Source: Bacillota bacterium (GTDB taxonomy: Bacteria > Bacillota > Clostridia > UBA1381 > UMGS1253). From it: a stretch of DNA of 64,000 nt. Positions within the stretch are counted from its first letter, which is position 1; each line of letters starts with the position of its first letter. Made by a program: the position numbers and the translations under genes. Shown here one piece after another: positions 1-64,000 of the stretch. Below the pieces are notes generated by a model. The model was not told the DNA's origin, did no database searches, and saw only the letters and a list, made by a program, of their open reading frames with translations. Location: the NCBI GenBank assembly GCA_022706785.1, contig JAKJBW010000001.1, positions 12,373-76,372 on the forward strand, read 5' to 3'.

Positions 1-1286
1 AATTTTACTCAAAAGAAGAATTAGCCGACCTACATAGTGTTTTGCAATATGCCGCAAATGACAGCAAAACTGCTATGCAGCATTTTGTTACGGGCATCAA
101 CTGTGTTGATACTCTGGCTTATGAGCAAATGACGCTTACCAAACGGCGGTTCGGCAAATCGGGTGGAAACCTTGCTTATCATGCATATCAGAGCTTTAAG
201 CCTGATGAGGTTACGCCAGAGCGGTGTCATGAAATCGGGGTGGAGCTGGCAAAACGTATTTGGGGTGACCGTTATGAGGTTGTTGTTTCCACGCATATTA
301 ATACAACCTGTGTTCACAATCATTTTGTGATAAATTCAGTTTCGTTTGTAGACGGCAAAAAGCTGAACAATAATTACGCTATGTATTTTGGCAATCTTCG
401 CAGAGAGTCGGATAATATCTGCCGGCAGAATGGCTTGTCGGTGATTGAAAATCCGGGTACACCTACGCCGGGGAATATTTATCTGGCCGAACGTGACGGA
501 GAGCCGACACGCTATAATGTTATGCGCGCGGATATTGATGATTGCATCCAGCATTCTATTACCAAAAAACAGTTTGGTTCATATTTGCGGGATCGGGGGT
601 ACGTAATTAATTTTGACGAGAACCGGAAATATTGGACGATTGCTTTTAAGGGTGACAAGCGGGCTACGCGGCTGGAGCGGCTTGGCGAAAACTACTCTAA
701 CGCCGTAATACAGAGCCGGATAGCCAAAAATTTTCTGAACAAGCCTGTTTATTTCACGACGCCCCAGATTAAGCGTTTTCGCATGAAGGGGAGCTTGAAC
801 CGAGCCAAAAAAATCACCGGATTTAGGGCGCTGTATCTTCATTACTGCTATCTTTTGGGCATTATACCAAAGCGAAAAGAGAAAAGAGTTCCTGTTTCGC
901 CCCAAATGCGTATGGAGCTTCGGAAATTTGAGCGGTACAAGGCCGAGATAGTGTTGCTTTTCAGAAATAATATTGACACAATCGAGCAGCTAAACAGCTT
1001 TATAGAACAGAAGAAAGCCGAGATATACAGGTGCGAAGATGAGCGCAGAAAAATTTACAATAAAATGCGGTCTGCGCCACCAGAAAACATTCAGGCGTTG
1101 CGAACAGACAGAGATACAGCTTCCGAGCGGATTAAATTAATCCGGAGGGAGCTTTTTTATTGCCGTGATATTTTGGAAAACAGTGAAAAGCTCAGGGGAA
1201 ATATAGCTCTGGAGCGCACCATACTCTATCACCCCTTAAAACAGCATGAAAAACAGAAAACCAAATTTCGAGAAAGGGAGAGGTAA
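1..1286 (+). CDS. Relaxase / mobilisation nuclease (MobA/VirD2-like), 5' end cut by the window edge
   Basis: The frame stays open from base 3 upstream of the listed TTG at 42. It aligns with the relaxase at 20486 (TKRRFGKSGGNLAYHAYQSF; STHINTTCVHNHFVINSVSF His-cluster block). Confidence 0.85.
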   Translation, partial: FYSKEELADLHSVLQYAANDSKTAMQHFVTGINCVDTLAYEQMTLTKRRFGKSGGNLAYHAYQSFKPDEVTPERCHEIGVELAKRIWGDRYEVVVSTHINTTCVHNHFVINSVSFVDGKKLNNNYAMYFGNLRRESDNICRQNGLSVIENPGTPTPGNIYLAERDGEPTRYNVMRADIDDCIQHSITKKQFGSYLRDRGYVINFDENRKYWTIAFKGDKRATRLERLGENYSNAVIQSRIAKNFLNKPVYFTTPQIKRFRMKGSLNRAKKITGFRALYLHYCYLLGIIPKRKEKRVPVSPQMRMELRKFERYKAEIVLLFRNNIDTIEQLNSFIEQKKAEIYRCEDERRKIYNKMRSAPPENIQALRTDRDTASERIKLIRRELFYCRDILENSEKLRGNIALERTILYHPLKQHEKQKTKFRERER

Positions 1287-1290
1287 CCAT

Positions 1291-1476
1291 ATGGCTAAAA
1301 ATTTTAATATACAATTAGGAAGTATAGATGATTTATTTTCGGCTGAGGAAACCCGACAGGACGCTTTAAAGGAGAAAGTTGAAAACATTAAGCTGTCAAA
1401 GTTATTTGCTTTTGAAAATCATCCCTTTAAGGTTAACCGGGATGATGAGCTGCAAAAGCTGATGGACAGCATTTGA
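1291..1476 (+). pseudogene. ParB-like N-terminal fragment, truncated by an internal deletion
   Basis: MAKNF..LFAFENHPFKVNRDDELQKLMDSI* matches the first ~60 aa of the intact ParB-like gene at 21880 (LAAFENHPFRVTQDADFQKLVDSIKGNG..) and then stops. An SD (AGGGAGAGG) lies before the ATG at 1291. Confidence 0.75.
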
Positions 1477-1479
1477 GCT

Positions 1480-1573
1480 GATCAAGGATGCAAATTTCAA
1501 GGTGGTACGAATCGGCAACACTATCCGTATTTCTAAGAAATCCTTTGATGATTGGCTGGATAGCTCTACATAA
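1480..1573 (+). pseudogene. 3' remnant of an excisionase-type HTH gene, with no start
   Basis: Encodes ..LIKDANFKVVRIGNTIRISKKSFDDWLDSST*, matching the C-terminus of Xis at 22863-23045. The 5' part is missing and it is fused directly to the parB fragment. Confidence 0.75.
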
Positions 1574-1649
1574 ATGAGATTTACACATTTGCAGAAGCGA
1601 ACGCCTATCGTTAAAATTTAATTAGCAAATTATGAAAGGATGAAGCATT

Positions 1650-3029
1650 ATGGCATCAATTATCAAAAGGAAAAAGGCGTATTCCGTAGTTTACAATTAT
1701 CAGGACGAAACCGGAGAGACAAGACAAAAGTGGGAAACATGTTATTCTCATAAGGAGGCTCTAAAACGCAAAGCCGAGATTGAGAACCAACAGCATGAAG
1801 GAACCTTTATTCCGCCAAGCAATCAATCAATAAGCGAATTTATGAAGGATTTCATTTCGTTATACGGTGAAAAAAAGTGGGGTGTTTCTACTTATGAAGC
1901 TAATGTTGGAATAACAGCCAATTATATCAACCCAATAATTGGTCACCTTGAAGTACAAAATATTACACCGAGGGTTGCCGACAAGTACATTCAAACACTG
2001 CAAAAAACACCTCCGGCAGCAACGAGAAGTCGAAAATCACCAACTACATTCTTATCTCCGCAAATGATTGATAAAATTATTTCTTTGCTAAAATGTGCGT
2101 TTAAGCAGGCTGTCCGTTGGGAAATGATTGGAAGAAATCCATTTGAAAATGCAGTTCTTCCTAAAGTTGAGTATAAACATCGGGATATCTGGACAGCAGA
2201 GATGATACGTAAGGCTTTGGATATGTGTACAGACAGCAAACTCTATATAGCGATGAATTTAGCATTTGCTTGCTCTCTGCGTATTGGTGAGGTGCTTGGA
2301 TTGACATGGGATAACTTGCATATTTCGGATGAAGACATTTCTCGCGATGATGCATATATTCAAGTTGAAAAAGAACTGACACGGGCTACAAAGCGTGCGC
2401 TGGATGCACTTGATAACAAAGATGTTATTCAAATTTTCAAACCATTGATGGCGAATACCCATACACGGCTTATACTAAAAAGACCAAAAACGGTAAGCAG
2501 CATTCGCAAGATCTGGCTTCCTAAAACAGTTGCATATATTATTCGCGAGTGGAAACAGTCACAGGACGAATTAAAGTCATTTCTTGGTGATGAATATGAA
2601 GATTATAATTTGGTCATTGCTTTACCCAATGGGCGACCTTGCGAAAACAGAGTAATTGAAAAAGCCTTTTTGGAATTAAAAGACGAAGCAGAACTGCCTG
2701 ATGTTGTATTCCACAGTTTGCGTCACTCCAGTACAACTTATAAACTCAAGCTTAATCATGGTGACTTGAAAGCAACACAGGGCGATACGGGACACGCTGA
2801 AATTGACATGATTACAAAGGTATATGCACACATTCTTGATGAGGACAGAAAAGTAAATGCACAAAAATTCGAAGCTGCATTTTACACCATGAAAAATCCT
2901 GATCTGAGAAATGTTACTCCGCCACAGGAACAAAATCCGCTTGATTTAGCAACGCTTATTGAACAACTGCAAAAATCACCAGAACTTGCACAGACATTAG
3001 CTAATTTAATTCAAGGAAAAAATAATTAA
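1650..3029 (+). CDS. Tyrosine recombinase / integrase (int1)
   Basis: 459 aa. C-terminal catalytic block VVFHSLRHSSTTYKL..GHAEIDMITKVYAHI (R..HxxR..Y). Paralogous to int2 at 23128 along its full length. Confidence 0.9.
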   Translation: MASIIKRKKAYSVVYNYQDETGETRQKWETCYSHKEALKRKAEIENQQHEGTFIPPSNQSISEFMKDFISLYGEKKWGVSTYEANVGITANYINPIIGHLEVQNITPRVADKYIQTLQKTPPAATRSRKSPTTFLSPQMIDKIISLLKCAFKQAVRWEMIGRNPFENAVLPKVEYKHRDIWTAEMIRKALDMCTDSKLYIAMNLAFACSLRIGEVLGLTWDNLHISDEDISRDDAYIQVEKELTRATKRALDALDNKDVIQIFKPLMANTHTRLILKRPKTVSSIRKIWLPKTVAYIIREWKQSQDELKSFLGDEYEDYNLVIALPNGRPCENRVIEKAFLELKDEAELPDVVFHSLRHSSTTYKLKLNHGDLKATQGDTGHAEIDMITKVYAHILDEDRKVNAQKFEAAFYTMKNPDLRNVTPPQEQNPLDLATLIEQLQKSPELAQTLANLIQGKNN

Positions 3030-3041
3030 AATTACAAACAT

Positions 3042-3087
3042 GCTCTTTTGGAAGATAATGAGTTCCAAAAGAGCGTGTTTTTTTTAT
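3042..3087 (+). terminator. Rho-independent terminator after int1
   Basis: GCTCTTTTGGAA-9nt-TTCCAAAAGAGC followed by a T-run. Confidence 0.8.
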
Positions 3088-3170
3088 TATAGAAATAAAT
3101 ATTTTTTCACAATTTTAGTTAGCTAATCAAGAGAAGCGAACAGTGGTAAAATACGGGTCTGAAAATCCCA

Positions 3171-3274
3171 TTAGCAAAAGAGTCGATTTCATTAGCAAAT
3201 TCTAAAAAATTGTTCGACTCCTAATTAGCAGGAATTGAACGGTCTTATTAGCAAAAATCATCGTTTCTTAGCAA
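3171..3274. repeat. Five direct TTAGCA(A/G) heptamers; candidate integrase arm-type sites of IME-1
   Basis: Copies at 3171, 3192, 3225 (TTAGCAG), 3248 and 3268, spaced 20-33 nt, between int1 and the tRNA fragment. The same motif array lies at 25239-25408. Confidence 0.6.
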
Positions 3275-3289
3275 ACTCCAACAGAAATA

Positions 3290-3323
3290 AAAAATGCTAT
3301 AACCCGCATGGTTATAGCATTTT
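3290..3323 (-). terminator. tRNA terminator hairpin (minus strand)
   Basis: AAAATGCTATAAC-7nt-GTTATAGCATTTT directly downstream of the tRNA CCA end. Confidence 0.6.
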
Positions 3324-3326
3324 CAG

Positions 3327-3370
3327 TGGCACCCTCGACAGGGATCGAACCTGTAACTGACCCTTAGGAG
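3327..3370 (-). tRNA. 3' half only of a split tRNA-Arg(CCT): anticodon loop to CCA
   Basis: The reverse complement reads CTCCTAA-GGGTC-AGTT-ACAGG-TTCGATC-CCTGT-CGAGGGT-G-CCA. No D-arm or 5' acceptor follows. It complements the 5' half at 25586-25626. Confidence 0.8.
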
Positions 3371-3382
3371 AACTAAACATGC

Positions 3383-3531
3383 GATTTTAGGCTGTTTCGG
3401 CTTGTCGCTGATAATCACCGTAAAGCGTTGATATTAATGGATTTGCGGACGATTTGCTTCCCATTTTGTCACGGTTAAAACCGAGTGATTTTAGGCTGTT
3501 TTTGAATGTCAAATTAGCAAGGAATTAGCAA
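3383..3531. repeat. Left-arm motifs of IME-2
   Basis: GATTTTAGGCTGTTT occurs twice (3383-3397, 3487-3501) and TTAGCAA twice (3514-3520, 3525-3531), just inside the left junction. Confidence 0.55.
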
Positions 3532-3539
3532 GAACGCGG

Positions 3540-4724
3540 TTAGTATATCTCCGACATTAAAAAGTCTTTGATGTGAAAGTGCTTTATACCGTCTTGACTC
3601 ATATCAACAGCATCCATTGTAACCACAAATTTCGGAAAGTTGTCTTCAATTTTTTTAAGATTTCCAAACTCTCGTTCCTGTGTGGATTTGCTTGACATCA
3701 CATAGGCAACTTGAACATAGATTGTTTCTTTGTTTTTAACCCCGATAAAATCCACTTCTTTACCGCCGAGCGTTCCGACCGTGACAGTATATCCTCTGCG
3801 AAGCAGCTCAAGGCAAACAAGGTTTTCTAAAATCTTTTCAATGTCTTTCATGTTGTCGCCGTAAACGGCTTCTCGCAGACCGTGGTCAACGACGAAATAC
3901 TTCTCTGCAACATCAAGCAACTCTTTCCCTTGAATATCCTGTCGTTTGAGCCGATAGAACAGATACGCCTCTTCACAATATTTGAGATAGTTGAGAATGG
4001 TGTCGGTGCTGACCTTTCGACGCTCGTTTTTGAAATACTTTGCAATTGAAGTAGCTGAAAAGGTTGTTCCCACATTGGCAAGCACATAGGTGATAATTCG
4101 TTCGAGCAAATCAACATCACGAATATTATTGCGCTTGACCACATCTTTCAGAACAACCGAGTTATAGACATCTTCGAGATAGAGGGCTATCGCGTTTTCA
4201 TCGCCGATGATATTATTGATAAAGGGCATCCCGCCGTTTTTCAAGTAGTCATCAAAAGTTTTATCCTCGTTGAGTTCTAAAAACTCCTTGAACGACAGAG
4301 GGTATATCACAAATTGAACATATCTACCTGAAATCAATGTTGCAAGTTCACCCGACAGTAGTTTAGCGTTTGAGCCTGTGATATAGATGTCGGCATCAAA
4401 GTCAACACGGAATGAATTGACCACTTCTTCCCAGTTGTCCACTTCTTGAATCTCGTCAAAAAACAGATACCATTTATCTTTGCTGCCCGCAACCTTATTT
4501 AAGACATAATTATACAAGGCATCGTTCTTTTTAAATTTAGCGTTCTTCTTGCTCTCAAAGTTTAGGTAAATGCTGTGTTCGGGCTTGTTTATCTCATCGC
4601 AGATAAGCCCCAGCAGAACCGACTTCCCACTGCGGCGCAGTCCTGTAATGACTTTAACAACATCCTTGCCGATAAACGGACGGATTTGATTCAGATACAA
4701 GTCGCGTTTAATCATAATCATCAA
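3540..4724 (-). CDS. AAA+ ATPase of the AAA_14/DUF4143-like type
   Basis: P-loop GLRRSGKS near the N-terminus, Walker B-like LFFDEIQ, and a C-terminal block EVDFIGV..IYVQVAY resembling a degenerate PD-(D/E)xK tail. The SD AAGGAG favours the ATG at 4721 or 4715. Confidence 0.7.
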   Translation of the reverse strand: MMIMIKRDLYLNQIRPFIGKDVVKVITGLRRSGKSVLLGLICDEINKPEHSIYLNFESKKNAKFKKNDALYNYVLNKVAGSKDKWYLFFDEIQEVDNWEEVVNSFRVDFDADIYITGSNAKLLSGELATLISGRYVQFVIYPLSFKEFLELNEDKTFDDYLKNGGMPFINNIIGDENAIALYLEDVYNSVVLKDVVKRNNIRDVDLLERIITYVLANVGTTFSATSIAKYFKNERRKVSTDTILNYLKYCEEAYLFYRLKRQDIQGKELLDVAEKYFVVDHGLREAVYGDNMKDIEKILENLVCLELLRRGYTVTVGTLGGKEVDFIGVKNKETIYVQVAYVMSSKSTQEREFGNLKKIEDNFPKFVVTMDAVDMSQDGIKHFHIKDFLMSEIY

Positions 4725-4750
4725 CTCCTTTACCTCAAAAGAATATCACA

Positions 4751-4819
4751 TTATACTCGATAACGCAAGCTTTATTTGAATTATTATCGAGTATAGTCGA
4801 TAATAATACCGTTATACTC
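4751..4819. promoter_or_regulatory. Operator-like array of a ~12-bp motif upstream of the ATPase gene
   Basis: TTATACTCGATAA at 4751, its inverted copy TTATCGAGTATA at 4784, TATAGTCGATAAT at 4793, and TTATACTC at 4812. Confidence 0.35.
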
Positions 4820-4894
4820 TTGCTCATCTACTGTAAACGACGGTGATTTTTACACGTAAAGCAAGAGGAAATTACTGTTTAGCTTGACGCACCA

Positions 4895-5158
4895 TTATTT
4901 ATGACCTCCGCTTTCATTCTCAACTGATGAAATCACAAATTCCGGCAGATGCTTGTATAGCATATTCTCGTTTTTCACTTCAAAGTCATAAGTATATCCA
5001 GCATTTTTCAGACTAAAACATTCCGCATCTTCACCATATCTGTAGTCAACGACAAGAATCGTACCAATATGGATTTTGCCGTCAAACTCAAAGCGGTGGG
5101 CTCCTTTTTCATTGAATTGTTTAATAAAACAATCAACCGTCTCACAATTGGCTTTCAA
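4895..5158 (-). CDS. Hypothetical 87-aa protein trailing the helicase gene
   Basis: ORF only. TTG start, weak SD, 16 nt downstream of the helicase stop. No recognisable motif. Confidence 0.35.
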   Translation of the reverse strand: MKANCETVDCFIKQFNEKGAHRFEFDGKIHIGTILVVDYRYGEDAECFSLKNAGYTYDFEVKNENMLYKHLPEFVISSVENESGGHK

Positions 5159-5174
5159 AATAGAAACTCAACTC

Positions 5175-7856
5175 TTATATGTCGCCTTCTTCGGCTGGGT
5201 CTGCTTTTATAATGTTTCTTAGATTTTTTTCGATTCTCTCCATTTCGTCTTTATGCTTTGTGATTTCTTGCAACTTGGAAAAATCAGTTATTACATATTT
5301 TCCTTCGGAGTTCACTTCGTACAAACTATTTGTATAGATTTCTTTTGCGACCTCGCGATTCACACCCATTTTTTGAAAAATGATAATAATATCGTTCATT
5401 GTTCCGTAGTCGATATAATCTGCAATCGTGTTTTCGGGGACATCGGTTTTCAATCCCCTATACAGTTTAACAAACTTAGTTATATAATTGCTTAAACTAA
5501 ATTTTAGCTCGTTTTCAATCTCGTCCATAACTTCCATTATGACATAGTTCTTCGCAACATCGGAATCTTTCCTATACGGCTTTTTTACCCTCTCATACTT
5601 ATCCCAGTATTCCCCATTTTTTTCATACCCGAACATTCTGCCAAAGATTATTTTTGAAAGCCTTTGCCCAGCAATCCAGCGCGAGGTTAATCTCGCATAA
5701 TGGCTTAGGGACTCGGTTTTCTTTTCAACATTACCTATTTGGTCTTTCCTTTCAAATACATCCCAACTGAAAACGTCATAGAGCTTAATGTAAAAATCGA
5801 AAATTTCAGCTGAGTTGCTTTCTATTGCCTGTTTTACTCTTTCTGAGGGCTCGTCATCTACTATATCTTCAATATGAACAATCTTTGGCAAACTAATCTT
5901 GTCAGTTGATATTTCTTCCTTGATTTTATTTACAATTTCGGGAGCAAAACGAATATCGAGAATATCCGCGCTATCAATCTCAATCAGCTCTTTACTTAAT
6001 TGCTCTTTTTCAATCAATGCCGCATAATGCTTATAAATAGGAGAGTTCTTGTCTGAACTTTTTAAGGCAATAGCAAGAACATTGCGATACATTACAAACT
6101 TTGCCAAATCGTCATAACTTTCGCTCTTTTTTTTATTAAAAACGAAGTTCCGGTTAAACAGACTTGTTACAATTTCTCGTTTGCGCCCATCCACCTCTGG
6201 CAACAATTTGTTTGACGATAATATCTGAGAAAAGTGTTTATGATACTCACCAACACTGTCTTGGCTGCAAATATTCAATAAAAAAGCATTGCCCCACAAA
6301 TTATAGCGGATTCTGCCTGCCCTGCCCATCAAGTTTTTAAGCTCTAATGTACTTAGTGTTGAAGTTCCTTTTTTATGTGACAAAACAAAAACATTGACGG
6401 CTGGAAGATTTACCCCCTCCAATAGCGTCGAAGTGCAAAATACTATATCTATTTTCCCGTTTTTTATGAGGTCTTCAACCGACCGCCTAATCTCCGCAGG
6501 CATTATGCCCATATGAAAAGCCACGCCCTTTTTAAGAAGCGGGATTAGGTAATAATCAGCATTGACATCTGATTTTATCTTTTTTATCAACTCATCGACA
6601 TCGCTATCCGAAGGCTTGTCCAATAGATTTTCGGCGTATTGACGGGCGTATTCTACTGCATCTGCCTTAGACTTGCAATATACGATTGTCGCTCCCCTTT
6701 TTGTCTGCTCACAAACAATATCTTTCCAATCCTTTTTAATGCAGGCAATAGAAATAATTGTTTTTTCCAAATTGTTATATATTTCGATATTTCCTGTTAA
6801 CGAATCAATAATGAATTGCTTTTGCGATACAGGTGAAAAATCGAAAGCATCCGACCTCGCTATTTCTTGACGATTTTCCTTATACGGGTTTGAAATCAAG
6901 TTCAATAGTTCCTCCGGGTTTTTGGCATACGGTGAAGAAAAAAATACTTTGGCAAGCCGCATTTCCGTGTTCACTTTTTCTAAAATTTTATAGTAATAGG
7001 GCGTCCTACTATCGTTCTCGAAAATCTTCTGCGCCTCGTCAATAAACAAATAGTCGATTTTGGGAACAATCCCATCATTGAACGCTTGTAACAATCTTTC
7101 GGGCGTAAATATCAAAATCTTTTTTTGGCTTCTAAAAAAATGAATTTGGTCAGGAATTGTAATGATTACATAGTTATTACCTTTGAGTTCTCTCTCGTAT
7201 TTGTCCGTCAAATCGTTTTCGATTTCATTTATCAATGCCTTGGTCGGTAAAACCATTACTATACAATCGGTTTCAACTTCTTCAAGTTTTTGAGACAAAA
7301 AATTTCTGATAATATATGTTTTTCCCATTGATGTCGGCGCGGAAAAACTATAAAATTGCATATTACATAGATTTCTAAAAGCCTCTTTTTGTGCATCGGA
7401 AAAGTATTCTGTTTCGTTGTTGGGGACTTTGTTTATCATTTTATCGACTTCTTCAGACAACAACGACAAAAAATCCTCTGACAGCTCCGCTCCGCCCATA
7501 TCTACTTTTTCAAGCCCAGCGTAATTTGATGCGTTTTTAAGAACTATTTTTTGCACGGCGGAAATGTGCAACTTTGCTTCTTCGTTGTCTTCAAAGACAA
7601 ACGATAGCATAATCACAATTTCTTGTGCCAAGTTGCGGTGGAAACTAATTTTATTTGTTACATTTGATTTTGAGAATAAATCTGCATATCGAAGAAGGTC
7701 TTTTATTTCTTGTTGTGTAATTAAATTTACGGGACTAACCGCAAAGGTTCTTGCACCGTAATTTTCTAACAGTTTCGTGTAGAGCGAGCGAAAATAGGCG
7801 TGCTGTTCTGCCGCCGCCAAAATAATATCTCCTTTTGTTATCCTAAATGCGCTCAT
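5175..7856 (-). CDS. hamB: SF2 (Ski2/DEAD-like) helicase, Hachiman HamB-like
   Basis: Motif I APTSMGKT (aa 173-180), II DEAQ (273-276), V TSTLLEGVNLPA, VI GRAGR (511-515), plus a ~330-aa C-terminal extension. It starts 2 nt after the upstream nuclease-like gene. Confidence 0.6.
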   Translation of the reverse strand: MSAFRITKGDIILAAAEQHAYFRSLYTKLLENYGARTFAVSPVNLITQQEIKDLLRYADLFSKSNVTNKISFHRNLAQEIVIMLSFVFEDNEEAKLHISAVQKIVLKNASNYAGLEKVDMGGAELSEDFLSLLSEEVDKMINKVPNNETEYFSDAQKEAFRNLCNMQFYSFSAPTSMGKTYIIRNFLSQKLEEVETDCIVMVLPTKALINEIENDLTDKYERELKGNNYVIITIPDQIHFFRSQKKILIFTPERLLQAFNDGIVPKIDYLFIDEAQKIFENDSRTPYYYKILEKVNTEMRLAKVFFSSPYAKNPEELLNLISNPYKENRQEIARSDAFDFSPVSQKQFIIDSLTGNIEIYNNLEKTIISIACIKKDWKDIVCEQTKRGATIVYCKSKADAVEYARQYAENLLDKPSDSDVDELIKKIKSDVNADYYLIPLLKKGVAFHMGIMPAEIRRSVEDLIKNGKIDIVFCTSTLLEGVNLPAVNVFVLSHKKGTSTLSTLELKNLMGRAGRIRYNLWGNAFLLNICSQDSVGEYHKHFSQILSSNKLLPEVDGRKREIVTSLFNRNFVFNKKKSESYDDLAKFVMYRNVLAIALKSSDKNSPIYKHYAALIEKEQLSKELIEIDSADILDIRFAPEIVNKIKEEISTDKISLPKIVHIEDIVDDEPSERVKQAIESNSAEIFDFYIKLYDVFSWDVFERKDQIGNVEKKTESLSHYARLTSRWIAGQRLSKIIFGRMFGYEKNGEYWDKYERVKKPYRKDSDVAKNYVIMEVMDEIENELKFSLSNYITKFVKLYRGLKTDVPENTIADYIDYGTMNDIIIIFQKMGVNREVAKEIYTNSLYEVNSEGKYVITDFSKLQEITKHKDEMERIEKNLRNIIKADPAEEGDI

Positions 7857-7858
7857 AA

Positions 7859-8833
7859 TTACCCACCTAAAATGCTATTCATTATGTCTGCCTTGTCCGT
7901 CACAACATCATTAAAAGGCAGGAAGAAAACATAATAATCGCAGTTTGTATTTGTCCCCATTTCCGAAATCTTATCAATAATTTTTTGCTTGACTGAATCA
8001 ATATCAGTTTTAACTTTGCAATCAATCGCTTCTTTTGGGGTGGTTGAAATTGCTGTCGGAAATTCAAAGGTATACCCGATAAAAATTCCGAATACGTTTT
8101 CAGTTTCAATACTCGAACTCGCATTTCTATATCCAGGTATAATAATTTGTTTTAAGACTTCTGCTTCCTCCTCCGTTGATACAATTTCAGTGAAAAATTT
8201 TGTGTCAAGCAAGTTGAAGTCCGTGTCTTTACGTGAAAAACACTCGGATAAAGATTGAAAAGCCTCATTTATAGCCTCTGTAAACACTTTTTTCATTTTA
8301 GATTCGCCATAGACTATTTGATATGCTTTATATGTAGGATAGTCTTTGACCATAAAATGAATGCCGTCAAATCCTTTCACATAGTCGTTATTGTTCGTTT
8401 TAATTTCAACCTTGGACAACAATTTTTTTGCCCCTAAAAACCCCTCAAAAAAGATGTAGAGCAATAATTCGCCAAGCTCTGCACCAGCCCCCTTGTCGGG
8501 ATTTCCATCGGCAGGTGAAACAGGTCTTAATTTTTTTATCGCATCGTTATATGCAAGCTGCCATTCCTCGTTTTCTATGCTTTTTGAATAGTTTTTTCGG
8601 TTCAGAACATAGTTTGCAATATTATTTTTTATGAGCCGTTTTAGACCTTCATATTCAAATTTTAAGTTGCTATTATTCAGTGCGTACAGCTTTAGTTTCT
8701 GACAAAGCGTCCCGCCAGCAGGAGCAATATCAATTTCCTCGACAAATCGGAAGCACGACAATAAATCCTTGCCTTTTTGAATCGTTAGCGGCAAAGCATT
8801 TTCAATTATTATCTCAAAATCATTTTCAGACAT
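7859..8833 (-). CDS. hamA: PD-(D/E)xK nuclease-like protein, Hachiman HamA (DUF1837)-like
   Basis: ELGELLLY..GFDGIHF..YGESKMKK gives an E/D/ExK layout. AAAGGAG sits 8 nt before the ATG at 8833 (MSENDF..); the longer listed ORF would overlap hsdR. Confidence 0.55.
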   Translation of the reverse strand: MSENDFEIIIENALPLTIQKGKDLLSCFRFVEEIDIAPAGGTLCQKLKLYALNNSNLKFEYEGLKRLIKNNIANYVLNRKNYSKSIENEEWQLAYNDAIKKLRPVSPADGNPDKGAGAELGELLLYIFFEGFLGAKKLLSKVEIKTNNNDYVKGFDGIHFMVKDYPTYKAYQIVYGESKMKKVFTEAINEAFQSLSECFSRKDTDFNLLDTKFFTEIVSTEEEAEVLKQIIIPGYRNASSSIETENVFGIFIGYTFEFPTAISTTPKEAIDCKVKTDIDSVKQKIIDKISEMGTNTNCDYYVFFLPFNDVVTDKADIMNSILGG

Positions 8834-8867
8834 ATCTCTTGCTCCTTTTGACATGGGAATATTTAAC

Positions 8868-11800
8868 TCACTCTGCATATTTCTTAAAATTCTCAGCCTG
8901 TTCAAATATCTCCTTAAACACATCATCATTTGTAACGGGCGGATAGCCGTGCTTGGCGAGGACGAGGATAATATCCACTTTCAACTCTGCTTTAATATCA
9001 TCGCGCCGTGACCAGTCTGTATATTTTGCTTTGTCATCAACAATTATTTTCATTTCTCGCGATAACACAATCAGCTTATCGTGTGAATACTCAAATTCAT
9101 ATTTTTCGGCGATGGAGTTCAATATGTCATAAAATGCTTTTTCTTCAAAATCAATCCCCATACCGACAAACGAACTTTTTTCTGATTTTAATTCCTCAAG
9201 GAGCTTTGCCAACTGGTCGGCAACATCGTCAAGAACCTCATTGGCATATTTTTCATCCTTCCGACGGTTATTGTAATCCTCAATCAGTTTTTTCAAACGG
9301 TCAGCAAATTCCACCCCCTTGATTTTATTGACCTTACGAAACTCCTCAATCGCTTGCGAAAGAAGCTGTTGCAATATCTTTATTTTTGTATTTGGCAGCG
9401 GTATCTTTGCAATTCGCGCCATATATTCATCACTGAAAATATCTATGTCAATATGTTTACCCGTTTCAAACAACGCTTCCACTCCGTCCGCTTGGATTGC
9501 TTCAGCAATCATTTCACGAACACGGGCGTTCATTTGTGTGAGGTCGGGCGCATCACCTTTCGTCAGTTTAAAAAGAATAGAACGAACTGCCACATAAAAA
9601 TGAATATGCTCGCGTTCTTCATCGGAAATGGATTCGCTTGACGCACACAAATCAAATGCCTTTTTCAAACGGCGAACTGCTGCCATAAATCGCAGTTCTA
9701 AATCTTTCGTAAGCTGAACATATTCCACGGCGCGATTCAGGCAATCAAGCTGTTGCTTCGGCGTCCCCGTGAAAAAGTCCGTTTTATTGAAATTATGGAA
9801 CATCTGCGCCAAAACTTCGAGCTGGTCTTTGACAATCGTCACAGACTGCTCGATCCCCTCAAATTCATCTGCGGTAAAGTTTGTGTACTTAGCAAGCGCT
9901 TTGTTCATATTGTTTTTGATACCGATATAATCAACAATCAATCCCTTTTCTTTGCCTTCATAAACACGATTAACACGGGAGATTGTTTGGATAAGCGTGT
10001 GCTGTTGAATCGGTTTATCAATATAAATCGTATCAAGACAAGGTACATCAAAGCCTGTCAGCCACATATCCACGACGATTGCTATTTTGAAATTCGACTT
10101 TGCCTGCTTGAACTGTCGGTCAAATTCCTTGCGGTCGTCTTTTGTGCCGAGCATATTGTATAATTCTTTGACATCGTCCTTATTTCGGGTCATCACCATT
10201 TGAACTTTGGGTGATGCTTTTAATTTTTTTCGTTCATCATCGGTCAACGCTACATCGTCATCACATATTTTTGCCTCAGCCCATTTGGGACGCATTTCAA
10301 TGATGATTTTATATAGGTCATACGCGATGGTGCGGTTTGAACAGACAAACATCGCTTTTCCCGCGACGGTTGCGCCCTCGCGTACACGAGTTTCGTAATG
10401 CCGGGTAACATCAGCGGCAACGGCTCGAAGCCTGTCCGGATCGCCGATAATTACGTCAAGGTGAGCGACAGCTTTTTGACTTTCTTCAATCTGATGCTCA
10501 TTTGCGCCCTGCGCTTCGCATTTTGCATAGTATTCCTCAATTTCACGCAGACGTTCTTCGTTCAATGTGACTTTCGCGGCACGTCCGTCGTAAACAAGAT
10601 TAACTGTGATTCCGTCTTTTACAGATTCGGTCATCGTATAGCTGTCTACAACCGCGCCGAAAACATCAATTGTCGCATCTATCGGTGTTCCCGTGAACCC
10701 GACATATGTGGCGTTCGGCAGGCTGTCATGCAAATATTTAGCGAAACCGTAAGAACGCAGAACGCCCTCAGCTTTGATAACAACCTTTTGGTCGAGATTT
10801 ACCTGTGAGCGGTGTGCTTCATCCGATATGCAAATAACATTATATCGGTCGGTCAGCAGTTGCGTGTCCTCGGTGAATTTTTGAACTGTGGTTAAATACA
10901 CGCCTCCGCTTGTGCGTCCTTGCAATTCGGTCCGAAGTTGCTCCCGCGATTCAATGCTGATAACCGTATTATCGCCGATATAATCTTTCGACGCTACAAA
11001 TTGCGTCGAAAGTTGGTCATCCAAATCTGTACGGTCAGTAATAAGCACAATCGTGGGGCTTTTGAGAAACATATCCTTCATCAACAACCGCGTCAAAAAT
11101 AGCATTGTAAAGCTCTTGCCGCAACCGGTCGCTCCGAAATATGTACCACCCTTACCATCTCCGTCCGGGCGAAGGTGTGATTTTATATTCCCAAGCAGCT
11201 TTTCGGCGGCGAAATATTGCGGGTAACGGCATACTACTTTCAGATCGTTTTTAGCATTATCGGGGAAATATATGTAATGTTTAACCACTTTCAAAAAGCG
11301 GTCTTTACGGAAAAGTCCTTTGACCATACTAACAAGCGAAGGAATCCCGTCAACCTCCGGCGCGTCATCGTCGATTTTACGCCAAGCATAGAAATAATCA
11401 TACGCTGCGAATGAAGAACCGTATTTATTGTTCGCGCCATCGCTGATAACGATAAAAGCGTTATATTTAAACAATTCGGGAATATCCCGTTTATATCTGA
11501 TAGTCAACTGGTCATACGCGTTGGCGATAGTCGTGTTCTCCTTAACCGCGCTTTTAAATTCCAGCACCACAATCGGAAGCCCGTTTACATAGATAATAGC
11601 GTCGGGAATACGCAGTTCATATCCCTGTATTTCAACTTGATTTACAATTTTAAATATGTTGTTATCGGGATTTACAAAATCTATCAGTTCAACGAGAAAA
11701 TCCTTTTGTGCTCTGTCTTCGCGGTTGAGAATGAAACCGTTTTGAATCATCTTGAAAGCCATTTTGTTCGCTTCATATACCGAGCCGGATATAGAACGCA

Positions 11801-11999
11801 GCATGAGAAAGATGCTGTCGATTTCGTTTTTGGTAATACCTTCGGCGGCATAGTGGTCGGCAAGGTAAAGGCGCAAATCATCGGCAAGAAGCACATCAGA
11901 TTTCTCCCGATGCATCTCATCGCCGCGAACATGGGTATAGCCCGCCTCCGTGAACATTTCTATAATTGCTGTTTCCAATGCCTGTTCATTAAATTCCAT
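8868..11999 (-). CDS. hsdR: Type I restriction enzyme R subunit
   Basis: 1043 aa. Walker A GATGCGKSFT, DEAH box ISDEAHRSQ, and a typical HsdR N-terminal nuclease region and C-terminal helical domain. Confidence 0.9.
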   Translation of the reverse strand: MEFNEQALETAIIEMFTEAGYTHVRGDEMHREKSDVLLADDLRLYLADHYAAEGITKNEIDSIFLMLRSISGSVYEANKMAFKMIQNGFILNREDRAQKDFLVELIDFVNPDNNIFKIVNQVEIQGYELRIPDAIIYVNGLPIVVLEFKSAVKENTTIANAYDQLTIRYKRDIPELFKYNAFIVISDGANNKYGSSFAAYDYFYAWRKIDDDAPEVDGIPSLVSMVKGLFRKDRFLKVVKHYIYFPDNAKNDLKVVCRYPQYFAAEKLLGNIKSHLRPDGDGKGGTYFGATGCGKSFTMLFLTRLLMKDMFLKSPTIVLITDRTDLDDQLSTQFVASKDYIGDNTVISIESREQLRTELQGRTSGGVYLTTVQKFTEDTQLLTDRYNVICISDEAHRSQVNLDQKVVIKAEGVLRSYGFAKYLHDSLPNATYVGFTGTPIDATIDVFGAVVDSYTMTESVKDGITVNLVYDGRAAKVTLNEERLREIEEYYAKCEAQGANEHQIEESQKAVAHLDVIIGDPDRLRAVAADVTRHYETRVREGATVAGKAMFVCSNRTIAYDLYKIIIEMRPKWAEAKICDDDVALTDDERKKLKASPKVQMVMTRNKDDVKELYNMLGTKDDRKEFDRQFKQAKSNFKIAIVVDMWLTGFDVPCLDTIYIDKPIQQHTLIQTISRVNRVYEGKEKGLIVDYIGIKNNMNKALAKYTNFTADEFEGIEQSVTIVKDQLEVLAQMFHNFNKTDFFTGTPKQQLDCLNRAVEYVQLTKDLELRFMAAVRRLKKAFDLCASSESISDEEREHIHFYVAVRSILFKLTKGDAPDLTQMNARVREMIAEAIQADGVEALFETGKHIDIDIFSDEYMARIAKIPLPNTKIKILQQLLSQAIEEFRKVNKIKGVEFADRLKKLIEDYNNRRKDEKYANEVLDDVADQLAKLLEELKSEKSSFVGMGIDFEEKAFYDILNSIAEKYEFEYSHDKLIVLSREMKIIVDDKAKYTDWSRRDDIKAELKVDIILVLAKHGYPPVTNDDVFKEIFEQAENFKKYAE

Positions 12000-12022
12000 G
12001 CCGCTTTTACCTCCTTGGGTCG

Positions 12023-13015
12023 TTATCCCAAATATCGCCGATGCGCGATTTTCACATTATTTTGATTTACCATTGCGTAGTGCATAGTCGTATCAATTTT
12101 CACATGACCGAGCAGCCTTTGTACCTGCTCAATAGGCATCCCTTTGTCAATTGCCACCGTTGCCAGTGTTCGTCGGAATCGGTGGGGATGCACCTTGGCG
12201 ACTTGTGCCTCTTTTCCGAGTTTTTGAAGAACCCGCTCCACGCCGCTGATTGTCAGCCGGTTATACGGCGACTTGCTTGATATAAACAGCGCGGGATCAT
12301 TGTCAGTCCGTTTTTCCAAATATTCCGCCAGATGCAGTTTAGTCCGTGCGTCGAAATAAACCTCCCGCTCGCTTTCGCCTTTGCCGAATACGATACACGA
12401 CCGTTCATTAAAATTAATGTCCGTACGGTTCAGCCGCACCAATTCGCCGACGCGGACTCCCGTTGACACGAGGATTTCCACAAGCGCGAGATTACGGAGA
12501 TTTCCGCAAGTGTCCCGCAAAACTTCTAAATCCTCATCCGAAAACGCTTCCTTGATGATCTTTGCGGTTTTTACCTTGTGGATTCGCCGGACAGGGCTTT
12601 TTACGATATAATCCTCATCCTCCAGCCAAGAGAAGAAACTTGAAAATATCCGGCGAATATTATCAATCGTAACCTTGCTCGAACGGTTCTCCTGCTGATA
12701 TTTTGCGAGATAGCCGCGCAAATCGTCGGTGGTGATGTCTTTGACCCACTTGCCCAGCGCAATCATCAGTTTTGTAATCGTCGCCCGGTAGTATTCCAGC
12801 GTTTTTTCGGAACAGCCCTCTACACGCTTCGCTGCTATAAAGCTTTTGAGGAAATGCGCGTTTTCTTTCATGTCGTCCAAATCCTGATTTGTCTGTTCCG
12901 TTACCGCCGCCCTTGCAAGCTCGCGACATAATACATTTTTCAATTCCTCCGCCTGCCTGCTGTCGATAATCCCTGCCATGCCGTGCAGGATGTTCCTGAT
13001 AAATTGCTCTTTCAT
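12023..13015 (-). CDS. Tyrosine recombinase (Xer/integrase-like) embedded in the R-M locus; likely hsdS invertase
   Basis: 330 aa. Contains ..HPHRFRRTLAT..LLGHVKIDTTMHYA.. (R-H-R-Y). Lies between hsdR and the invertible hsdS region. Confidence 0.85.
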   Translation of the reverse strand: MKEQFIRNILHGMAGIIDSRQAEELKNVLCRELARAAVTEQTNQDLDDMKENAHFLKSFIAAKRVEGCSEKTLEYYRATITKLMIALGKWVKDITTDDLRGYLAKYQQENRSSKVTIDNIRRIFSSFFSWLEDEDYIVKSPVRRIHKVKTAKIIKEAFSDEDLEVLRDTCGNLRNLALVEILVSTGVRVGELVRLNRTDINFNERSCIVFGKGESEREVYFDARTKLHLAEYLEKRTDNDPALFISSKSPYNRLTISGVERVLQKLGKEAQVAKVHPHRFRRTLATVAIDKGMPIEQVQRLLGHVKIDTTMHYAMVNQNNVKIAHRRYLG

Positions 13016-13068
13016 TTATTTGCTGCCTCCTTGTGTTTTTTCGGCGTTGCCGCCATATTTATTGCACA

Positions 13069-13092
13069 AGGTCAGCTAAATGATAATTTAGA
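13069..13092. repeat. hsdS recombination repeat, copy d (plus-sense QLNDNLE)
   Basis: GGTCAGCTAAATGATAATTTAGAG, identical to 14228-14251. Lies just past the hsdS stop. Confidence 0.85.
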
Positions 13093-13095
13093 GAC

Positions 13096-14205
13096 TTAGG
13101 AAGATGTCAACTGAGAAAGTAGTGTTGTTTGTAAGCGTATAAGCTGTTTAATCTCCTGTTTAATCTCGGATATATTAATAAAAAGAGGCTCACATATCAT
13201 CGCAAAGTCATTAAGAGAATTTAGTGTTGGTACTAAAATGATTGTCTTTTTGAAATCAGGAACCGTAATCTGCTGCTGTGATGTACCCGTACTATTCATT
13301 AACGAATTTTTCAAGTAGAAGTATATATACTTCGCTGAGATAACAGTTTTTTTCGGGACTACTGATATAAGCCTGACAATGGGTACATAGGGCTGCTCTC
13401 GCAAAAAAACATATCCGACTGTACCTCTTGCAGAAACAGTAACACTTTCCTCGAATATTTTAGCTTTGTTTGTATATCCGTAAAGTCCTTCATCAGATAT
13501 TCCGTTTGAATAGATTGGTATTTGGCATTCTTCGGTAAAAGTCTCTTTGAAAACTAAAGGTCTATCTCCGCCAGCACTTAATTCCGCTACTTTTTCAAGT
13601 GTTAGAAATTGCCAGCCTTTAGGAAGCACGGTTTTGTTCTTCAAGTAGGCATCAAATTTATACTTGAAAACTGTTTCTGCCGTAGCCTCTAAATTATCAT
13701 TTAGCTGCCGTTTCAATGCGATTCGGTCGGTTATTGCCTGATGCGCTTTGACAACCGCCTTTTGCTTATCGAGCGAGGGAACGGGCAGCTTCATACCGCA
13801 AAAATCGTCCCAAGTCATACTTCCGCGTACCCCGCCTACACCGAGGAAACTGGCTTCACGGTCAAATTCAGAGCGTTTGAACCACATCGCAAGGTACTCC
13901 GGCATCAGTTCTTGCGGATCTGTGACCTCAAAAACATGATAAGCAGGCGACACTATGGCAACTTCGTAGTCAGCAAGGCGGTCGATGGGAATCTTTTCAT
14001 CACGGCTGACCTGCATAAGGCTACAAGCAAACTGATTTTTCCGAATGACCTTATACTTAGTCAAGTCTGTGCCGATGGTATTTGCTACTGAGGGCATAAA
14101 GCGCTTGTTTATGCTCACACCAAGTAAAAGCGTTGCCTGTGAATCAGTGTTCCGCTCATCTACGGGTCTTATATAGTCCCTTATTGGAGTGTAGTTTGTG
14201 TGCAT
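13096..14205 (-). CDS. hsdS: Type I R-M specificity subunit, full length (TRD1-b + TRD2-b)
   Basis: 369 aa with two target-recognition halves separated by the conserved RQLNDNLEATAE, and a C-terminal coiled-coil QLIRLQTTLLSQL. Confidence 0.9.
   Translation of the reverse strand: MHTNYTPIRDYIRPVDERNTDSQATLLLGVSINKRFMPSVANTIGTDLTKYKVIRKNQFACSLMQVSRDEKIPIDRLADYEVAIVSPAYHVFEVTDPQELMPEYLAMWFKRSEFDREASFLGVGGVRGSMTWDDFCGMKLPVPSLDKQKAVVKAHQAITDRIALKRQLNDNLEATAETVFKYKFDAYLKNKTVLPKGWQFLTLEKVAELSAGGDRPLVFKETFTEECQIPIYSNGISDEGLYGYTNKAKIFEESVTVSARGTVGYVFLREQPYVPIVRLISVVPKKTVISAKYIYFYLKNSLMNSTGTSQQQITVPDFKKTIILVPTLNSLNDFAMICEPLFINISEIKQEIKQLIRLQTTLLSQLTSS
13677..13709. repeat. hsdS recombination repeat, copy c (inside the full hsdS, minus-sense)
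   Basis: 13677-13707 is a perfect 31-bp reverse complement of 14231-14261. Confidence 0.85.
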
Positions 14206-14227
14206 AGGTCTTCCTTTCCGCTGAACT

Positions 14228-14261
14228 GGTCAGCTAAATGATAATTTAGAGGCTACGGCAG
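14228..14261. repeat. hsdS recombination repeat, copy b (plus-sense)
   Basis: Direct repeat of 13069-13092 and inverted repeat of copies c and a. Confidence 0.85.
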
Positions 14262-14785
14262 GGGCTTTGTTCACCGAAATGTTCTTGGGGTCAGATAGCG
14301 GTGTAACTGGGAAACTATCCGACCTTATGGACTTCAAAAACGGTAAATCACGACCCGACGACAGTGGTCAAATACCTGTTTATGGTGGCAATGGAGTGTT
14401 GTCCTACACGAATATCTTCAATGCTACTAACGTAGTAGTCATAGGGCGAGTTGGCGCATATTGCGGGAGCCTTTATTTGGAGTTTGGAGATTGCTGGATA
14501 AGTGATAATGCCATCTATGCCAAATCCAAACTTTGCCCCGATGAATACTTCGACTACTTTCTGCTTAGAAGTCTGTCAATAGGCGATCACCATATTGGAA
14601 CGGGACAACCGCTTCTGACACAAGGCATACTTAATTCGGTTGAAGCACCTATTCCAAGCGTTAAAGATATTGGCAAATTCAACAGCAACGCCAAACCGCT
14701 CTATGACAGAGTTGTGAGTAATCACACTGAAATAGAGGCTTTGAGCAATATGCAGGGCGTACTGCTTGCCAATCTCGCCCGTTAA
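14231..14785 (+). other. Silent inverted hsdS half-cassette (TRD2-c), promoterless
   Basis: The plus-strand frame reads QLNDNLEATAGALFTEMF...VLLANLAR*. It begins in the conserved repeat and has no start codon or SD of its own. Confidence 0.8.
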
Positions 14786-15298
14786 ATTATCATTTAGCTG
14801 CCTTAAATGCCTAATCCGCTTCTCGATGGTGTCATACGCCAAAACAATCCTTTTCTGCTCATCAATATCCGGCACGGGCAGCTCGACTTTGCGCAATTCA
14901 TCCCAGTCAAAAATCTCGCGGACACTGCCGTGGCTCTTAAAACGGGCATAACGGTCAAACTCCGGGCGTTTAAACCATAACATCAAATATTCCGGTAACA
15001 ATTTCTCTTTATCCGCCACCTCGAAAACAGTATAAATATTGGAAACAAGCCCTTCTTCCCAATCTTGTAATAACGCAATAGCAATACGATCGCCGCGGCG
15101 AGAGGTGTCAGGAACGTATGTAAACTGACCTTTTTGCACAACTTTATATTTTGAAAAATCTGTACCAACCGTATTCGCAATAGATGGCATAAAATATTTT
15201 TGCGTGGTCACACCGAGCAAATTTTCTTCTTTGCCCGCAGTGTTCCGCAGATCAATCGGTTGTATGTATTGTCCAAGCGGTTTATAATTCGATTTCAT
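14576..15298 (-). CDS. hsdS: hsdM-proximal hsdS, currently TRD1-a only, running into the antisense of the silent cassette
   Basis: The first ~165 aa are a good HsdS TRD ending in RQLNDNL. The remaining ~75 aa (TGEIGKQYALHIAQSLYF..) are antisense of 14576-14785. Its start overlaps the hsdM stop. Confidence 0.75.
   Translation of the reverse strand: MKSNYKPLGQYIQPIDLRNTAGKEENLLGVTTQKYFMPSIANTVGTDFSKYKVVQKGQFTYVPDTSRRGDRIAIALLQDWEEGLVSNIYTVFEVADKEKLLPEYLMLWFKRPEFDRYARFKSHGSVREIFDWDELRKVELPVPDIDEQKRIVLAYDTIEKRIRHLRQLNDNLTGEIGKQYALHIAQSLYFSVITHNSVIERFGVAVEFANIFNAWNRCFNRIKYALCQKRLSRSNMVIAY
14783..14806. repeat. hsdS recombination repeat, copy a (in the hsdM-proximal hsdS, minus-sense)
   Basis: TAAATTATCATTTAGCTGCC. 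The 18-bp core TAAATTATCATTTAGCTG is shared by all four copies. Confidence 0.85.
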
Positions 15299-16850
15299 AT
15301 CCCAACTCCTTAAATACGGCGAGCAAGTCGGATTTCGACTGTTCCTCCGCGATTAGCAGCTCCCGCAGTTCCGACTGAAGCGTTTTCATCTTGGTATCAA
15401 AATCAATGTTTTCATCGCGGTTGATAAATTCAATATAACGGCTTGGCACGAGAGTGAAGCCCTTTTCGGCGATTTCATCATATGTCGCGTTGTAACAGAA
15501 CTCCGGCACATTCTCATAGCTTTCTTCATACCCAACCTGCTGCCACGCATGATAAACATCGCAGACCTTTTGGCGGTCGGTTTCCGTAAGCTCCACGAAT
15601 TTCTTTTCATAGGGTGAACCCATTTGGCGCAAATCCATAAACAGTATTTCACGCTGGCGGTCGCGATACTTTTTCAACTTTCCATTTTGTTCAACAGTAC
15701 GGGCGGTTTTGTTTTTATTTAAAATCCAAAGCGTCACGCTTATGTCGGTAGTGTAAAACAGACTACGCGGCAGGATGATAATTGCTTCGACAAGATTGTT
15801 TTCAATAAGCTGTTTGCGTATTTTCAGCTCGGTTCCGTCATCTGAAAGCGCACCGTTGGCAAGAAGAAATCCCGCTACGCCATTTTGTGATAGTTTGGAA
15901 ACGATATTGAGAATCCACCCATAATTGGCGTTGCTCGTAGGCGGCACTTCATAGCCGCTCCAACGCGGATCGTCGGTTAGTTCATTATCAGCTCGCCATT
16001 CTTTTTGGTTAAAAGGTGGGTTCGCCATGATGAAATCGGATTTCAAATCCTTATGCTGGTCATTTGAAAAGGTGTTCGCCGCTTGCTCACCGAGGTTTCC
16101 GCTGATGCCTCGAATAGCGAGGTTCATTTTGGCGAGCTTATATGTGGTGTTTGTATATTCCTGCCCATAAATAGAAATATCGCGGGTGTTGCCCTGATGG
16201 CTTTCTATAAATTTGATTGACTGCACAAACATACCGCCGGAACCGCAGCACGGGTCATAAATCTTACCTTTATAAGGCTCAATCATTTCGGCAATCAGGT
16301 TAACGATACATTTTGGTGTGTAAAACTCACCCTTGCCTTTTCCTTCGGCAAGCGCAAATTTTCCAAGAAAATATTCATACACACGCCCGATGATGTCCTG
16401 TTCCGCATCATCAGTATTGATTTTATTGATTTCATCAAGAAGAGAAGCGAGCTTGGCGGTATCAATATGTAAACGGGAATAATAGTTATCCGGCAGCGCG
16501 CCTTTAAGCGACGGGTTGCTTTTTTCTACAGTGAATAATGCGGTGTCTATTCGCAGGGCAATGTCGTCCTGTTTCGCGTTTTCCATGATATATGACCAGC
16601 GGGATTCGGCAGGGAGAAAGAACACGTTTTTCATCGTATAAAACGCGTCCATATCAAGATATTGCTCCTTGCCCTCGCCAATAAGCTCCTGACGGCGCAC
16701 TTCAAATTTATCACTGGCAAATTTCAAAAAAAACAAACTCAAAACAACGTGCTTGTACTCAGCAGGCTCAACAGAACCGCGAAGCTTGTCCGCTGATTTC
16801 CAGAGAGCTTCTTCCATCGTGATTTCTTTTTTCGCTTTAGCAACAGCCAT
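15282..16850 (-). CDS. hsdM: Type I R-M N6-adenine methyltransferase subunit
   Basis: DPCCGSGG (AdoMet-binding) and NPPF motifs, with HsdM N-terminal domain LWKSADKLRG. Start taken at MAVAKAK (ATG at 16850), overlapping the fic stop as TAATG. Confidence 0.9.
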   Translation of the reverse strand: MAVAKAKKEITMEEALWKSADKLRGSVEPAEYKHVVLSLFFLKFASDKFEVRRQELIGEGKEQYLDMDAFYTMKNVFFLPAESRWSYIMENAKQDDIALRIDTALFTVEKSNPSLKGALPDNYYSRLHIDTAKLASLLDEINKINTDDAEQDIIGRVYEYFLGKFALAEGKGKGEFYTPKCIVNLIAEMIEPYKGKIYDPCCGSGGMFVQSIKFIESHQGNTRDISIYGQEYTNTTYKLAKMNLAIRGISGNLGEQAANTFSNDQHKDLKSDFIMANPPFNQKEWRADNELTDDPRWSGYEVPPTSNANYGWILNIVSKLSQNGVAGFLLANGALSDDGTELKIRKQLIENNLVEAIIILPRSLFYTTDISVTLWILNKNKTARTVEQNGKLKKYRDRQREILFMDLRQMGSPYEKKFVELTETDRQKVCDVYHAWQQVGYEESYENVPEFCYNATYDEIAEKGFTLVPSRYIEFINRDENIDFDTKMKTLQSELRELLIAEEQSKSDLLAVFKELGYEIEL

Positions 16851-17779
16851 TATATATTTCCTCCCAATATCCTCAAATACTGTTCCAGTCGCTCGTCGAC
16901 ATATCCGGAAATCAATTTTATCATCTCTCCGGCGTTGCCGTCGCAATAGTAGGCGTCGAATGCGTCGTAATACTTTTTTCTGTCGGTGAATTTTATGTTA
17001 ATCGCCGGGTATCCGTTTCGGAGCAAATCGAGGTTCAATATAAGCCGTCCGGTTCTGCCGTTGCCGTCCACAAAGGGATGAATACCCTCAAAGTCTAAAT
17101 GAAATCTTGCGATGCGCTCAATTGGGCGCATTGTTTTTTTATTTTGCTCGTTTTTTCGAATCAACTCGTTCATTTGCGGTTCAACCAAATACGGCTGTGG
17201 TGGTTCATGCACAGCACCCATAATTTTTACCGGAATGCGGCGGTAAACACCTTTGTCATCAGGTCTGTCCATCAAAACAAGAGAATGAATTTGTTTTATT
17301 TCATACTCTGTAATGGACTTGCCATCTGAAACAAGGCTTTGTATATATAAAAAGGCATCTTTATGACCGACGGCTTCTAAGTGTTCTTTTAAAGGCTTCT
17401 GGTCAATGGTTACACCCTCTAAAACCAATGCCGTTTCTTGTAAAGTCAGGGTGTTTCCCTCAATCGCATTAGAGTTATAAGTAAACTCCACAAGAAATTC
17501 ATCCTGCAACCGCTGAAGTTCACCTTTTGTGAAAGGACGGCGTTTGTGGAGCTCCGCTTTTTTTGCATCTATATTTAAAAACAGCATAGCAAAAGCGCCC
17601 GAAAGGTCTTTGCCTCTGAGCGTTCTGCCGTCAATCGGCTTCGGAGCATTTTCCGGAATCATATACAGCTTACCTTTTTTTATTATGCCGGATATTTTGT
17701 TTTCAGCACATAAAATGCGGACTCTTCGCGGTGAAAGCCCCCATTTTTCAGCAGCCTGCGATACTTTTATATAGTCCAT
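16850..17779 (-). CDS. Fic/DOC family protein with an N-terminal HTH
   Basis: Canonical Fic motif HPFVDGNGRTGR. N-terminal excisionase/MerR-like HTH (YIKVSQAAEKWGLSPRRVR). GGAGG lies 6 nt before the ATG at 17779. Confidence 0.85.
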   Translation of the reverse strand: MDYIKVSQAAEKWGLSPRRVRILCAENKISGIIKKGKLYMIPENAPKPIDGRTLRGKDLSGAFAMLFLNIDAKKAELHKRRPFTKGELQRLQDEFLVEFTYNSNAIEGNTLTLQETALVLEGVTIDQKPLKEHLEAVGHKDAFLYIQSLVSDGKSITEYEIKQIHSLVLMDRPDDKGVYRRIPVKIMGAVHEPPQPYLVEPQMNELIRKNEQNKKTMRPIERIARFHLDFEGIHPFVDGNGRTGRLILNLDLLRNGYPAINIKFTDRKKYYDAFDAYYCDGNAGEMIKLISGYVDERLEQYLRILGGNI

Positions 17780-18046
17780 TCTGAACCTCCGCATATAGAC
17801 GCAAATTAATATAATTTATTATACGCCATTTCGGGAATAATATCAAGTGATTTCTTCAAGTTTATTTAAAATATATCCAAATATTATTCCCCAAAAAACT
17901 TTAATATCCCTTTTTCTCTCGTTTATATCTTTTCATTTGACGAAAAATATGATAAAATAAACAATACAAACGGGAACAGTTTAATACAAACAATGTCGTT
18001 TATAAATAGAATAGTATTAAAACAACTGAGAAAGGAGGCAAACCGA

Positions 18047-18925
18047 ATGCCAATATTAATAAAAAGACCGACTGGAGAAACCACGCCGCTCGTAAACGGT
18101 GAATATTTATCCGCATATTATTTCTTCCCGAAAGATTTGTTGATTAGGTGCGGTCACGAAATCGCTTCAATTTCACGAGTCCCCGGTCGGGCTGTTCATG
18201 AAAAACAATCAAGAGAAGTTATTGAAAGTGATCTTTTTCTTTTGTTAATGATAGACGGTTTTTCGCATCTAACTTGGCCATATATGGGTATAAAAGGGAA
18301 GAAAGAAATTTATTCCGGATACGATCCCGCATGGCGGCTTTCTCATTCGCCGTCGTTTTGGGTTCAGGAATTACTTGACAGAAAGATTATTCCCGATCCG
18401 GTCACGCTACTAAAACTGCCATGGGAAGACGGGGTTTCTTATATGTCTTGGGAAAGAGTATCGGATATAATGAGCCGTCTTGTCCCTAAAGTAATGGAAA
18501 AACACAATATGTACGGAATAATCGCAACCGCCAAAGAATTTCGCTGTTTTGAAGATTTTGACACACGTGACAGCAATCAAAAAAGAGATTTTATGAGGAA
18601 ATGGTATCACACTCGCACCCGACACCCTATCGTTTCTATCGAGGAAGCACAAACAAATGAGTCCGATGAATTTATATCCTACGACTTTCACGATGAACGT
18701 CAAGATTTTGAAGACGAAGTATGTGGGAAGATGCTTATTGAGCACTTTGAATTTAAAATATCGGAAAAAGATTTTGATATTTTAACCATGAGAATGAATG
18801 GAAAGACATATGAGGAAATAGCGAAGAAGTTGGGATATAAAAATCATAGCGGTATTATAAAACGCATTAAACGGATTGCCGAGGCTTATCTCGATTTTTG
18901 TGAGGACAATAAAATAGATTATTAA
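18047..18925 (+). CDS. Protein with a C-terminal sigma-70 region-4/LuxR-like HTH; probable mobile-element regulator
   Basis: C-terminus LTMRMNGKTYEEIAKKLGYKNHSGIIKRIKRI. The N-terminal ~230 aa are unassigned. AAAGGAGG precedes the ATG at 18047. Confidence 0.55.
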   Translation: MPILIKRPTGETTPLVNGEYLSAYYFFPKDLLIRCGHEIASISRVPGRAVHEKQSREVIESDLFLLLMIDGFSHLTWPYMGIKGKKEIYSGYDPAWRLSHSPSFWVQELLDRKIIPDPVTLLKLPWEDGVSYMSWERVSDIMSRLVPKVMEKHNMYGIIATAKEFRCFEDFDTRDSNQKRDFMRKWYHTRTRHPIVSIEEAQTNESDEFISYDFHDERQDFEDEVCGKMLIEHFEFKISEKDFDILTMRMNGKTYEEIAKKLGYKNHSGIIKRIKRIAEAYLDFCEDNKIDY

Positions 18926-18950
18926 CCCGCAAGTTTTTCGCTTGCGGGTT
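18924..18950 (+). terminator. Terminator hairpin
   Basis: AACCCGCAAG-7nt-CTTGCGGGTT overlapping the stop codon. Confidence 0.6.
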
Positions 18951-19049
18951 AACTTTTAGATTGAAAAGTTACTTGTAAAATATTATCCGCACATTTGCAG
19001 TTTTTATCGTCTACCAATACAATGATAAACGAAAGGAGCGTGAATACGC

Positions 19050-19436
19050 ATGAATGAATTGCAAAAACACTATACAAACGAGCAAACCGGAATTTCTTAT
19101 GTCTTGGTTGGTGATTATTATTTACCCAATCTTGTCATGTCAAACGAACCGAATTACAAAATTGGGAAGTTCGGGCTTATGAGGCGAAGTTATTTGAAAA
19201 ATCATCGCAAAGGACTGTTTATGAATCTGCTCACCAGCGGAAAACTAAATGAACACCTTTATGGAATCGACCAGACATCACACGAGCGTTTTGAACTTAT
19301 CTGCCAGCAAATGGCGGTAACAGAGGGTGTGACGGAACAACTTAAATCAGAAAAGCAGATGTTGTGGGTTCAAAAAATGCTGAACATCCACAACCGTGCT
19401 CTGGAGATAATTTGTGAGGAGTTGATTTATATATGA
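19050..19436 (+). CDS. TnpV-like transposon-associated protein
   Basis: 128 aa. The pattern GKFGLMRRSYLKNHRKGLFMNLLTSGKLNEHL..EGVTEQLK is recalled from TnpV of clostridial mobilisable transposons. Confidence 0.6.
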   Translation: MNELQKHYTNEQTGISYVLVGDYYLPNLVMSNEPNYKIGKFGLMRRSYLKNHRKGLFMNLLTSGKLNEHLYGIDQTSHERFELICQQMAVTEGVTEQLKSEKQMLWVQKMLNIHNRALEIICEELIYI

Positions 19437-19582
19437 AGATAAAACCTTGCAAAATAAGTATTGACGAGTATGAACGAGGGGCAATTATTAATGCGCTGAT
19501 GGAGCTACGGAATAAATACATATCCGAAGAAAAGCCCATTGATTTTTTAAACGAAGTCATTCTCAAGCTTTGCGGAGAATGA
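19433..19582 (+). CDS. Small 49-aa ORF translationally coupled to the TnpV-like gene
   Basis: ATGA overlap with the upstream stop. Encodes MKIKPCKISIDEYERGAIINALMELRNKY... Below the ORF-track cutoff. Confidence 0.4.
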   Translation: MKIKPCKISIDEYERGAIINALMELRNKYISEEKPIDFLNEVILKLCGE

Positions 19583-19672
19583 TAAAAATTACATAGCACA
19601 AAAGAAATCTACAGGCCGCTTTTAAAAGGAAGGCGGTCTTTTTTTGCGCGCAAAATAAAGGAGATATTCATT

Positions 19673-20071
19673 ATGAACAAATTTAAAGTCACAACAGCAA
19701 TCACTAATGGAATCGTTAAGGAAGCAATTGAGTATGACGGCAGAACTTTTGTAAAACCGTGGTTTACCGGGCAAGCCATTGGTTGGGTACGAGAACGGTT
19801 TGGAGATTGGAAAAATCGTTGCATTCATATACTGCTCATTACGCCGGAAGACTGGAATCTATGGTATACGCTAAAATTTTCAGAAGCTGATCGTTTAGGG
19901 ATTGGAAGCCCGGATATCGGCGCACCTCTGTGTTTTTTAACTTTTGAAAAGCGATGGCACAAACCCGAGAACCTATCGTATAAGATTGCGGAAGGCTGCT
20001 ATTGTGACGAGTATTTGGCTAAGTTTGATCCGCCGGATTTTATGAAAGAAAAAGACTGTCTTATACCTTAA
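19673..20071 (+). CDS. Hypothetical protein (132 aa)
   Basis: Good SD (AAAGGAG) before the ATG. No recognisable motif. Confidence 0.5.
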   Translation: MNKFKVTTAITNGIVKEAIEYDGRTFVKPWFTGQAIGWVRERFGDWKNRCIHILLITPEDWNLWYTLKFSEADRLGIGSPDIGAPLCFLTFEKRWHKPENLSYKIAEGCYCDEYLAKFDPPDFMKEKDCLIP

Positions 20072-20078
20072 CAAGCAG

Positions 20079-20143
20079 GGAACTTGTGTGGCAAGTTCCA
20101 ATCAGCCTGATTTCGGGCTATATCTTTAGGGGCTATCGCCCCT
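20079..20143 (+). other. Candidate oriT of IME-2
   Basis: Two hairpins directly upstream of mobC-relaxase: GGAACTTG-5nt-CAAGTTCC (20079-20099) and AGGGGC-4nt-GCCCCT (20128-20143). Confidence 0.45.
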
Positions 20144-20171
20144 AATACCCCATAATGACAAGGAGGTCAAT

Positions 20172-20525
20172 ATGCAAAAAGAACTACGAATTGAGGCTCG
20201 TGTAACACCCGAGCAAAAAAAGAAGATTGAACAGATTGCAAAAAAATGCGACTTGCCAATATCAGAATATATTCGTCAAAGAGCACTCGGATATTTACCA
20301 AGAACAGTACTGCCAGACGCTTTTTATTTGTTTTACACAAAGCTGTGCGAACTGTGCAATTCCATTGACGGTAAGGTAGATGCAAAAACAGAAGAAAAGA
20401 TTTTGAAACTGATTGATGATATCGGATCAGCGCTTTTCCTTCCTGAAAAAGAAACTGTTGCGCAGGTAAAGGAAGGATGTGCAAAATGGCAACCACAGGA
20501 TTCTGGCCAGTCAAAGGAAAGCTGA
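20172..20525 (+). CDS. mobC: MobC-type relaxosome accessory protein (RHH)
   Basis: RVTPEQKKKIEQIAKKCDLPISEYIRQRALG is a typical MobC N-terminus. It overlaps the relaxase start. Confidence 0.75.
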   Translation: MQKELRIEARVTPEQKKKIEQIAKKCDLPISEYIRQRALGYLPRTVLPDAFYLFYTKLCELCNSIDGKVDAKTEEKILKLIDDIGSALFLPEKETVAQVKEGCAKWQPQDSGQSKES

Positions 20526-21883
20526 AGGATGTAATTGAATATGCCCAAAATCCGGACAAAACCACCGACCCAAAATATTTGGATGACGATTTGTGCAAGG
20601 CACTTCATTATGTCGGCAATGATGAAAAAACAGACAAAGCCATGTATGTTGATTCTATCAACTGCCCGAAAAAAAGGGCATACGAGCAGATGATGACGAC
20701 AAAACGGCGGTTCGGCAAAACAGGCGGTAATGTTGCTTATCACGGGTTCCAGAGTTTTCGTTCCGGCGAAGTTACACCCAAAGAAGCACACGCCATCGGC
20801 ATGGAAACCGCCCGGCGAATGTGGGGCGATGAATATGAAATCGTTGTCACTACGCATCTTAACACTGATAATCTACACAATCACATGGTTGTAAATTCTG
20901 TTTCTTTTAAAACCGGACAAAAGTTTGAAAACCATATTTCGGATCATTATCGACTGCGCGAAATATCTGATGCCGTTTGCATGGAGATGGGTAAATCCGT
21001 TTTAAAAGATGCTCCGTTCTACGGCGGTGAAAAAGGTGCTTACTGGATTCATAAAAACGGAGGACTGACACACAGAGATATTTTGAAGCAGGATATAGAA
21101 ACCGTTTTGCAATATTCAAGGAAACCTGAAGATTTTGAGCGGAGGCTAAAAGCGCTTGGCTATCAATTTAGCCGTGGTGGTGATAGGTACAAGCATCTTT
21201 CGGTAAAGGCTCCTGATTGGAAAAGGCCAATTCGCCTGGACAGTCTGGGATATGCCAGGGAAGTCATCAATGCTCGCTTTGAAAAGCATCGTGAAAATAT
21301 TCACTTTTTCATAGTGCAAAACAATAATCCTGTATATAGACCAAAGCGGTATCCGCTACTTGAATTGGAAAAACGATTGAATTGGGAAATTGAGCATTTT
21401 AACGATAAGGCAGTCGTTTTAGTAGATGTCATCTTTTATATCATTCTACAACTGTTACTACTAATCAAAGAACGCAATGCTTTTGAGGAACGCTGCCAGC
21501 CGTTATCGCCATCTATTAGATTGGAAATTACAAAACTACATCAGATACAAAAGGAATATTTGCTTCTCACCGATGAAAACATCCATTCGGCGGAGGAGCT
21601 TTTTTCGTTTGTGGACAATATTTCCGGCGAGATAAAAGGCATGGAGACAGAGAGGCAAGGTTATCGTAATCTACTGCGTCGTCCGAAGTCACCAGAGGTT
21701 GAGGCTGATTTGAAACAGAAATGCAAGGACTTATCTGAAAAGATAAAGCCGCTTCGTGATAAACTCCGCACCGCCAAAAGCATAGTGGAGCGATACCCGA
21801 AATTACAACAATGGTTAAAAGCCGAGCATCAAATGGAAAAAGATGCTCTAAACAAAGAAAGAGAGCGAGGTCATACACGATGA
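20486..21883 (+). CDS. Relaxase / mobilisation nuclease
   Basis: TKRRFGKTGGNVAYHGFQSF and TTHLNTDNLHNHMVVNSVSF. Paralogue of the gene at 1-1286. Confidence 0.9.
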   Translation: MATTGFWPVKGKLKDVIEYAQNPDKTTDPKYLDDDLCKALHYVGNDEKTDKAMYVDSINCPKKRAYEQMMTTKRRFGKTGGNVAYHGFQSFRSGEVTPKEAHAIGMETARRMWGDEYEIVVTTHLNTDNLHNHMVVNSVSFKTGQKFENHISDHYRLREISDAVCMEMGKSVLKDAPFYGGEKGAYWIHKNGGLTHRDILKQDIETVLQYSRKPEDFERRLKALGYQFSRGGDRYKHLSVKAPDWKRPIRLDSLGYAREVINARFEKHRENIHFFIVQNNNPVYRPKRYPLLELEKRLNWEIEHFNDKAVVLVDVIFYIILQLLLLIKERNAFEERCQPLSPSIRLEITKLHQIQKEYLLLTDENIHSAEELFSFVDNISGEIKGMETERQGYRNLLRRPKSPEVEADLKQKCKDLSEKIKPLRDKLRTAKSIVERYPKLQQWLKAEHQMEKDALNKERERGHTR

Positions 21884-22815
21884 CAGAAAACACAATTAAA
21901 ACTACGTCCACCGATATTTCGGATTTTTCATTATCTAAAAATATGGAGGACAACACAATGCAAAACGAGCAAATTAAAAATTTATCGCTGTTAAAATTGG
22001 CAGCGTTCGAAAATCATCCATTCCGGGTGACGCAGGACGCAGACTTTCAAAAATTGGTTGACAGCATTAAAGGAAATGGCGTTTTGATTCCTGCTATCGC
22101 CCGACCAAAAGGTGACGGCTATGAATTGATTGCCGGACACCGCCGTAAATTCGCTTGTCAGATTATCGGCATAGAAGAAATGCCGGTACTTGTTCGCGAG
22201 CTAACCGATGAGCAGGCGATTATAGCAATGGTAGATAGCAATGTTCAGCGCGAAAATATTCTACCAAGCGAGAAAGCCTTTGCATATAAGATGAAGTTAG
22301 AGGCGGTAAAACGCCTCCCCGGCCGCCCGAGAAATAATTCGTCCCAAGTTGGGACAAATTTTAGGGCTGATGTTTTAGTTGCCGAAAACACAGGAGAAAG
22401 TCGCAATCAAATCCAACGATATATCCGCCTAACGGAACTAATTCCACAATTGCTCCAAATGGTTGATGACAAGAAAATCGCATTTAACCCAGCGGTCGAA
22501 TTATCATACCTGTCTAAAGAACAACAGAAAATGCTATTGTCAGCAATGGATGCCGAACAGTCAAGCCCGTCACTTTCGCAGGCACAGAAATTAAAGGTAT
22601 TAAGTGGTCAAGAAAAGCTGGACGAGGACGCTATAATGGAGGTCATGTGTGAGCCGAAAGCCAATCAAAAGGAACAGGTGCGAATCCCATATGAAAAAGT
22701 TAAGTCAATTTTGAAAAAAGATATGCAGCCCAAGGAGTTAGAGGATTTTATCTTAAAAGCTGTAACAAGATACCAGGCGTATCTCAACAAACAAAAAACG
22801 GAACAAACACGATGA
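21880..22815 (+). CDS. ParB/Spo0J-like nuclease-domain protein
   Basis: ParB N-terminal box LIAGHRRKFA. ATGA overlap with the relaxase stop. An alternative start lies at 21943. Confidence 0.8.
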   Translation: MTENTIKTTSTDISDFSLSKNMEDNTMQNEQIKNLSLLKLAAFENHPFRVTQDADFQKLVDSIKGNGVLIPAIARPKGDGYELIAGHRRKFACQIIGIEEMPVLVRELTDEQAIIAMVDSNVQRENILPSEKAFAYKMKLEAVKRLPGRPRNNSSQVGTNFRADVLVAENTGESRNQIQRYIRLTELIPQLLQMVDDKKIAFNPAVELSYLSKEQQKMLLSAMDAEQSSPSLSQAQKLKVLSGQEKLDEDAIMEVMCEPKANQKEQVRIPYEKVKSILKKDMQPKELEDFILKAVTRYQAYLNKQKTEQTR

Positions 22816-22862
22816 TCATCCATTTATATGGATGATTTTTTGTTTTATGGAGGAATTTTATT

Positions 22863-23045
22863 ATGAATAACATCGAAACAAATAAACGTACTTACACGGT
22901 TATAGAAATTGCAAAGATACTCGGCATTGGCAAAAACAAGGCTTACACATTAATCAAGGACGCGAATTTCAAGGTAGTAAAAATCGGTAACAGTATTCGC
23001 ATTTCCAAGAAGTCATTTGATGATTGGTTGGACAACTCCATGTGA
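22863..23045 (+). CDS. xis: Excisionase-family HTH protein
   Basis: 60 aa. YTVIEIAKILGIGKNKAYTLIKD..IRISKKSFDDWL. Lies immediately upstream of the integrase. Confidence 0.75.
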   Translation: MNNIETNKRTYTVIEIAKILGIGKNKAYTLIKDANFKVVKIGNSIRISKKSFDDWLDNSM

Positions 23046-23127
23046 GTTGTCCAATCCGCACATTTGCGGAAACGAACGAAGAATTATAAACTGTTCTTAG
23101 CAAAATTTATAGAGGAGGATTGCTAAA

Positions 23128-24498
23128 ATGGCAACCATTATTAAACGCAAAAAATCATATTCTGTAGTTTATAACTACGAGGACGAGCAAGGCGAATCCC
23201 GGCAAAAATGGGAAACGTGGCATACTCATAAGGATGCACTTAAACGCAAGGCGGAGATTGAAAATCAACAGTTTAACGGCACTTTTATACCGCCTAAAAA
23301 CCAAACCGTAGCGGAGTTTTTATATGACTTTGTTAGTCTTTACGGTGAGAAAAACTGGGGTGTTTCGACATATGATGGCAATACCGGACTAATTGCAAAC
23401 TACATTAATCCACTGATTGGCGATGTGCAGATTCAGGATATAACGCCTCATTTTGCTGATAAGTTTTATAAACGCCTGCAAAAAACACCCGCAGTCGCAA
23501 CAAAGCATAGAAAAGCTGCAACGCAGTATATCGCGCAAGGCGCAACCGAAAAGGTTATTAAATTATTGCGGTGCGCTTTCCGGCAAGCTGTGAAGTGGGA
23601 GCTGATTGGTAAAAATCCGTTTGAATTTGTTGATTTGCCCAAACGAAAATACCCTAAAAGCGAAATATGGAATGCTGAAATGATTAAAACGGCTCTTGAT
23701 AACTGCGAAGATACGAAGCTATATATTGCTCTCAACTTAGCCTTTGCCTGCTCACTTCGTATGGGAGAGGTTTTGGGGCTCACTTGGGATAACGTCCATA
23801 TCAGCGACAATGATCTTGCTAATGATGATGCTCATATTTATATTGACAAGGAACTGGAACGTACATCAAAACGCGCGATAGAAGCACTTGATAAAAAGGA
23901 TATATATTTTATTTTCCCATCGCTGTTAAGTAATACGAGTACACGGATCGTGTTGAAAAAGCCAAAAACCGAAAGCAGTATCAGAAAGGTTTGGTTACCA
24001 AAAACTGTGGCATATATTCTTAGAAAACATAAGGAAGCACAGGATGAATTAAAAGACTTTCTTGGTGATGAATATCTTGACTATAATCTTGTTGTAGCAC
24101 ATATAAACGGTAGACCGTGTGAGGGTAGGATTATTCTTAAGGAGCTACATGCACTGCGGGAGAAAACAGGCTTGCCGGAAGTGGTGTTCCATTCGCTCAG
24201 ACATTCCAGTACCACATATAAGTTGAAGCTCAATCATGGAGATTTAAAGGCAACGCAGGGTGATACGGGTCATGCTGAAATTGATATGATCACCAAGGTA
24301 TATGCGCACATTCTAGACGAGGACAGAAAAATCAACGCACAGAAATTTGAAGCGGCATTTTATTCTAATCCCGATTTGCGAAATGTGAAACCGCCGGAAG
24401 AGAAGCAACAGGTGGATTTGGCTGTACTGATAGAGCAGTTAAAAAGCTCGCCGGAATTAGCGCAAACACTGGCGGCAATCATTCAGAATCAAAAATAG
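23128..24498 (+). CDS. Tyrosine recombinase / integrase (int2)
   Basis: 456 aa. VVFHSLRHSSTTYKL..GHAEIDMITKVYAHI. Collinear with int1. Confidence 0.9.
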   Translation: MATIIKRKKSYSVVYNYEDEQGESRQKWETWHTHKDALKRKAEIENQQFNGTFIPPKNQTVAEFLYDFVSLYGEKNWGVSTYDGNTGLIANYINPLIGDVQIQDITPHFADKFYKRLQKTPAVATKHRKAATQYIAQGATEKVIKLLRCAFRQAVKWELIGKNPFEFVDLPKRKYPKSEIWNAEMIKTALDNCEDTKLYIALNLAFACSLRMGEVLGLTWDNVHISDNDLANDDAHIYIDKELERTSKRAIEALDKKDIYFIFPSLLSNTSTRIVLKKPKTESSIRKVWLPKTVAYILRKHKEAQDELKDFLGDEYLDYNLVVAHINGRPCEGRIILKELHALREKTGLPEVVFHSLRHSSTTYKLKLNHGDLKATQGDTGHAEIDMITKVYAHILDEDRKINAQKFEAAFYSNPDLRNVKPPEEKQQVDLAVLIEQLKSSPELAQTLAAIIQNQK

Positions 24499-24507
24499 TG
24501 AAAAAAA

Positions 24508-24538
24508 CATGGAGCTTTCCCAAACGGAAAGTTCCATG
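24508..24538 (+). terminator. Hairpin after int2
   Basis: CATGGAGCTTTCC-5nt-GGAAAGTTCCATG. No clear T-run. Confidence 0.5.
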
Positions 24539-24650
24539 CTGCTTATATTGTAGATATTGATATAATGTACAAATGTAGAAAATATTGTTACTTACGAAAC
24601 AAGATAAATTTATATGTTATAAAAGAAAATGTTTATTAGTAGGTGTTTGT

Positions 24651-25076
24651 TTAATCGTCATTAGGTAAATACCAGCCATGTTCACGGTGTCTTGGTTGTG
24701 CATCAGGGTGTTCATTTTCGTATTTAGTATTAGCACGGTCAATCATTTCACCATCAAATGTGTGTAATACGTCATACAGTCTGCTTGCCTCGTCAATATC
24801 AATATTGCTACCGTCTATATACCTTAATCTGACTTTCTCACGTTCCGATTCCAATTCATCGTCTGTTGCATTTTTAAACCATTTTTTTGTGAATTTCATT
24901 GAGTTGTCATAATTACTATCTATTGAGCTATCGTCACCATCATCATAACCACTATCTTTTGATGATAAAATAGCACCCACTACTACTAAACCTCCTAAGG
25001 CTAACAATCCTTTCCAGTTGTTACGAACAAATTTCGCAGTTTGATTTAATTTTTCCTTTAATTTATTTTTGACCAT
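24651..25076 (-). CDS. Hypothetical single-pass membrane protein (141 aa)
   Basis: N-terminal TM segment WKGLLALGGLVVVGAIL followed by an acidic Asp/Ser-rich linker. No family recognised. Confidence 0.5.
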   Translation of the reverse strand: MVKNKLKEKLNQTAKFVRNNWKGLLALGGLVVVGAILSSKDSGYDDGDDSSIDSNYDNSMKFTKKWFKNATDDELESEREKVRLRYIDGSNIDIDEASRLYDVLHTFDGEMIDRANTKYENEHPDAQPRHREHGWYLPNDD

Positions 25077-25238
25077 AATGGTTATCTACCTCCACTAATA
25101 TAAATTAAACAGCACACATCAACGCTAACTCAGCAGGATGCTTAATAAGATTACTTTACGGTAAGTATAATATTAACCACATATATTTTCAATTAAATTT
25201 TTCGTTAAGTTAAGTGGCAAAAATTCAGAAATCGAACC

Positions 25239-25408
25239 TTGCTAATTTAAAGAATATTGCGGCTCTTAGCAAAACGCCTTTTTTCTTAGCAACCTTTCTA
25301 GATTTCGTTCGATTCTTCTTAGCAAATATTCCATTTTCATACATCGATATTCATTAAATAAATTAACATTTTCTTAGCTTGCTAAGAATTTTCAATCATT
25401 ATTAGCAA
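25239..25408. repeat. TTAGCAA heptamer array; candidate arm-type sites of IME-2
   Basis: Direct copies at 25266, 25286, 25319 and 25402. Inverted TTGCTAA at 25239. Palindrome CTTAGCTTGCTAAG at 25373-25386. Confidence 0.6.
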
Positions 25409-25423
25409 ATTGCCAAAATATAC

Positions 25424-25457
25424 AAAAACGCTGAAACCATTGAGTTTACAGCGTTTT
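25424..25457 (-). terminator. tRNA terminator hairpin
   Basis: AAAACGCTG-15nt-CAGCGTTTT just downstream of the tRNA CCA end (minus strand). Confidence 0.6.
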
Positions 25458-25459
25458 AT

Positions 25460-25534
25460 TGGCAGCCTCAACAGGACTCGAACCTGTATCTAACCCTTAG
25501 GAGGGGCTTGTACTATCCCTTGTACTATGAGGCC
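25460..25534 (-). tRNA. tRNA-Arg(CCT), intact
   Basis: GGCCTCA-TA-GTAC-AAGGGATA-GTAC-A-AGCCC-CTCCTAA-GGGTT-AGAT-ACAGG-TTCGAGT-CCTGT-TGAGGCT-G-CCA. All arms pair, with a G1-U72 wobble. Confidence 0.85.
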
Positions 25535-25566
25535 GTATTTACTTTTTGTGTGATTTTATGCAGTTT

Positions 25567-25626
25567 TGGTGCCGGTTCCATCTACCCCTTAGGAGGGGTC
25601 TGTAATATCCATTTTACTACGAGGGC
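25567..25626 (-). pseudogene. Disrupted tRNA-Arg(CCT): normal 5' half fused to a T-arm-less stub
   Basis: 5' half GCCCTCG-TA-GTAA-AATGGATA-TTAC-A-GACCC-CTCCTAA, followed by GGGGT-AGAT-GGAACCGGCACCA. There is no T-arm and the acceptor cannot pair. Confidence 0.8.
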
Positions 25627-25638
25627 ATATTCAATTTT

Positions 25639-25700
25639 AGCGGCGGTTCGACCTATTTGCTATAGGAGGCAATCGCTCTATCCCGCTGAGCTACGGGTCA
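25639..25700 (-). pseudogene. Second disrupted tRNA-Arg(CCT)-like gene: 5' half plus a related stub
   Basis: TGACCCG-TA-GCTC-AGCGGGATA-GAGC-G-ATTGC-CTCCTAT, followed by AGCAAATAGGTCGAACCGCCGCT. The stub resembles the one at 25567-25585. Confidence 0.7.
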
Positions 25701-25717
25701 CAATACGCACGGTCTTC

Positions 25718-25746
25718 ATTTTACTGTATAAACTTTTTTTTGTCAA
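25718..25746 (-). promoter_or_regulatory. Sigma-A-type promoter of the ancestral tRNA locus
   Basis: On the minus strand, TTGACA (25746-25741), a 17-nt spacer, then TAAAAT (25723-25718), about 18 nt upstream of the pseudo-tRNA 5' end. Confidence 0.5.
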
Positions 25747-25885
25747 GTGCCATGCCGCATTATTTCGGTAATTCCGCGTCAATAACCGTGTGGCACGGGG
25801 CAAATGCAAATCAGGCTTCTCCACACCGTAAAGCAGTGCGCAAAAAGCGGGCACCGTTTTTGATTACTTGATTGAATCCAGACGT

Positions 25886-28336
25886 TTAACTATACAACGT
25901 GCGGTCTAATATCTCCTGCTGATGCCTTTTGGAAAGCTCTACAAATCTGGCTGTCCACCCGCCGACCCTGACCAGTATATGGGAATACTTTTCCGGCTCC
26001 TTCATGGCGTTTTCCAGGTCGCCCTTATTCAGCGTTGTCACCATCAGCTGGCATCCACCATTGTCAAAATAGGTGTCAATGAGGGATTTGAACTTGTCGT
26101 AATTGTCCGGCGCAAACATTTCGGACGAAACCTTTAAGTTGTGTACATAGCCCGAATTGAGCTGATCGCCCTTGGACATGGAATTGAGCAGTGCGGTAAT
26201 ACCGCTTTTGTCTCTGCCGGGCATAGGGCAGTTGCCAACCGCCATGGTCTCGCCGTATACCCTGCCGTCGGATGACGCCTTGGTGCTCTCCCCGTACCTG
26301 ACGCCGCCGGGATTTAAGTTGCAGTTTAGGAAGAAATGAAGCCCGACTTCCTTGGCCTTATTAAAACTGCTTTGGCATACATAATTGCTTACCTCGGTAT
26401 GCAGATCGTCAACCTCGCTGATGTCGTTGCCATATTTTGCGACGTTTAACATCATCTGATGCTCTTTCTCATAGCCTTCAAAATTGGCATCCAGGATTTC
26501 TACCATTTTTTGAAGCGTCATAACCTTCTTGTCGTATACCAGCGCTTTAATCGCATAAAGGCTGTCACAGGCGTTAGTCAGCCCAAAGGTTTCGATCTGG
26601 CCGCCAATATAGCGCGCGCCGCCGTCAAAAAGGGATTTGCCTCTGTCTATACAATCGTCGGTCAGCATGCTGAGGAACAAAAACGCCGCGTCTTCGGCTT
26701 CGATTTTTGTTTCAAGCGCATGTCTTTTGGCCAGTATGCCATGTGTGAAATCCACCTGCTTTTTAAACGCGTCAAGCAGCTTTTCAAAGGTATCGAAGCT
26801 GTCTAGTTCGCCCAGCGCAAGGCCCCTTTGCTCCCCTACCTCTGTATTGTAGCCGTTGTGCAGAATATAATCAAGCGCTGTAACGTAGTTGATGACACCG
26901 TTGGGCGAGCCTACGCTTTTGTGGTCGATCAGAATTTCTCCGCAGCCCTCGGGAATGTAATTTTCGGCTTCCTCCAGTGAAACATTGTATGCCTTGGATA
27001 CCCAGGGCACCAACACATCATCATTGTACAGCGTGGGATTAACGCAGCCCGCGCCGATGCACGCCATCGCTTTGTCCATCAGCACAGGATTCTGCCCTTC
27101 ATAAAAGCGCAGTGTGACCATAGGCTCCGCTACTTTTAGCGCCTTGGTGACCTCTAGCGCCGCGATGGCAAATTTGTCTGCATTGGCTTCATTTCTTCTT
27201 GCCTTACCGCCAAGGATAACTCTTGTGTTAAAACGGGAGCCGAAGTTTCCTTCGTATTTCAAATCGTCGATCATCCGCCACAGGGACTTTATGACCGCAT
27301 TGAGGCTTTCCTCAGTCTCGTTGCCGGAGTCAATATCCCCGGCGTACAAATCGCCCAGATAGATGTCCATTCTGCCGTAGTTTACCGCAGCCGTCAAAAG
27401 ATTGTACAGCCAGAAAAGCTGTATACCTTCCCTGAAAGTCGCAGGCTTTTGAATCTGGATTTTACGCAGCGTATCCGCCATGACCAAAAGCTCATGCTTT
27501 CTCTTTTCGTTTGTTTCGGCTGCCGCCTTGTCTGCACACTCATTCTCATAGTGCTTGCATGTGCTGACCAGCACGTCAAGCGCCATCAGCATACCTTCAT
27601 ACAAACCGGTTTGCCCGCCCGCTTTGACCGCTGCTTCTTTTTTATCTGAAATCAAGGCCTTCATCCCCGGGATACCCAAACGGATGAGCTTGTCAAAATC
27701 AACCGAGATGCAGCATACGCGCACGAAGCCTAAGGCATACTGGCAAACCTGGCTTACCCTGCCAAGGTTTTTGCGCACTTCTTCGGGCAGCTCCTTCAAA
27801 AATTTGAACAGTGTGCTCTCGTCATACCAAAACCGGATGATCCCGGCTATCTCCTCTTTTTCCTGCGCACTGATAAACGGTGCGTCAAGCAGGTTTTTCA
27901 AGCCCGAATAATTGTATGAGAAAGCGCCGGAGGATACGCCAAGCCTAGCCCTCAGCTCTTTTTCCCCGTCTGTGAGCAGATGGTCCGGCTTGTTATCAAG
28001 GCGGAGTATTTCTATGTCTGAATTAAGGGCTGCAGCCTCAAGGCTAAAAGACACCAAATACTCGTAATAGGCACGGCCGGCTATCAGGTCATAATCCGTT
28101 ATCTCTTTACATACGGCTGGATACTGCTCGCCCAGGCAAGCCGCTTCCCTTATGGCAACGTGATCGCCCTGGTGCTGCTTGTATGCCCCTGTAAATCTTT
28201 TGGCAATATCTATTTTCTTTCTTAAAATTGCCCTTTGCCCCTCATCATCCCATGCGCCTTTAGACAGAGAATCCATGAAAAAAACATCCGCGCCGCGCGC
28301 TTCTGCTGCCTGCTTTCGTTGACTAATCACATTCAT
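25886..28336 (-). CDS. Glycyl-radical enzyme of the PFL-like / GCxE (dehydratase/lyase) class
   Basis: 816 aa. C-terminal glycyl-radical fingerprint ILVRVGGWTARF and a thiyl-loop-like PEGCGEI. Confidence 0.85.
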   Translation of the reverse strand: MNVISQRKQAAEARGADVFFMDSLSKGAWDDEGQRAILRKKIDIAKRFTGAYKQHQGDHVAIREAACLGEQYPAVCKEITDYDLIAGRAYYEYLVSFSLEAAALNSDIEILRLDNKPDHLLTDGEKELRARLGVSSGAFSYNYSGLKNLLDAPFISAQEKEEIAGIIRFWYDESTLFKFLKELPEEVRKNLGRVSQVCQYALGFVRVCCISVDFDKLIRLGIPGMKALISDKKEAAVKAGGQTGLYEGMLMALDVLVSTCKHYENECADKAAAETNEKRKHELLVMADTLRKIQIQKPATFREGIQLFWLYNLLTAAVNYGRMDIYLGDLYAGDIDSGNETEESLNAVIKSLWRMIDDLKYEGNFGSRFNTRVILGGKARRNEANADKFAIAALEVTKALKVAEPMVTLRFYEGQNPVLMDKAMACIGAGCVNPTLYNDDVLVPWVSKAYNVSLEEAENYIPEGCGEILIDHKSVGSPNGVINYVTALDYILHNGYNTEVGEQRGLALGELDSFDTFEKLLDAFKKQVDFTHGILAKRHALETKIEAEDAAFLFLSMLTDDCIDRGKSLFDGGARYIGGQIETFGLTNACDSLYAIKALVYDKKVMTLQKMVEILDANFEGYEKEHQMMLNVAKYGNDISEVDDLHTEVSNYVCQSSFNKAKEVGLHFFLNCNLNPGGVRYGESTKASSDGRVYGETMAVGNCPMPGRDKSGITALLNSMSKGDQLNSGYVHNLKVSSEMFAPDNYDKFKSLIDTYFDNGGCQLMVTTLNKGDLENAMKEPEKYSHILVRVGGWTARFVELSKRHQQEILDRTLYS

Positions 28337-28528
28337 ACCGACACCCCCAAATATATTTATCCCTCATTACAATTTGATTATATATCTATTCCATTGACAT
28401 GTCAAGTTTCGCCGGCCACTTTAGGGCTTAAAATATCAACTAAATTTTAATTACACTGCCGCACAGGTATTGTGTATAAATGCGGGTCGGAAAAATTGTT
28501 GGGATGATTGATTTTTGACATCAGGTAT

Positions 28529-30217
28529 TTAATCGCCGGCAGAAACGCCCAATTTGCCAAATAAGGCATCAAAATTTTCGCCCGAGCTTCCGCCATACAC
28601 TTTCCATACCCTGATAAACTCTTTCATCCAATCCGGATCGCAAAACACATCCTCCAGCGCAATGCCGCTCAGCTCTGGCCTGGCTAATGCGTATTGGATT
28701 TCCTTTAGAAATTGTTCGCCGCGCGCCCCGGGCTCCCTCTCGTCGAACTTCTGCATATGATACAAGCACCAAAGCGGAAATTTCGAGTTGACAAAAGGCT
28801 CGTATTCGCCGCAATCCATCTCGATAAATGCATCATTTTGGATCAGCCCTTCCGGGCCGCATTGCCTTTCGTATGAGATCGCCTTATCTTTCAGCTCACG
28901 GTAAGCTTCCTTTGGATAATCCCCCGCACTGATAAGATCTCTTAGCTCCGACGGGTCGGCTGCCATGTCATAAAGCTCTTCGGTACCCTTGTGATAGTAA
29001 TAGACATATTTATACCGCTTATTTCTGCTCATGACCCATCGCCCGCCAAAGCCGGACGGCGTGCCGCATCCGGCCCCGCCTGCTCCCGTTGCCGATGTCT
29101 GATATGAACGGTCTTTTCCGCCGGAAGAGCGGTACAGCGACTCACCCTGCAGATTGCCATGCCCTTCAGGATATTTGAGGCCGCACACGTCAAGACAGGT
29201 AGGGAATATGTCGAATAAATCAACAAAATCCTCGCATACCTCTCCGGCCTTTTCATTATTCGGATAATGAATAAGCATCGGAATGCGTACAGAACCCTCA
29301 TAGGGAAGCTCCTTGCTGTAAAATCCTTTGTCCTGAAGCATTTCACCATGGTCAGAAGTGAATATAATCAATGTCTGATCCATCAGAGCTGATGTTTCAA
29401 GATAATCTATTATTCTGCCGATCTGCCGATCTATCATGGTAACGGATGCAAAATATGCTTCCCGTATTTTACGCTTATGCTGCTCGGAATCATTATCGCC
29501 ATACCACGCGCACTCCTCGCTTACAAAAGGATATTTTCTGGAGCGCGGTATGGCATCCGGAATATCCGCTTGACTGTATAGGTCCTCAAACGCATCCGGC
29601 AAGCTCCAAGGGGGATGCGGCTGGATGAAGCCGGTCATCAGAAAAAACGGATTTTGCCCATTTGACTGTAGCCAGTCTATAGTTTTATCGCCCACCCAAG
29701 TGGTTCCATGGTGCGCCTGATCCATTTGCGCCCTCTGCGGGATGTGGTAGACATGGGGGCGCACGCCATGAATGTTTTGCACATGCCCAAGTCCTGCTTC
29801 GGCAAGATGACAGAGGTACTGGTCGTCCTGCCTGTGGATCGGCAGCTCCTCCATCAAAAACATTTCTCCAAAGCCGTGATGCTCACGCGCAGGGCAGAAA
29901 TGCATTTTCCCCACAGCCGCCGTACGGTAGCCGTTTTCAGAAAAAACCCTTGGGATTGTCGGCAAGCTGTGATCTTTTATCGACATTCTTCTGTTAACAT
30001 AATATCCATGCGCCCTGCCCGGCCGCCCTGTAAGCAAATCGTGTCTTGCAGGCATACATACCGGATTGGTGGAATGCGCATACATGTAGCTACAGCTTTT
30101 TTTGACCAGCCGATCCAGGTTGGGGGTGATCATATGGGCGTAGCCCAGAGCGCTTATGGTGTCATAGCGCTGCTGATCTGTCAAAATAATCAAAACATTC
30201 GGTTTGTCCATAATCAA
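28529..30217 (-). CDS. Cys-type (formylglycine) sulfatase
   Basis: N-terminus PNVLIILTDQQRYD, CxPxR signature CMPARHDLLTGR, and FTSDHGE. Confidence 0.85.
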   Translation of the reverse strand: MIMDKPNVLIILTDQQRYDTISALGYAHMITPNLDRLVKKSCSYMYAHSTNPVCMPARHDLLTGRPGRAHGYYVNRRMSIKDHSLPTIPRVFSENGYRTAAVGKMHFCPAREHHGFGEMFLMEELPIHRQDDQYLCHLAEAGLGHVQNIHGVRPHVYHIPQRAQMDQAHHGTTWVGDKTIDWLQSNGQNPFFLMTGFIQPHPPWSLPDAFEDLYSQADIPDAIPRSRKYPFVSEECAWYGDNDSEQHKRKIREAYFASVTMIDRQIGRIIDYLETSALMDQTLIIFTSDHGEMLQDKGFYSKELPYEGSVRIPMLIHYPNNEKAGEVCEDFVDLFDIFPTCLDVCGLKYPEGHGNLQGESLYRSSGGKDRSYQTSATGAGGAGCGTPSGFGGRWVMSRNKRYKYVYYYHKGTEELYDMAADPSELRDLISAGDYPKEAYRELKDKAISYERQCGPEGLIQNDAFIEMDCGEYEPFVNSKFPLWCLYHMQKFDEREPGARGEQFLKEIQYALARPELSGIALEDVFCDPDWMKEFIRVWKVYGGSSGENFDALFGKLGVSAGD

Positions 30218-30303
30218 TCAACCTTTCAGTTCAAATAGTTTTGCTTGAAATTGCTCTGATGCACCAAAAAACAAACATTAGTCGCAGTGCAGTTACAAAG
30301 CTT

Positions 30304-31152
30304 TCAGCGCGTCCATCCTGCATAGGTAAAGTATTTTCCGCCAAAAGCTGCCGCGGCGGCCTTTGCGGCGGCGTAATCGTCAAACAGCGCAAAAACCGAC
30401 GGCCCGCTCCCGCTCATCACAGTGCCCAGGGCACCTTTCGCAAGTAAGTGACTCTTTATCATCCCGATCACAGGATGCATCACCGCTGTGACCGACTCCA
30501 TCACATTAAACATGGCCGCCGCAACGCAGGCCGTATCCGCCCGCGCAAGCGCGTCGGCCACGGCCTGCGTGCCGGGGTGCGCCGCCTTTTGCTCCTGATC
30601 CAACGCGGCGTAAACCTGGGCGGTGGAAACGCGGATATCCGGCTTAACAACCACGATAGGCGTGCGCGGCAGATCCGGCAGCGGCGTGAGCAGCTCGCCT
30701 ATGCCCTCGGCAAGCATGGTGCCGCCGCTGGTACAATACGGCACATCGGCGCCCACCGCCTTTCCCAGCCGCAGCAAAACCTCCTGCGAAAGCTTCGCGT
30801 CAAAAAGCTGGTTTAAACCGCTGAGCACAGCGGCGGCGTTGCCGCTGCCCCCCGCAAGCCCAGCCGCGACAGGTATGCGCTTGACAATGTCAATATCCGC
30901 TCCGCCGTCTATGCCCGTTTCATCAAAAAAAAGCATAGCCGCTTTAACGGCGGTGTTGCGTTCGTCGCAGGGAAGATAGTCCAAATTTGTGCGCAGTGTG
31001 ATCCCCTTCGCCCTTTTGGCCAGCAGCAGCGTGTCGCACAGGCCGCATTGCGCCATCACCATGCGCACATTGTGGTACCCGTCCGGCCTTTGGCCCAGCA
31101 CATCCAGCGTGAGGTTGATCTTTGCATAGGAATTGATGGTAAATCTGTTCAT
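30304..31152 (-). CDS. ispE: 4-diphosphocytidyl-2-C-methyl-D-erythritol kinase
   Basis: YAKINLTLDVLGQRPDGYH and the GHMP motif PVAAGLAGGSGNAAA. Confidence 0.9.
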   Translation of the reverse strand: MNRFTINSYAKINLTLDVLGQRPDGYHNVRMVMAQCGLCDTLLLAKRAKGITLRTNLDYLPCDERNTAVKAAMLFFDETGIDGGADIDIVKRIPVAAGLAGGSGNAAAVLSGLNQLFDAKLSQEVLLRLGKAVGADVPYCTSGGTMLAEGIGELLTPLPDLPRTPIVVVKPDIRVSTAQVYAALDQEQKAAHPGTQAVADALARADTACVAAAMFNVMESVTAVMHPVIGMIKSHLLAKGALGTVMSGSGPSVFALFDDYAAAKAAAAAFGGKYFTYAGWTR

Positions 31153-31465
31153 AAACAGCTCCCCGAAAATAGAGTGCGCCGCCCCAAAAGCCTTTGCAGG
31201 AACCGCTTTTGCGCTTTTCCGACACTTTAGTCATAATACCACAAAAAAAATATCGTGTAAATATTGATTTTTCGGACGATATCTGCTATAATTCCTTTTG
31301 TTGAGCTCAAAAACTCACAGTCACGCCGGTTTTTAAGGTATCCTGCCGCACAGCAGGCACCGGGGCAGTCTACCGGTAATGAGCGGCCTGCCGCGGCGCG
31401 TGGCGGCCTTGGGCGGTTTCATGACAGACAATACCATAAAGGCGCGTGTTTGCCCTCTCATATAT

Positions 31466-31541
31466 GCTGGTGTAGCTCAGTCGGTAGAGCAGCTCATTCG
31501 TAATGAGCAGGTCGCGGGTTCGAGTCCCATCACCAGCTCCA
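31466..31541 (+). tRNA. tRNA-Thr(CGT)
   Basis: GCTGGTG-TA-GCTC-AGTCGGTA-GAGC-A-GCTCA-TTCGTAA-TGAGC-AGGTC-GCGGG-TTCGAGT-CCCAT-CACCAGC-T-CCA, with one T-stem mismatch. Confidence 0.85.
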
Positions 31542-31670
31542 CAATGGATGCTCCACGCATGGCGTGGGGTATTTTATTTGGCAGTCTGTACGGGCCTGCG
31601 CCTGTTTGTGGCGCGCCATAGGCCAAGGATGGTATGGCAGTATCGCAAGATAAAAAGGAGGCGTCGAAAA

Positions 31671-33614
31671 ATGAGCATACAAACGCTTGTGGCGTTATCA
31701 AACACGTTCGGCTCAGATGAAAATTTTGTGCTGGCGGGAGGGGGCAATACCTCCTTTAAGGACGAGCAGTATCTTTACATAAAGGGGTCGGGCACCGGCC
31801 TTGCGCACATCACGGCGGACGGCTTTGTGAAAATGAACCGGAAAAAGCTTGACGATATTTTGTGCAAGGATTATCCGTCAGAGGCAAAGGCGCGGGAAGC
31901 CGCCGTCCTTGCCGACCTCATGGCGTCGCGCGAAATGGGAGAGGAACACAAACGCCCCAGCGTTGAAACCCTGCTGCACAATATTCTGCCCTTTTCCTAT
32001 GTGGTGCATTTGCACCCCGCGCTGGTAAACGGCCTGACCTGCTCGGCGCAGGGCGAAAAGGCCGTCAGGGCGATTTTCGGCGATTCGTTTATATGGATCG
32101 AAAACACCGAGCCCGGCTATGTGCTCTCCAAAAAGGTTTATGACGCATACAATGCCTACAAAGCCAAAAACGGTTCGGATGCGCAAATGGTGTTTTTGCA
32201 GAATCACGGCGTGTTTACCGCGGCAAACACCGCCGGAGAAGTGCATCAGCTTTACAGCGATATCATGGGCAGGCTTGAGGTGGCGTTAGCCGAAAGGCCC
32301 GATTTTTCAGATACGGCGTTTGACCGCGAGCTGGCTGTGGCGCTTGCGCCGGCGCTTCGTATGCTGACTATGGAGCAAACCGGCGTTACGACGTTTTTTA
32401 CAAACAAAACGCTTGCGTCTTTCCTGCAAAGCCGCGAAAGCTTTGCGCCGGTGTCGGGCGCGTTTACGCCGGATCATATCGTATACTGCGGCGCGCAGCC
32501 GCTCTTTATTGAGGATGTGGGCAACGCTGAAAAGGACATAGCGGAATACAAGAGCCGCTTCGGCCGCGCACCGCGCATTATCACGGTTGCAGACTTAGGC
32601 GTATACGCGTGCGGTGCTACTAAAAAAGACGCCGATACCGCAAAACAGCTGTTTTTGGATGCCGTAAAGATCGCCGTCTACACCAAGTCCTTCGGTGGCC
32701 ACAGCTTTATGCCGCAAACGCTGGTGGATTTCATCACGAGCTGGGAGGCGGAGAGCTACCGGAAAAGCGTGGGCACGGCAAGCGGCAGTATGCGTGCGCA
32801 GGGCAAAACAGCCATTGTGACAGGAAGCGCGCAAGGCTTCGGGCAGGGCATTGCCGAGGCGCTCATCGCAAACGGCGCCAATGTCATAATTGCCGACCTA
32901 AACGGCGAGCTGGCAGGCAAAAACGCCGCCGCCTTATGTGAAAAATATGGCGCGGAACGGGCACTGGCCGTGCAGGCGGATGTGACGAACTCGGATTCTG
33001 TGAAAAACATGGTGGACAGCACGGTTTTAGCATTCGGCGGGATAGACGTTTTGGTCAACAACGCCGGCATCGTGCGTGCGGGCGGCGTGGACGAGCTTGA
33101 CGACGCCCAGTTTGATCTTGTGGTGAACGTCAACTACACCGCTTATTTCTACTGTGTGAAGCATGTGGCAAAAATCATGAAAATCCAGCATCAGTATAAG
33201 CCGGATTATTTTATGGATATCATCCAGATCAATTCAAAGTCGGGGCTGACCGGCAGCCTCAAAAACTTTGCCTACGCCGGCAGCAAGTTTGGCGGCATCG
33301 GCCTTACCCAAAGCTTTGCTCTGGAATTTGCCGAGTTTAACATCAAGGTCAATGCCATATGCCCCGGCAATTTCTATGACGGCCCGCTGTGGTCGGACCC
33401 GGAGCGCGGCCTGTTCGTGCAGTATTTGAATGCGGGCAAGGTGCCCGGGGCCAAAACGGTGGCGGATGTCAGACGGTTTTATGAGCAGAAAGCACCCCTA
33501 AAGCGCGGCTGCACCACGCCCGATGTGGCCAAGGCGATATTTTACTGCCTGGAGCAGGAATACGAAACAGGGCAGGCTATACCGGTCACCGGCGGCCAAG
33601 TCATGCTGAGTTAA
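31671..33614 (+). CDS. Bifunctional class II aldolase/adducin-domain plus short-chain dehydrogenase protein
   Basis: AAAGGAGG precedes the ATG at 31671. The C-terminal SDR has TGSAQGFGQGIA and YAGSK. The N-terminal ~400 aa are aldolase-like. The upstream part of the listed ORF overlaps tRNA-Thr. Confidence 0.8.
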   Translation: MSIQTLVALSNTFGSDENFVLAGGGNTSFKDEQYLYIKGSGTGLAHITADGFVKMNRKKLDDILCKDYPSEAKAREAAVLADLMASREMGEEHKRPSVETLLHNILPFSYVVHLHPALVNGLTCSAQGEKAVRAIFGDSFIWIENTEPGYVLSKKVYDAYNAYKAKNGSDAQMVFLQNHGVFTAANTAGEVHQLYSDIMGRLEVALAERPDFSDTAFDRELAVALAPALRMLTMEQTGVTTFFTNKTLASFLQSRESFAPVSGAFTPDHIVYCGAQPLFIEDVGNAEKDIAEYKSRFGRAPRIITVADLGVYACGATKKDADTAKQLFLDAVKIAVYTKSFGGHSFMPQTLVDFITSWEAESYRKSVGTASGSMRAQGKTAIVTGSAQGFGQGIAEALIANGANVIIADLNGELAGKNAAALCEKYGAERALAVQADVTNSDSVKNMVDSTVLAFGGIDVLVNNAGIVRAGGVDELDDAQFDLVVNVNYTAYFYCVKHVAKIMKIQHQYKPDYFMDIIQINSKSGLTGSLKNFAYAGSKFGGIGLTQSFALEFAEFNIKVNAICPGNFYDGPLWSDPERGLFVQYLNAGKVPGAKTVADVRRFYEQKAPLKRGCTTPDVAKAIFYCLEQEYETGQAIPVTGGQVMLS

Positions 33615-33627
33615 AAAGGAGAAAACC

Positions 33628-34749
33628 ATGGATATTTTAAACAGCGGCAGTATGGAAGAAAGGCTCAGGGCGCTCAGGGCGCTTATGGCGGACGCGCCCA
33701 AGCGCGAGCCGAGCGGAAACGTCAACAACCATATCCACACCTTTTACTCCTTCTCGCCCTACTCCCCCACCAAGGCTGTATACATGGCGTGCACCGCGGG
33801 GCTGGATACCGCGGGGATCATGGATCACGACAGTGTCGCCGGGTGCGCAGAGTTTATACAGGCAGGAAAAATAGCAAACCTTGCCACCACCATAGGCGCG
33901 GAGTGCCGCGTGAGCATGGCGGGCACACGCCTGGAGGGAAGACGGATCAACAACCCCGACCAGCGCTCTGTTGCGTATGTAGCGCTGCACGCCCTGCCGC
34001 ACAGAAACATCGACGCGGCGGCGGAATTTTTCAGGCCATACACCGCAAAGCGCAACGAAAGAAACCGGGCCATGACGGCAAGGCTGTCGGAGGTTACAGG
34101 CGTTGCCATGGATTTTGACGCGGACATCGTTCCCTTGTCCAAGTCCGGTGAGGGCGGCAGCATCACAGAGCGGCATATCCTTTTTGCGTTGGCAAAAAAG
34201 GTAATCGCACGCGGCGATGTGCTTGGGTTTTTAAAGGATATGGGCATTGCGCCTTCGAAAAAGGCGGAGGATTTTGTCAATGATGCGCAAAATCCGCATA
34301 GAGAATATGATCTTTTGGGCGTGCTAAAAGGCGCCTTGGTGAGCAAATTTTACATAGACGCAGACGAGGAATGCCCGCATGTCAGCGAATTTATTGATTT
34401 TTCAAACCGCGTGGGCGCCATTTCGGCCTACGCATACTTAGGCGATGTGACCGATTCGGTGACGGGCGACAAAAAGGCCGAAAAGTTCGAGGACGACTAC
34501 CTTGACCTTTTGTTTGAGGAGATCACAGCCCTTGGATTTAAGGCGGTGACCTACATGCCCGCCAGAAACACCTTAGAGCAGCTTTTGCGGGTCAAGGACC
34601 TTTGCAAAAAGCACAGCCTGATGGAGATATCGGGCGAGGATATCAACTCGCCAAGGCAGCAGTTTATTTGCGAAGCGCTTAAAAATCCCGTCTTCAAAAA
34701 TCTTGCGGATTCGGCCTGGGCGCTGATCCGGCATGAAAACGAAAATTAG
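33628..34749 (+). CDS. PHP (polymerase/histidinol-phosphatase) domain protein
   Basis: NNHIHTFYSFSPYSP..GLDTAGIMDHDS, a typical PHP metal-binding N-terminus. 13 nt after the upstream gene. Confidence 0.7.
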   Translation: MDILNSGSMEERLRALRALMADAPKREPSGNVNNHIHTFYSFSPYSPTKAVYMACTAGLDTAGIMDHDSVAGCAEFIQAGKIANLATTIGAECRVSMAGTRLEGRRINNPDQRSVAYVALHALPHRNIDAAAEFFRPYTAKRNERNRAMTARLSEVTGVAMDFDADIVPLSKSGEGGSITERHILFALAKKVIARGDVLGFLKDMGIAPSKKAEDFVNDAQNPHREYDLLGVLKGALVSKFYIDADEECPHVSEFIDFSNRVGAISAYAYLGDVTDSVTGDKKAEKFEDDYLDLLFEEITALGFKAVTYMPARNTLEQLLRVKDLCKKHSLMEISGEDINSPRQQFICEALKNPVFKNLADSAWALIRHENEN

Positions 34750-34975
34750 TAAGCGGCAGCCGGTAATCTGATAGGGTTGAGGATTTTATCAATGTCCAAA
34801 AACCAAACGGTTATCGACACTAAGGGGGAAACCCCCGGCGAGGGTTTCCCCACGCCCAAACAGCCCGGCGGGCTGTTTGGACTCCCCTTCCTGCGCTTTG
34901 CAAGCGATTTTAAGACCTTGGGGCTCTGCCCCAGACCCCGCAAGCTTTTGGAAAAGCTTGACCAAAACTTTATTT

Positions 34976-35014
34976 AAAAAGCACCGCAATCGTTTTCCGA
35001 TTGCGGTGCTTTTT
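34976..35014. terminator. Bidirectional terminator between convergent operons
   Basis: AAAAA-GCACCGCAATCG-TTTT-CCGATTGCGGTGC-TTTTT. Confidence 0.85.
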
Positions 35015-35038
35015 CATGCTATACTCTTTAAACCAGCC

Positions 35039-37504
35039 TCATACGCCGTACTTGTTTCTTCTGATCTGCTCGACCTCTGTGAAGTTGCCCGCTGCCACAT
35101 GCCCGGCAAGCGGCATGATCTTTTGATGGATGGCGTCAAGGATCCAGTCCGCCTGCGGGAAGAAATCGGCCTCCAGCTCATACGCCGGCGTGATCCAGTT
35201 TCTTGCGCCCACGCACACGGGCGGCGCGTCTAAGTAGTCAAACGCCAGCTCGGTGATGTTTGATGCCAGCTCCTTGATGTGCGAGCCTCTCTCGCAAGCG
35301 TCGCTTGCCAAAACGACCTTGCCGGTCTTTTTCACCGATTCGATCACCTTATCGTAGTTAAACGGGACGATGGAGCGCGCGTCGATCACCTCGGCGCTGA
35401 TCCCATGCTTCCCTTTTAATATATCCGCCGCCTCCAGCGCCTTGTAGAGCGTTGCGCCTATAGTCAGAATGGTAATATCGCTTCCCTGCCGCTTGATATC
35501 CGGCTCGCCGATGGGGATTTCATAGTAGCCTTCCGGAACGCCCGCTTTGCAGAACTGCTCGCCGATATCGTAAATCCTCTGGCTTTCAAAGAACACCACA
35601 GGGTCTGTGCCGGCAAGCGCGGCGTTCATGAGGCCTTTAGCGTCGTATGGCGTGACGGGGAACACGCACTTTAGCCCAGGAATGTTGGCGATCATGCTGG
35701 TCCAGTCCTGCGAGTGCTGCGCGCCGTACTTAGAGCCGATGGATACCCGCAGCACCACAGGCATCTTCAACACGCCCGCGCTCATAGACTGCCACTTAGC
35801 CAGCTGGTTGAACACCTCGTCGCCCGCCCGGCCGATAAAATCGCAGTACATCAGCTCCACGATCGCGCGGCCGCCGCTCATGGCGTAGCCAACAGCGCTG
35901 CCTACGATTGCCGCCTCGGATATCGGGGCATTGAAAAACCGGTGATACGGCAGAGATTCGGTAAGGCCTCTGTATACCGCGAAGGCTCCGCCCCAGTCCC
36001 TGTTGTCCTCACCGTATGCCACCAGCGAGGAATCCTTGTAAAACTTATCGATAATCGCTTCAAACAGGCCGTCGCGAAGCTGGTATACCTTGTTTTTGGA
36101 AACCGGCTTGCCGTTTTCGTCAAATGCGTATCTGATTTTGCCCGTAAGCTGCTTCACCCTTGGGTTTTCTTCCATAGGAATCAATACAGAAGGCTCATCG
36201 GTGCCCAATTTTTCAACGTTTTGATTGGAGAACATGATATCCTCTATGGCGCCGGGAGTAACGCTTAAATTCATGCGCGGCGAAACGCTGTCGTCTATGG
36301 CAAGTTTGATAGTTTTGGTGATGAGTTCTTTCGCGTATTCGTTCATTTGCTCAAACACACCAGCATCCGCTTTACCCGCCTTGATCAGGTCTTTGCTGTA
36401 CCCAATCAGCACATCCTGCTCCGCCCACGCGGCAAGCTCTTCCTTGGTACGGTAGCTGCCCGAATCGGACGGCGAATGCCCCGTCATACGGTACACAATA
36501 GTATCCAAAAGCACAGGGCCTTTATTGCTCTTGATGATATCCAGCTTTCTCCTCATGGCGTCAATGACCGCCAGAGGGTTGTTGCCGTCTATACGCTCCG
36601 CGTGCATCTGGTCGGGATTCACGCCCGCACCCACGCGCGCAAGGATGTTGTACGCCATGGTTTCGCCGTAGGTCTGGCCGCCCATGCCGTAGAAGTTGTT
36701 GAAGAAATTGAAAATAATGGGCAGGCCGCCGTTGTAGCCTTCCTCCCAAAGCTTGGTGAGCTGGTCCATGGACGCCATGCCCAGCGCTTCCCAAACCGGG
36801 CCGCAGCCCAAGGAAGCGTCGCCGACATTGGAAATGACGATACCGCTTTTTTGGTTTACCTTTTTGTAGAGCGCCGCACCCATGGCAATGGTGGCGCTTC
36901 CGCCGACGATAGCGTTGTTGGGGTATATGCCGAAATCGGTGAAAAACGCGTGCATGGAGCCGCCAAGGCCTTTGTTAAAGCCTGTTTCACGCGCAAAAAT
37001 CTCTGCCAGCGCGCCATAGATCAGGAAATCAATTGCCGTTTCCTTGATGTTTTTCTGATTGCCCTCAACAATTTTGAGTATCCGTCCGCCCATGAAGTTT
37101 TTCATAATAGCGTACAATTCATCGTCGGGCGTTTTATGTATGCATGAAAGCCCTTTGGCGATAATCTCGCCGTGGCTTCTGTGGGAACCGAAGATATAAT
37201 CGTCCTTTTGGAGCAAATATGCCTGACCCACGGCCGAAGCCTCCTGCCCGAGCGAAAGATGGGCAGGACCGGGATTGTTGTAAGCGATACCGTTGTACTC
37301 ACCGGTGGTCTTGATGAGCAGCAGCATATTTTCAAACTCACGTATAATCGCCATATCCCTGTAAATCCTTAAAAAATCGTCGGCAGAGAAGTTAGCTTCT
37401 TCCTGCTTTATGGACTTGCTGTATTGGTTGACAGGGATATCGGTAAATTTCACATAGCCTTTTTTTCTGACGTCCTTGGGGTCTATCATCTGCGACTTTG
37501 GCAT
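35039..37504 (-). CDS. 2-oxoacid (acetoin/pyruvate-type) dehydrogenase E1 component, alpha and beta fused
   Basis: 821 aa. The N-terminal E1-alpha TPP region (GSHRSHGE..) runs directly into a transketolase-like E1-beta region (PISEAAIVGSAVGYAMSG..). Confidence 0.85.
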   Translation of the reverse strand: MPKSQMIDPKDVRKKGYVKFTDIPVNQYSKSIKQEEANFSADDFLRIYRDMAIIREFENMLLLIKTTGEYNGIAYNNPGPAHLSLGQEASAVGQAYLLQKDDYIFGSHRSHGEIIAKGLSCIHKTPDDELYAIMKNFMGGRILKIVEGNQKNIKETAIDFLIYGALAEIFARETGFNKGLGGSMHAFFTDFGIYPNNAIVGGSATIAMGAALYKKVNQKSGIVISNVGDASLGCGPVWEALGMASMDQLTKLWEEGYNGGLPIIFNFFNNFYGMGGQTYGETMAYNILARVGAGVNPDQMHAERIDGNNPLAVIDAMRRKLDIIKSNKGPVLLDTIVYRMTGHSPSDSGSYRTKEELAAWAEQDVLIGYSKDLIKAGKADAGVFEQMNEYAKELITKTIKLAIDDSVSPRMNLSVTPGAIEDIMFSNQNVEKLGTDEPSVLIPMEENPRVKQLTGKIRYAFDENGKPVSKNKVYQLRDGLFEAIIDKFYKDSSLVAYGEDNRDWGGAFAVYRGLTESLPYHRFFNAPISEAAIVGSAVGYAMSGGRAIVELMYCDFIGRAGDEVFNQLAKWQSMSAGVLKMPVVLRVSIGSKYGAQHSQDWTSMIANIPGLKCVFPVTPYDAKGLMNAALAGTDPVVFFESQRIYDIGEQFCKAGVPEGYYEIPIGEPDIKRQGSDITILTIGATLYKALEAADILKGKHGISAEVIDARSIVPFNYDKVIESVKKTGKVVLASDACERGSHIKELASNITELAFDYLDAPPVCVGARNWITPAYELEADFFPQADWILDAIHQKIMPLAGHVAAGNFTEVEQIRRNKYGV

Positions 37505-37518
37505 AACAAGTTCATCTC

Positions 37519-38865
37519 CTAATCAAATATGGTTTCTCGTATCATTTCACACACCGTGGGGTGCGGGAATACCAATTCCTTGATATCGTCTACGCGCATT
37601 TGCGTTTCTATCATGAGCGCCGCACCGTATATGATCTCGGAGGCGTAGCTGCCGATCATATGCACGCCCAAAACGGTGCGCCGCTTTTTGTCCAGAATAA
37701 TTTTGCAGATGCCGTCGCCGCTCATGTTCTCTGCGACGTATCTGCCGCTGTACATCATGGATTTTGTCAGCACTTCTATGTCCAGCCCTTTTTCCCTGGC
37801 GCTCTGCTCGGTTTCACCCACCGCGCCCACCTCGGGGTTGGTATAGACCACTGCGGGGATGGCGTTGTAGCGCATGATGTCCTTTTTGCCGAGTATGTTG
37901 TTGACGGCGACTTCCGCTTCCCGGTAGGCTGTGTGGGCCAGCATGGATTTGCCGTTTACGTCGCCCGCCGCATACATACCGGCCACATTGGTCTGCCCTG
38001 CGGCGTCCGTCACGATCGCGCCCCTTTCGCAGTACACGCCAATGCTTTCAAGGCCGATACCCTGTGTGACAGGCCGCCTGCCGATGGATAAAAGCACCTT
38101 GTCAGCATGGACAGAGTAGGTCTTGCCCTCATGCTCATACACCACGGTATCGTTTTTGACCGCCAGTACCTTGGAATTCAGCTTAAAATCAACGCCCTTT
38201 GCCTGATAGTTCTTTAAGAGGATATCGGATATCTCCCTGTCCGTCGCGCCCGCGATATTTGGCAGCATTTCAATAACCGTCACACGGCTGCCTGCGGAAT
38301 TGAAATAGGACGCCATCTCAAGGCCGATCACGCCGCCGCCTATGACGACAAGCTCATTTGGGATTTGCGTGATATCTAAAATCTCCCTGTTTGTCAGCAC
38401 CGTACCCGCTTCCATGGCTTCCTTAAGGCCCGGTATGCCCGGAACGACCGCCTCGGAGCCCGTGCAGACGAGCAAATTCTTGCCCTCATACACCGTATCC
38501 CCAACGGCTACCTTGTTTTTGCCCACAATTTTGCCCTCGCCCGAAACAACCGTGACCTTATTGGCCTTCATCAGCGCCGCGATGCCCGAAACAAGCGTTT
38601 TTACAACCTTGTTTTTGCGCGCCACAACCGCACTGTGGTCGATAGACGCGCCGGTGACGCTAACGCCATACTGCTCGCTGTGTTTGGCGTAGTCAAACAC
38701 CTTGGCACTGTTTAAAAATGCTTTGGACGGGATACAGCCTTCATTTAAGCACACGCCACCAAGGGCTCTTTTTTCTATTAGCAGAACCTTTAACCCTGCG
38801 TGGCCTGCCCGCTCGGCGGCCAGGTACCCGGCAGGGCCGCCGCCCAACACAATCAGATCATACAT
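37519..38865 (-). CDS. lpdA: Dihydrolipoyl dehydrogenase (E3)
   Basis: MYDLIVLGGGPAGY and the redox disulfide GGVCLNEGCIPSK. Start set at M17 of the listed ORF, which has an SD. Confidence 0.9.
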   Translation of the reverse strand: MYDLIVLGGGPAGYLAAERAGHAGLKVLLIEKRALGGVCLNEGCIPSKAFLNSAKVFDYAKHSEQYGVSVTGASIDHSAVVARKNKVVKTLVSGIAALMKANKVTVVSGEGKIVGKNKVAVGDTVYEGKNLLVCTGSEAVVPGIPGLKEAMEAGTVLTNREILDITQIPNELVVIGGGVIGLEMASYFNSAGSRVTVIEMLPNIAGATDREISDILLKNYQAKGVDFKLNSKVLAVKNDTVVYEHEGKTYSVHADKVLLSIGRRPVTQGIGLESIGVYCERGAIVTDAAGQTNVAGMYAAGDVNGKSMLAHTAYREAEVAVNNILGKKDIMRYNAIPAVVYTNPEVGAVGETEQSAREKGLDIEVLTKSMMYSGRYVAENMSGDGICKIILDKKRRTVLGVHMIGSYASEIIYGAALMIETQMRVDDIKELVFPHPTVCEMIRETIFD

Positions 38866-38878
38866 CCGGATTCCCCCC

Positions 38879-40207
38879 TTAACGAAGCGCCAGCATGAAG
38901 CTGAAGCTTTCAAGAATTTTCACGACTTCCTGCAAAAATCTTGCCGCAGGCGCGCCGTCTATGGCTCTGTGGTCAAATGTGAGCGACAGGCCAATGGCGG
39001 GGTACGCCTTGCCGTTTTTGGTCCGCTCGGTCATAGCGCATACGCCTAAAATGCCGGTCTGTGGGGGATTGATCACAGGCGTAAATGATTCTACGCCGAG
39101 CGTGCCCAAATTGGTGACCGTAAATGTGCCGCCGGTCAGCAGATCGGGGCTGATGCTGCCCTCCTTGCAGGCGGTGGTGAGCTTTTTGGACTGAGCGGCG
39201 ATTTCGGCAAGCGAAAGCTTATCCGCGGCAAACAGCGTGGGCACCATAAGCCCTCTGTCGGTGTCGCAGGCGATTCCGATGTTTGCCGAGCCAAACAGCA
39301 GCATCCTATCGCCCATATAGTGCGCGTTGATTTCCCTGTGCCTGACCAGCGCTCTTGAAACCGCGTATAGAATGATATCGTTTATAGTGATATTGGGTAG
39401 CGCCAGCGTTTCGGCATTTTCCTTGAGCTTTTTTCGAAACGCCAGGATGTCTGTCGCGTCAAACGATGCATTCAGCGTAAGCTGGGCGCTCTGCGACAGC
39501 GACGCGTGCATGGACTTTGCGATAATTTTTCTGATGTTGGACAGCGCGACCTCTTCAAATTCCGCCACAGGCTTTTGCTGACCCGCGCCGGCCGGTACGG
39601 CCGAAAGGTCATAGGTGGTCACCCTGCCGCCGATGCCTGTGCCGGAAACCACATTGCCGGAAGCGTAATACGCATCTTTTGACGCATAGGTCGCTACTTT
39701 GCCCTGCACAATTACTTTTTCAATGTCGCGCGCCATGATCCTGCCGTTTGCGCCTGTGGGCTCGGCGTACCGGATATCCGCGCCGCTCTTTTCGGCAAGT
39801 CCGCGCGCGCGCGGCGAGATTTTGACAAACCCGTCGTTGCTTGCAGCCGCGCTTTCGGCCTTCTGCTCAGGCTGCGTAGCAGGCGTAGCACTAACACTTT
39901 CCTTTGTCGCTTCCGGGCTTGACTGCCCGGGCGCAGCGATGCCCGGAGCGAATTCGCTCACATCCTCGCCCTCGTTTCCTATCACACAGACATTGACAAG
40001 GCAGTCCGCCTCGTCGCCCTCTTCGAAAAATATGGCAAGCATTTTGCCGTCCGCTTTGGCTTCCTCGTCGAAGGATGCCTTATCGGTTTCATAGGAGAAC
40101 AAAAGCTCCCCTTCCTTGACGTCGTCCCCTACTTTTTTATGCCACTTTGTAATAATACAGCTTTCCACCGACTGCCCCTGCTTGGGCATGATCACCGGCG
40201 TTGCCAT
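38879..40207 (-). CDS. Dihydrolipoamide acyltransferase (E2)
   Basis: Lipoyl domain ETDKA and catalytic DHRAIDG. Confidence 0.9.
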   Translation of the reverse strand: MATPVIMPKQGQSVESCIITKWHKKVGDDVKEGELLFSYETDKASFDEEAKADGKMLAIFFEEGDEADCLVNVCVIGNEGEDVSEFAPGIAAPGQSSPEATKESVSATPATQPEQKAESAAASNDGFVKISPRARGLAEKSGADIRYAEPTGANGRIMARDIEKVIVQGKVATYASKDAYYASGNVVSGTGIGGRVTTYDLSAVPAGAGQQKPVAEFEEVALSNIRKIIAKSMHASLSQSAQLTLNASFDATDILAFRKKLKENAETLALPNITINDIILYAVSRALVRHREINAHYMGDRMLLFGSANIGIACDTDRGLMVPTLFAADKLSLAEIAAQSKKLTTACKEGSISPDLLTGGTFTVTNLGTLGVESFTPVINPPQTGILGVCAMTERTKNGKAYPAIGLSLTFDHRAIDGAPAARFLQEVVKILESFSFMLALR

Positions 40208-40273
40208 GCAAATCACCTTCCCGACTTATGATTTTTATGCTTTCTGTTTAAATATGGTGCCGTATGATTTATA

Positions 40274-41536
40274 TCAGAGAACGCCTTTTGCCGTGAGGAG
40301 GTATTTTTCAGCCTCCGCCGACCACAAGCCCTTGTACCTTGCGGTGATCTGTGCCAAATTGGCAAACAATTCGTCCGTTTCGCCAAGCGTTTCAAAATCG
40401 GCGATGGGCGTGAGCGGCATGTCGATATTGGTATAGATCAGCTTTTTGCCGCCCGGAATCTTTGGCAGGTTCAAGGTTGTTTCAATGACACAGTCAAGGC
40501 CGCCGATATGCGTAATCATGGCGGCAGGATTGATCCTGCCCTGCGCCATCATCTCCAGGCATTCTGTCAGATCGTCGGTGTTGCCGCCGCTTGTCCCCAC
40601 AATATGGGTGGAGGCATAGTGGACGTTGTAAAAGTTCATCACAGCCGAAAACTGCGGGTCTGTGGGACCGGCAAAAAAGTTGAGGCAGCCGTCCCTGCCC
40701 AGCAGGCTGTCGCCCAGCTCAACAACAGGACGCACAGGCGCAAACACAAACACGTCGTCATAGCCTTTGCCGCCTGTCAGCCCTATGAGGTATTCTTTTG
40801 CGTTTTCTGCCTTCGCTGTGTTGATGTAGACAAGCTTTACGCCGTTTTTGGCCGCTTCCTGGGGGGTGAAGAGCTCCTCGCATCTTTTAAGCCTTGCCTC
40901 GTCTATATCGGTGACCACCAAAAGGGCGGGCCTTCTGTCGCAGTGGATGGCATAGTCGATAGCGCCCATGCCCATAGGCCCGGCCGCCGCCAGCATAATC
41001 ATGCTGCCGCCTTCCACGATACCCATCTTATGCGCGTAGCTTCCCGCTTCGGTATGGTAGCTGGCATGAAACGCGCCCGCGATACAGCTCATGGGCTCGC
41101 CAAGAGAACCATGGAAATACGCTTCTCCATTGTAGGCAAGCAAACACCCAAGCTCGGGCACCTCATTGGGAATAATAATATAGGTAGCGTCGCCGCCTAT
41201 GTATGGGTAAGAGTAGCCCGGTGCGTCCAGCGTGCCGTTGTAGTTGAGCGCGGGCTGGATGGAGAACTTATCTCCCGCCTTGAATTTGCCTGCCCACTTC
41301 GCCCCCACTTCTACAAGCTCGCCGCACAGCTCATGACCGATCATAACAGGCTTTTCGGCGATATCGGCAGGAACGCGTTTGTGCTCGCTGCCCTGCTCAG
41401 CTTCCTTGAAGCTTGACATGCAAAGGCTGTCGGTGATCACCCTTGCCAGAATTTCATTCTCTTTTATAGGCGGAAGCTCAAATTCCTCCAGCCTCAGATC
41501 CTCTTTTCCATAAAGACGCACTGCTTTTGTTTTCAT
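40274..41536 (-). CDS. Medium-chain (zinc-type) alcohol/polyol dehydrogenase family protein
   Basis: ~420 aa. GroES-like N-terminus (VITDSLCMSSFKE, GHELCGE) and a Rossmann region (LAAAGPMGMGAIDYA). Confidence 0.7.
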   Translation of the reverse strand: MKTKAVRLYGKEDLRLEEFELPPIKENEILARVITDSLCMSSFKEAEQGSEHKRVPADIAEKPVMIGHELCGELVEVGAKWAGKFKAGDKFSIQPALNYNGTLDAPGYSYPYIGGDATYIIIPNEVPELGCLLAYNGEAYFHGSLGEPMSCIAGAFHASYHTEAGSYAHKMGIVEGGSMIMLAAAGPMGMGAIDYAIHCDRRPALLVVTDIDEARLKRCEELFTPQEAAKNGVKLVYINTAKAENAKEYLIGLTGGKGYDDVFVFAPVRPVVELGDSLLGRDGCLNFFAGPTDPQFSAVMNFYNVHYASTHIVGTSGGNTDDLTECLEMMAQGRINPAAMITHIGGLDCVIETTLNLPKIPGGKKLIYTNIDMPLTPIADFETLGETDELFANLAQITARYKGLWSAEAEKYLLTAKGVL

Positions 41537-41556
41537 CACACAGCTTTCCTTTCCCC

Positions 41557-42309
41557 TTATTTTTTATATTTGTTCGCTGTTAAGCTTTTTTCAGCCTCAG
41601 AAGGGAGCCCGTCGTCGCTGATAACCATATCCACGTCATTTAGCCTAGCGAACGTAAACGGCAGGCTTTTGCCGTATTTGCTGCTGTCCATCAGCACAAT
41701 GACCTTGCCCGCCTTTGCGATAACCTTTTTTTTGATTTCGCCTTCCGCATAGTTGCCGCAGGTAAAGCCGTTTTTATGCGAAAAACCCGAGGCGGCCATA
41801 AACGCGATATCAATATTGATGTTATCTAAAAAGTCGAGCGCCGTGATGCCCGACAAAGACAGGTTATCCCGGTTTAAATTGCCGCCAATAAGGTTGATGG
41901 TGGCATTTGGGTTTTTGACACATTCAAGCGCGATATTGGGCGCGCTTGTGGTGATAAACAGCTTCTGAGCCTCCAAAAGCTGTGCCAGACACATCACCGT
42001 TGTGCCGGAATCCAGAAAAACCGACCGCGACTCTTCCATATACCCAAGCGCTTTTTTGGCGATGATATATTTCTCGGCGGTGTTTTCAAGTGAACGCTTG
42101 GCATACATCTCCTCTTTGATCCTTGAAAGGTGACGTATGCTTTTGGCGCCGCCCTTGGTTCGCACAGCCTCGCCCGCGTCCTCCAGCTTTTTAAGGTCCC
42201 GGCGCAGCGTCATGGACGACAGTCCGGGAAAAAGCTGCTGGAGCTCGGCAAGCTTTATCTCGCCTTTTTCGTGTATGTATTGTTTGATCCGGGAAAGCCT
42301 TTCGTCCAT
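41557..42309 (-). CDS. DeoR/GlpR family transcriptional regulator
   Basis: The N-terminal HTH LAELQQLFPGLSSMTLRRDLKKLE is followed by a sugar-binding-type C-terminal domain. Start set at MDERL. Confidence 0.85.
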   Translation of the reverse strand: MDERLSRIKQYIHEKGEIKLAELQQLFPGLSSMTLRRDLKKLEDAGEAVRTKGGAKSIRHLSRIKEEMYAKRSLENTAEKYIIAKKALGYMEESRSVFLDSGTTVMCLAQLLEAQKLFITTSAPNIALECVKNPNATINLIGGNLNRDNLSLSGITALDFLDNINIDIAFMAASGFSHKNGFTCGNYAEGEIKKKVIAKAGKVIVLMDSSKYGKSLPFTFARLNDVDMVISDDGLPSEAEKSLTANKYKK

Positions 42310-42743
42310 ATTTTCACCGCCAATGTTATAAATTAACATTAAAAGTATAATTATTAACATCTGTATCATACAACATTATAATAGCGATGTCAATAATGGC
42401 TGCGAATTTGTTTTGAAAAAATAAATGATTCACGCCGCAAGCGGCGGGCATTTGGGAATTATAGCAAGACCATCTAATTAAAACTAGACATCAATTTCCC
42501 GCTTTGCCGGTATAATAAAAATAAAGAAAAAAAATGTCTGCCACCGGTAAAACAGGCGAAAATCATGGCGTAAAAAAGCGGGCCGCGCCGGGTGCCGGCC
42601 GTCGATCGCCGCGCTTGCGCGGCCAGTCTACTTTCGGTTTGCGGCGTTTGCCCGGTAACCTATTTTGATGCAATGTCCTATGTTACAAAAAAAACCGCCC
42701 CCGGCAAAACCAGGGGCGAAGCTGCATGCCGACAAAAGCCGGC

Positions 42744-42820
42744 TGGCGATCCGAAAGGGGCTCGAACCCTCGACCTCCAGCGTGACAGGCTGGCGTTCTA
42801 ACCAACTGAACTACCGGACC
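42744..42820 (-). tRNA. tRNA-Asp(GTC)
   Basis: GGTCCGG-TA-GTTC-AGTTGGTTA-GAAC-G-CCAGC-CTGTCAC-GCTGG-AGGTC-GAGGG-TTCGAGC-CCCTT-TCGGATC-G-CCA. A hairpin with T-run lies downstream at about 42690-42722. Confidence 0.85.
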
Positions 42821-42971
42821 GCATAGTCACACTTGATTATTATACATACAGATATGTGTTCTGTCAAGACCGGACGCGCAAAATAATGCCGCGCAAAACA
42901 GCGCTTGACCAATATTCCATTTTATGGTAAATTATAAAACACAACAAATTACAGGATTTAGGAGGCAGATA

Positions 42972-43739
42972 ATGAGCCGCGCACTGATCAAAGCAATGTC
43001 GGTATTTTTAACAGCATTATGGATACTATGTGTGGCTGGGACAGCGCCGGCATATGCAAGCGAAAACCCTGCCGCCGGACTCCCGCAGCCTTTGCGGCCC
43101 GACTACGCCCTGCACACTGTCCCCACACCGCCTCCCATGAGTCCCCTGCCCGCCGAAGAGGTTAAGCCCGCTTCCCAGCCGCAGCAAGCGCCGGCGAGCG
43201 CCGATCCTTCAGCCGCCCGCGCAGACGCGGGGACGGCGCCCAAGCCGGATGTGCCTTGCGAGCCGTCATTTACAGAGGTGGTGATCGCCCGTGTGCACAC
43301 CGCTTTTAGCACATACGCATCCCAGGCAAACCGCAATAACAACATCAGCCTTGCCGCTCGCGCGCTGGACTATCAGGTCATTGACGACGGCGCCGAATTT
43401 TCCTTCAATAACCTTGTAGGCCCCAGAACCGTACAAAGGGGCTATAAAGAGGCGCCCATCTTTGTGGGCGACGAGCGCCAGCTTGGCCTTGGCGGCGGCA
43501 TATGCCAGGTTTCATCAACCGTCTACATGGCCGCAAAGCAGTGCGGTATGCAAATTACTGAACGCCACCCGCATACCCTTCGTGTGCCGTATTGCACGCG
43601 GGAGGATGAGGCAACGGTGTCATGGGGCGTGCTGGATTTTAAGTTCCGCAACAATTGCGGCGATCCAATCCGGCTGGAGGTGTCGGCGCTGGACGGCGCT
43701 GTAACCGTAGCCTTCTGGCAGAGAGTGCCCATTTATTAG
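42972..43739 (+). CDS. VanW-domain protein, secreted
   Basis: Signal-like N-terminus, a Pro/Ala-rich linker, and a VanW-type core (GGGICQVSSTVY..ERHPH). Confidence 0.75.
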   Translation: MSRALIKAMSVFLTALWILCVAGTAPAYASENPAAGLPQPLRPDYALHTVPTPPPMSPLPAEEVKPASQPQQAPASADPSAARADAGTAPKPDVPCEPSFTEVVIARVHTAFSTYASQANRNNNISLAARALDYQVIDDGAEFSFNNLVGPRTVQRGYKEAPIFVGDERQLGLGGGICQVSSTVYMAAKQCGMQITERHPHTLRVPYCTREDEATVSWGVLDFKFRNNCGDPIRLEVSALDGAVTVAFWQRVPIY

Positions 43740-43938
43740 ACCTGTCCGCCGAAGTTTAACACAACCTCTGCCCGTCGGACAGGCATTTTAAATTTTTTAA
43801 AAACCGAAGCAATACCGGTTTTGGCAAATACCAGACCAGCTTTTGCATATTTGCCGGATTTAGCGGAGAAACTATTGACTACGCACCGCCGCGCCAGTAG
43901 GCGCTCAAGTAAATCCACAACGAAAGCAGGGAATAGCT

Positions 43939-44523
43939 ATGCTTTTAGCCGCACTGCTGGCAGTCAACCGTCAGGACTCAATTGAGGGTCTGATCAGGCA
44001 GCTCTTTGCGAAAAGCGACAGGAAGATATCCATTATTAGCGATGCCGCAAAAGTAAAAAATTTAAAAGAGCACCTTAAGGCTCTCGGCGAGAGCGGAACA
44101 GATATTGCTTTCATAAGACTCTCGCCTGCTCACATGAATAATAACCTTTATTCGGGGATTTTCTTTGACGCCGTTTTGTACGACAACATGGCGGGCGAGC
44201 TACTGTCCACCAAGCCACTCTCAAAACACCTTCACCCCAAAACGGTGATTGTATCCAACGGCGACGATGCGCAGATACCCGATTTCGTTTTCGGCATCAA
44301 GGCGTGCGTTATCACCTACGGCCTGGGACAAAAATGCTCCGTCACGCCATCCTGTATTGACGCAGACGCCAACCTTCGCTTCAATGCGTGCATCCAGCGC
44401 GGCATCCAGGCCCTTGACGGAAAAGAGCTGGAGGCCGGGGAAACGGCGATGTCGGTCGCCGGAAGCAGCCATAATATCTATGACGCGCTGGCAGCCGCCG
44501 TATTACTTCTGATCCTGACCTAA
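43939..44523 (+). CDS. Hypothetical protein resembling only the middle region of Mur ligases
   Basis: VIVSNGDD..VITYGLG..GSSHNIYDALAAA recalls the Mur-ligase central domain. No P-loop and no C-terminal domain. Confidence 0.35.
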   Translation: MLLAALLAVNRQDSIEGLIRQLFAKSDRKISIISDAAKVKNLKEHLKALGESGTDIAFIRLSPAHMNNNLYSGIFFDAVLYDNMAGELLSTKPLSKHLHPKTVIVSNGDDAQIPDFVFGIKACVITYGLGQKCSVTPSCIDADANLRFNACIQRGIQALDGKELEAGETAMSVAGSSHNIYDALAAAVLLLILT

Positions 44524-44680
44524 GCTTTCGGCGTTTCCGGCTTTGGAAAACCCACCCTGCGTACAAGCCTTTGCTTTTGCCTGCCGGAGCATATTTCACC
44601 CTTCCTATGAATAAACATTAGTGTACTGGCAGACCCGCAAGGGTTGCCATCAGCATCGGAAAGGAAGGGGAAAATACGGC

Positions 44681-45307
44681 ATGACAGATTATAAAGAGAA
44701 AAATCGCGCATTGGTTTGCGGCGTTGTGGAAGATAAGGCGGTATTCAGCCATGAGGTGTACGGAGAAAAATTTTATATTTTCACCCTGCGCGTACTGCGC
44801 TTGAGTGAGATTTGCGACTACATAAGGATATTGGCGTCGGAGCGGCTGTTTGGCGGTGAATTTGATATCGGCCCCGGCAATACCGTATCGGTCGACGGGC
44901 AGTTCCGTTCCTATAATAATTATGGCGGAGAAGGCAACAAGCTTGTTTTAACCGTATTTGCAAAGGACATATACTCTGCCTCCGAAGCAGACCTTGTAAA
45001 CCCCAACCAGGTTTTCTTAGACGGCTTTATCTGCAAACAGCCGGTATACCGCGTTACGCCGTTCGGCCGGGAGATCGCCGATATGCTTATTGCGGTAAAC
45101 CGTTCATACAGCAAATCGGACTATATTCCTATTATAGCATGGGGCAGGAACGCGCGCTTTTGCCGTGATCTTGCCGTGGGCGCACATATCCGCGTCTGGG
45201 GAAGAATCCAATCCCGGGAATATCAGAAAAAAATCAGCGAAGACGATATCGTCACCAAGGTCGCCTACGAGGTTTCAATCGGGAAAATGGAGCTTGCCGA
45301 CGAATAA
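44681..45307 (+). CDS. SSB-like protein, possibly a tandem OB-fold
   Basis: Two repeated blocks (..VDGQFRSYNNYG.. and ..RVWGRIQSREYQKK..) typical of OB-fold ssDNA binders. Start set at MTDYKE, which has an SD. Confidence 0.5.
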   Translation: MTDYKEKNRALVCGVVEDKAVFSHEVYGEKFYIFTLRVLRLSEICDYIRILASERLFGGEFDIGPGNTVSVDGQFRSYNNYGGEGNKLVLTVFAKDIYSASEADLVNPNQVFLDGFICKQPVYRVTPFGREIADMLIAVNRSYSKSDYIPIIAWGRNARFCRDLAVGAHIRVWGRIQSREYQKKISEDDIVTKVAYEVSIGKMELADE

Positions 45308-45428
45308 TACCAGTATAAGCAAATCGCATTTACCATACGCAAAAATTTCCAGTATAAGCTTTGGCATAGTGCATAAAATAGGATTGCAAACAAGATTTGC
45401 TTATATTTTTTTAAGGAGTGATTTTACA

Positions 45429-45623
45429 ATGGCAAGAAATAACAGAAATTTAGTCCCGGAAGCCAGACAGGCTCTTGACAAGTTCAAAATGGAAGCGGCA
45501 AGCCAGGTAGGCGTAACCTTAAATCCCGGCTACAACGGCAACCTTACCAGCAAGCAGGCAGGCTCTGTAGGCGGCCAGATGGTTAAGGACATGATCCAAA
45601 AAGTAGAAAACTCAATGAAGTAA
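45429..45623 (+). CDS. Small acid-soluble spore protein, alpha/beta type
   Basis: 64 aa. LVPEARQALDKFKMEAASQVGV and TSKQAGSVGGQMVK are hallmark SASP boxes. AAGGAG SD. Confidence 0.9.
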   Translation: MARNNRNLVPEARQALDKFKMEAASQVGVTLNPGYNGNLTSKQAGSVGGQMVKDMIQKVENSMK

Positions 45624-45641
45624 GACATAGTACCCAAACAG

Positions 45642-45670
45642 AAAAAACCGCCCTGCTGGGCGGTTTTTTC
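45642..45670. terminator. Bidirectional terminator
   Basis: AAAAAA-CCGCCC-TGCT-GGGCGG-TTTTTT between convergent genes. Confidence 0.8.
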
Positions 45671-45707
45671 TGTTTTCGGTGCTTAAATACACGTTTGGCA
45701 TGCGCAT

Positions 45708-46601
45708 TTATTTGTCCTCCCATGCGGCAGCCCTTAATATTACCGGTATATTGACACGGACGGCTTTTGCCAGCTGGTCAAAGCCAATCGGGTTTTTGCC
45801 CGTTCCTATTTCAATCGTAAAGCCGGGCCTGTCGAACCTGTCGATAAACCAGTCCTTGTACCCTCCGAAGCCCGCAAACCCTTGCGGCTGCAGCAGGCGG
45901 TAGCCTGAAATCTCCGCCAGCTCCTCGGCAAGCTTCTTTGCGCCCCGGGGCAGCTTGCCCATAAAATCATAGTAAATCTCCTCGCCCTGGGAATGGTACG
46001 CAATGACAGCATCAGGCCATATGTCCCGTGTAAACTGCGCCAGCGCCTGACTTTCGGGCTCACTTTCCGGATAGGGGCCTGCATAGCGTGTCGGAGCCGG
46101 CCGCTTTGCCGTCTCCTTCATGCTCATCGCCTCATACCAGTATGCGTCATAGTTGTGGTTTAAGTCCACACCGTGGATGTTGGCCTGCCATTCGCCTGCA
46201 AAGTCTACGCCGCCGCCTGTAAGATTAACAACATTCTGATAAAAATAGTTGTCCTCCTCTATCCGTCCGGCGGCCAGGTCAATACCGTCGGGATTAAGCA
46301 TGGGGATGATATAAATGCTGCTGGTTTTAAAAAGCTCCCGCATGTTGTAGTCATAAAGCGGCTGTTTGGAAACATATGCTTTCAGACAGCCTTCGGTAAT
46401 GTTTAAAAGCATGATGCTGGTGAGCCATTCAAGGCTGTGGTGCGCCCCTACGCAGATCAGCCTGCGTTCCCCCTGCCCAAGACGTATGCAGTATAAATCC
46501 TTGCCCATCACGCTTTTGCCGATACTGAAAAAATCGGCAAACGGATACTGGTATTGCAGTGAACGCAAGCCTATCTTCAGGTTTTCATGCTTGTAGGCCA
46601 T
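45708..46601 (-). CDS. M14 zinc carboxypeptidase family (gamma-D-glutamyl-diamino-acid peptidase-like)
   Basis: Zinc motif GAHHSLEW, and PMLNPDG. Start set at MAYKHEN. Confidence 0.75.
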   Translation of the reverse strand: MAYKHENLKIGLRSLQYQYPFADFFSIGKSVMGKDLYCIRLGQGERRLICVGAHHSLEWLTSIMLLNITEGCLKAYVSKQPLYDYNMRELFKTSSIYIIPMLNPDGIDLAAGRIEEDNYFYQNVVNLTGGGVDFAGEWQANIHGVDLNHNYDAYWYEAMSMKETAKRPAPTRYAGPYPESEPESQALAQFTRDIWPDAVIAYHSQGEEIYYDFMGKLPRGAKKLAEELAEISGYRLLQPQGFAGFGGYKDWFIDRFDRPGFTIEIGTGKNPIGFDQLAKAVRVNIPVILRAAAWEDK

Positions 46602-46653
46602 ATCGGTTCCCCTTTCCAAAAATAATAAATGTCTGCGAAGCATGGCATGACTG

Positions 46654-47184
46654 CTAGGCAAAAAACATGCGGGATATCACCACGCTGGCCGTTATACCTA
46701 CGATATCGGCGAATATTGCCGCCGGCAGGGCGTGGCGCGTATTGCGGATCCCCACAGCGCCGAAATAAACGGTAAGGGTGTAAAAGGTGGTTTCGGTTGA
46801 GCCCATCATGGTAGACGCCATGCGCCCCTGCAGCGTGTCGGGGCCGAACCGGTTCACAATATCGGTGAGGATGCCGAGCGCACCCCCGCCCGACACCGGC
46901 CGCAGCAGCGCAAGCGGCAAAAGATCGTTTGGCATGCCTATAGCGCTTGTCAGCGGCCGCAGCAGACCGCCTATGATATCAAGCGTGCCCGACGCGCGCA
47001 GCATCGCTACAGCCACCAAAAGCCCTATGACGGGCGGGATAATGCGGACAACGGTTTTAAGCCCGTCTGCCGCGCCTTCTATAAAATAATCATAGACCCT
47101 TACGCGGCGGGCAAGTCCGAACAGGATAATGGTGATAAACATTGCGGGCACGGCAAGCAGTGAAACAGTTTGCATCAGCTTCAT
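46654..47184 (-). CDS. spmB: Spore maturation protein B
   Basis: Nucleoside-recognition-type membrane protein (LRPVSGGGALGI..STETTFYT) adjacent to spmA. Confidence 0.8.
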   Translation of the reverse strand: MKLMQTVSLLAVPAMFITIILFGLARRVRVYDYFIEGAADGLKTVVRIIPPVIGLLVAVAMLRASGTLDIIGGLLRPLTSAIGMPNDLLPLALLRPVSGGGALGILTDIVNRFGPDTLQGRMASTMMGSTETTFYTLTVYFGAVGIRNTRHALPAAIFADIVGITASVVISRMFFA

Positions 47185-47386
47185 GGCATACTCCTCTGTA
47201 CCGGTTTTGATTGGGCAATGGCGCAAAACCTGTTTTGTGAAGTATTTTTGAGGAAATTTTCGCATTTTGCAAGGCGGCGGCTTCCCGTAATACTTTGTGT
47301 ATTGCGGAGCTGTCGACAACACAGCAAAATCGGAAATTTACCAAAAAGACGAGTGAATGGGGTTTTGCATCATTGCGATTGGCGCG

Positions 47387-47992
47387 TCATTTGCCTGGTC
47401 GGCGTTTATACGCTGTGGGCCGCCTGCCCTGCAGCGCCAGCGTCATACCTATCCCCGCCACGCATGCGCACACTGAGGTCAGCCATATGGGCAGCATCAC
47501 CTCAAAGGGCGCCGCGGAACCGGCCGCGCTGCGTATGGCAATGATGGTGGAAGGGATGATCTGAAGCGACGCGTTGTTGAGCACCACAAACATGCACATG
47601 GCATTGCTGGCCCATGGCCTGCCCGAGTTCAATTTATCCAGCTCGGTCATTGCCTTAAGCCCCAGCGGGGTCGCCGCGTTGCCCATACCGAGAAGATTGG
47701 CGGTGATATTGAGCATAATGGCGCCCATGGCGGGCGATTCGGGCGCAACGTCGGGAAAAAGGCGCCTTGCCAGAGGCTTTGCCAGCTTGCACAGGGCATG
47801 TATCATGCCGCCTGCCTCAGCAATTTTCATCAGCCCTGTCCACATGCACATAATGCCCGCGAAGCCGAAAACTGTCATAACCGCGTCATTGGCGGCCCTC
47901 ATGCCCTCCTGCATAGTTGCGTCCAGGCGGCCTGTGCATGCCGCTACAATTACAGACACCAGCAGCATACCCGCCCATATGTAGTTCATCAT
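47387..47992 (-). CDS. spmA: Spore maturation protein A
   Basis: MMNYIWAGMLL..ANLLGMGNAATPLGLKAM, typical of SpmA. Confidence 0.8.
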   Translation of the reverse strand: MMNYIWAGMLLVSVIVAACTGRLDATMQEGMRAANDAVMTVFGFAGIMCMWTGLMKIAEAGGMIHALCKLAKPLARRLFPDVAPESPAMGAIMLNITANLLGMGNAATPLGLKAMTELDKLNSGRPWASNAMCMFVVLNNASLQIIPSTIIAIRSAAGSAAPFEVMLPIWLTSVCACVAGIGMTLALQGRRPTAYKRRPGK

Positions 47993-48153
47993 GCAAAACC
48001 GCCCCCTTCGCCGCATGATATGTTTCTGATTAGTACTCCATATCCATGTATATGCCCCCGGGCCCGTCAACATGAAAAAAACTGCCGGATTGTTCCCGGC
48101 AGTTTTGGATGTGATTTATTTTAAATATAAAATTGCTTTACATAATGATAAAA

Positions 48154-48426
48154 TTATTGCGTAGCGGCGCCGCCGCTTGCAATCATTCTAATGAGCAGCG
48201 AAAGCGCTATGGATGTAGCTAAGAAAAGAATCGCGAAAAACGCCGTCCACTTCTCAAGCTTTGCATCAATCGTCCTGCCCTTGTTTTTACCGAAGAAGGT
48301 TTCAGCACCGCCGGCAATGCTGCCCGACAACCCTGCCGTTCTTCCCGACTGCAAAAGAACAACAGCGATAAGCACCAGTGAGGATATAATATGAAGCACT
48401 ATTGTAATGGTTTCAGCGGTTTGCAT
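48154..48426 (-). CDS. secG: Preprotein translocase subunit SecG
   Basis: 90 aa with two TM segments and LLQSGRTAGLSGSIAGG. Confidence 0.85.
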   Translation of the reverse strand: MQTAETITIVLHIISSLVLIAVVLLQSGRTAGLSGSIAGGAETFFGKNKGRTIDAKLEKWTAFFAILFLATSIALSLLIRMIASGGAATQ

Positions 48427-48785
48427 AATAGTAAGTTACCTCCTAAACTTCAATCTCTGATTTCCGTAACGCTAGATTATTATACCATAATCGCAAAGCC
48501 GCGCATCGGCCCTGCCACACACCGGCACAATAAATGCATCCGAAGTAAAGCCTTACCGGCTTTACCTCCTTGAATCGCATTTATTATACCACAGATATTT
48601 TATTTTACAAGACATTTATGAAATTTTTTATAAAACATCAGCCCGATTCATGTCATTTTTGCCCCAAGGCCCCGAAAAAACAGATTTTATTTATCTAAAC
48701 CCCTATACATCATTTAAAGTATTTGGTATAATAATACCAACGCTATACCAACGCTACTTTCTGTTAAATACGAGGTGAATCCTTT

Positions 48786-50054
48786 ATGCATGAAAACGAC
48801 ACTGTGATAGAAAAGGCTGTTCTTGCCGGCGTGCACACAGGCAGACCCGATGTGTCCGGCGACGTCACCGAAGAATCCATGGACGAGCTTGAGCAGCTGG
48901 CAAAGACAGCGGGCGTAGATGTCTGCGGTATGCTCCTTCAAAACAGGCGCACGCCCGATCCCGCAACGTATGTGGGAGAAGGGAAGATCGATGAGATCCG
49001 CAATGCCGCAGCCTCGCTTGACGCCAATGTCGTCATCTTTGACGACGAGCTTTCCCCCGTACAGGTAAAAAATATATCCGAAGCGCTTGGCCTTAAGGTA
49101 GTGGACCGCACCACGCTTATTTTAGACATTTTCGCATCACGCGCCGCAACCAGGGAAGGCAAAATCCAGGTGGAGATGGCGCAGCTGCGCTACCTGCTCC
49201 CCCGCCTTACCGGCATGGGAAGCTCCCTGTCACGCCTGGGTGGCGGAATCGGCACCAGAGGCCCCGGCGAAACCAAGCTTGAAACCGACCGCCGCCATAT
49301 CCGCCGCCGTATCGACGCACTGGCAGACGAGCTGAAGGAAATACAAAGGCACCGCGACCTGCTGCGGGCGCGCCGCAAAAAGGAGGCCATCCCCGTTGTG
49401 GCGCTGGTGGGCTACACAAACGCCGGCAAATCGTCGCTGCTTAATATACTCACAGGCGCAAATGTTTTGGCCCAGGACAAGCTTTTCGCAACGCTTGACC
49501 CTACCCACCGCGGCATCACGCTTGCCGACGGGCGTGAGCTTCTGATGGTCGACACGGTAGGCTTTATTCGCAAGCTCCCCACCCATCTCATCAGGGCGTT
49601 TAAATCCACCCTGGAGGAAGCCGCGCTTGCCGACGTGCTTTTGCATGTTATTGACGCGTCCAATCCCGAACATAACCACCATATTAAAGTCGTCGAGGAT
49701 ATTTTAGACGAGATCGGGGCGGGCGGCAAGCCTTGCATAGCGGTTTTTAACAAGATGGACGCGGCGCAGGATGTGGTCCCTGCGCAAATGTCGGCCAACG
49801 TACACGCCTGCGCATACATTTCAGCTAAAAACGGCGACGGCACAGACAGGCTTATGGATCTGGTATCACAGCTTACGCCCGGCAGCAGACAGCGCATCAG
49901 GGCATGCATACCCTATTCGGAAGGCAGGCTGATGTCTTTGCTGCATGAAACACAGGTGGTGCAGGACGAAGCCTTCGGTCAGGACGGCGTCACAGTCAGC
50001 GCCCTTGTGGACGCCGCCATGTACGACGCGCTCAGACAATATCTGATAACGTAA
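48786..50054 (+). CDS. hflX: GTPase HflX
   Basis: LDIFASRAATREGKIQVEMAQL, GPGETKLETDRR, G1 motif GYTNAGKSSL, and DTVGF. Confidence 0.9.
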   Translation: MHENDTVIEKAVLAGVHTGRPDVSGDVTEESMDELEQLAKTAGVDVCGMLLQNRRTPDPATYVGEGKIDEIRNAAASLDANVVIFDDELSPVQVKNISEALGLKVVDRTTLILDIFASRAATREGKIQVEMAQLRYLLPRLTGMGSSLSRLGGGIGTRGPGETKLETDRRHIRRRIDALADELKEIQRHRDLLRARRKKEAIPVVALVGYTNAGKSSLLNILTGANVLAQDKLFATLDPTHRGITLADGRELLMVDTVGFIRKLPTHLIRAFKSTLEEAALADVLLHVIDASNPEHNHHIKVVEDILDEIGAGGKPCIAVFNKMDAAQDVVPAQMSANVHACAYISAKNGDGTDRLMDLVSQLTPGSRQRIRACIPYSEGRLMSLLHETQVVQDEAFGQDGVTVSALVDAAMYDALRQYLIT

Positions 50055-50200
50055 CGGGCTGAAAAAATTTCGTTTGTAGAAATTTTCCCACACCTTCGCG
50101 CGCTTCAGCGAAGCGTAAGCTTGTCTCACCGCTTGCCCGGCAAACCGGCGCCCGCCGCCTAAACAAGTTTTGGGACGGGGAACATCTACGCGAAGTTATA
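50046..50200. repeat. ~155-bp intergenic repeat, copy A
   Basis: Aligns along its length with 51795-51948 (ATAACGTAACGGGCTGAAAA..TCTCACCGCTTGCCCGG..GCCGCCTAAACAAGTTTTG..GTTATA). Confidence 0.8.
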
Positions 50201-50213
50201 GACAGGTGATAAG

Positions 50214-50840
50214 ATGATAAAGGCTTCCTATAAAACAATAGCAAAAGCCGCCCAGGCGGAGCTTACGGAGCGCAAATCCAGGTTTATCGCCTGTGTGCAG
50301 CCGGTAAGCAAAGAGGACGAGGCGCTTGCGCTGATATCGCGCGTGCGCAGCAAATACTACGACGCGCGCCATCATGTGTACGCCTATATCCTTGATGAAA
50401 ATAACATCAGCCGCTACAGCGACGACGGCGAGCCCTCGGGAACGGCAGGGCTGCCCGTGCTCGACGTGCTGAAAAAAGAGGCGCTGACCAACGTTGCCGT
50501 AGTGGTGGCGCGTTATTTCGGCGGCACACTTCTGGGCACGGGCGGCCTGGTGCGTGCATACAGCACAGCGGCAAAGCTCGGCATAGAAGCAGGCGGGATA
50601 ACCTTGCGGACGCTGTGCGATATGGTGTCTGTCAGGGCGGATTATACCCTGCTCGGCAAGATAAAGCATGAAACCGCCGCCGCAGGCTTTGTGGTGGGCG
50701 ACATTGCCTATGCCGATGACGTGACCTTGTCTGTCTACTGCCAGGCCGGCAGTTCCGATGCCTATATATCGCTTATCCGCGATGTGACGGGGGCAAGAGC
50801 GGTGTGCCGCACAGAAGGACAGTGCTACATAGACAAATGA
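50214..50840 (+). CDS. yigZ: YigZ/IMPACT family protein
   Basis: KSRFIACV..ARHHVYAY..DDGEPSGTAG.P..VVVARYFGGT.LG.GGLVRAY. Confidence 0.85.
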   Translation: MIKASYKTIAKAAQAELTERKSRFIACVQPVSKEDEALALISRVRSKYYDARHHVYAYILDENNISRYSDDGEPSGTAGLPVLDVLKKEALTNVAVVVARYFGGTLLGTGGLVRAYSTAAKLGIEAGGITLRTLCDMVSVRADYTLLGKIKHETAAAGFVVGDIAYADDVTLSVYCQAGSSDAYISLIRDVTGARAVCRTEGQCYIDK

Positions 50841-50887
50841 GCCGTTTTGGCAGTTATAAATCATATGTGAAAAAAGTCTGTGGGATA

Positions 50888-50916
50888 TTGACAAATTCAG
50901 ATAAATAAAATATCAT
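50888..50916 (+). promoter_or_regulatory. Candidate sigma-A promoter for a long trxA leader
   Basis: TTGACA, a 17-nt spacer, then TATCAT, about 310 nt upstream of the trxA ATG. Confidence 0.4.
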
Positions 50917-51029
50917 GCTTGGTATATACTAAGTTCGGGTGGGCAGCGTCTGCCGGCGCCTGCACAACAAAAGCGGCGGATATTTTAACAGGCTGTCCGG
51001 CAGCCCGCTTCGGGGTAAATTTTTTAAAT

Positions 51030-51193
51030 AGATCTGTCCGCTGACCCAGGCGCGAGCGGATAATTGAGGATTTTTTCCGCCGGGTGGTGCAGGCAGGTTC
51101 CGCCAATACTTTGTGTATTGGCGGGTTCCGGCTGCATCGCCCGGCGGGGAAAAGACCGGTTTTGCCGCTGTGTCTGGGTCAGCGGACAGATCT
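51030..51193. repeat. Structured element in the trxA 5' region, closed by a 20-bp perfect inverted repeat
   Basis: 51030-51049 (AGATCTGTCCGCTGACCCAG) is the reverse complement of 51174-51193. Nested helices lie inside, including CCGCCAATAC-TTTGT-GTATTGGCGG. Confidence 0.7.
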
Positions 51194-51230
51194 GATAAAA
51201 TAAAAGCGTGTTTTCAAGGAGGAAACTGCC

Positions 51231-51557
51231 ATGAGTGAAAATTTGATTGTCATAACCAGCGATAATTTTGAAGCCGAGGTTTTAAAGTCGGACATCCCTG
51301 TCATGGTCGACTTTTGGGCGTCATGGTGCGGACCCTGCAGAATGGTTTCGCCTATTATCGACGAGCTGGCAAATGACTTTTCGGGCAACGCCAAAATCGG
51401 CAAGATCAATGTGGACGAGCAGATGGAGCTGGCTGAAAAATACAAGGTGATGTCCATTCCCACGGTAATAGTATTTAAAAACGGCGAAGTTGTGGACAAG
51501 GCTGTGGGCGCACGCTCCAAAGCGGATTTTTCGGATATGCTTTCAAAGCAGCTTTAA
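51231..51557 (+). CDS. trxA: Thioredoxin
   Basis: WASWCGPCR active site, 108 aa, AAGGAGG SD. Confidence 0.95.
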   Translation: MSENLIVITSDNFEAEVLKSDIPVMVDFWASWCGPCRMVSPIIDELANDFSGNAKIGKINVDEQMELAEKYKVMSIPTVIVFKNGEVVDKAVGARSKADFSDMLSKQL

Positions 51558-51713
51558 TACTGATCTCCAATAGAAATCACAAGATCTTTCCGGGCCTTTT
51601 TGCACCGGGCGGCGTTCTCCTTTTTGGCGGGCGACAGCCCGCCTGCATCGTCAGCCTTGCCCGGCTGGGAAAATCCTCGGAAAGCTTATCGCACTTTCTA
51701 TCGGAGATCAGTA
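51558..51713. repeat. Structured element in the trxA 3' region, closed by a 19-bp inverted repeat
   Basis: TACTGATCTCCAATAGAAA (51558-51576) pairs with TTTCTATCGGAGATCAGTA (51695-51713), with one mismatch. Its interior shares CTGCATCG..CCCGGC.GGGAAAA with the upstream element. Confidence 0.7.
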
Positions 51714-51737
51714 TAAGCGGAATAAAACATGGTATCA

Positions 51738-51767
51738 TAAAAAACCGCCCTAAGGCGGTTTTTTTTC
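51738..51767. terminator. Bidirectional terminator
   Basis: AAAAAA-CCGCC-CTAA-GGCGG-TTTTTTTT. Confidence 0.8.
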
Positions 51768-51794
51768 ATTCAGACTGTTCTTCGGCTGCCGTTT

Positions 51795-51948
51795 ATAACG
51801 TAACGGGCTGAAAATTTTCGTTTGCAGAAATTTTTTCACAGCTTCGTCGCTTCAGTAAAGCGGACGATTGTCTCACCGCTTGCCCGGTAAATTGGTAAGC
51901 GCCGCCTAAACAAGTTTTGAGGCGGGGGGACATCTATGCGGAGTTATA
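51795..51948. repeat. ~155-bp intergenic repeat, copy B
   Basis: Direct repeat of 50046-50200. Its right end overlaps the murC stop codon. Confidence 0.8.
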
Positions 51949-53347
51949 ACACGCTCCCAACGGCGCTGCGCCGGCTAAGCATCAATTCTCCCGCTTCATA
52001 TATGCTGCCCGCCCCCATGGTAATAACAATATCGCCCGGGCGGACGAGCTGAGAAAGCCTGCGCGCAATCTCGTCAAACGACGATATATACTCCACATTC
52101 CTGCCGCGCTCAGCCAAACGCCCTGCAAGATCCTTAGCATGGATCAGACCGTTGTCCTTTTCACGCGCAGCGTAAATATCCGTAACAATAATCCTGTCGG
52201 CATCATCAAACGCCTGGGCAAATTCATCCAAAAGCATCATGGTGCGTGTATAAGTATGCGGCTGAAACGCCACAATAACGCGTCCTGCCGTCATTTCGCG
52301 CGCGGTGGACAAGGTGGCTTTTATTTCTGTCGGATGGTGGGCATAGTCGTCGATCAGCACAGCCTCACCCAAAACGCCTTTTTTCTCAAACCGGCGGTGA
52401 ACGCCCGCAAAGTCCGTCAACCCCCTGGCAATACCGTCCCCGTCCAGACCCAAAGCCTCGCCCACCGCAAAACACGCCAGTGCGTTTAAGACATTATGCT
52501 GCCCCGGCACATTTAAGCTGATATGGCATTTCTCACCGTGATAGGTCACGTCAAACTCCCCGTAAGAAGCGTGATAGGTCAATGCCTCGGGCGTTATGGC
52601 GTTTGAGGCGGAAATGCCGTAGGTGATAACCTTTGCATTGGCCTCTGCGACGCACTCCATCGCATTTTCATCATCGCCGCAAACCACCGCATACCCTTCC
52701 GGCCCGGCAAGCGCGGCAAACGCGGCAAACGCCTCCTTAATCTGATCCATTCCCTCAAAAAAATCAAGATGATCGGCTTCAACATTGGTGATCACAGCCA
52801 CCGTCGGGAAGAACTCAAGGAATGAGCAATGGTACTCACAGGCCTCGGTCAAAAAATACTCGCCGCCTCCGGCGCGAATGTTGCCGCCGATCAGATCAAG
52901 CTCTCCCCCCAGCGTGATGGTAGGGTCTTTTCCGGCGGCAAGCAAAACATGCGACAGCATGGAGGTGGTGGTTGTTTTCCCATGCGTGCCTGCAACACAG
53001 ATACTGTGCCGGTAGTCGCGCATAAGGCTGCCTAAAAGCGTTGCGCGCTCAATGCAGGGGATTTGCCTTGCGGCACAAAAAACAAGCTCCGGATTATCCT
53101 GCCTCACAGCGGCGGTGTATACGGTAAGGTCAGCGCCATCCGCATTTGCGGCCGCATGCCCGATAAATACCGTGGCGCCCAAGTCCCGCAACCTTTTGGT
53201 GATATGACTTTCGGCAACGTCCGAACCACTGATGCGATATCCCTTTTTCAAAAGAATCTCGGCCAGGCCGCTCATGCTGATGCCGCCAATGCCTACAAAA
53301 TGGATATGTCCTTCTTTGGGAATATCCGAAAGATAAAATTTATTCAT
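51944..53347 (-). CDS. murC: UDP-N-acetylmuramate--L-alanine ligase
   Basis: HFVGIGGISMSGLAEIL, GTHGKTTTTSM and the Mur-ligase C-terminus. Confidence 0.9.
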   Translation of the reverse strand: MNKFYLSDIPKEGHIHFVGIGGISMSGLAEILLKKGYRISGSDVAESHITKRLRDLGATVFIGHAAANADGADLTVYTAAVRQDNPELVFCAARQIPCIERATLLGSLMRDYRHSICVAGTHGKTTTTSMLSHVLLAAGKDPTITLGGELDLIGGNIRAGGGEYFLTEACEYHCSFLEFFPTVAVITNVEADHLDFFEGMDQIKEAFAAFAALAGPEGYAVVCGDDENAMECVAEANAKVITYGISASNAITPEALTYHASYGEFDVTYHGEKCHISLNVPGQHNVLNALACFAVGEALGLDGDGIARGLTDFAGVHRRFEKKGVLGEAVLIDDYAHHPTEIKATLSTAREMTAGRVIVAFQPHTYTRTMMLLDEFAQAFDDADRIIVTDIYAAREKDNGLIHAKDLAGRLAERGRNVEYISSFDEIARRLSQLVRPGDIVITMGAGSIYEAGELMLSRRSAVGSVL

Positions 53348-53960
53348 AAAAGCAGCTCCCAGATATTTTAGTAAAACACAGGGCTAATTTGTTAGCAAAG
53401 CATTTACACAAATTTTTGTATCCCTAACAGAATAATTATATACCAGATTTCAAAAAAGTAAAACCTTATTTTTTAAAAAATGATTTTAAGCGGCGTATCC
53501 GCTGTAGAACATGCCCGATAACGTTTTCTCCCCTGCATAACAGTCCGTGCATTCCGGCGCGCAGGCTGTTATGCAGGGAAGAAAACAGGCGTACAGGTTT
53601 TTTTTTGCTGATGCTCAGACACAGCCCGAGCGCTGCCGGATAAAATAGCATAATTTTTTAAAAAAGAGGGAAAGCTTTTTAAGTCTAATTAAATTTACAA
53701 AGGTTGCCACACATATATAGGAAATTTGCACAATATAATTCACATGAAAACATTAAAACAATAAAAAGTAATGAAAAGTCATAAAAAAAGTTACAAAAAT
53801 GTATTGACTATTTAATCTGAATATGTGAAAATGTTAACTACAGTAAAGTCATGCGCCACAATGAAGCTTTTTTAACAGACAGATTGAATACATGTCATCC
53901 GGGACGATTTATGTGTCATCTTATGCGCAAAGTTGCATTAGGGAAGGTGGTGAGCACATC

Positions 53961-54254
53961 GTGGAAATCACTGATATCAGGGTCCGCAAAATCAATACAG
54001 AAGGAAAAATGAAGGCAGTCGTTTCGGTTACTTTTGATAATGCAATTGTCGTGCATGATATCAAAATTATTGAAGGCCAAGAAAAATTGTTTATTGCTAT
54101 GCCCAGCCGGAAGACACCTGATGGGGAGTTTAAGGATATTGCCCATCCGATCAATTCGCAGATGAGAGAATACTTAGAGAACGCAATACTCGTTAAGTAT
54201 GAGTCAAGCATGTATGAGGATAGCGAAAGCATCCCAGCCGCTATTAACAAGTAA
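53961..54254 (+). CDS. spoVG: Septation protein SpoVG
   Basis: (V)[61 protein letters not shown] start with SD GGAAGGTGG is preferred over the listed ATG at 53892. Confidence 0.85.
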
Positions 54255-54283
54255 GACGACCGCTGAGCGGTCTCTTTTTTTTC
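54255..54283 (+). terminator. spoVG terminator
   Basis: GACCGC-TGA-GCGGTC followed by a T-run. Confidence 0.8.
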
Positions 54284-54911
54284 TGATGATATAATAAACG
54301 CAATTATGGGTATAAAACCTTTCGGTTTTATTCTTTATGCATTTATTGTATCGGTGTGTAACAAGCCGACTACGGCTTGTATTTATGATATAATCAGGCC
54401 AAAAGGTTTTGCAGGCCGGGGATCCTGTGTCGAAAACGACACCGGATATAATTGAAGCCGGCACTTTTTTTGTTTCAGTTCCTGGCAGGTATCATCGCCT
54501 TTTAAATGAACCCGGCTTGCAGGCTCATATATCGCATTATGTTGACTTTGGTATCATTTATGAACAGAAAAACATAGGAAAATAAATGAAATAAATACAA
54601 TAACCGGTATTATATTGGTTTGTGGTAACTGCACGGCAGTTTTTGAAACTGTAGTACATATATGGCACAAAGTTTATTTCTACCGTTATATTCCTATATT
54701 ATTTTCTTAAGTAGAACACTTATAAAAGGGAAATATCTATTTTACAAGGGTTCATATCCCTTCGGAAAAGAGTCTGTATTTACGGAAAATCACAAATAAA
54801 AAAGGTCTACGGAAACCTCGTAAACCCTTGATATTACTGGCAAAATACATGCATCCGGTTTTTACTATTATTTTTTACATTGCTGTATTCTCTCAGCCAC
54901 ATTCTGACAGA

Positions 54912-57332
54912 CTATTTTCCCAAGCACGGCCCTTCGCTTAACACCCATTCAATCCAACCATTGTCGCCGTCAACACGGATTTTATCGCCGGTTTTTATGA
55001 GCTGTGTTGCGCCTAAAACGCCGACCACCGCAGGTAAACCGTATTCCCTTGTGATGACCGCGCCGTGTGTCATCATGCCGCCGACTTCGGTCACAAGCCC
55101 TGCAATCGAAACAAAAACAGGCGTCCAGCTCGGATCGGTAAATCTTGTAACGAGTATATCGCCCGCCTCAATTAGATCAGCCTCAGACATATCGGTTATA
55201 ACCTTCGCCGTTCCCTCAATGACTCCGCTTGAGACGCCTTGCCCCGCCAGACTGCCTTTTGGCGCATCGATTCTGCGCTTACCCTCAATCACTTCCCCAT
55301 CAGAGAATATCATTCGCGGAGGCGTCAGCGTCTTGTAATGCTCATATTCTTTTCGCAGCCTATCAATTTTCGCAGGATCTACTTTGCCGGCTGCAAAAAG
55401 CTCCCGGAGCTCGTTGAATGTAAGGTAATATATATCGTCCACTGTGCGGATAGCGCCTTTTTCTGCAAGCTTTTCCGCCTCCCGGATCAACGCTTTTTTA
55501 TAAGACCAGTACCTGTTCATCCAAAAATATTTTGGTATTTCACGATACCCGAAGAAATTGCGGTAATATTCCACCTGTTTTTTTAACTTTTTCAGCTTGC
55601 CCCTACCCTGTTTTTGCCCGGCGGCGGCATAAAGCTCGCTAATTGCGGCGCTGCTCTCTTTAAGCCCTTTTTCCCAGATGAGCTCGCCTTGTCCTTTGGG
55701 GAGTTTGATATTTGCCAAAATGGTCGAAACAAGCCCGGCCTGGTCTTCGGCAAAGCGGGGTTTTGTGATATCAATCTCACCGGTTGCACGCATACCGTAT
55801 TTGTTCAGGAAATCGTCAAATAGCGCCGCAATTTCAGCATTGATATTGCAAAGTTCATCCAAGCTAAAACGCGTTTTGCAGTTTTCTAAATAGTTTATAA
55901 CCTCAGGGAAATCACGCATAGCATCGGAAATTCTACTTAAAGAACGCCCCATCTCGCTTGTAACATTATTGGGAATGGATTTGGAAATATCCTTGATAAT
56001 ATCCTCTTTACCAAGCAGTTTTCTGCCCGCTCTGTTTATAAAGTCCGCTACAATAAACGCGGACATAACAAGCGCAATGCCGTCCTTTTGATAAATAACG
56101 CCATTCATAATATTGTTTTTATCGGCTGCAATACAATCCAAAATCTCTACGCCCGATAGTTTGGAAATTTTATCATCAAATTCTTTCAGATTCTTTTCAA
56201 CTGCGCCAACATATCTTTCTACCACGCCAACGCCGTTATTTTTGTACATTTTAATGCCGCCGAGCATATGCCATACCATTCCTTTTGGAAATGTAAAGCT
56301 TGATCTGCCTTTGGGTACGGATTTCAGCCACTTTTTGCGCCTGCGAAGCTGCTGCAATGCGTCGAACATTAAATAATCGGACGACTTGAACTCATATGCG
56401 AATATTCTGCCCATAACAGGCCTTGATATGTCGTGCGTAATTTCCATAAAAGAATGGCCGCCTACGTTGGTGAAACATGCCTGGCTGCTGCCCGAAATCT
56501 CCATCATCTGCAAAAATGAAAAGCCGAGAGGAAGTATGGCGTCCGTCATCATCTGCAAATGCCCGACGGAGATAAAGCACCGCTTGAACCCGTCATGGCT
56601 CGGCGGAGCAGGATAAAGCGTGGTAACCGGACGGGATTGTACAATATAAAACTCGCCATTATCATAGCACCACTCAATATCCTGAGGGCAGCCATATTCT
56701 TTTTCTATCAGCCTGCCGATACGCACTAATTTTTCAACTTGCGCATCGGTTAAAAGCGTCCGTTCGCCGTTGATATTTCCGTCTTTGATCTTATACGTTT
56801 CAGGCGTCTTGCGCCCCGACACCAATGCCTCGCCCAAGCCTTCCACGACTTCAACCACGACGGTAAAGCGGTCGGACGTCATCGGGTCGGCCGTAAACAT
56901 AACCCCGGCATATTTCGCGTTCACCATCTTTTGCACCACAACCGCCATTTTAGGCGAGGAAATATTGTTTTTCTCACGATAGCTGACCGCACGCTCATTG
57001 TAAAGCGAATTGCGGCATTTTTCTATGGCGCTTACAACCGCGTCATATCCGGCTACATTGAGAAAGCTGTCCATCTGCCCCGCAAAGGAAGCGTCAGGCA
57101 GGTCTTCGGCGGTAGCGGAAGACCGGACGGCAAACAGAGTATCAGGCGCAAATTTCGCCAATTCCGCTTTTATTTCCTCCGCCGGGATACGCTCATTTTC
57201 GGTTGTGATAATAAATCCGCCGGGCACGTTAACCCCGTTAATATGAGAAAGCTTAGCCAAACTTGCGCCTTTTCCGCCCGACAGACTGAGATCTTGCGCA
57301 TTAGGATTTGAAAAATCAACTACTTTTGACAT
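54912..57332 (-). CDS. PEP-utilising enzyme: ATP-grasp PPDK_N domain plus a C-terminal swivel His domain (PEP synthase / rifampicin phosphotransferase architecture)
   Basis: N-terminus LSGGKGASLAKL..VPGGFIIT. C-terminus VTEVGGMMTHGAVITREYGLPAVVG. Confidence 0.75.
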   Translation of the reverse strand: MSKVVDFSNPNAQDLSLSGGKGASLAKLSHINGVNVPGGFIITTENERIPAEEIKAELAKFAPDTLFAVRSSATAEDLPDASFAGQMDSFLNVAGYDAVVSAIEKCRNSLYNERAVSYREKNNISSPKMAVVVQKMVNAKYAGVMFTADPMTSDRFTVVVEVVEGLGEALVSGRKTPETYKIKDGNINGERTLLTDAQVEKLVRIGRLIEKEYGCPQDIEWCYDNGEFYIVQSRPVTTLYPAPPSHDGFKRCFISVGHLQMMTDAILPLGFSFLQMMEISGSSQACFTNVGGHSFMEITHDISRPVMGRIFAYEFKSSDYLMFDALQQLRRRKKWLKSVPKGRSSFTFPKGMVWHMLGGIKMYKNNGVGVVERYVGAVEKNLKEFDDKISKLSGVEILDCIAADKNNIMNGVIYQKDGIALVMSAFIVADFINRAGRKLLGKEDIIKDISKSIPNNVTSEMGRSLSRISDAMRDFPEVINYLENCKTRFSLDELCNINAEIAALFDDFLNKYGMRATGEIDITKPRFAEDQAGLVSTILANIKLPKGQGELIWEKGLKESSAAISELYAAAGQKQGRGKLKKLKKQVEYYRNFFGYREIPKYFWMNRYWSYKKALIREAEKLAEKGAIRTVDDIYYLTFNELRELFAAGKVDPAKIDRLRKEYEHYKTLTPPRMIFSDGEVIEGKRRIDAPKGSLAGQGVSSGVIEGTAKVITDMSEADLIEAGDILVTRFTDPSWTPVFVSIAGLVTEVGGMMTHGAVITREYGLPAVVGVLGATQLIKTGDKIRVDGDNGWIEWVLSEGPCLGK

Positions 57333-57406
57333 ATATGCCTCCAATACAAGACAGCAAATAACGTGTTTTATTGAAATCTAATATGCTGCCACGGCCGGCT
57401 TCCGGA

Positions 57407-57970
57407 TTATAGAAACCGCCGGACTCTATTGCAGTAATCCGTATATTTTTCGCCGTATATCTTTTTTAGCGATTCTTCCTCAAGCAGAATTTGCCGGGTG
57501 AAAAGCCATATTCCGATAAAAACATAAATCAAGATTATCCAATTCGGAATGATCAAAAATATGCCTGTCAGAACCAATCCGAATGCCGTATATATTGGGT
57601 TACGGCTGATTGAAAATGCGCCAGTGGTCACAAGCTCTCCGGGGTGCTCTTCATCTAAACCGACACGAAAGCTTTTTCCAAATGAGATCAGAGCATATAT
57701 AAACAGTAAAATACCCATGACACATGCAGCCACGCCTATCCAGCAGATAAATTCATTGTTAAACAATTCAACTCCGATTTCCGGCAGGCCAAACGCGCTT
57801 GCAAATACCATGTAGAATAGCAGTAAGGCAAATGGCGGGATAAAGAAATCCTTCTTATCCATCTGGCCAAATCGGATAGCTTTTATCCCCAGCTTTTTTA
57901 ATTGGAAAGCTCGGAATAAAACAAGAATTACAAGAAAAAGCAAGGTCGCCGCCGCGATATGTCTTGTCAT
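57407..57970 (-). CDS. Isoprenylcysteine carboxyl / phospholipid methyltransferase family membrane protein
   Basis: Multi-TM protein with FSISRNPIYTAFGL..EEESLKKIYGEKYTDY. Confidence 0.7.
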   Translation of the reverse strand: MTRHIAAATLLFLVILVLFRAFQLKKLGIKAIRFGQMDKKDFFIPPFALLLFYMVFASAFGLPEIGVELFNNEFICWIGVAACVMGILLFIYALISFGKSFRVGLDEEHPGELVTTGAFSISRNPIYTAFGLVLTGIFLIIPNWIILIYVFIGIWLFTRQILLEEESLKKIYGEKYTDYCNRVRRFL

Positions 57971-58063
57971 ATCGTTTCCCTCCTCTTTATGATAAAATAA
58001 GCAAACCGCACCGTCATTCACGTTTCGGGGTAATATCATGGGCTGCAGCTTAACGATACGGGA

Positions 58064-58765
58064 TCAAACTTCCTCCGCCATACGGTATCCCACGCCGACC
58101 TCTGTTATGATATATTTCGGCTCGGCAGGGTTCTTTTCAAGTTTTCGGCGTATATTTGCCATATTTACGCGAAGCGTCTGGGTTTCATTCGTATAGGGCC
58201 CCCAAATTTCCCTGATAATGAAATCATGGGTCAGCACTTTCCCGATATGCCTGGCCAGTAACACGATAATCTTATATTCAATCGGGGTAAGGTGCAGTTT
58301 TTTGCCTTCAAGTTGCACGCACCGTTTTTCATAGTCTATGCGCAATTCACCGACTGTTATGCTTCCGGCTTCAGCTCCGCCGGCTTGCGTGTTTTTATTG
58401 CTGTGCCGCAACTCGGTTCTTATTCTGGCAAGCAGTTCCGCGCTTCCGAAAGGTTTGGTAATATAATCGTCCGCGCCAAGGTCAAGCGCTTCGACCTTTT
58501 CTCTCTCATGCCCGCGTGCGGACACCACAACAATAGGGATTGCTGTCCATTTCCGCAGGTTTTTGACTACCTCGATTCCGTCCATATCAGGAAGCCCCAG
58601 ATCCAGCAGAATCAAATCAGGAATGTGTGATGCCGTCAGGGATATGGCTTCGCCGCCTTTTCCTGTTTTGATTACGCTATAATCATTAGCGGTTAAAATG
58701 GCTGAAATAAAGTTGGAGATCCCTTCTTCATCCTCAACAAGTAAGATAAGCGGCTTATTGTCCAT
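58064..58765 (-). CDS. kdpE: Response regulator KdpE (OmpR family)
   Basis: The receiver domain shows LLVEDE..LDLGLPDMDG and is followed by a winged-helix C-terminus. The start overlaps the kdpD end. Confidence 0.85.
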   Translation of the reverse strand: MDNKPLILLVEDEEGISNFISAILTANDYSVIKTGKGGEAISLTASHIPDLILLDLGLPDMDGIEVVKNLRKWTAIPIVVVSARGHEREKVEALDLGADDYITKPFGSAELLARIRTELRHSNKNTQAGGAEAGSITVGELRIDYEKRCVQLEGKKLHLTPIEYKIIVLLARHIGKVLTHDFIIREIWGPYTNETQTLRVNMANIRRKLEKNPAEPKYIITEVGVGYRMAEEV

Positions 58766-61460
58766 CCATGTCACTTCCCTTCAATGGCAGAGCAAAACGG
58801 AAAACAGCGCCTCCCGCAGCTTTATTTTCAGCCTCGATCTTTCCATTGTGCGCTTTTATAATCGACATGCAAATCGACAGCCCGATCCCCATGCCTCTTG
58901 AGGAGTCGGAACTTTTTTTGCTCGGCAAATAGCCTTCAAACAGGTGGGGCAGATCCTCCTTTGCGATCCCCTGTCCGTTGTCTATTACCTCAAATACCGC
59001 AGTATCGCCGCGCTTTTTTACATTGACCTCTATCATGGAATCCTCCGGCGAATGCTGCACCGCGTTTTCCAAAAAGTTGATCAGAACCTGCGTAATCAGG
59101 GTAGCGTCCATTGGAGCCTCCAAAAGCGCAGCAGGCACCCGGACGGAAATCTGTCGCTGGGGAAACCTTTTTCTGATACGGCTGATCGCCTCCGCCACCA
59201 CTTCTTCGGCAGCCTCCATGGTTTTTGACACATTCATCGTGCCCTCATTGATCCGCGTAACCGACAGCAAATTTTCCACCATGCGGATCAGCCACTGTGA
59301 ATCGTCTTTTATTGTGGATGCCAGCTTTCTATTGGTATCCTGATCCATTGATACGCCGTTTTCCAAAAGCACGGAGCTTGCGCCGAGTATTCCCGTAAGC
59401 GGCGTGCGCAAATCGTGCGAAATCGCACGCAGCAGATTACTTCTCATCTTTTCTTTTTCCGACTCCACCAATATCCTGCGCTGCTCGTCGGACAGGAATT
59501 GACGCTCCAGCGCCATGGCCACCTGCGAAACGATCATTTTCAGAAAAGAACGGCTGTTTTGCCCAAGCTTGCCTTTCCTGCATGAAATTCCGATTACGCC
59601 AAGTACTTTCCCCTGTGAGATGACAGGCATATAATACACGCCCGCGCCCATCAGCGTATCCGTACCCGCTCCGGCATACTTTTGATTGGCGAATACCCAG
59701 TGCGCAACAGCCCGTTCATCTTCTTTGTGCATAAAAGCGGTATCCGCATCATGTTCAGCGGCGATCAGTTTGCCCAGCCCGCCGAGCTGGGGATCGGATG
59801 TATAAAAAACAACGGAACGGCCAAACAGGTTTGTCATGTACTGGCCTGTTAAACTGACAATATTATCAAGCCCTCGCGTAGCCAGCAGCCTTTTATTGAT
59901 TTCATATAATACTTCTGTCCTTCGTTCGCGCTCCACCGCAAGCCGTGCCTGTGTTTTGATCCTGACAGTCAGCGCGCTTGTTATCAGCGCCACTAAAAGC
60001 ATAATGACAAAGGTAATGGGATAACCTGCTTTTATAGCGTTAAATGTAAACGAAGGCTCAATAAAAAAGAAATCAAATATCAGCACACTGATAATGGCTG
60101 ATATGACACCATATACATAACCCATGGTGATTCTTGAGACGACCAGAACCGACAGGATATAAACCATAATGATATTCTGATCGCCGATATCCAGTGCGCG
60201 CAGTCCAAAGGACAGCAGCGTCGCCGCCGCAAGCAGACCAAATGCTTTAAAGGTATCCGGCCATGAAACGTACAGGTTTTTGCGCCATAATCTATGTTTT
60301 GTTTTTTCGTATGACCGTTTCGTTAACCTCCCGGGAATAATATGCACTTCCACATTGGGCAACAATGATATCAGTTTATCTTCCAAATCCATTTCAAACA
60401 GGTTTTTCAGCGTCTTTCTGTTTCTGCTCTTGCCGATCACAATATTGGTAATCCCCGAAAGCTTTGCATATTCGGCCACGACGGAAGCGATGTCATAGCC
60501 GTTTAAGGTCACAAGCTCCGCGCCAAGCTTTCCGGCCAATTCCATATTAGCCGCTATGGTTTTCTTTTGCTCATCCCCTAAATAATCGCTTTCAATATTT
60601 TCTACATAAACCGCCGTCCAAGCCACATGAAACGCTTCGGCGCATCTTGCCGTCCACCGTATGCATTTGGCCGCGGACACAGAGGGGCTGATACACACGA
60701 GCAGCTTCATGTTTGCCATTTTGCCGGACATTTTCCGGCCGTTTTGATTTGCGCTGCTGATCCTGTCGGCGGCTTTTCGCATGGCAATTTCCCGGAGCAG
60801 GCGCAAGTTTTCCCTGGTAAAGAAATTATCCATCGCTGTCTGCGCTCTTTCGGGACGGTCGATTTTTCCCGCTTCAAAGCGCTTTAACAGCTCATCCGGC
60901 TCAATATCAATCAATCTTACCTTGTCGGCGTGATCAAAAATGTGATCCGGTACTGTTTCCTGAACAGTCACCTTCGTGATACCCTGTACGACATCATTCA
61001 GGCTTTCGATATGCTGGACATTAATGGTGGTGTATACGTCAATTCCCGCGTTTAATAATTCCTCAACATCCTGGTATCGTTTCTTGTTGCGCACACCGAC
61101 TGCGTTGGAATGCGCAAGCTCATCTACCAGGATCAGCGCAGGCTTCCTTTCAAGCGCGGCATCCAAATCGAATTCCTTCAGCTCTATATTACGGTATGTG
61201 ATATTTTTGGGCGGCAATACAGGCAGTCCGTCAAGCAAATGCAGTGTTTCAGGGCGTGTATGCGGCTCCACGTACCCGACCAATACATCTACACCGTTTT
61301 TCAACTGTTCCTGAGCGTCGTCCAGCATCGCATAGGTTTTGCCCACGCCCGCCGCATATCCGAAAAATATTTTTAATCTCCCTGTTTTGCGCTGCTGCCC
61401 CGCTTTAATATCCTCTAAAATCTTATCCGGGTCAGGCCGCCTGTCCGGCTGTCTCATCAA
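58755..61460 (-). CDS. kdpD: Sensor histidine kinase KdpD
   Basis: KdpD N-terminal P-loop domain (FGYAAGVGKTY), Usp region, four TM segments, H-box SHDLRTPL and an ATPase domain. Confidence 0.9.
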   Translation of the reverse strand: MMRQPDRRPDPDKILEDIKAGQQRKTGRLKIFFGYAAGVGKTYAMLDDAQEQLKNGVDVLVGYVEPHTRPETLHLLDGLPVLPPKNITYRNIELKEFDLDAALERKPALILVDELAHSNAVGVRNKKRYQDVEELLNAGIDVYTTINVQHIESLNDVVQGITKVTVQETVPDHIFDHADKVRLIDIEPDELLKRFEAGKIDRPERAQTAMDNFFTRENLRLLREIAMRKAADRISSANQNGRKMSGKMANMKLLVCISPSVSAAKCIRWTARCAEAFHVAWTAVYVENIESDYLGDEQKKTIAANMELAGKLGAELVTLNGYDIASVVAEYAKLSGITNIVIGKSRNRKTLKNLFEMDLEDKLISLLPNVEVHIIPGRLTKRSYEKTKHRLWRKNLYVSWPDTFKAFGLLAAATLLSFGLRALDIGDQNIIMVYILSVLVVSRITMGYVYGVISAIISVLIFDFFFIEPSFTFNAIKAGYPITFVIMLLVALITSALTVRIKTQARLAVERERRTEVLYEINKRLLATRGLDNIVSLTGQYMTNLFGRSVVFYTSDPQLGGLGKLIAAEHDADTAFMHKEDERAVAHWVFANQKYAGAGTDTLMGAGVYYMPVISQGKVLGVIGISCRKGKLGQNSRSFLKMIVSQVAMALERQFLSDEQRRILVESEKEKMRSNLLRAISHDLRTPLTGILGASSVLLENGVSMDQDTNRKLASTIKDDSQWLIRMVENLLSVTRINEGTMNVSKTMEAAEEVVAEAISRIRKRFPQRQISVRVPAALLEAPMDATLITQVLINFLENAVQHSPEDSMIEVNVKKRGDTAVFEVIDNGQGIAKEDLPHLFEGYLPSKKSSDSSRGMGIGLSICMSIIKAHNGKIEAENKAAGGAVFRFALPLKGSDMDGQ

Positions 61461-61490
61461 AACTCACCACCTGAAATAATTTAATGCCTA

Positions 61491-62060
61491 TTATATCAGT
61501 TTGTCAAGCGCTAAATTTACCTTTAACACATTAACGGCAGGTTCACCGATAAAACCGAGCAGTCTTTGCGTGGTATGCTTGGTTATAATGCTTCTGACTT
61601 GGTCCTCACCCATACCTCTTGCCTTTGCGATCCGCGATACCTGGTACTCTGCCGCCGCAGGAGAAATGCCAGGATCAACGCCGCTGCCGGACGCGGTAAC
61701 CAAATCTATAGGGATTGCCGCCTTGTTTTCAGGGTCAAGGTTATGCCACCACTGGGTACGCTCCCTGACAAGCGCATTTTGTTTCTCGCTCACAGGCGAC
61801 AGGTTTGTAATTCCCGCTGGTCTTCCAATGAGATATTCCGGCTTTGTAAATTGCTGCGCAATCAAGGCGCTGCCATAGTCTTTTTGGGTTCCGTCCTTAA
61901 GTGTTACCGTGATAACGCCGCCGTTTGCCTGATTCGGAAAGAGAAGCTGGGCTGCGCCTGTGATAACCCCGGTATAAACCACACCGCAAAGAATCGTCAT
62001 GATAATAAAACAATAGAGTGCCGGTTTCAATGATTTCAATAATTCTTTCATACCTTTCAC
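61491..62060 (-). CDS. kdpC: K+-transporting ATPase subunit C
   Basis: 189 aa. SGSGVDPGISPAAAEYQVSRIAKARG is typical of KdpC. Confidence 0.9.
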   Translation of the reverse strand: MKGMKELLKSLKPALYCFIIMTILCGVVYTGVITGAAQLLFPNQANGGVITVTLKDGTQKDYGSALIAQQFTKPEYLIGRPAGITNLSPVSEKQNALVRERTQWWHNLDPENKAAIPIDLVTASGSGVDPGISPAAAEYQVSRIAKARGMGEDQVRSIITKHTTQRLLGFIGEPAVNVLKVNLALDKLI

Positions 62061-62061
62061 C

Positions 62062-64000
62062 TCACGAAAGACCGCACGCGGTCAGTAACATATCAATTAA
62101 TTTGATGGCGATAAACGGTGCTATAAGTCCCCCCACACCATAAATCAGAATATTCCTTTTCAGAAGCTTTCCGGCGGGAAGCTCCCGATATTTAACCCCC
62201 TTTAAAGCCAGCGGGATCAGCGCAACGATAATCAGCGCGTTATAGATGACCGCCGACAGGATCGCGCTTTTCGCGCTGGTAAGCCCCATGATGTTGAGCG
62301 CGGTCAGCTGAGGGTAAATACCAAAAAACAATACGGGGATAATGGCGAAATACTTTGCCATATCGTTTGCAACACTGAAGGTGGTAAGCGATCCCCTTGT
62401 CATTAGAAGCTGCTTTCCGATGCGCACGATATCAATGAGCTTGGTCGGGCTGGAATCCAAATCCACCATATTACCCGCCTCTTTTGCGGCCTGTGTCCCG
62501 GAATTCATAGCGACCGCCACATCCGCCTGTGCCAGCGCCGGGGCGTCATTAGTGCCGTCGCCTGTCATGGCTACCAAATGCCCCTTTGCCTGATAGTCAC
62601 GGATCAGCGCCAGCTTTGCTTCGGGTGTGGCCTCTGCCAGAAAGTCATCCACACCGGCTTCCGCAGCGATAGCGGCAGCGGTCATGGGGTTATCTCCGGT
62701 AATCATAATGGTTTTGATACCCATTTTACGCAGATCTTCAAAGCGTTCCTTTACGCCATTTTTTACGATATCCTTTAAATAAATGACGCCGAGCACGGCA
62801 TCGTCTTTCGCTACGACAAGCGGCGTTCCGCCTGCTCCCGCGACACGTTTTACGATCTGCTCACATTCCTCGGGGTATTCGCCGCCCTTCGTCTGCACAT
62901 AAGCTTTTACAGCGTCCGCCGCGCCCTTGCGGATTTCGTGCCCCTGATAATCAATTCCGCTCATTCTTGTCTTTGCTGTGAAAGGCACGAAACTGGCGCT
63001 TAAGCTCCCGAAATCCCGCCCCCGGATACCGAATTTTTCTTTGGCAAGCACAACAATGCTCCTGCCTTCCGCCGTTTCATCGGCAATGGAGGAAAGCTGC
63101 GCCGCGTCCGCTAAATCAGCTTCGGTAACGCCTTTTATCGCAATAAATTCGCTTGCCTGCCTGTTTCCAAGCGTAATCGTTCCCGTTTTATCGAGCAGAA
63201 GCACATCGACATCACCCGCCGCCTCAATGGCGCGGCCGCTCATGGCAAGTACGTTGGCCTGGTTCAAGCGGCTCATGCCCGCAATGCCGATAGAAGAAAG
63301 CAACGCGCCAATCGTTGTCGGCGCAAGGCAGACAAGCAAAGCAATGACATTTGTTATGGAAATGGCAGCCCCGGCCCCCGCTTGTTTGCTTGCAAAGCTT
63401 GAAAAAGGCATTAGCGTCGCCGTCACCACAAGAAAAATGATGGTCAATGTCACAAGCAGAATCTGCAAGGCAATTTCATTTGGCGTCTTTTTTCTGGAAG
63501 CGCCCTCTACCATGGCAATCATTTTGTCAAGAAAGCCTTCACCCGCCTCGGCGGTAATCCGAATGACAAGCCAGTCTGAAACCAGTGTCGTGCCGCCTGT
63601 GACGGCGCTTCTGTCACCGCCCGATTCCCTGATGACAGGCGCTGATTCCCCGGTAATCGCGCTCTCGTCCACCGATGCGGCGCCGAGGGTGACCTCTCCG
63701 TCCATGGGTATCTGTTCACCCGCCTTGACGAAGACGATATCATCTTTTTTGAGCGCGCTTGACAACACTTCGGTATAATCATCCGTGCCAGAAGCGGTTT
63801 TCAATTTCCTTGCCTTTACATCCTTTCTGGCGCTGCGCAGGCTGTCGGCCTGTGCGCGTCCGCGTCCTTCCGCGATAGCTTCCGCAAAATTGGCAAACAG
63901 CACGGTAAACCACAGCATCAATGCGATTGCCAGAATATATCCCGCCGCTTCATCCTTTACGCCTGCAAAAGACAAAAAGTATAAAACGGTTGTGATAAAT
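62062..64000 (-). CDS. kdpB: K+-transporting P-type ATPase subunit B, N-terminus beyond the window edge
   Basis: DKTGTIT phosphorylation site, TGDNP, and [11 protein letters not shown]. The frame stays open upstream of the listed TTG to base 63999. Confidence 0.9.

Follow-up and report, generated by a model that had tools for sequence, protein, structure and literature searches.

The window, a 64,000-nucleotide stretch of DNA, very probably carries two integrative mobilisable elements (IMEs) of one family, each of which broke the resident tRNA-Arg(CCT) gene and supplied a complete substitute for it.

The split tRNA#2 gene and IME-2

Two minus-strand segments separated by 22 kb, 3327–3370 (CTCCTAAGGGTCAGTTACAGGTTCGATCCCTGTCGAGGGTGCCA) and 25586–25626 (GCCCTCGTAGTAAAATGGATATTACAGACCCCTCCTAAGGG, core included), are the 3′ and 5′ halves of one tRNA-Arg(CCT) gene (tRNA#2), as the earlier note had claimed. 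When the halves were joined, ARAGORN identified the 75-nt product as tRNA-Arg(cct) with every stem paired, including G1·U72. The joined halves are identical at 75/75 positions to an intact gene in the metagenome contig L088, which scores 59.5 bits with the Rfam tRNA model (gathering score 29). The halves in the window thus correspond to a real intact gene. The broken units, in contrast, were rejected: the lone 3′ half gave no tRNA match even at E ≤ 10, and the junction units composed of a 5′ half and a stub gave no ARAGORN or Rfam tRNA match, again even at E ≤ 10.

There are exactly three copies of the core CCCTTAGGAG (3361, 25494 and 25586), in agreement with the earlier placement at 3361–3370, 25494–25503 and 25586–25595. 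Three occurrences of a 10-mer are unremarkable on their own (1.99 expected with at most one mismatch); the signal is the placement of the core in three anticodon loops, not its copy number. Crossover in the anticodon loop, seen here as well, is reportedly a known sublocation. The boundaries of IME-2 are set by the core, in two direct copies, and by the tRNA#2 halves; its features are as follows.

3327–3370, minus strand (core 3361–3370): 3′ half of tRNA#2, the tRNA-Arg(CCT) of IME-1 itself; attR of IME-2
3371–25585: IME-2 (22.2 kb), left end to the base that precedes the attL core
3514–3531: two TTAGCAA repeats, putative P-arm sites near the left end
3540–4724, minus strand: AAA_14/DUF4143 ATPase (Pfam), PADLOC candidate PDC-S01
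5175–8929, minus strand: Hachiman defence pair (Pfam HamA, DEAD), HamB helicase at 5175–7856 (PADLOC, E = 4e-198) and HamA at 7859–8929 (PADLOC, E = 1e-64)
8868–16946, minus strand: type I restriction-modification system with hsdR, a tyrosine recombinase (12023–13015), hsdS, a partial hsdS and hsdM (Pfam, PADLOC)
16850–17794, minus strand: Fic-domain protein (Pfam PF02661; PADLOC PDC-S04, SoFic-like)
19050–19436, plus strand: TnpV-family protein (Pfam PF14198)
20172–20525, plus strand: NikA-like MobC, a relaxosome accessory protein (its identical counterpart in L083 matches PF21983)
20477–21883, plus strand: relaxase (Pfam PF03432, E = 1.3e-37)
21811–22815, plus strand: ParB-like protein (Pfam PF02195, PF17762)
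22863–23045, plus strand: excisionase-like HTH_17 protein, Xis (PF12728, matched by its identical counterpart in L083 and L084)
23128–24498, plus strand: int2, tyrosine integrase (Pfam PF00589, PF14659)
24651–25076, minus strand: 141-aa ORF with no Pfam or PADLOC match, flanked by int2 and the repeats; a called gene in both L083 and L084
25239–25408: six TTAGCAA repeats in both orientations, putative arm-type sites
25420–25457, minus strand: terminator downstream of tRNA#1, a hairpin with a T run (−14.2 kcal/mol, z = −2.6)
25460–25534, minus strand: tRNA#1, the intact tRNA-Arg(CCT) carried by IME-2 and the present attB (ARAGORN; Rfam, 60 bits)
25535–25585, minus strand: spacer and "stub" (51 nt), a tRNA 3′-half relic without a T stem, aligning with the family module
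25586–25595, minus strand: common core CTCCTAAGGG at attL
25596–25626, minus strand: tRNA#2 5′ half beyond the core, with the same sequence as the 5′ part of the intact L088 gene

The mobC, relaxase, parB, xis and int genes previously read between the halves were confirmed by Pfam, and the intact tRNA at the right end was found by both ARAGORN and Rfam. The TTAGCAA repeats and terminators noted at both ends were recovered as repeat clusters at 3171–3274, 3514–3531 and 25239–25408 and as hairpins with T runs. The GC content of IME-2 is 0.37–0.45, compared with 0.48–0.56 in the chromosome between 26 kb and 54 kb, and GC content marks the window from 1 to 25.7 kb as foreign.

With its own integrase and HTH_17 excisionase-like gene, and a PF03432 relaxase with MobC upstream, IME-2 belongs with the IMEs of the MOBP7 superfamily. 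Pfam searches of its 17 longest ORFs (at least 128 aa) detected no T4SS component (VirB4, VirD4), and no T4SS family was matched by MobC, Xis or the remaining called gene of L083, an identical locus. Phage structural or lysis families were not matched among the scanned ORFs, several of which had no match of any kind. The hsdS region contains 31-nt inverted repeats with full complementarity (100%) and 37-nt ones with 84%. The stub also lacks a matching acceptor strand, and shuffled sequence folds at least as well as the stub and spacer. On the tRNA side, the core and the putative arm sites are at least ~180 bp apart, which is long for a lambda-type attP.

IME-1, tRNA#3 and the proposed order of events

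IME-1 is only partly in view, with its left end outside the window. The following features were assigned to it and to the outermost tRNA gene.

42–1286, plus strand: relaxase of MOBP7 type (Pfam PF03432, E = 3.1e-35), N-terminus beyond the left edge of the window
1246–1476, plus strand: small ORF between the relaxase and int1 (a called gene of 61 aa) that has no Pfam match; possible excisionase by position
1650–3029, plus strand: int1, tyrosine integrase (Pfam PF00589, PF14659)
3171–3274: four TTAGCAA repeats, putative arm-type Int sites
3290–3324, minus strand: intrinsic terminator downstream of tRNA#2 (15-bp stem, T run; −18.5 kcal/mol, z = −5.1)
25627–25661, minus strand: spacer (TAAAATTGAATAT) and stub, homologous to the L088 stub/spacer and to the family module
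25662–25668, minus strand: junction loop CTCCTAT, attL of IME-1
25669–25700, minus strand: 5′ half of tRNA#3, the outermost tRNA-Arg(CCT) and presumably a chromosomal one, from the D arm and anticodon stem parse
25718–25746, minus strand: sigma-70-type promoter TTGACA-17-TAAAAT (11/12 matches)

The IME-1 relaxase is 35% identical to that of IME-2 and has a counterpart in L082, a called gene of 457 aa preceded by a NikA-like MobC. int1 and int2 are 69% identical, and the right ends of the two elements are collinear. The spacer, terminator and TTTGCTAA repeats of L088 are homologous to those of IME-1, and repeats of this type, homologous to its TTAGCAA set, are also present in L091.

The tRNA#3 5′ half sits at the switch in GC content, directly downstream of the promoter (25746–25718), which had been proposed earlier and is the sole promoter-like site on the tRNA strand upstream of the stack. 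The half itself is present where the earlier note had placed it (about 25661–25700), but a better parse is reached one base to the left, at 25700–25669 (UGACCCG-UA-GCUC-AGCGGGAUA-GAGC-G-AUUGC), and the junction loop is corrected from CTCCTAA to CTCCTAT. This junction is less clean than that of IME-2 because the AGCAA that follows the loop partly complements its anticodon stem. The exact 37-nt tRNA#3 5′ half is absent from all GTDB species representatives. An unoccupied chromosomal site did not turn up, nor did an excised circle of IME-1 or IME-2.

Both elements are mobilisable units that combine a tyrosine integrase with a MOBP7-type relaxase and MobC and, as far as they are in view, lack T4SS genes. 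In the mechanism that we propose, the integrase would recombine a 10–11-bp core made up of the anticodon loop CTCCTAA and 3–4 bases of the 3′ anticodon stem. Because attP continues after the core only as a decayed stub, the target tRNA is not rebuilt. Approximately 35–50 nt past the stub, inside the element, lies the complete tRNA-Arg(CCT) with its own terminator and no detected promoter in front, a layout by which integration would put the element tRNA behind the resident promoter and the orphaned 5′ half. The resident 3′ half would be moved to the far end of the element. Since the incoming tRNA has the same anticodon loop, it would become the next attB.

By this mechanism, IME-1 would have entered tRNA#3, bringing tRNA#2, and IME-2 would then have entered tRNA#2, bringing tRNA#1; L088 and the family survey described below support this previously suggested order. 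Excision of IME-2 via 25586–95 × 3361–70 would restore tRNA#2. The term "nested" is formally right, because IME-2 lies ~76 bp inside the right end of IME-1, but in practice the arrangement amounts to tandem accretion. We infer that the element tRNA is co-transcribed from the resident promoter and released by processing, that it compensates functionally for the one that was lost, and that these two particular copies are active. The likely benefit is that a broad-host-range element would need only the invariant anticodon loop as its target and that hybrid tRNAs with mismatched acceptor stems would be avoided.

Relatives of the integrase and rival explanations

int2 has more than 4,000 database relatives, and 80 related integrase loci from GTDB species representatives of Lachnospiraceae and Oscillospiraceae were surveyed. 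The right-end layout of the two elements recurred in 62/80 loci as int, repeats, terminator, intact tRNA, ~60 nt of stub/spacer and 1–5 orphan 5′ halves. A tRNA-Arg(cct) adjoins int in 67/80 loci, as in the window. Only a 3′ half was left in 10–11 of the 80, where the element tRNA had been split again, consistent with the idea that each arrival regenerates an attB. In five loci the stub is joined to non-tRNA DNA and the intact tRNA is still carried. No resident tRNA promoter is available at these five sites.

The orphan 5′ halves form stacks 1–5 deep, mostly spaced by 92–93 nt. One identical 77-nt element tRNA was found in 21 species of two families alongside 17 distinct host 5′ halves, which supports the destroy-and-replace logic of the earlier note. 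Stub and spacer sequences track the element and not the host, and the spacer contains a conserved A/T-rich motif, AAAATTG(A/C)ATA. Among 21 distinct element tRNA sequences, 98.4% of cells were paired, with compensatory changes in 14/21 pairs. At the level of sequence comparison, these data show that the layout is family-wide, that the element tRNA has spread horizontally and that its fold is under selection.

Single occupancy, for which the earlier note had proposed to look in relatives, is seen in L088, where an IME-1-like element carries tRNA#2 unbroken behind a different host 5′ half and promoter. In a 4.8-kb relative (4,814 bp, L017), attL and attR belong to a tRNA whose unbroken form is found in L016; L065 represents an attP-like and L016 an attB-like junction, and these three loci share an 11-bp core (10 bp in the window). 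Faecalibacterium loci are among the relatives (L018, L038, L045), and the int in L045 also matches the Arm-DNA-bind_4 domain.

An integrase beside an intact tRNA, with a 3′ fragment at the far end, is also the picture of an ordinary tRNA island, and tandem tRNA genes are common in bacteria. The int-adjacent tRNA could then be a host/element hybrid formed by classical integration, and the upstream halves and stubs could be decayed native tandem tRNAs. This is highly improbable, because the displaced CGAGGGT pairs with the 5′ half at 25626 and not with the 5′ acceptor of tRNA#1 (GGCCTCA), and in such a hybrid the acceptor stem would be fully paired at only 6/60 loci. Moreover, the whole int-proximal tRNA, including its 5′ half, is identical in the 21 species while the upstream units vary by host. 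The co-inheritance of stub and spacer with the element, the five cassettes at non-tRNA sites and the intact tRNA#2 of L088 argue against a hybrid as well. As the stub has no T stem or matching acceptor and the intact gene is wholly element-derived, classical tRNA-restoring integration is in effect refuted. The source is a metagenome-assembled genome with junctions at a 10-bp repeat, which could point to a chimeric contig of unrelated pieces joined at this repeat. An artefact of this kind is barely conceivable, since the repeat is too short to mislead an assembler, an independent Logan assembly (L084) contains the junction from int2 to the glycyl-radical-enzyme gene as well, and the same architecture recurs in isolate or complete genomes (C. 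asparagiforme DSM 15981 and Ihubacter and Mediterraneibacter chromosomes).

The three loci scanned for transcription signals (the window, L027 and L062) have terminators after the element tRNAs and no promoter-like sites in the stub/spacer; in L062, none was flagged anywhere on the tRNA strand. This absence suggests that the element tRNA is read from the ancestral promoter of the resident gene. A weak promoter may lie inside the conserved spacer motif. AGG accounts for 12.3 per 1000 codons in four sampled chromosomal genes, where it makes up 25% of Arg codons, and for 6.3 in IME genes, which suggests that the tRNA serves host decoding rather than the codon usage of the element. AGG may be read by tRNA-Arg(UCU), and compensation may therefore not be essential.

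The structure could be as described while the tRNA serves mainly as a landing pad, an anticodon-nuclease decoy or an independent gene with its own promoter. Reading of AGG by tRNA-Arg(UCU) and the conserved spacer motif are in line with this, as are the intact tRNA kept at the five non-tRNA sites and the stacks of up to five orphan halves, in which the tRNA was repeatedly used as attB; phage tRNAs have also been proposed to counter tRNA-targeting defences (PMC10865867, discussion). We nevertheless consider a main role other than replacement unlikely. The tRNA always has the isotype and anticodon of the destroyed gene and lies just downstream of it in the right orientation, behind a stub/spacer without a promoter-like site. 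Its compensatory evolution argues for a translationally functional molecule, and the share of AGG among the Arg codons of the sampled chromosomal genes also speaks for replacement.

More tentatively, the int/att/tRNA cassette might be a host-independent "gene-swap" module that is widely used by mobilisable and conjugative elements of gut Clostridia and captures the resident tRNA promoter to express a tRNA that seems to have none of its own. As the cassette renews attB, invaders would leave an ordered stack of orphan 5′ halves with the oldest beside the promoter, and the stack would be a readable invasion history of a lineage. The target would need only the invariant 7-nt anticodon loop and 3–4 further bases, and host tRNA-Arg(CCT) genes would be progressively replaced by horizontally spreading alleles across families.

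Comparison with known systems

SXT in prfC is an island that replaces the 5′ end and promoter of its target. The dusA islands, as outlined in PMC4482086, likewise replace the 5′ end and promoter. In these systems, as here, integration would break the target and the element brings a working substitute part; they replace a gene end only, whereas the present elements appear to bring a whole gene and to use the promoter of the host. Classical tRNA/tmRNA islands and IMEs (Islander, PMC4383910; IME review, PMC5704250) share with the window a tyrosine integrase beside a tRNA, a displaced 3′ fragment at the far end and tandem arrays through re-used att sites. Unlike in those islands, where the 3′ part of attP gives an intact hybrid at attL, the 3′ part of the island is here a stub that does not function, and the element brings a whole gene separately.

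The Faecalibacterium MOBP7 IMEs and the *_tRNAarg ICEs/IMEs (Guedon et al. 2025, PMC12084326), as well as the Tn6194-like ICEs integrated within a tRNAArg gene (PMC7168690), resemble the present elements, as far as described there, in the PF03432 relaxase with upstream MobC, the gut Firmicutes hosts, the tRNA-Arg target and the composite tandem and "matryoshka" structures. The main texts of these two papers, compared by description, are silent on replacement tRNAs, stubs and the stacking of 5′ halves.

The closest parallel is tRNA-dependent lysogeny in the actinobacteriophages Fionnbharth/K4, cluster L and others (Guerrero-Bustamante & Hatfull 2024, PMC10865867). Both systems have a tyrosine integrase with arm-type sites (putative here), an attB in a host tRNA and the use of secondary sites, and both have a common core of only ~10 bp, so that the tRNA is not reconstructed; a same-isotype tRNA is carried in the window, too. 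The carriers differ: those of PMC10865867 are temperate phages of Actinobacteria, whereas the present ones are mobilisable (and probably conjugative) elements of Clostridia with relaxase, MobC and ParB. In the phages, the tRNA gene is found elsewhere in the genome with a demonstrated promoter of its own, and lysogens have been proven to need it for survival; here, the tRNA sits next to the att core, behind a relic stub, has no detected promoter, is placed for use of the resident promoter and is targeted again, leaving stacked orphan 5′ halves. The Lactobacillus johnsonii prophage Lj965 is likewise reported, by citation in PMC10865867, not to rebuild the tRNA at the junction and to encode a cognate tRNA; it is a prophage, unlike the IMEs described here. 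The present system works like tRNA-dependent lysogeny but is not a phage system.

The earlier view that carrying a whole replacement tRNA is unusual holds against the textbook rule, but not against the precedent of these phages. We found no literature report of replacement-tRNA integration for integrative mobilisable or conjugative elements. The principle itself is known from phage tRNA-dependent lysogeny (2024, PMC10865867), whereas the att-adjacent tRNA without a detected promoter and the stacked orphan halves appear to be new.

A tRNA-Arg(CCT) gene split by nested elements

ARAGORN and Rfam detected three tRNA genes in the whole window. Further tRNA pieces, left by integration, lie at the borders of two integrative mobilisable elements, IME-2 being inserted in IME-1.

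Features of the tRNA-Arg(CCT) region
25460-25534, minus strand: intact tRNA-Arg(CCT) borne by IME-2 (tRNA#1), called by ARAGORN and Rfam
3327-3370, minus strand: clean tRNA 3' half, anticodon loop to CCA
3371-25585: IME-2
25586-25626, minus strand: tRNA 5' half, ending in the loop common with the 3' half at 3327-3370
25700-25669, minus strand: third 5' half, of the outermost, presumably chromosomal gene (tRNA#3), directly behind a promoter
Immediately 5' of the third 5' half: promoter TTGACA-17-TAAAAT, 11/12 matches

The earlier note had read the halves at 3327-3370 and 25586-25626 as one IME-1-borne gene (tRNA#2) split by IME-2. This was confirmed, as the halves joined through their common CTCCTAAGGG gave 75 nt that ARAGORN called as tRNA-Arg(cct), with all stems paired and G1.U72 as the top pair. 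Unjoined, the 5'-half units and the lone 3' half gave no tRNA match, even at E<=10. The core, the short repeat at the att sites, was present in exactly three copies in 64 kb, all in anticodon loops.

Metagenome contigs were scanned with a 31-mer spanning the proposed tRNA#2 join, and six matches were obtained. One of these (L088) carried an intact tRNA that was 75/75 identical to the in-silico join and scored 59.5 bits in Rfam. On its 3' side, this tRNA was followed by a terminator and TTTGCTAA repeats homologous to IME-1; on its 5' side lay the same TAAAAT(T/C)GAATAT spacer, a related stub (apparent relic of a tRNA 3' half without T stem), a different host 5' half, and a promoter. L088 is the singly occupied state, with an IME-1-like element and tRNA#2 unbroken. 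The remaining five contigs carried tRNA#2-like genes that appear to be ordinary chromosomal ones, so this low-GC type exists natively. The singly occupied state was thus seen, but no empty site of this host was found; the 37-nt tRNA#3 5' half was absent from GTDB species representatives in an exact DNA search. Exact protein look-ups with the flanking glycyl-radical enzyme and the two tyrosine integrases, int1 (IME-1) and int2 (IME-2), returned only the same arrangement, in one MAG and one Logan contig.

The third 5' half was present as proposed, but its parse shifted one base to the left, and the junction loop reads CTCCTAT, not CTCCTAA. CTCCTAT at the IME-1/tRNA#3 junction may reflect decay, a different crossover point, or chance. 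At this junction (25627-25668), the next bases, AGCAA, partly complement the anticodon stem of tRNA#3 itself (ATTGC); unlike the window, the equivalent L088 junction has no such complementarity.

The crossover was located from sequence common to the att sites. Locus L017 holds a complete element of 4,814 bp, and its attR 3' half plus attL 5' half make up a tRNA found unbroken, as the element's own, in L016 and L058. In L065, stub and core run into a homologue of the L017-element left end, forming an attP-like junction. All four sites (attL and attR of L017, the intact attB-like site, and the L065 junction) have CTCCTAAGCGG. The window set, with L088 as attB, 25595 as attL and 3370 as attR, has CTCCTAAGGG in common. 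These common sequences place the crossover in the anticodon loop and at its 3' edge. The L065 junction, right end to left end at ~9719 of a 12.8-kb contig from an isolate assembly (Pseudoflavonifractor phocaeensis An507), suggests that the element is present there either as an excised circle or as tandem copies joined head to tail.

Element content and family-wide layout

GC was 0.37-0.45 up to ~25.7 kb and 0.48-0.56 from 26 kb to 54 kb. A second dip (0.43-0.45) was observed at 54000-58000, inside otherwise chromosomal sequence of ~0.5 GC.

Gene content of IME-2
Mobility: MobC (NikA-like), PF03432 relaxase, ParB, HTH_17 excisionase-like gene, int2
Cargo: PDC-S01-type ATPase
Cargo: Hachiman pair, HamA and HamB
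Cargo: type I R-M system with an embedded tyrosine recombinase gene
Cargo: Fic protein; TnpV

IME-2 was classed as an IME because no T4SS gene is present, and it matches the MOBP7 superfamily reported from Faecalibacterium (PMC12084326). Its cargo at 5175-16946 is a defence island, in which Hachiman adjoins the type I R-M genes. Within the hsdS region lie the tyrosine recombinase gene, another, partial hsdS copy and inverted repeats (31 nt, 100% complementary; 37 nt, 84%), a layout suggestive of phase-variable specificity. IME-1 is truncated by the window edge, leaving a relaxase, a small ORF and int1 visible. The two integrases are 69% identical, and the right ends are collinear (int, TTAGCAA repeats, terminator, tRNA). 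A 141-aa ORF with no family match (24651-25076) lies between int2 and the arm repeats, giving a tRNA-to-int distance of 962 bp in IME-2, compared with ~200-250 bp in the majority of relatives; the region is similarly extended in L002 (1318 bp).

Databases hold thousands of int2 relatives. A scan of one genome per GTDB species gave at least 310 stretches encoding one, and the best 80 (70-86% identical) were examined. They belong to Lachnospiraceae, Oscillospiraceae and related groups, with complete genomes among them. Cultured carriers include C. asparagiforme DSM 15981 (NZ_CP102272.1, ~68-86 kb) and Mediterraneibacter glycyrrhizinilyticus f23.

Layout in the best 80 of at least 310 loci
62/80: int, intact tRNA-Arg(CCT) ~200-250 bp off on the opposite strand, ~60 nt of stub and spacer, orphan 5' half
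10-11/80: just a 3' half there, the tRNA being split again, as in IME-1
5/80: stub joined to non-tRNA DNA
2/80: too little sequence

Together with L088, the 62 loci of the same layout support the model of the earlier note, in which integration breaks the target, brings a whole replacement and renews attB. Among these best 80 loci, the stacks of orphan 5' halves were one deep in 42, two in 15, three in 3 and five in 2, with a core-to-core spacing of mostly 92-93 nt. The int-proximal tRNAs comprised 20 distinct sequences in 67 loci; one 77-nt element tRNA was identical in 21 species of two families and adjoined 17 different 5' halves. The cloverleaf was kept in 21 distinct element tRNAs, with 98.4% of cells paired and compensatory changes in 14/21 pairs. 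Since six of these 21 have G1.U72, this pair is not a window-specific defect.

Stubs joined to non-tRNA DNA occur, for example, at ~9717 in L004 and L005 and at ~9718 in L037 (locus coordinates). On the other strand, the L004/L005 site reads TTAGGAG and then GGAGG (L005) or GAGG (L004), which is Shine-Dalgarno-like, and ATG comes next in L004. The complement of the CCT anticodon loop looks like a ribosome-binding site, and gene starts may therefore receive secondary insertions.

Viral contigs (IMG/VR) yielded two relatives, one of standard layout and one without tRNA. The latter (L092 7378-8180, IMGVR_UViG_3300029842_000273) has a 71%-identical integrase and the same TTTGCTAA repeats and terminator. 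In the tRNA's place, it has a promoter-like TTGCAT-17-TATAAT and then a region with a repeated TGTGC(T/G)ATTTCGTC motif; it may belong to the family but differ in target or cassette.

Stub, promoter and proposed mechanism

The element att region has no usable 3' half and carries a whole tRNA and a terminator instead. Integration leaves the resident tRNA gene broken and makes the incoming tRNA the next target. A likely rationale for carrying the whole gene is that the acceptor stem of a classical hybrid tRNA would be completely paired in just 6/60 loci. Excised IME-2 would form a circle whose attP reads ...stub-CTCCTAAG-left end, and tRNA#2 would be restored as attB.

Stub and spacer together make up a conserved module, CTCCTAAGCGG.AG.T.GTTCGA.TC ... 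A.AA.T..ATA, that tracks the element, not the host. Both its T-loop-like stub motif GTTCGAnTC, without T stem, and its spacer motif AAAATTG(A/C)ATA are conserved across subfamilies (L002-L081; window 25535-25585 and 25627-25661), the latter directly abutting the element tRNA (IME-1, window) or lying up to ~20 nt upstream. They might bind the integrase or a host factor, signal processing, or act as a weak promoter. The 5'-half and stub units were also considered as functional T-armless tRNAs. This was rejected, as they had no covariance-model or ARAGORN match and folded no better than shuffles; moreover, the would-be acceptor strand of the stub cannot match many different host 5' halves. The stub looks like a decayed 3' half. 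Speculatively, it is plausible that aberrant excision captured a neighbouring tandem tRNA and that the first 3' half then decayed into the stub.

The sole promoter-like site on the tRNA strand lies upstream of the outermost 5' half (window, L027). None was found in stub or spacer above scanner thresholds in three loci (window, L027, L062), and hand inspection gave only weak 7-of-12 matches. We therefore infer that transcription from the resident promoter would run across the orphan half, stub and spacer into the element tRNA, which would then be processed from the transcript. Its anticodon is always that of the gene destroyed, and AGG makes up 25% of Arg codons in four chromosomal genes sampled; the element tRNA thus probably compensates for the lost resident gene. 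A tRNA serving the element's own codon usage was rejected, because AGG is rarer in IME genes (6.3 per 1000 codons) than in the four chromosomal genes (12.3).

Meaning and relation to known systems

The arrangement breaks the working rule that tRNA-targeting islands keep their target by bringing its 3' end. Island-mapping methods depend on this rule; here, the true boundary lies ~90 nt past an intact tRNA that is itself cargo. A translation gene is swapped horizontally, one tRNA-Arg(CCT) allele being common to 21 species from two families, and the stacked 5' halves are an ordered record of earlier insertions. The compact int, attP and tRNA cassette, targeting the anticodon loop alone, is a possible broad-host integration tool and may serve for Clostridia that are hard to manipulate genetically.

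tRNA-targeting IMEs and islands leave the target undisrupted, its 3' end being supplied by the element (PMC5704250; PMC4383910). The IME-1/IME-2 family lacks this defining restoration. An ICE/IME target in tRNA-Arg is reported in papers on Faecalibacterium and S. suis, whose main texts describe no replacement tRNA. The open-access literature yielded no description of the arrangement for IMEs or ICEs, and the listed papers mentioning tRNA-dependent lysogeny, judged by titles and abstracts, do not appear to extend it to them.

Whole-tRNA carriage, which the earlier note had called unusual, is so against the target-preserving rule, but phages already provide a precedent for the principle. The nearest counterpart among known systems is tRNA-dependent lysogeny, experimentally demonstrated only in 2024, for mycobacteriophages (PMC10865867); prophage Lj965 is cited there as another likely case. 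Its carriers are phages, whereas those described here are mobilisable elements, and its tRNA lies elsewhere in the phage genome, has its own promoter and is proven essential (PMC10865867). What appears to be new is that the principle is used by mobilisable elements, in a family very widespread among gut Clostridia, which extends it to the conjugative mobilome of these abundant human-gut bacteria; the att-adjacent tRNA with no promoter detected and the self-renewing attB with stacked orphan halves appear new as well.

What the first reader, a model, noticed from the sequence alone, without database searches (positions are those of the whole stretch)
5175..8833. Nuclease-like protein plus large SF2 helicase pair: Hachiman-like, or a new variant of that architecture
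- The 324-aa protein has E..E (ELGELLLY), D (GFDGIHF) and ExK (YGESKMKK) in the order and spacing of a PD-(D/E)xK fold.
- Two nucleotides downstream starts an 893-aa helicase with motifs I (APTSMGKT), II (DEAQ), V (TSTLLEGVNLPA) and VI (GRAGR). It also has ~170-aa N-terminal and ~330-aa C-terminal extensions of unknown role.
- A DUF1837-type nuclease followed by a Ski2-like helicase is the published Hachiman (HamA/HamB) layout.
- I cannot confirm family membership without an HMM search.
- If the small protein is not DUF1837, this would be an undescribed nuclease-helicase defence pair.
Basis: partly seen in the sequence, partly recalled or inferred. Interest (0 to 1): 0.6.

Follow-up and report, generated by a model that had tools for sequence, protein, structure and literature searches.

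The report
Ordinary Hachiman (HamA/HamB) phage-defence pair

Summary
On the minus strand, a 324-aa protein (7859-8833) is followed after 2 nt by an 893-aa SF2 helicase (5175-7856), and every quoted motif is present.

- The small protein matches Pfam HamA/DUF1837 (148.5 bits, cutoff 25) and PADLOC HamA1 end to end (8.8e-65).
- The helicase matches PADLOC HamB1 end to end (4.1e-198).

Further support:
- The HamA nuclease residues E119, E122, D156, E177 and K179 are invariant or nearly so among relatives.
- An AlphaFold model of the small protein finds solved HamA chains as its three best PDB matches.
- A HamB gene sits directly downstream of HamA in 84 of 86 related loci.
- HamA has no extra N-terminal effector domain. 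This makes it type I-A Hachiman, the majority clade in the literature.
- The helicase "extensions" are standard HamB domains.
- orf87 is not part of the system.

The pair lies in a defence island (Fic, phase-variable type I R-M, Hachiman, PDC-S01) on an integrative mobilizable element at a tRNA-Arg gene.

Verdict: a new member of a known kind, of low interest. Function is inferred from homology and was not tested.

The parts
7859..8833 (-). hamA: 324-aa DUF1837 / PD-(D/E)xK-type nuclease, the effector of type I-A Hachiman
   Evidence: Pfam PF08878 HamA 3.6e-43, 148.5 bits, profile 3-230/230. PADLOC HamA1 PDLC00162 8.8e-65, profile 11-305/310. AF2 model pLDDT 80, pTM 0.84. Foldseek top hits are 8vxy_A, 8vx9_A and 8zue_A, all at probability 1.00.
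8842..8847 (-). AAGGAG Shine-Dalgarno site, 8 nt upstream of the hamA ATG (8833-8831). It lies in the 34-nt gap after the hsdR stop codon (8868-8870).
   Evidence: Read from the sequence.
8456..8479 (-). HamA motif 1, ELGELLLY (residues 119-126). E119, G121 and E122 are invariant.
   Evidence: Alignment A1 of 19 HamA proteins. It corresponds to the GD..E motif that was mutated in S. thermophilus HamA (PMC13064477).
8354..8374 (-). HamA motif 2, GFDGIHF (residues 154-160). D156, G157 and H159 are invariant. D156 is the catalytic Asp.
   Evidence: The spacing E122 to D156 is 34 residues, the same as E93 to D127 in S. thermophilus HamA.
8288..8311 (-). HamA motif 3, YGESKMKK (residues 175-182). 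E177-x-K179 is the catalytic ExK.
   Evidence: At least 90% conserved in A1. By motif order and spacing it corresponds to the published catalytic ExK pairs: E138/K140 in ECOR31, E150/K152 in DEC14B and E147/K149 in S. thermophilus. No residue-level alignment to those three proteins was made.
5175..7856 (-). hamB: 893-aa Ski2/Hel308-like SF2 helicase, the sensor/motor of Hachiman. It starts 2 nt after the hamA stop codon.
   Evidence: PADLOC HamB1 PDLC00190 4.1e-198, residues 7-882 against profile 7-863/866. Pfam DEAD and Helicase_C. PDB 9wh1_B 4e-67 over residues 17-843.
7317..7340 (-). HamB motif I / Walker A, APTSMGKT (residues 173-180). G178 and K179 are invariant.
   Evidence: Conservation in 71 distinct HamB partner proteins.
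7029..7040 (-). HamB motif II / Walker B, DEAQ (residues 273-276). D273 and E274 are invariant.
6399..6434 (-). HamB motif V, TSTLLEGVNLPA (residues 475-486).
   Evidence: T475, S476, T477, L478, G481, N483 and P485 are invariant.
6312..6326 (-). HamB motif VI, GRAGR (residues 511-515).
   Evidence: G511, R512, G514 and R515 are invariant.

Best explanation
This is a canonical two-gene type I Hachiman anti-phage system. It belongs to subtype I-A of Cui et al. 2025, in which HamA is a bare DUF1837 domain with an intact PD-(D/E)xK active site.

The mechanism below is inferred from characterised homologues and was not shown here.
- HamA and HamB form a 1:1 complex through the alpha-helical N-terminal domain of HamB.
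- The complex surveys DNA.
- A 3' single-stranded DNA end, or DNA damage produced during phage infection, enters the helicase channel of HamB and triggers ATP hydrolysis.
- The resulting conformational change licenses the HamA nuclease (D156, E177, K179).
- HamA then degrades DNA indiscriminately and aborts the infection.

The module is cargo of an integrative mobilizable element. It sits in a defence island directly downstream of a phase-variable type I restriction-modification operon.
For: Shown here:
- HamA matches the Pfam and PADLOC HamA models, and HamB matches the PADLOC HamB1 model, far above threshold and end to end.
- HamA catalytic residues are invariant or nearly so across 19 relatives. 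Their spacing matches the experimentally mutated S. thermophilus motifs.
- The AF2 model (pLDDT 80) finds only solved HamA chains at significant E-values. Restriction endonucleases (EcoO109I, MspJI, FokI, BamHI) and Cap4 follow below significance.
- All SF2 motif residues of HamB match residues that are invariant in 71 HamB partners.
- A HamB homologue lies directly downstream, on the same strand, in 84 of 86 related loci. The 2-nt spacer is conserved in a relative at 58%/62% identity that sits in an unrelated mobile-element context.
- HamA has no other Pfam domain, and the protein is covered end to end by the HamA1 profile.

From the literature:
- HamAB mechanism and mutants: PMC12278908, PMC11914072, PMC13064477.
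- Type I-A is 86.4% of 1781 representative HamA sequences.
Against: - Nothing functional was tested: no defence phenotype, no expression data and no complex prediction.
- Sequence similarity to the best-studied system (ECOR31, 8VX9) is weak. HamB reaches only 1e-10 over the RecA2 region. HamA is not detected there even by a profile. Foldseek TM-scores are moderate, 0.38-0.54, with rmsd 7-8.5 A.
- The closest solved HamB (9wh1_B) belongs to a trypsin-HamA/MBL variant whose effector logic differs.
- Published studies disagree on whether HamA is released from HamB or acts within the complex, so the licensing step is uncertain.
Confidence: 0.9

Rival explanations
1. Extended or coupled system. hamAB works together with neighbouring genes: orf87 as a third component or regulator, or the upstream type I R-M enzyme, whose cleavage products (DNA ends) would feed the HamB sensor from a shared transcript.
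For: - Only 34 nt separate the hsdR stop codon from the hamA start, and no terminator-like site lies between them.
- orf87 starts 16 nt after the hamB stop codon.
- All cargo genes share one orientation.
- Extended Hachiman loci (PezAT-Ham, abiJ-Ham) are known in Streptococcus.
Against: - orf87 has no homologue in any of 86 HamA loci.
- Its relatives occur elsewhere. In L087 one sits upstream of an AAA_21 ATPase without hamB.
- In the window, the family's usual ATG start is missing from orf87.
- Type I R-M genes accompany hamAB in only a handful of the 80 genome loci.
- hamAB has 36% GC against 43-44% for hsdR and hsdM, which points to separate acquisition.
- Promoter-like sites exist inside the 3' end of hsdR (9212-9185 and 9130-9101).
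Confidence: 0.06
2. A housekeeping DNA-repair helicase-nuclease pair (Hel308-like) rather than a defence system.
For: The HamB core resembles Hel308/Ski2 helicases.
Against: - Hel308 equivalog models score 55-71 bits against cutoffs of 887-1216, whereas HamB1 scores 659 bits.
- The pair lies on a low-GC mobile element among R-M, Fic and PDC-S01 defence genes, not among core genes.
Confidence: 0.02
3. A decayed or silent copy: the genes look intact but are non-functional cargo.
For: - There are no expression data.
- The neighbouring orf87 appears to have lost its usual start codon, so some local rearrangement has occurred.
Against: - Both ORFs are full length relative to family profiles and relatives.
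- All catalytic and helicase motif residues are intact.
- Good ribosome-binding sites are present.
Confidence: 0.04

Closest known systems
Type I-A Hachiman (HamA = DUF1837 only, active site intact; e.g. E. coli DEC14B HamAB, Cui et al. 2025, PMC11914072)
   Same: - Two co-oriented genes with hamA first.
- HamA of about 300 aa with a conserved E..E / D / ExK motif set and no extra domain.
[quoted passage not shown]
   Different: - A different host lineage: relatives are mostly gut Clostridia MAGs.
- The nearest public relative other than itself is 60% identical.
- The nearest representative at the 50%-identity cluster level is 45% identical.
- Not characterised experimentally.
E. coli ECOR31 HamAB (PDB 8VX9/8VXA/8VXC/8VXY; Tuck et al. 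2024, PMC12278908)
   Same: - The HamA fold: Foldseek probability 1.00, the top PDB hits.
- The same nuclease-plus-Ski2-like-helicase logic.
- By motif order and spacing, the ExK catalytic pair corresponds to E138/K140 of ECOR31 HamA; no residue-level alignment was made.
   Different: - Very distant in sequence. HamB reaches only 1e-10 over about 100 residues. HamA is not found by a sequence profile.
- The deposited ECOR31 HamB chain is 1174 residues, and it has an OB-like C-terminal domain reported only for subtype III-A.
- Motif II is DEGH there and DEAQ here.
Klebsiella trypsin-HamAB-MBL (PDB 9WH1; bioRxiv 10.1101/2025.09.03.673762)
   Same: - The closest solved HamB: 4e-67 over residues 17-843.
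- Its HamA DUF1837 domain matches the profile of the window's HamA family at 9.6e-34.
   Different: - That HamA carries an N-terminal trypsin domain. It lacks the nuclease residues: K, H, A and F stand at the positions of E119, D156, E177 and K179 here.
- Its effector is a separate MBL nuclease.
- Here there is no trypsin domain, none of the ORFs scanned with Pfam matched an MBL-fold family, and the active site is intact.
AbpAB / type I-B Hachiman of E. coli K-12 (PDB 8ZUE)
   Same: HamB homology (8zue_B 1.4e-22). The HamA fold matches 8zue_A.
   Different: AbpA has an N-terminal Cap4 nuclease fused to a catalytically dead DUF1837 domain. Here HamA is a stand-alone DUF1837 domain with live catalytic residues.
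Hel308 / Ski2-like helicases
   Same: RecA1-RecA2 core and SF2 motifs.
   Different: - Scores lie far below the Hel308 equivalog cutoffs.
- It has the HamB-specific N-terminal domain and a dedicated nuclease partner.

Membership tests
Hachiman type I (HamA + HamB) | HamA carries the DUF1837 / HamA domain (PF08878) | tested here: met
   148.5 bits against a gathering cutoff of 25, profile 3-230/230. PADLOC HamA1 217 bits, end to end.
Hachiman type I (HamA + HamB) | HamB is an SF2 helicase that matches HamB-specific profiles over its whole length, with intact helicase motifs | tested here: met
   PDLC00190 HamB1 658.8 bits, residues 7-882 of 893. Motif Q, I, Ib, II, V and VI residues are identical to residues invariant in 71 HamB proteins; motifs Ia, III and IV are present but not fully invariant.
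Hachiman type I (HamA + HamB) | hamA and hamB are adjacent and co-oriented, with hamA upstream | tested here: met
   2-nt spacer. The same arrangement occurs in 84 of 86 related loci.
Hachiman type I (HamA + HamB) | HamA and HamB form a heterodimer through the HamB N-terminal helical domain | not testable with these tools
   No multimer prediction is available. The only indirect evidence is that the HamB N-terminal region aligns with 9wh1_B from residue 17.
Hachiman type I (HamA + HamB) | Confers phage resistance / DNA-damage-triggered DNA degradation that depends on both active sites | not testable with these tools
   Needs experiments.
Hachiman subtype I-A (Cui et al. 2025) | HamA consists of DUF1837 only, with no N-terminal effector fusion | tested here: met
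   324 aa. HamA is the only Pfam family hit. The HamA1 profile covers residues 21-323.
Hachiman subtype I-A (Cui et al. 2025) | PD-(D/E)xK catalytic residues are conserved in DUF1837 | tested here: met
   E119, E122 and D156 are invariant. E177 and K179 are at least 90% conserved. A fused relative (P0015, 493 aa) lacks the ExK pair, as expected for fused subtypes.
Hachiman type II (HamA2/HamB2/HamC) | Best match to the HamA2/HamB2 profiles and presence of a third gene, hamC | tested here: not met
   HamA2 scores 99 bits against 217 for HamA1, and HamB2 259 against 659 for HamB1. No third gene is conserved: orf87 is absent from all 86 related loci.
Type I-B (AbpAB) and trypsin-HamAB-MBL variants | N-terminal Cap4 or trypsin domain on HamA, a dead DUF1837 domain, and (for the latter) an MBL effector gene | tested here: not met
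   No extra domain is present, the active site is intact, and none of the ORFs scanned with Pfam matched an MBL-fold family.
Hel308 DNA helicase (NCBIfam equivalogs) | Score above the equivalog cutoff | tested here: not met
   55-71 bits against cutoffs of 887-1216.

The most novel reading that the evidence does not exclude
hamAB is transcribed as the tail of the phase-variable type I R-M operon (fic-hsdM-hsdS-recombinase-hsdR-hamA-hamB) and is functionally coupled to it. Restriction of unmodified phage DNA by HsdR would create the free DNA ends that HamB senses. Hachiman would then act as a second, amplifying layer whose trigger is supplied by the first, and its activity would vary with hsdS phase switching.
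Probability: 0.08. Interest if true: 0.4.

Novelty: new member of a known kind. Interest (0 to 1): 0.1.

Why it matters
It matters little beyond annotation. The locus adds one more uncharacterised type I-A Hachiman, from what is probably a gut Firmicute, to a family with hundreds of sequence clusters. Modest points of use:
- It is a clean example of a bare, catalytically intact HamA paired with a HamB whose closest solved relative belongs to a trypsin-fused, nuclease-dead variant. This could help trace how effector swapping happened within one HamB clade.
- It shows Hachiman travelling with Fic, a phase-variable type I R-M system and PDC-S01 as cargo of a tRNA-Arg-targeting mobilizable element.

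Tried and rejected
- NCBIfam has no model that hits HamA. It gives only sub-threshold Hel308 hits for HamB.
- The search for related loci with the 19-sequence alignment A1 failed because no stretch was conserved enough. The run succeeded with the closer set A3.
- A megablast hit to a Planktothrix plasmid first looked like hamB. The coordinates were query-relative, and the hit is the hsdR gene.
- orf87 as a third Hachiman component was rejected.
- A profile search of the PDB with the HamA alignment finds 9wh1_A only, not the ECOR31 or K-12 HamA chains. Those links rest on Foldseek.
- The host taxon was not determined. The window's genome is not among the GTDB representatives that were hit (best 46%).
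- The promoter/terminator scan was not enriched over shuffles enough to settle the operon structure.
- HamB structure prediction and a HamA-HamB complex prediction were not run. The first was judged unnecessary, and no multimer tool is available for the second.
Full report
**What is there.** Both genes lie on the minus strand.
- The upstream ORF can be read from 8929 (356 aa). That extension overlaps the stop codon of the preceding hsdR gene (TGA, 8868-8870).
- The ATG at 8833 is preceded by AAGGAG at 8 nt. The identical public protein and its close relatives are 324-331 aa.
- hamA ends with TAA at 7859-7861. Two bases later the 893-aa ORF starts at 7856 and runs to 5175.
- Two small corrections apply. 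The proposed D188A/K211A mutants are numbered on the 356-aa ORF and are D156/K179 in the real protein. The C-terminal region after motif VI is about 380 aa.

**Family assignment.**
- The small protein matches Pfam PF08878 (HamA, formerly DUF1837) at 3.6e-43. It scores 148.5 bits against a cutoff of 25 and covers the whole profile. It has no other domain.
- Against PADLOC it matches HamA1 models end to end. The best is PDLC00162 at 8.8e-65.
- The helicase matches HamB1 models end to end. The best is PDLC00190 at 4.1e-198, residues 7-882 against profile positions 7-863 of 866.
- HamA2 and HamB2 (type II) models score much lower.
- NCBIfam has no HamA hit. For HamB it gives only Hel308 equivalog hits far below cutoff.

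**Active sites.**
- In an alignment of 19 HamA relatives (19-61% identity), E119, G121, E122, D156, G157 and H159 are invariant. G176, E177 and K179 are at least 90% conserved.
- These are the three HamA motifs whose mutation abolished defence in S. thermophilus HamA (D90/E93, D127, E147/K149), with matching spacing.
- By motif order and spacing, the ExK pair corresponds to E138/K140 of ECOR31 HamA and E150/K152 of DEC14B HamA. No residue-level alignment to those proteins was made.
- A 493-aa relative with an N-terminal fusion (P0015) has lost the ExK pair, as the literature describes for fused subtypes.
- In HamB, the residues of motifs Q, I, Ib, II, V and VI are identical to residues invariant across 71 distinct HamB proteins taken from related loci. 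Its length of 893 aa is within their range of 752-932.

**Structure.**
- An AlphaFold2 model of HamA built on the 19-sequence alignment has mean pLDDT 80 and pTM 0.84.
- Foldseek against the PDB returns only three significant hits, all HamA chains at probability 1.00: 8vxy_A, 8vx9_A and 8zue_A.
- Non-significant hits follow, to restriction endonucleases (EcoO109I, MspJI, FokI, BamHI) and Cap4.
- By sequence, HamB is closest to 9wh1_B (4e-67 over residues 17-843), then 8zue_B (1.4e-22), eukaryotic and archaeal Ski2-like helicases, and 8vx9_B (1e-10).
- The N- and C-terminal 'extensions' are thus the standard HamB N-terminal helical domain, which binds HamA in the solved complexes, and the C-terminal helical domain.

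**Conservation of the pair.**
- Among 86 loci that encode HamA relatives, 84 carry a HamB homologue immediately downstream on the same strand. The set comprises 80 from GTDB species representatives and 6 from metagenomes.
- Most of these loci come from gut Clostridia MAGs. Bacteroidota, Proteobacteria and others are also represented.
- A relative at 58%/62% identity keeps the same 324-aa and 895-aa genes and the same 2-nt spacer. It sits in a quite different context of serine recombinases and a TetR/MFS pair.
- Flanking genes are not conserved. Type I R-M genes lie nearby in only a few loci.
- A full phmmer scan of 1.84 billion cluster representatives gives 701 clusters at E<=1e-3 and 259 at E<=1e-10. 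The nearest representative is 45% identical.

**orf87.**
- The 87-aa ORF downstream (4895-5158) has no Pfam, PADLOC or NCBIfam hit.
- It has no homologue in any of the 86 loci.
- It does belong to a small family, with seven relatives at 73-83% identity.
- Those relatives start with MRN(M/L)F. In the window that start codon is replaced, and the N-terminus is unrelated.
- In the one relative with usable context, the gene precedes an AAA_21 ATPase. Nucleotide similarity to the window begins only at 5094, so hamB is not upstream there.
- It is not part of Hachiman.

**Context.**
- The pair is cargo of an element of about 22 kb with low GC: 36-44% against 51% for the flanking chromosome.
- The element is bounded by a tRNA-Arg(CCT) gene at 25460-25534 and by a partial copy of the tRNA 3' half at 3327-3371.
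- It encodes an integrase, a ParB-like protein, a MobA/VirD2 relaxase, a NikA-like protein and TnpV.
- A second relaxase-integrase set lies to its left.
- Its cargo is all on the minus strand, in this order: a Fic protein (PDC-S04/SoFic-like), hsdM, hsdS genes with an invertible half-gene and a tyrosine recombinase, hsdR, hamA, hamB, orf87, and an AAA_14/DUF4143 ATPase (PDC-S01, 6e-154).
- hamAB has 36% GC against 43-44% for hsdR and hsdM, which suggests separate acquisition.

**Mechanism (inferred).** Three published studies bear on this.
- Tuck et al. 2024: HamB restrains HamA on intact DNA. Entry of a 3' ssDNA end triggers ATPase and conformational change, and HamA then degrades phage and host DNA.
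- Cui et al. 2025: HamA alone is inactive, and the HamAB complex cleaves DNA. Type I-A systems depend on the DUF1837 ExK residues.
- Tian et al. 2025: HamA is activated by HamB, mainly through ATP binding.

Whether HamA is released or acts in complex is unsettled in the literature. The rest transfers to this locus by homology with high confidence.

**Verdict.**
- The 'new variant' alternative is not supported.
- This is a new, uncharacterised member of the commonest Hachiman subtype, and its interest is low.

Noticed in passing
window 3327-25534: An integrative mobilizable element of about 22 kb sits at tRNA-Arg(CCT) (25460-25534, minus strand). A partial copy of the tRNA 3' half lies at 3327-3371 (40 of 45 identical). 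The element carries an integrase (23128-24498), a ParB-like gene (21811-22815), a relaxase (20477-21883), a NikA-like gene (20172-20525) and TnpV (19050-19436). GC is 36-44% against 51% for the chromosome to the right.
   Followed up: partly
window 42-3029: A second, related relaxase (42-1286) and integrase (1650-3029) set lies immediately left of the partial tRNA copy. It is 72-83% identical in stretches to the first set (repeat families D1-D3). This suggests a tandem array of two mobilizable elements at the same tRNA site.
   Followed up: partly
window 3171-3274, 3514-3531, 25239-25408: The heptamer TTAGCAA is clustered next to both tRNA-like ends. These short stretches hold 12 of the 21 copies in the window. 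They may be arm-type recombinase binding sites.
   Followed up: partly
window 12023-15298: A phase-variable type I R-M specificity locus. It has hsdS at 13096-14205 and 14576-15298, an oppositely oriented half hsdS at 14267-14785, and a tyrosine recombinase at 12023-13015. Perfect inverted repeats (CAGCTAAATGATAATTTAGAG) lie at about 13073, 13690, 14231 and 14783.
   Followed up: partly
window 4895-5158 (-): orf87 belongs to a small family of about 77-aa proteins of unknown function. In the window it has lost the family's usual ATG start and has an unrelated N-terminus. Elsewhere (L087) a relative precedes an AAA_21 ATPase, and here it precedes an AAA_14/DUF4143 ATPase. It may be a partner of ATPase modules, or a remnant.
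   Followed up: partly
window 3540-4724 (-) and 16850-17794 (-): Two further candidate defence genes flank the R-M/Hachiman block. One is an AAA_14 + DUF4143 ATPase that matches PADLOC PDC-S01 (6.1e-154). The other is a Fic-domain protein that matches PDC-S04 and SoFic models.
   Followed up: no
window 25580-25700: Degenerate tRNA-like repeats lie next to tRNA-Arg. The stretch 25580-25638 is 81% identical to 25488-25546. ARAGORN does not call them as tRNA genes.
   Followed up: no
L088 (Planktothrix agardhii plasmid NZ_LR882964.1): hsdR and hsdM of the window are 67-69% identical at the nucleotide level to a cyanobacterial plasmid region. In that plasmid's gene table the hsdR part has no listed gene, so it may be a pseudogene there.
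   Followed up: partly

Follow-up and report, generated by a model that had tools for sequence, protein, structure and literature searches.

The known systems closest to the locus analysed here are Type I restriction-modification (R-M) systems in which a dedicated tyrosine recombinase reassorts parts of hsdS. In the pneumococcal tvr (SpnIV) locus of Streptococcus pneumoniae, TvrR drives the shuffling of hsdS half-genes (Kwun et al. 2018, NAR; PMC6265443) through excision and reintegration of modules that all lie on one strand. Its sites consist of a mid-point repeat of about 18 bp and a tail-end repeat of about 70 bp with a common core (PMC6265443), and tvrR itself belongs to the central segment that is excised, which is flanked by the two hsdS positions and also holds a phd-doc pair (tvrAT) and an attenuator. 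The clade-2 invertons of Huang et al. (2020, NAR; PMC7672463) have a tyrosine recombinase inside the Type I R-M locus and several hsdS genes in mixed orientations; inversion or excision occurs depending on site orientation, HsdS is often truncated by inversion (ON/OFF), and the phylogenetic spread is very wide. Experimental characterisation of inversion at clade-2 loci is not stated in the cited literature (PMC7672463, PMC6265443). A third group comprises the hsdS shufflons SpnD39III/ivr (cod), with PsrA/CreX, and those of Bacteroides fragilis, Mycoplasma pulmonis and Enterococcus faecalis, which also reassort TRDs by inversion and yield several methylation specificities per clonal population but belong to other recombinase clades (1, 3, 4 and 6; PMC7672463). 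The ivr system has longer inverted repeats, with silent partial hsdS genes facing the expressed one.

The locus lies in a 64,000-nucleotide stretch of DNA (the window) whose host genome appears to be that of a gut-type Bacillota. From hsdM onward the order is TRD1-a, TRD2-c (inverted), TRD1-b, TRD2-b, then the tyrosine recombinase gene and hsdR. Its features, in window coordinates, are:

16850..17779, minus strand: Fic-domain gene, 309 aa (Pfam Fic PF02661, E=1.8e-20), from the gene call in the identical contig L001
15282..16850, minus strand: hsdM, 522 aa (Pfam N6_Mtase, E=1.8e-100, and HsdM_N), gene call in L001
14801..15298, minus strand: TRD1-a, 5' half of the hsdM-proximal hsdS (Methylase_S match)
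14576..15298, minus strand: hsdS-A, the ORF truncated in the present state, 240 aa
14783..14800, minus strand: site a, whose core reads CAGCTAAATGATAATTTA along the gene, encoding QLNDNL of hsdS-A
14249..14782, plus strand: TRD2-c cassette, now inverted relative to the operon (Methylase_S match)
14231..14248, plus strand: site b, facing opposite to a and c
13708..14205, minus strand: TRD1-b, forming the 5' half of hsdS-B, with an ATG of its own
13690..13707, minus strand: site c, oriented as a, encoding QLNDNL of hsdS-B
13091..13689, minus strand: TRD2-b cassette, at present in sense orientation (Pfam Methylase_S in two stretches, E=5.5e-27)
13073..13090, plus strand: site d, facing opposite to a and c, non-coding as the locus now stands
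12023..13015, minus strand: tyrosine recombinase, 330 aa (Pfam Phage_integrase, E=2e-31, and SAM-like domains)
8868..11999, minus strand: hsdR, 1043 aa (Pfam HSDR_N, SWI2_SNF2, T1R_D3-like and T1RH-like_C)

Pfam Methylase_S domains were found in every module, across three ORFs, confirming the two TRD1 and two TRD2 modules that had been proposed from the DNA by itself (hereafter the sequence-only reading). The start of TRD1-a overlaps the hsdM stop. The hsdS-A ORF is composed of TRD1-a, QLNDNL and 68 aa of antisense TRD2-c, a truncation on which the sequence-only reading was silent; the exact 240-aa protein is already on record in a public collection. When read from site b, TRD2-c has an intact 184-codon reading frame, and its TAA stop sits within the complement of site a. 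The second gene, hsdS-B, joins TRD1-b to TRD2-b and is intact (369 aa, 13096-14205), with a ribosome-binding sequence, GGAAAGGAAG, upstream of the TRD1-b ATG; TRD1-b is 50% identical to TRD1-a.

The 18-bp core CAGCTAAATGATAATTTA was present in exactly four copies in the 64-kb window, against 0.01 expected by chance, which bears out the four copies claimed earlier. Scored as TAAATTATCATTTAGCTG, it lay at 13073-13090 (-), 13690-13707 (+), 14231-14248 (-) and 14783-14800 (+) with no mismatches, and no further copies were found in the 64 kb at up to two mismatches; the minimal 14-mer TAAATGATAATTTA was confined to the same four sites in 64 kb with one mismatch permitted. Embedded in the identical core is the near-palindromic site TAAAT-GATA-ATTTA. 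Its asymmetric centre shows the tail-end copies (b and d, past the TRD2 ends) to be inverted relative to the mid-point copies (a and c, mid-gene, where each hsdS has its conserved central region); orientation alternates along the locus, and the mapped core strands place a and c one way and b and d the other, as had been stated. The perfect 31-bp inverted pair b/c described earlier was found at 13677-13707 and 14231-14261, and the 24-bp direct pair b/d as an exact 24-nt run inside a 34-nt stretch matching at 88%; a and c share 20 nt as direct copies. The segments between cores had been put at about 520 to 580 bp, which held for TRD2-c (534 bp) and TRD1-b (523 bp), whereas TRD2-b, at 599 bp, was slightly longer.

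In both TRD1 modules the in-frame translation of the core was QLNDNL, as the sequence-only reading had it; of the four copies, two are coding. This would suit a frozen relic, consisting of two hsdS genes and a stranded inverted TRD2 fragment, in which the repeats are kept for QLNDNL and the recombinase is inactive or otherwise used. Site d, however, lies 5 nt past the hsdS-B stop and 57 nt ahead of the recombinase start, and although non-coding it keeps all 18 bp with a sharp edge. When the four copies were aligned, identity ended abruptly at the core edges and the flanks diverged; alignments of relatives terminated exactly at 13090, the edge of site d. The explanation that the repeats are mere conserved coding sequence was rejected in view of the non-coding copy d, these sharp edges, and the uniform central 4 bp within each locus (below).

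The recombinase gene adjoins the locus, as had been claimed, with 57 bp separating it from site d and 23 bp separating it from hsdR. The protein aligned to XerA/XerD structures (Xer-like fold relatives), and its catalytic-motif regions are present, with RVGE, GKGE, HRFRR, GHV and MHY located at residues 188-313; their retention argues against the relic. More than 575 relatives of the recombinase were found, spanning Bacillota, Bacteroidota, Verrucomicrobiota, Actinomycetota, spirochaetes and Methanobrevibacter, and Type I genes lay within 6 kb in 39 of the 39 relatives with enough flank, an exclusive association that also counts against the relic. The peptides GMRVGE, DARTKI and IAGVEIR, derived from tvrR primers, matched residues 186-191, 222-227 and 256-262, with order and spacing kept and 14 of 19 residues identical. 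On these 19 residues and the architecture, the protein, of a Type I R-M-associated (TvrR-like) family, is a putative member of the TvrR clade. In most relatives the recombinase lies between two hsdS genes (hsdM-hsdS-rec-hsdS'-hsdR); in the window, by contrast, it is downstream of both and outside all four sites, as it is in the closest relatives (L085, L086, L121, L153 and L016; recombinase 76-85% identical), and it is therefore never inverted or excised.

We propose that the recombinase would act on the four TAAAT-GATA-ATTTA sites, and that exchange between oppositely oriented pairs would invert the DNA between them. Exchange between a and b would place TRD2-c in frame behind TRD1-a, so that a 350-aa HsdS replaces the truncated 240-aa product; c with d would flip TRD2-b out of frame; b with c would flip TRD1-b; and a with d would flip the whole block and, with another flip, swap the two TRD2 cassettes. 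Between same-orientation pairs (a/c and b/d) a circle would be excised that may reinsert at another site, as with TvrR (PMC6265443). A clonal population would then contain cells with different HsdS, and hence with different methylation and restriction specificities, and in some cell states only half-HsdS would be made. Enumeration of the inversions among sites a to d gave 16 arrangements, which include all four TRD1/TRD2 combinations and truncated forms, in agreement with the earlier prediction of four full-length specificities plus half-HsdS forms; the specificities of the HsdS products themselves are presumptive. One inversion (a x b) suffices for TRD1-a with TRD2-c; TRD1-a with TRD2-b takes two, or else a single excision at the direct pair a/c. 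Because no site lies upstream of it, TRD1-a is never moved and is always fused to the hsdM operon; it was immobile in all 16 states. TRD1-b fell on the strand opposite the operon in half of the 16 states, including two of the four with TRD1-b and TRD2-b and two of the four with TRD1-b and TRD2-c, and those products may therefore not be expressed. Translation stays in frame across the a x b junction. The resulting 350-aa ORF aligned over its full length to natural HsdS proteins of 350 aa, thousands of them at 62-66% identity and one at 81%.

No alternative arrangement of the exact locus was found in public data, where it occurs on only two or three identical contigs; that the exact sequence is known in one arrangement only is also what a relic would give. 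The identical recombinase was on three contigs, and the two compared were 100% identical to the window in the same arrangement and so uninformative. Six HsdS proteins predicted for recombinant states or for other truncations were looked up by exact sequence in a 15-billion-protein collection, and none was present; both positive controls were found, each on only two contigs. With only two to three contigs available, the absence of rearranged copies is weak negative evidence. A metagenome scan for the 18-bp core gave 88 loci, mostly single-copy and unrelated or distantly related; none was the same locus, and the best had about 76% DNA identity.

Relatives using the same kind of site were informative. 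Locus L171, about 78% identical to the window at the DNA level on a contig that, as compared, is without the recombinase, shares the site and has HsdM, TRD1-a and TRD2-c 89%, 83% and 79% identical, the last in amino acids; its flanks are colinear with the window, and its orthologous TRD2-c cassette lies opposite, in frame, exactly between the same sites. The inverted TRD2-c of the window still reads open through 184 codons and is 79% identical to an orthologue that is expressed, which speaks against a stranded fragment. The streptococcal loci L052 and L053, whose recombinase is 62% identical to that of the window, have flanks at least 99% identical and differ by a site-bounded inversion of 6265-6958. 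Between L133 and L088 (99.9% identity) the differences are an inversion and the loss of the recombinase-containing segment. Near-identical genomes of relatives thus differ by site-bounded inversions, and on all these grounds we regard the frozen relic as quite improbable. Judged by sequence comparison, the relatives with rearrangements (recombinase 57-62% identical, or L171) show that the site family recombines, rather than this copy specifically, and the shuffling of hsdS half-genes in a site-specific manner, the functional reading offered earlier, is supported by this comparison. We had considered L052/L053 as the published tvr locus and rejected this, as the tvr primers had no match there; they are relatives instead.

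These comparisons also bear on how the modules would move. Excision and reintegration of circles (a/c and b/d) could be the main mode, as in pneumococcal tvr, with inversion rare or incidental: the direct pairs are present (20 nt in common for a/c, 24 nt for b/d), TvrR uses this mode (PMC6265443), and L088 resembles an L133-type locus minus an excised segment. Excision and reintegration alone, however, can neither generate nor resolve an inverted TRD2-c, or cassettes that stand about equally both ways in the family: among 62 site pairs the cassette reads from the left site in 29 and from the right in 29 (21:15 when only recombinase-oriented loci are counted). Clean inversions separate L052 from L053 and L171 from the window, and the recombinase here, unlike tvrR, would stay behind when a circle leaves. 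We therefore consider excision rather unlikely as the main mode, though both could operate at one locus. In the site TAAAT-N4-ATTTA the middle 4 bp were constant within each locus and differed among loci (GATA, CATC, GATT, CATA), which fits a crossover region required to match in partner sites. This uniformity, with the family-wide co-occurrence of recombinase and site, points to site-specific exchange and speaks against RecA-dependent homologous recombination at short repeats, with the adjacent recombinase uninvolved, as the cause of any rearrangement. Pneumococcal hsdS rearrangement does partly persist without a dedicated recombinase at long repeats (PMC6265443, PMC6620402), but the repeats here are merely 18-31 bp, and in the work of Kwun et al. 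short repeats needed TvrR and the residual excision was RecA-independent (PMC6265443). We give RecA-dependent exchange almost no weight.

We think it quite likely that this is a shufflon for Type I R-M specificity, phase-variable and TvrR-like, of the sort called clade-2 epigenetic invertons; its activity in this strain we infer. The shortness of the cores (18-31 bp) weighs against this view. Like such invertons it has hsdR, hsdM and at least two hsdS sequences (by Pfam), hsdS in opposite orientations with inverted pairs a/b, c/d and b/c, an invertase homologue less than 2 kb from the R-M genes, and an hsdS frame that is preserved on inversion (the 350-aa a x b ORF); like the TvrR clade it combines a very wide phyletic range with mixed-orientation modules and truncated products. 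With tvr it has in common hsdS built from 5' and 3' half-gene modules, a dedicated recombinase, mid-point and tail-end repeats with a common core (of 18 bp here) and a Fic/DOC-superfamily gene. It differs from tvr in having one module (TRD2-c) inverted, repeats of only 18-31 bp, the recombinase outside the sites, and a Fic gene upstream of hsdM in place of a phd-doc pair; unlike ivr, inverted copies of one short site bracket each TRD2 cassette individually.

The locus is carried by an integrated element, with these features:

3327..25534, no strand: low-GC integrated element, about 22 kb
25460-25534: tRNA-Arg(CCT), one bound of the element
3327-3370: the other bound, a 44-nt att-like copy of the tRNA-Arg 3' half, 86% identical
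23128-24498: integrase, near the tRNA-Arg
21811-22815: ParB
20477-21883: MobA/VirD2 relaxase
7859-8929 and 5175-7856: Hachiman HamA and HamB

GC content was 37-45% inside the element and 48-56% outside. The integrase and the att site formed by the tRNA gene and its partial copy are those of an integrative element, and together with the relaxase, ParB and low GC they support the earlier placement of the locus on a mobilisable element. Among those large ORFs of the element that were scanned, no T4SS or coupling protein was found.

Through phase-variable Type I systems the cells of one clone come to differ in methylation and restriction, which alters barriers to phages and mobile elements and, in pathogens, gene expression. 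To these systems the locus adds an example that is clean and compact: its 18-bp core is identical in all four copies, it has two modules each of TRD1 and TRD2, and its recombinase gene stands outside the sites. A wider joint reading, possible but on balance doubtful, is that a 14-bp site with a locus-specific centre runs across the TvrR-like family and that the window holds a self-stabilised sub-clade shufflon on a mobilisable island. If so, the central four bases of TAAAT-N4-ATTTA would be a crossover code preventing recombination between co-resident systems, and tail-end repeats would be inverted mid-point repeats, making each TRD2 cassette in the family individually invertible, even at loci thought to shuffle by excision only. 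In the sub-clade of the window the recombinase would have moved outside the recombining segment, its own loss or inversion becoming impossible, and carriage on a mobilisable island would let specificity diversify after transfer. Both the site code and the outside position of the recombinase go beyond the descriptions in the cited literature. The small size and exact sites would make the locus a convenient substrate for studying the choice between inversion and excision by TvrR-like recombinases, and for asking if it is the central four bases that determine which sites pair. For annotation, a truncated hsdS beside an hsdS fragment on the other strand can represent one state of a switch, not a pseudogene.

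The operon opens with the Fic gene, whose 3' end overlaps the start of hsdM; of the promoter-like sites in the region, the one at 17846-17818 (-) scored best, with 11 of 12 matches. Promoter and terminator scans gave counts no higher than the shuffled expectation, so the operon structure is presumptive, with probable co-transcription from a promoter upstream of the Fic gene. In the same background-level scan a promoter-like TTGACA-16-AATTAT overlapped site d upstream of the recombinase gene, which we record as a lead only.

The sequence-only reading proposed a Type I R-M specificity shufflon built on four repeats (sites a, b, c, and d). A search of the window for the 18-bp core TAAATTATCATTTAGCTG returned exactly the four copies noted in that reading, against 0.01 expected by chance, with no fifth copy in the 64 kb at up to two mismatches; the minimal 14-mer TAAATGATAATTTA was restricted to the same four places. 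The repeat finder gave the same perfect 31-bp inverted pair (sites b and c) that had been noted earlier, and the 24-bp direct pair (sites b and d) reappeared as an exact 24-nt run inside a 34-nt direct match of 88 %; sites a and c formed a 20-nt direct pair. When the four copies were aligned in a common orientation, identity started and ended sharply at the edges of the core. All genes of the locus are read from the minus strand, and genes, modules and cores are ordered as listed.

Genes, hsdS modules and site cores of the R-M locus (cores from the search of the window)
17779-16850, minus: Fic-domain gene (309 aa), overlapping the hsdM start
16850-15282, minus: hsdM
15298-14801, minus: TRD1-a, a 5' hsdS half, upstream of site a
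14783-14800, plus: site a core
14782-14249: TRD2-c, a 3' hsdS cassette, inverted, between site a and inverted site b
14231-14248, minus: site b core
14205-13708, minus: TRD1-b, the other 5' half, with an ATG and a ribosome-binding sequence of its own, then site c
13690-13707, plus: site c core
13689-13091, minus: TRD2-b, the other 3' cassette, stop at 13096
13073-13090, minus: site d core; the site is inverted, 5 nt past the TRD2-b stop
13015-12023, minus: tyrosine recombinase, after site d
11999-8868, minus: hsdR, last gene of the R-M order, after the recombinase

From this order it follows that each TRD2 cassette is bracketed by inverted site copies. In sites a and c the core is read in frame as QLNDNL, and the complement of site a contains the TRD2-c stop codon; site d, as presently arranged, is non-coding. 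The hsdM-proximal hsdS is at present truncated to 240 aa, the final 68 of which are antisense TRD2-c; the second hsdS (TRD1-b with TRD2-b) is intact at 369 aa. The two TRD1 modules, of 166 codons each, are about 50 % identical, and the two TRD2 cassettes about 25 %. The overlap between the Fic gene and the hsdM start suggests translational coupling; among the related loci mapped, the Fic gene was not conserved.

When TRD1-a was joined with TRD2-c at the core, the result was an in-frame 350-aa protein, one inversion (a x b) away from the present state. From end to end, this predicted product could be aligned with thousands of natural HsdS proteins of the same 350-aa length; among them is a Faecalibacterium prausnitzii protein found on 382 contigs. 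Enumeration of inversions between oppositely oriented sites yielded 16 arrangements, in every one of which TRD1-a kept the hsdM-proximal position; several offered only truncated products, and two or more inversions were needed for TRD1-a with TRD2-b and likewise for TRD1-b with TRD2-c on the forward strand. The direct pairs a/c and b/d would also allow excision of a circle, and a x c excision would join TRD1-a with TRD2-b in one step.

An alternative is that the repeats are conserved coding sequence and nothing more. Rearranged alleles were present among related loci, in three pairs (L052 with L053, L133 with L088, and L171 with the window). Loci L052 (S. mitis) and L053 (S. pneumoniae strain 291), with flanks at least 99 % identical, differ by an inversion of 6265-6958 that runs exactly from site to site. 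At two positions, upstream TRD1 and downstream TRD2 (5752-6264 and 8530-9175), the sequences of the same two loci are unrelated, which indicates module replacement between close relatives. L133 and L088 have flanks 99.9 % identical and sites identical to those of the window, and the HsdM of L133 is 82 % identical to that of the window. A segment with cassette 1, the recombinase and TRD1' is missing from L088 relative to L133, and the remaining cassette is flipped into frame, a difference that requires inversion plus excision at these sites. The closest informative relative, L171 (HsdM 89 %, TRD1-a 83 %, and TRD2-c 79 % identical; same site), is colinear with the window across hsdM and TRD1-a. 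Its TRD2-c cassette aligns in the opposite orientation (L171 8500-9071 vs window 14232-14800), so that L171 codes for the full-length product predicted from a x b in the window. The second hsdS of L171 has two sites in the same orientation, at 9599 and 9724, only 125 bp apart; after the latter comes the apparent end of an inverted TRD2-c-like cassette, and the contig ends at 10111. The stretch 9599-9760 suggests a further cassette or an excision scar.

The sites themselves also bear on the coding alternative. The strict motif TAAAT-N4-ATTTA occurred in about half of the family loci, typically four times per locus, with orientations alternating and spacings of 550-750 bp. Its central tetranucleotide was uniform across the copies of a locus and varied between loci (GATA/TATC, CATC/GATG, GATT/AATC, CATA/TATG). 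Such uniformity would be a requirement of the overlap region of a tyrosine recombinase; coding constraint alone would not yield it. Of 62 site pairs, 29 had a cassette read from the left site and another 29 a cassette read from the right; among recombinase-oriented loci the two directions stood at 21:15.

The recombinase has Phage_integrase and SAM-like domains (Pfam), its closest solved structures are XerA and XerD, and the regions holding the Xer-type catalytic residues are present (RVGE at 188, GKGE at 211, HRFRR at 278, GHV at 303, and MHY at 311). Species-representative genomes of Bacillota, Bacteroidota, Verrucomicrobiota, Actinomycetota, spirochaetes, and Methanobrevibacter yielded more than 575 relatives with an identity of about 60 % or higher. 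All 39 loci with flanks of 3 kb or more on each side of the recombinase had Type I genes within 6 kb of it. The commonest order in the family, hsdM-TRD1-TRD2-rec-TRD1-TRD2-hsdR, is replaced by hsdS-site-rec in the window and in the loci closest to it by recombinase (L085, L086, L121, L153, and L016; 76-85 % identical). Four 1.6-kb contigs (L008, L024, L028, and L050) hold the recombinase gene alone, and both their ends fall exactly at inverted site copies, with a terminal inverted repeat of 54 bp in L008; they fit assembly breaks at the borders of a repeat-flanked, possibly invertible recombinase segment. Upstream of the recombinase in the window is a promoter-like TTGACA-16-AATTAT (13083-13110, minus strand, 10/12 matches), from a scan that overall was not above chance. 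The 3' end of TRD2-b holds its −35 box, and site d its −10 box; a TRD2-b flip would swap the −35 box, so that recombinase expression might follow cassette orientation.

Pneumococcal TvrR shuffles hsdS half-genes by excision-reintegration, with all modules on a single strand, at sites of two kinds (an ~18-bp mid-point and an ~70-bp tail-end repeat) that have a common ~11-bp core, and tvrR is controlled by a phd-doc pair plus an attenuator (Kwun et al., PMC6265443). Three peptides (GMRVGE, DARTKI, and IAGVEIR), obtained by translating published tvrR primers, matched our recombinase in the same order and spacing. TvrR has been assigned to clade 2 of the inverton-associated recombinases, the clade with the broadest phyletic distribution, where hsdS modules have mixed orientations; most of the inversions yield a truncated HsdS, and excision as well as inversion was considered possible (Huang et al., PMC7672463). 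The present locus fits this description. In contrast to tvr, however, one module is inverted here, the recombinase lies outside the sites, and the phd-doc pair is absent; in tvr the recombinase is repressed by TvrT, a Doc homologue of the Fic/DOC superfamily. Because the clade 2 description fits and these three defining tvr features fail, we rejected the tvr locus itself as the identity and file the locus as a clade-2-type epigenetic inverton, which would work like tvr and other invertons.

The earlier observation is confirmed, and comparative evidence from relatives supports the shufflon interpretation. Four points refine it: the hsdM-proximal hsdS is now in a truncated state, TRD1-a keeps its place, none of the sites encloses the recombinase with another, and excision is possible as well. 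The system is a further case of a known, widespread kind, whose activity in the window strain we infer. Mildly new are the site structure at the level of the family, as deduced from related loci, and a recombinase placed outside the segment that recombines. In public data the identical recombinase occurred on three contigs, and the two compared were 100 % identical to the window. Both present-state HsdS products were on record, on two contigs each, and an exact look-up of public proteins returned none of the six predicted alternative products; because the sample is so small, this lack does not count against switching.

Over its first ~25.5 kb, the window has a GC content of 37-45 %, as against 48-56 % in the rest; this part contains the following features around the R-M locus.

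Features of the integrated element and its neighbours
3327-3370: 44-nt copy of the tRNA-Arg 3' half, 86 % identical, att-like
5175-7856, minus: HamB-like DEAD/Helicase_C helicase, 893 aa
7859-8929, minus: HamA (Hachiman; Pfam HamA, E=4e-43), directly downstream of hsdR
17993-18925, plus: 310-aa protein
19050-19436, plus: 128-aa ORF
20477-21883: MobA/VirD2 relaxase
21811-22815: ParB
23128-24498: integrase
25460-25534: tRNA-Arg(CCT)

The relaxase, ParB and integrase genes lie between tRNA-Arg and its partial copy, and the same interval holds the Fic gene with the Type I R-M operon, HamA/HamB and an AAA_14/DUF4143 ATPase. At the level of annotation, the integrase, relaxase and tRNA-Arg copy support the earlier proposal of a mobilisable element as the carrier of the shufflon. 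The Hachiman pair and the R-M operon form a defence island, and carriage on an integrative mobilisable element adjoining Hachiman is likewise mildly new. A second relaxase-integrase pair is at 42-3029; together with the pair at 20477-24498 it indicates two tandem elements integrated at tRNA-Arg(CCT), whose common stretches are 72-83 % similar (for example, 1481-1566 vs 22953-23038). The 310-aa protein had no Pfam match, and its C-terminus appeared helix-turn-helix-like by eye. The tRNA region has another partial duplicate, 59 nt long, at 25580-25638.
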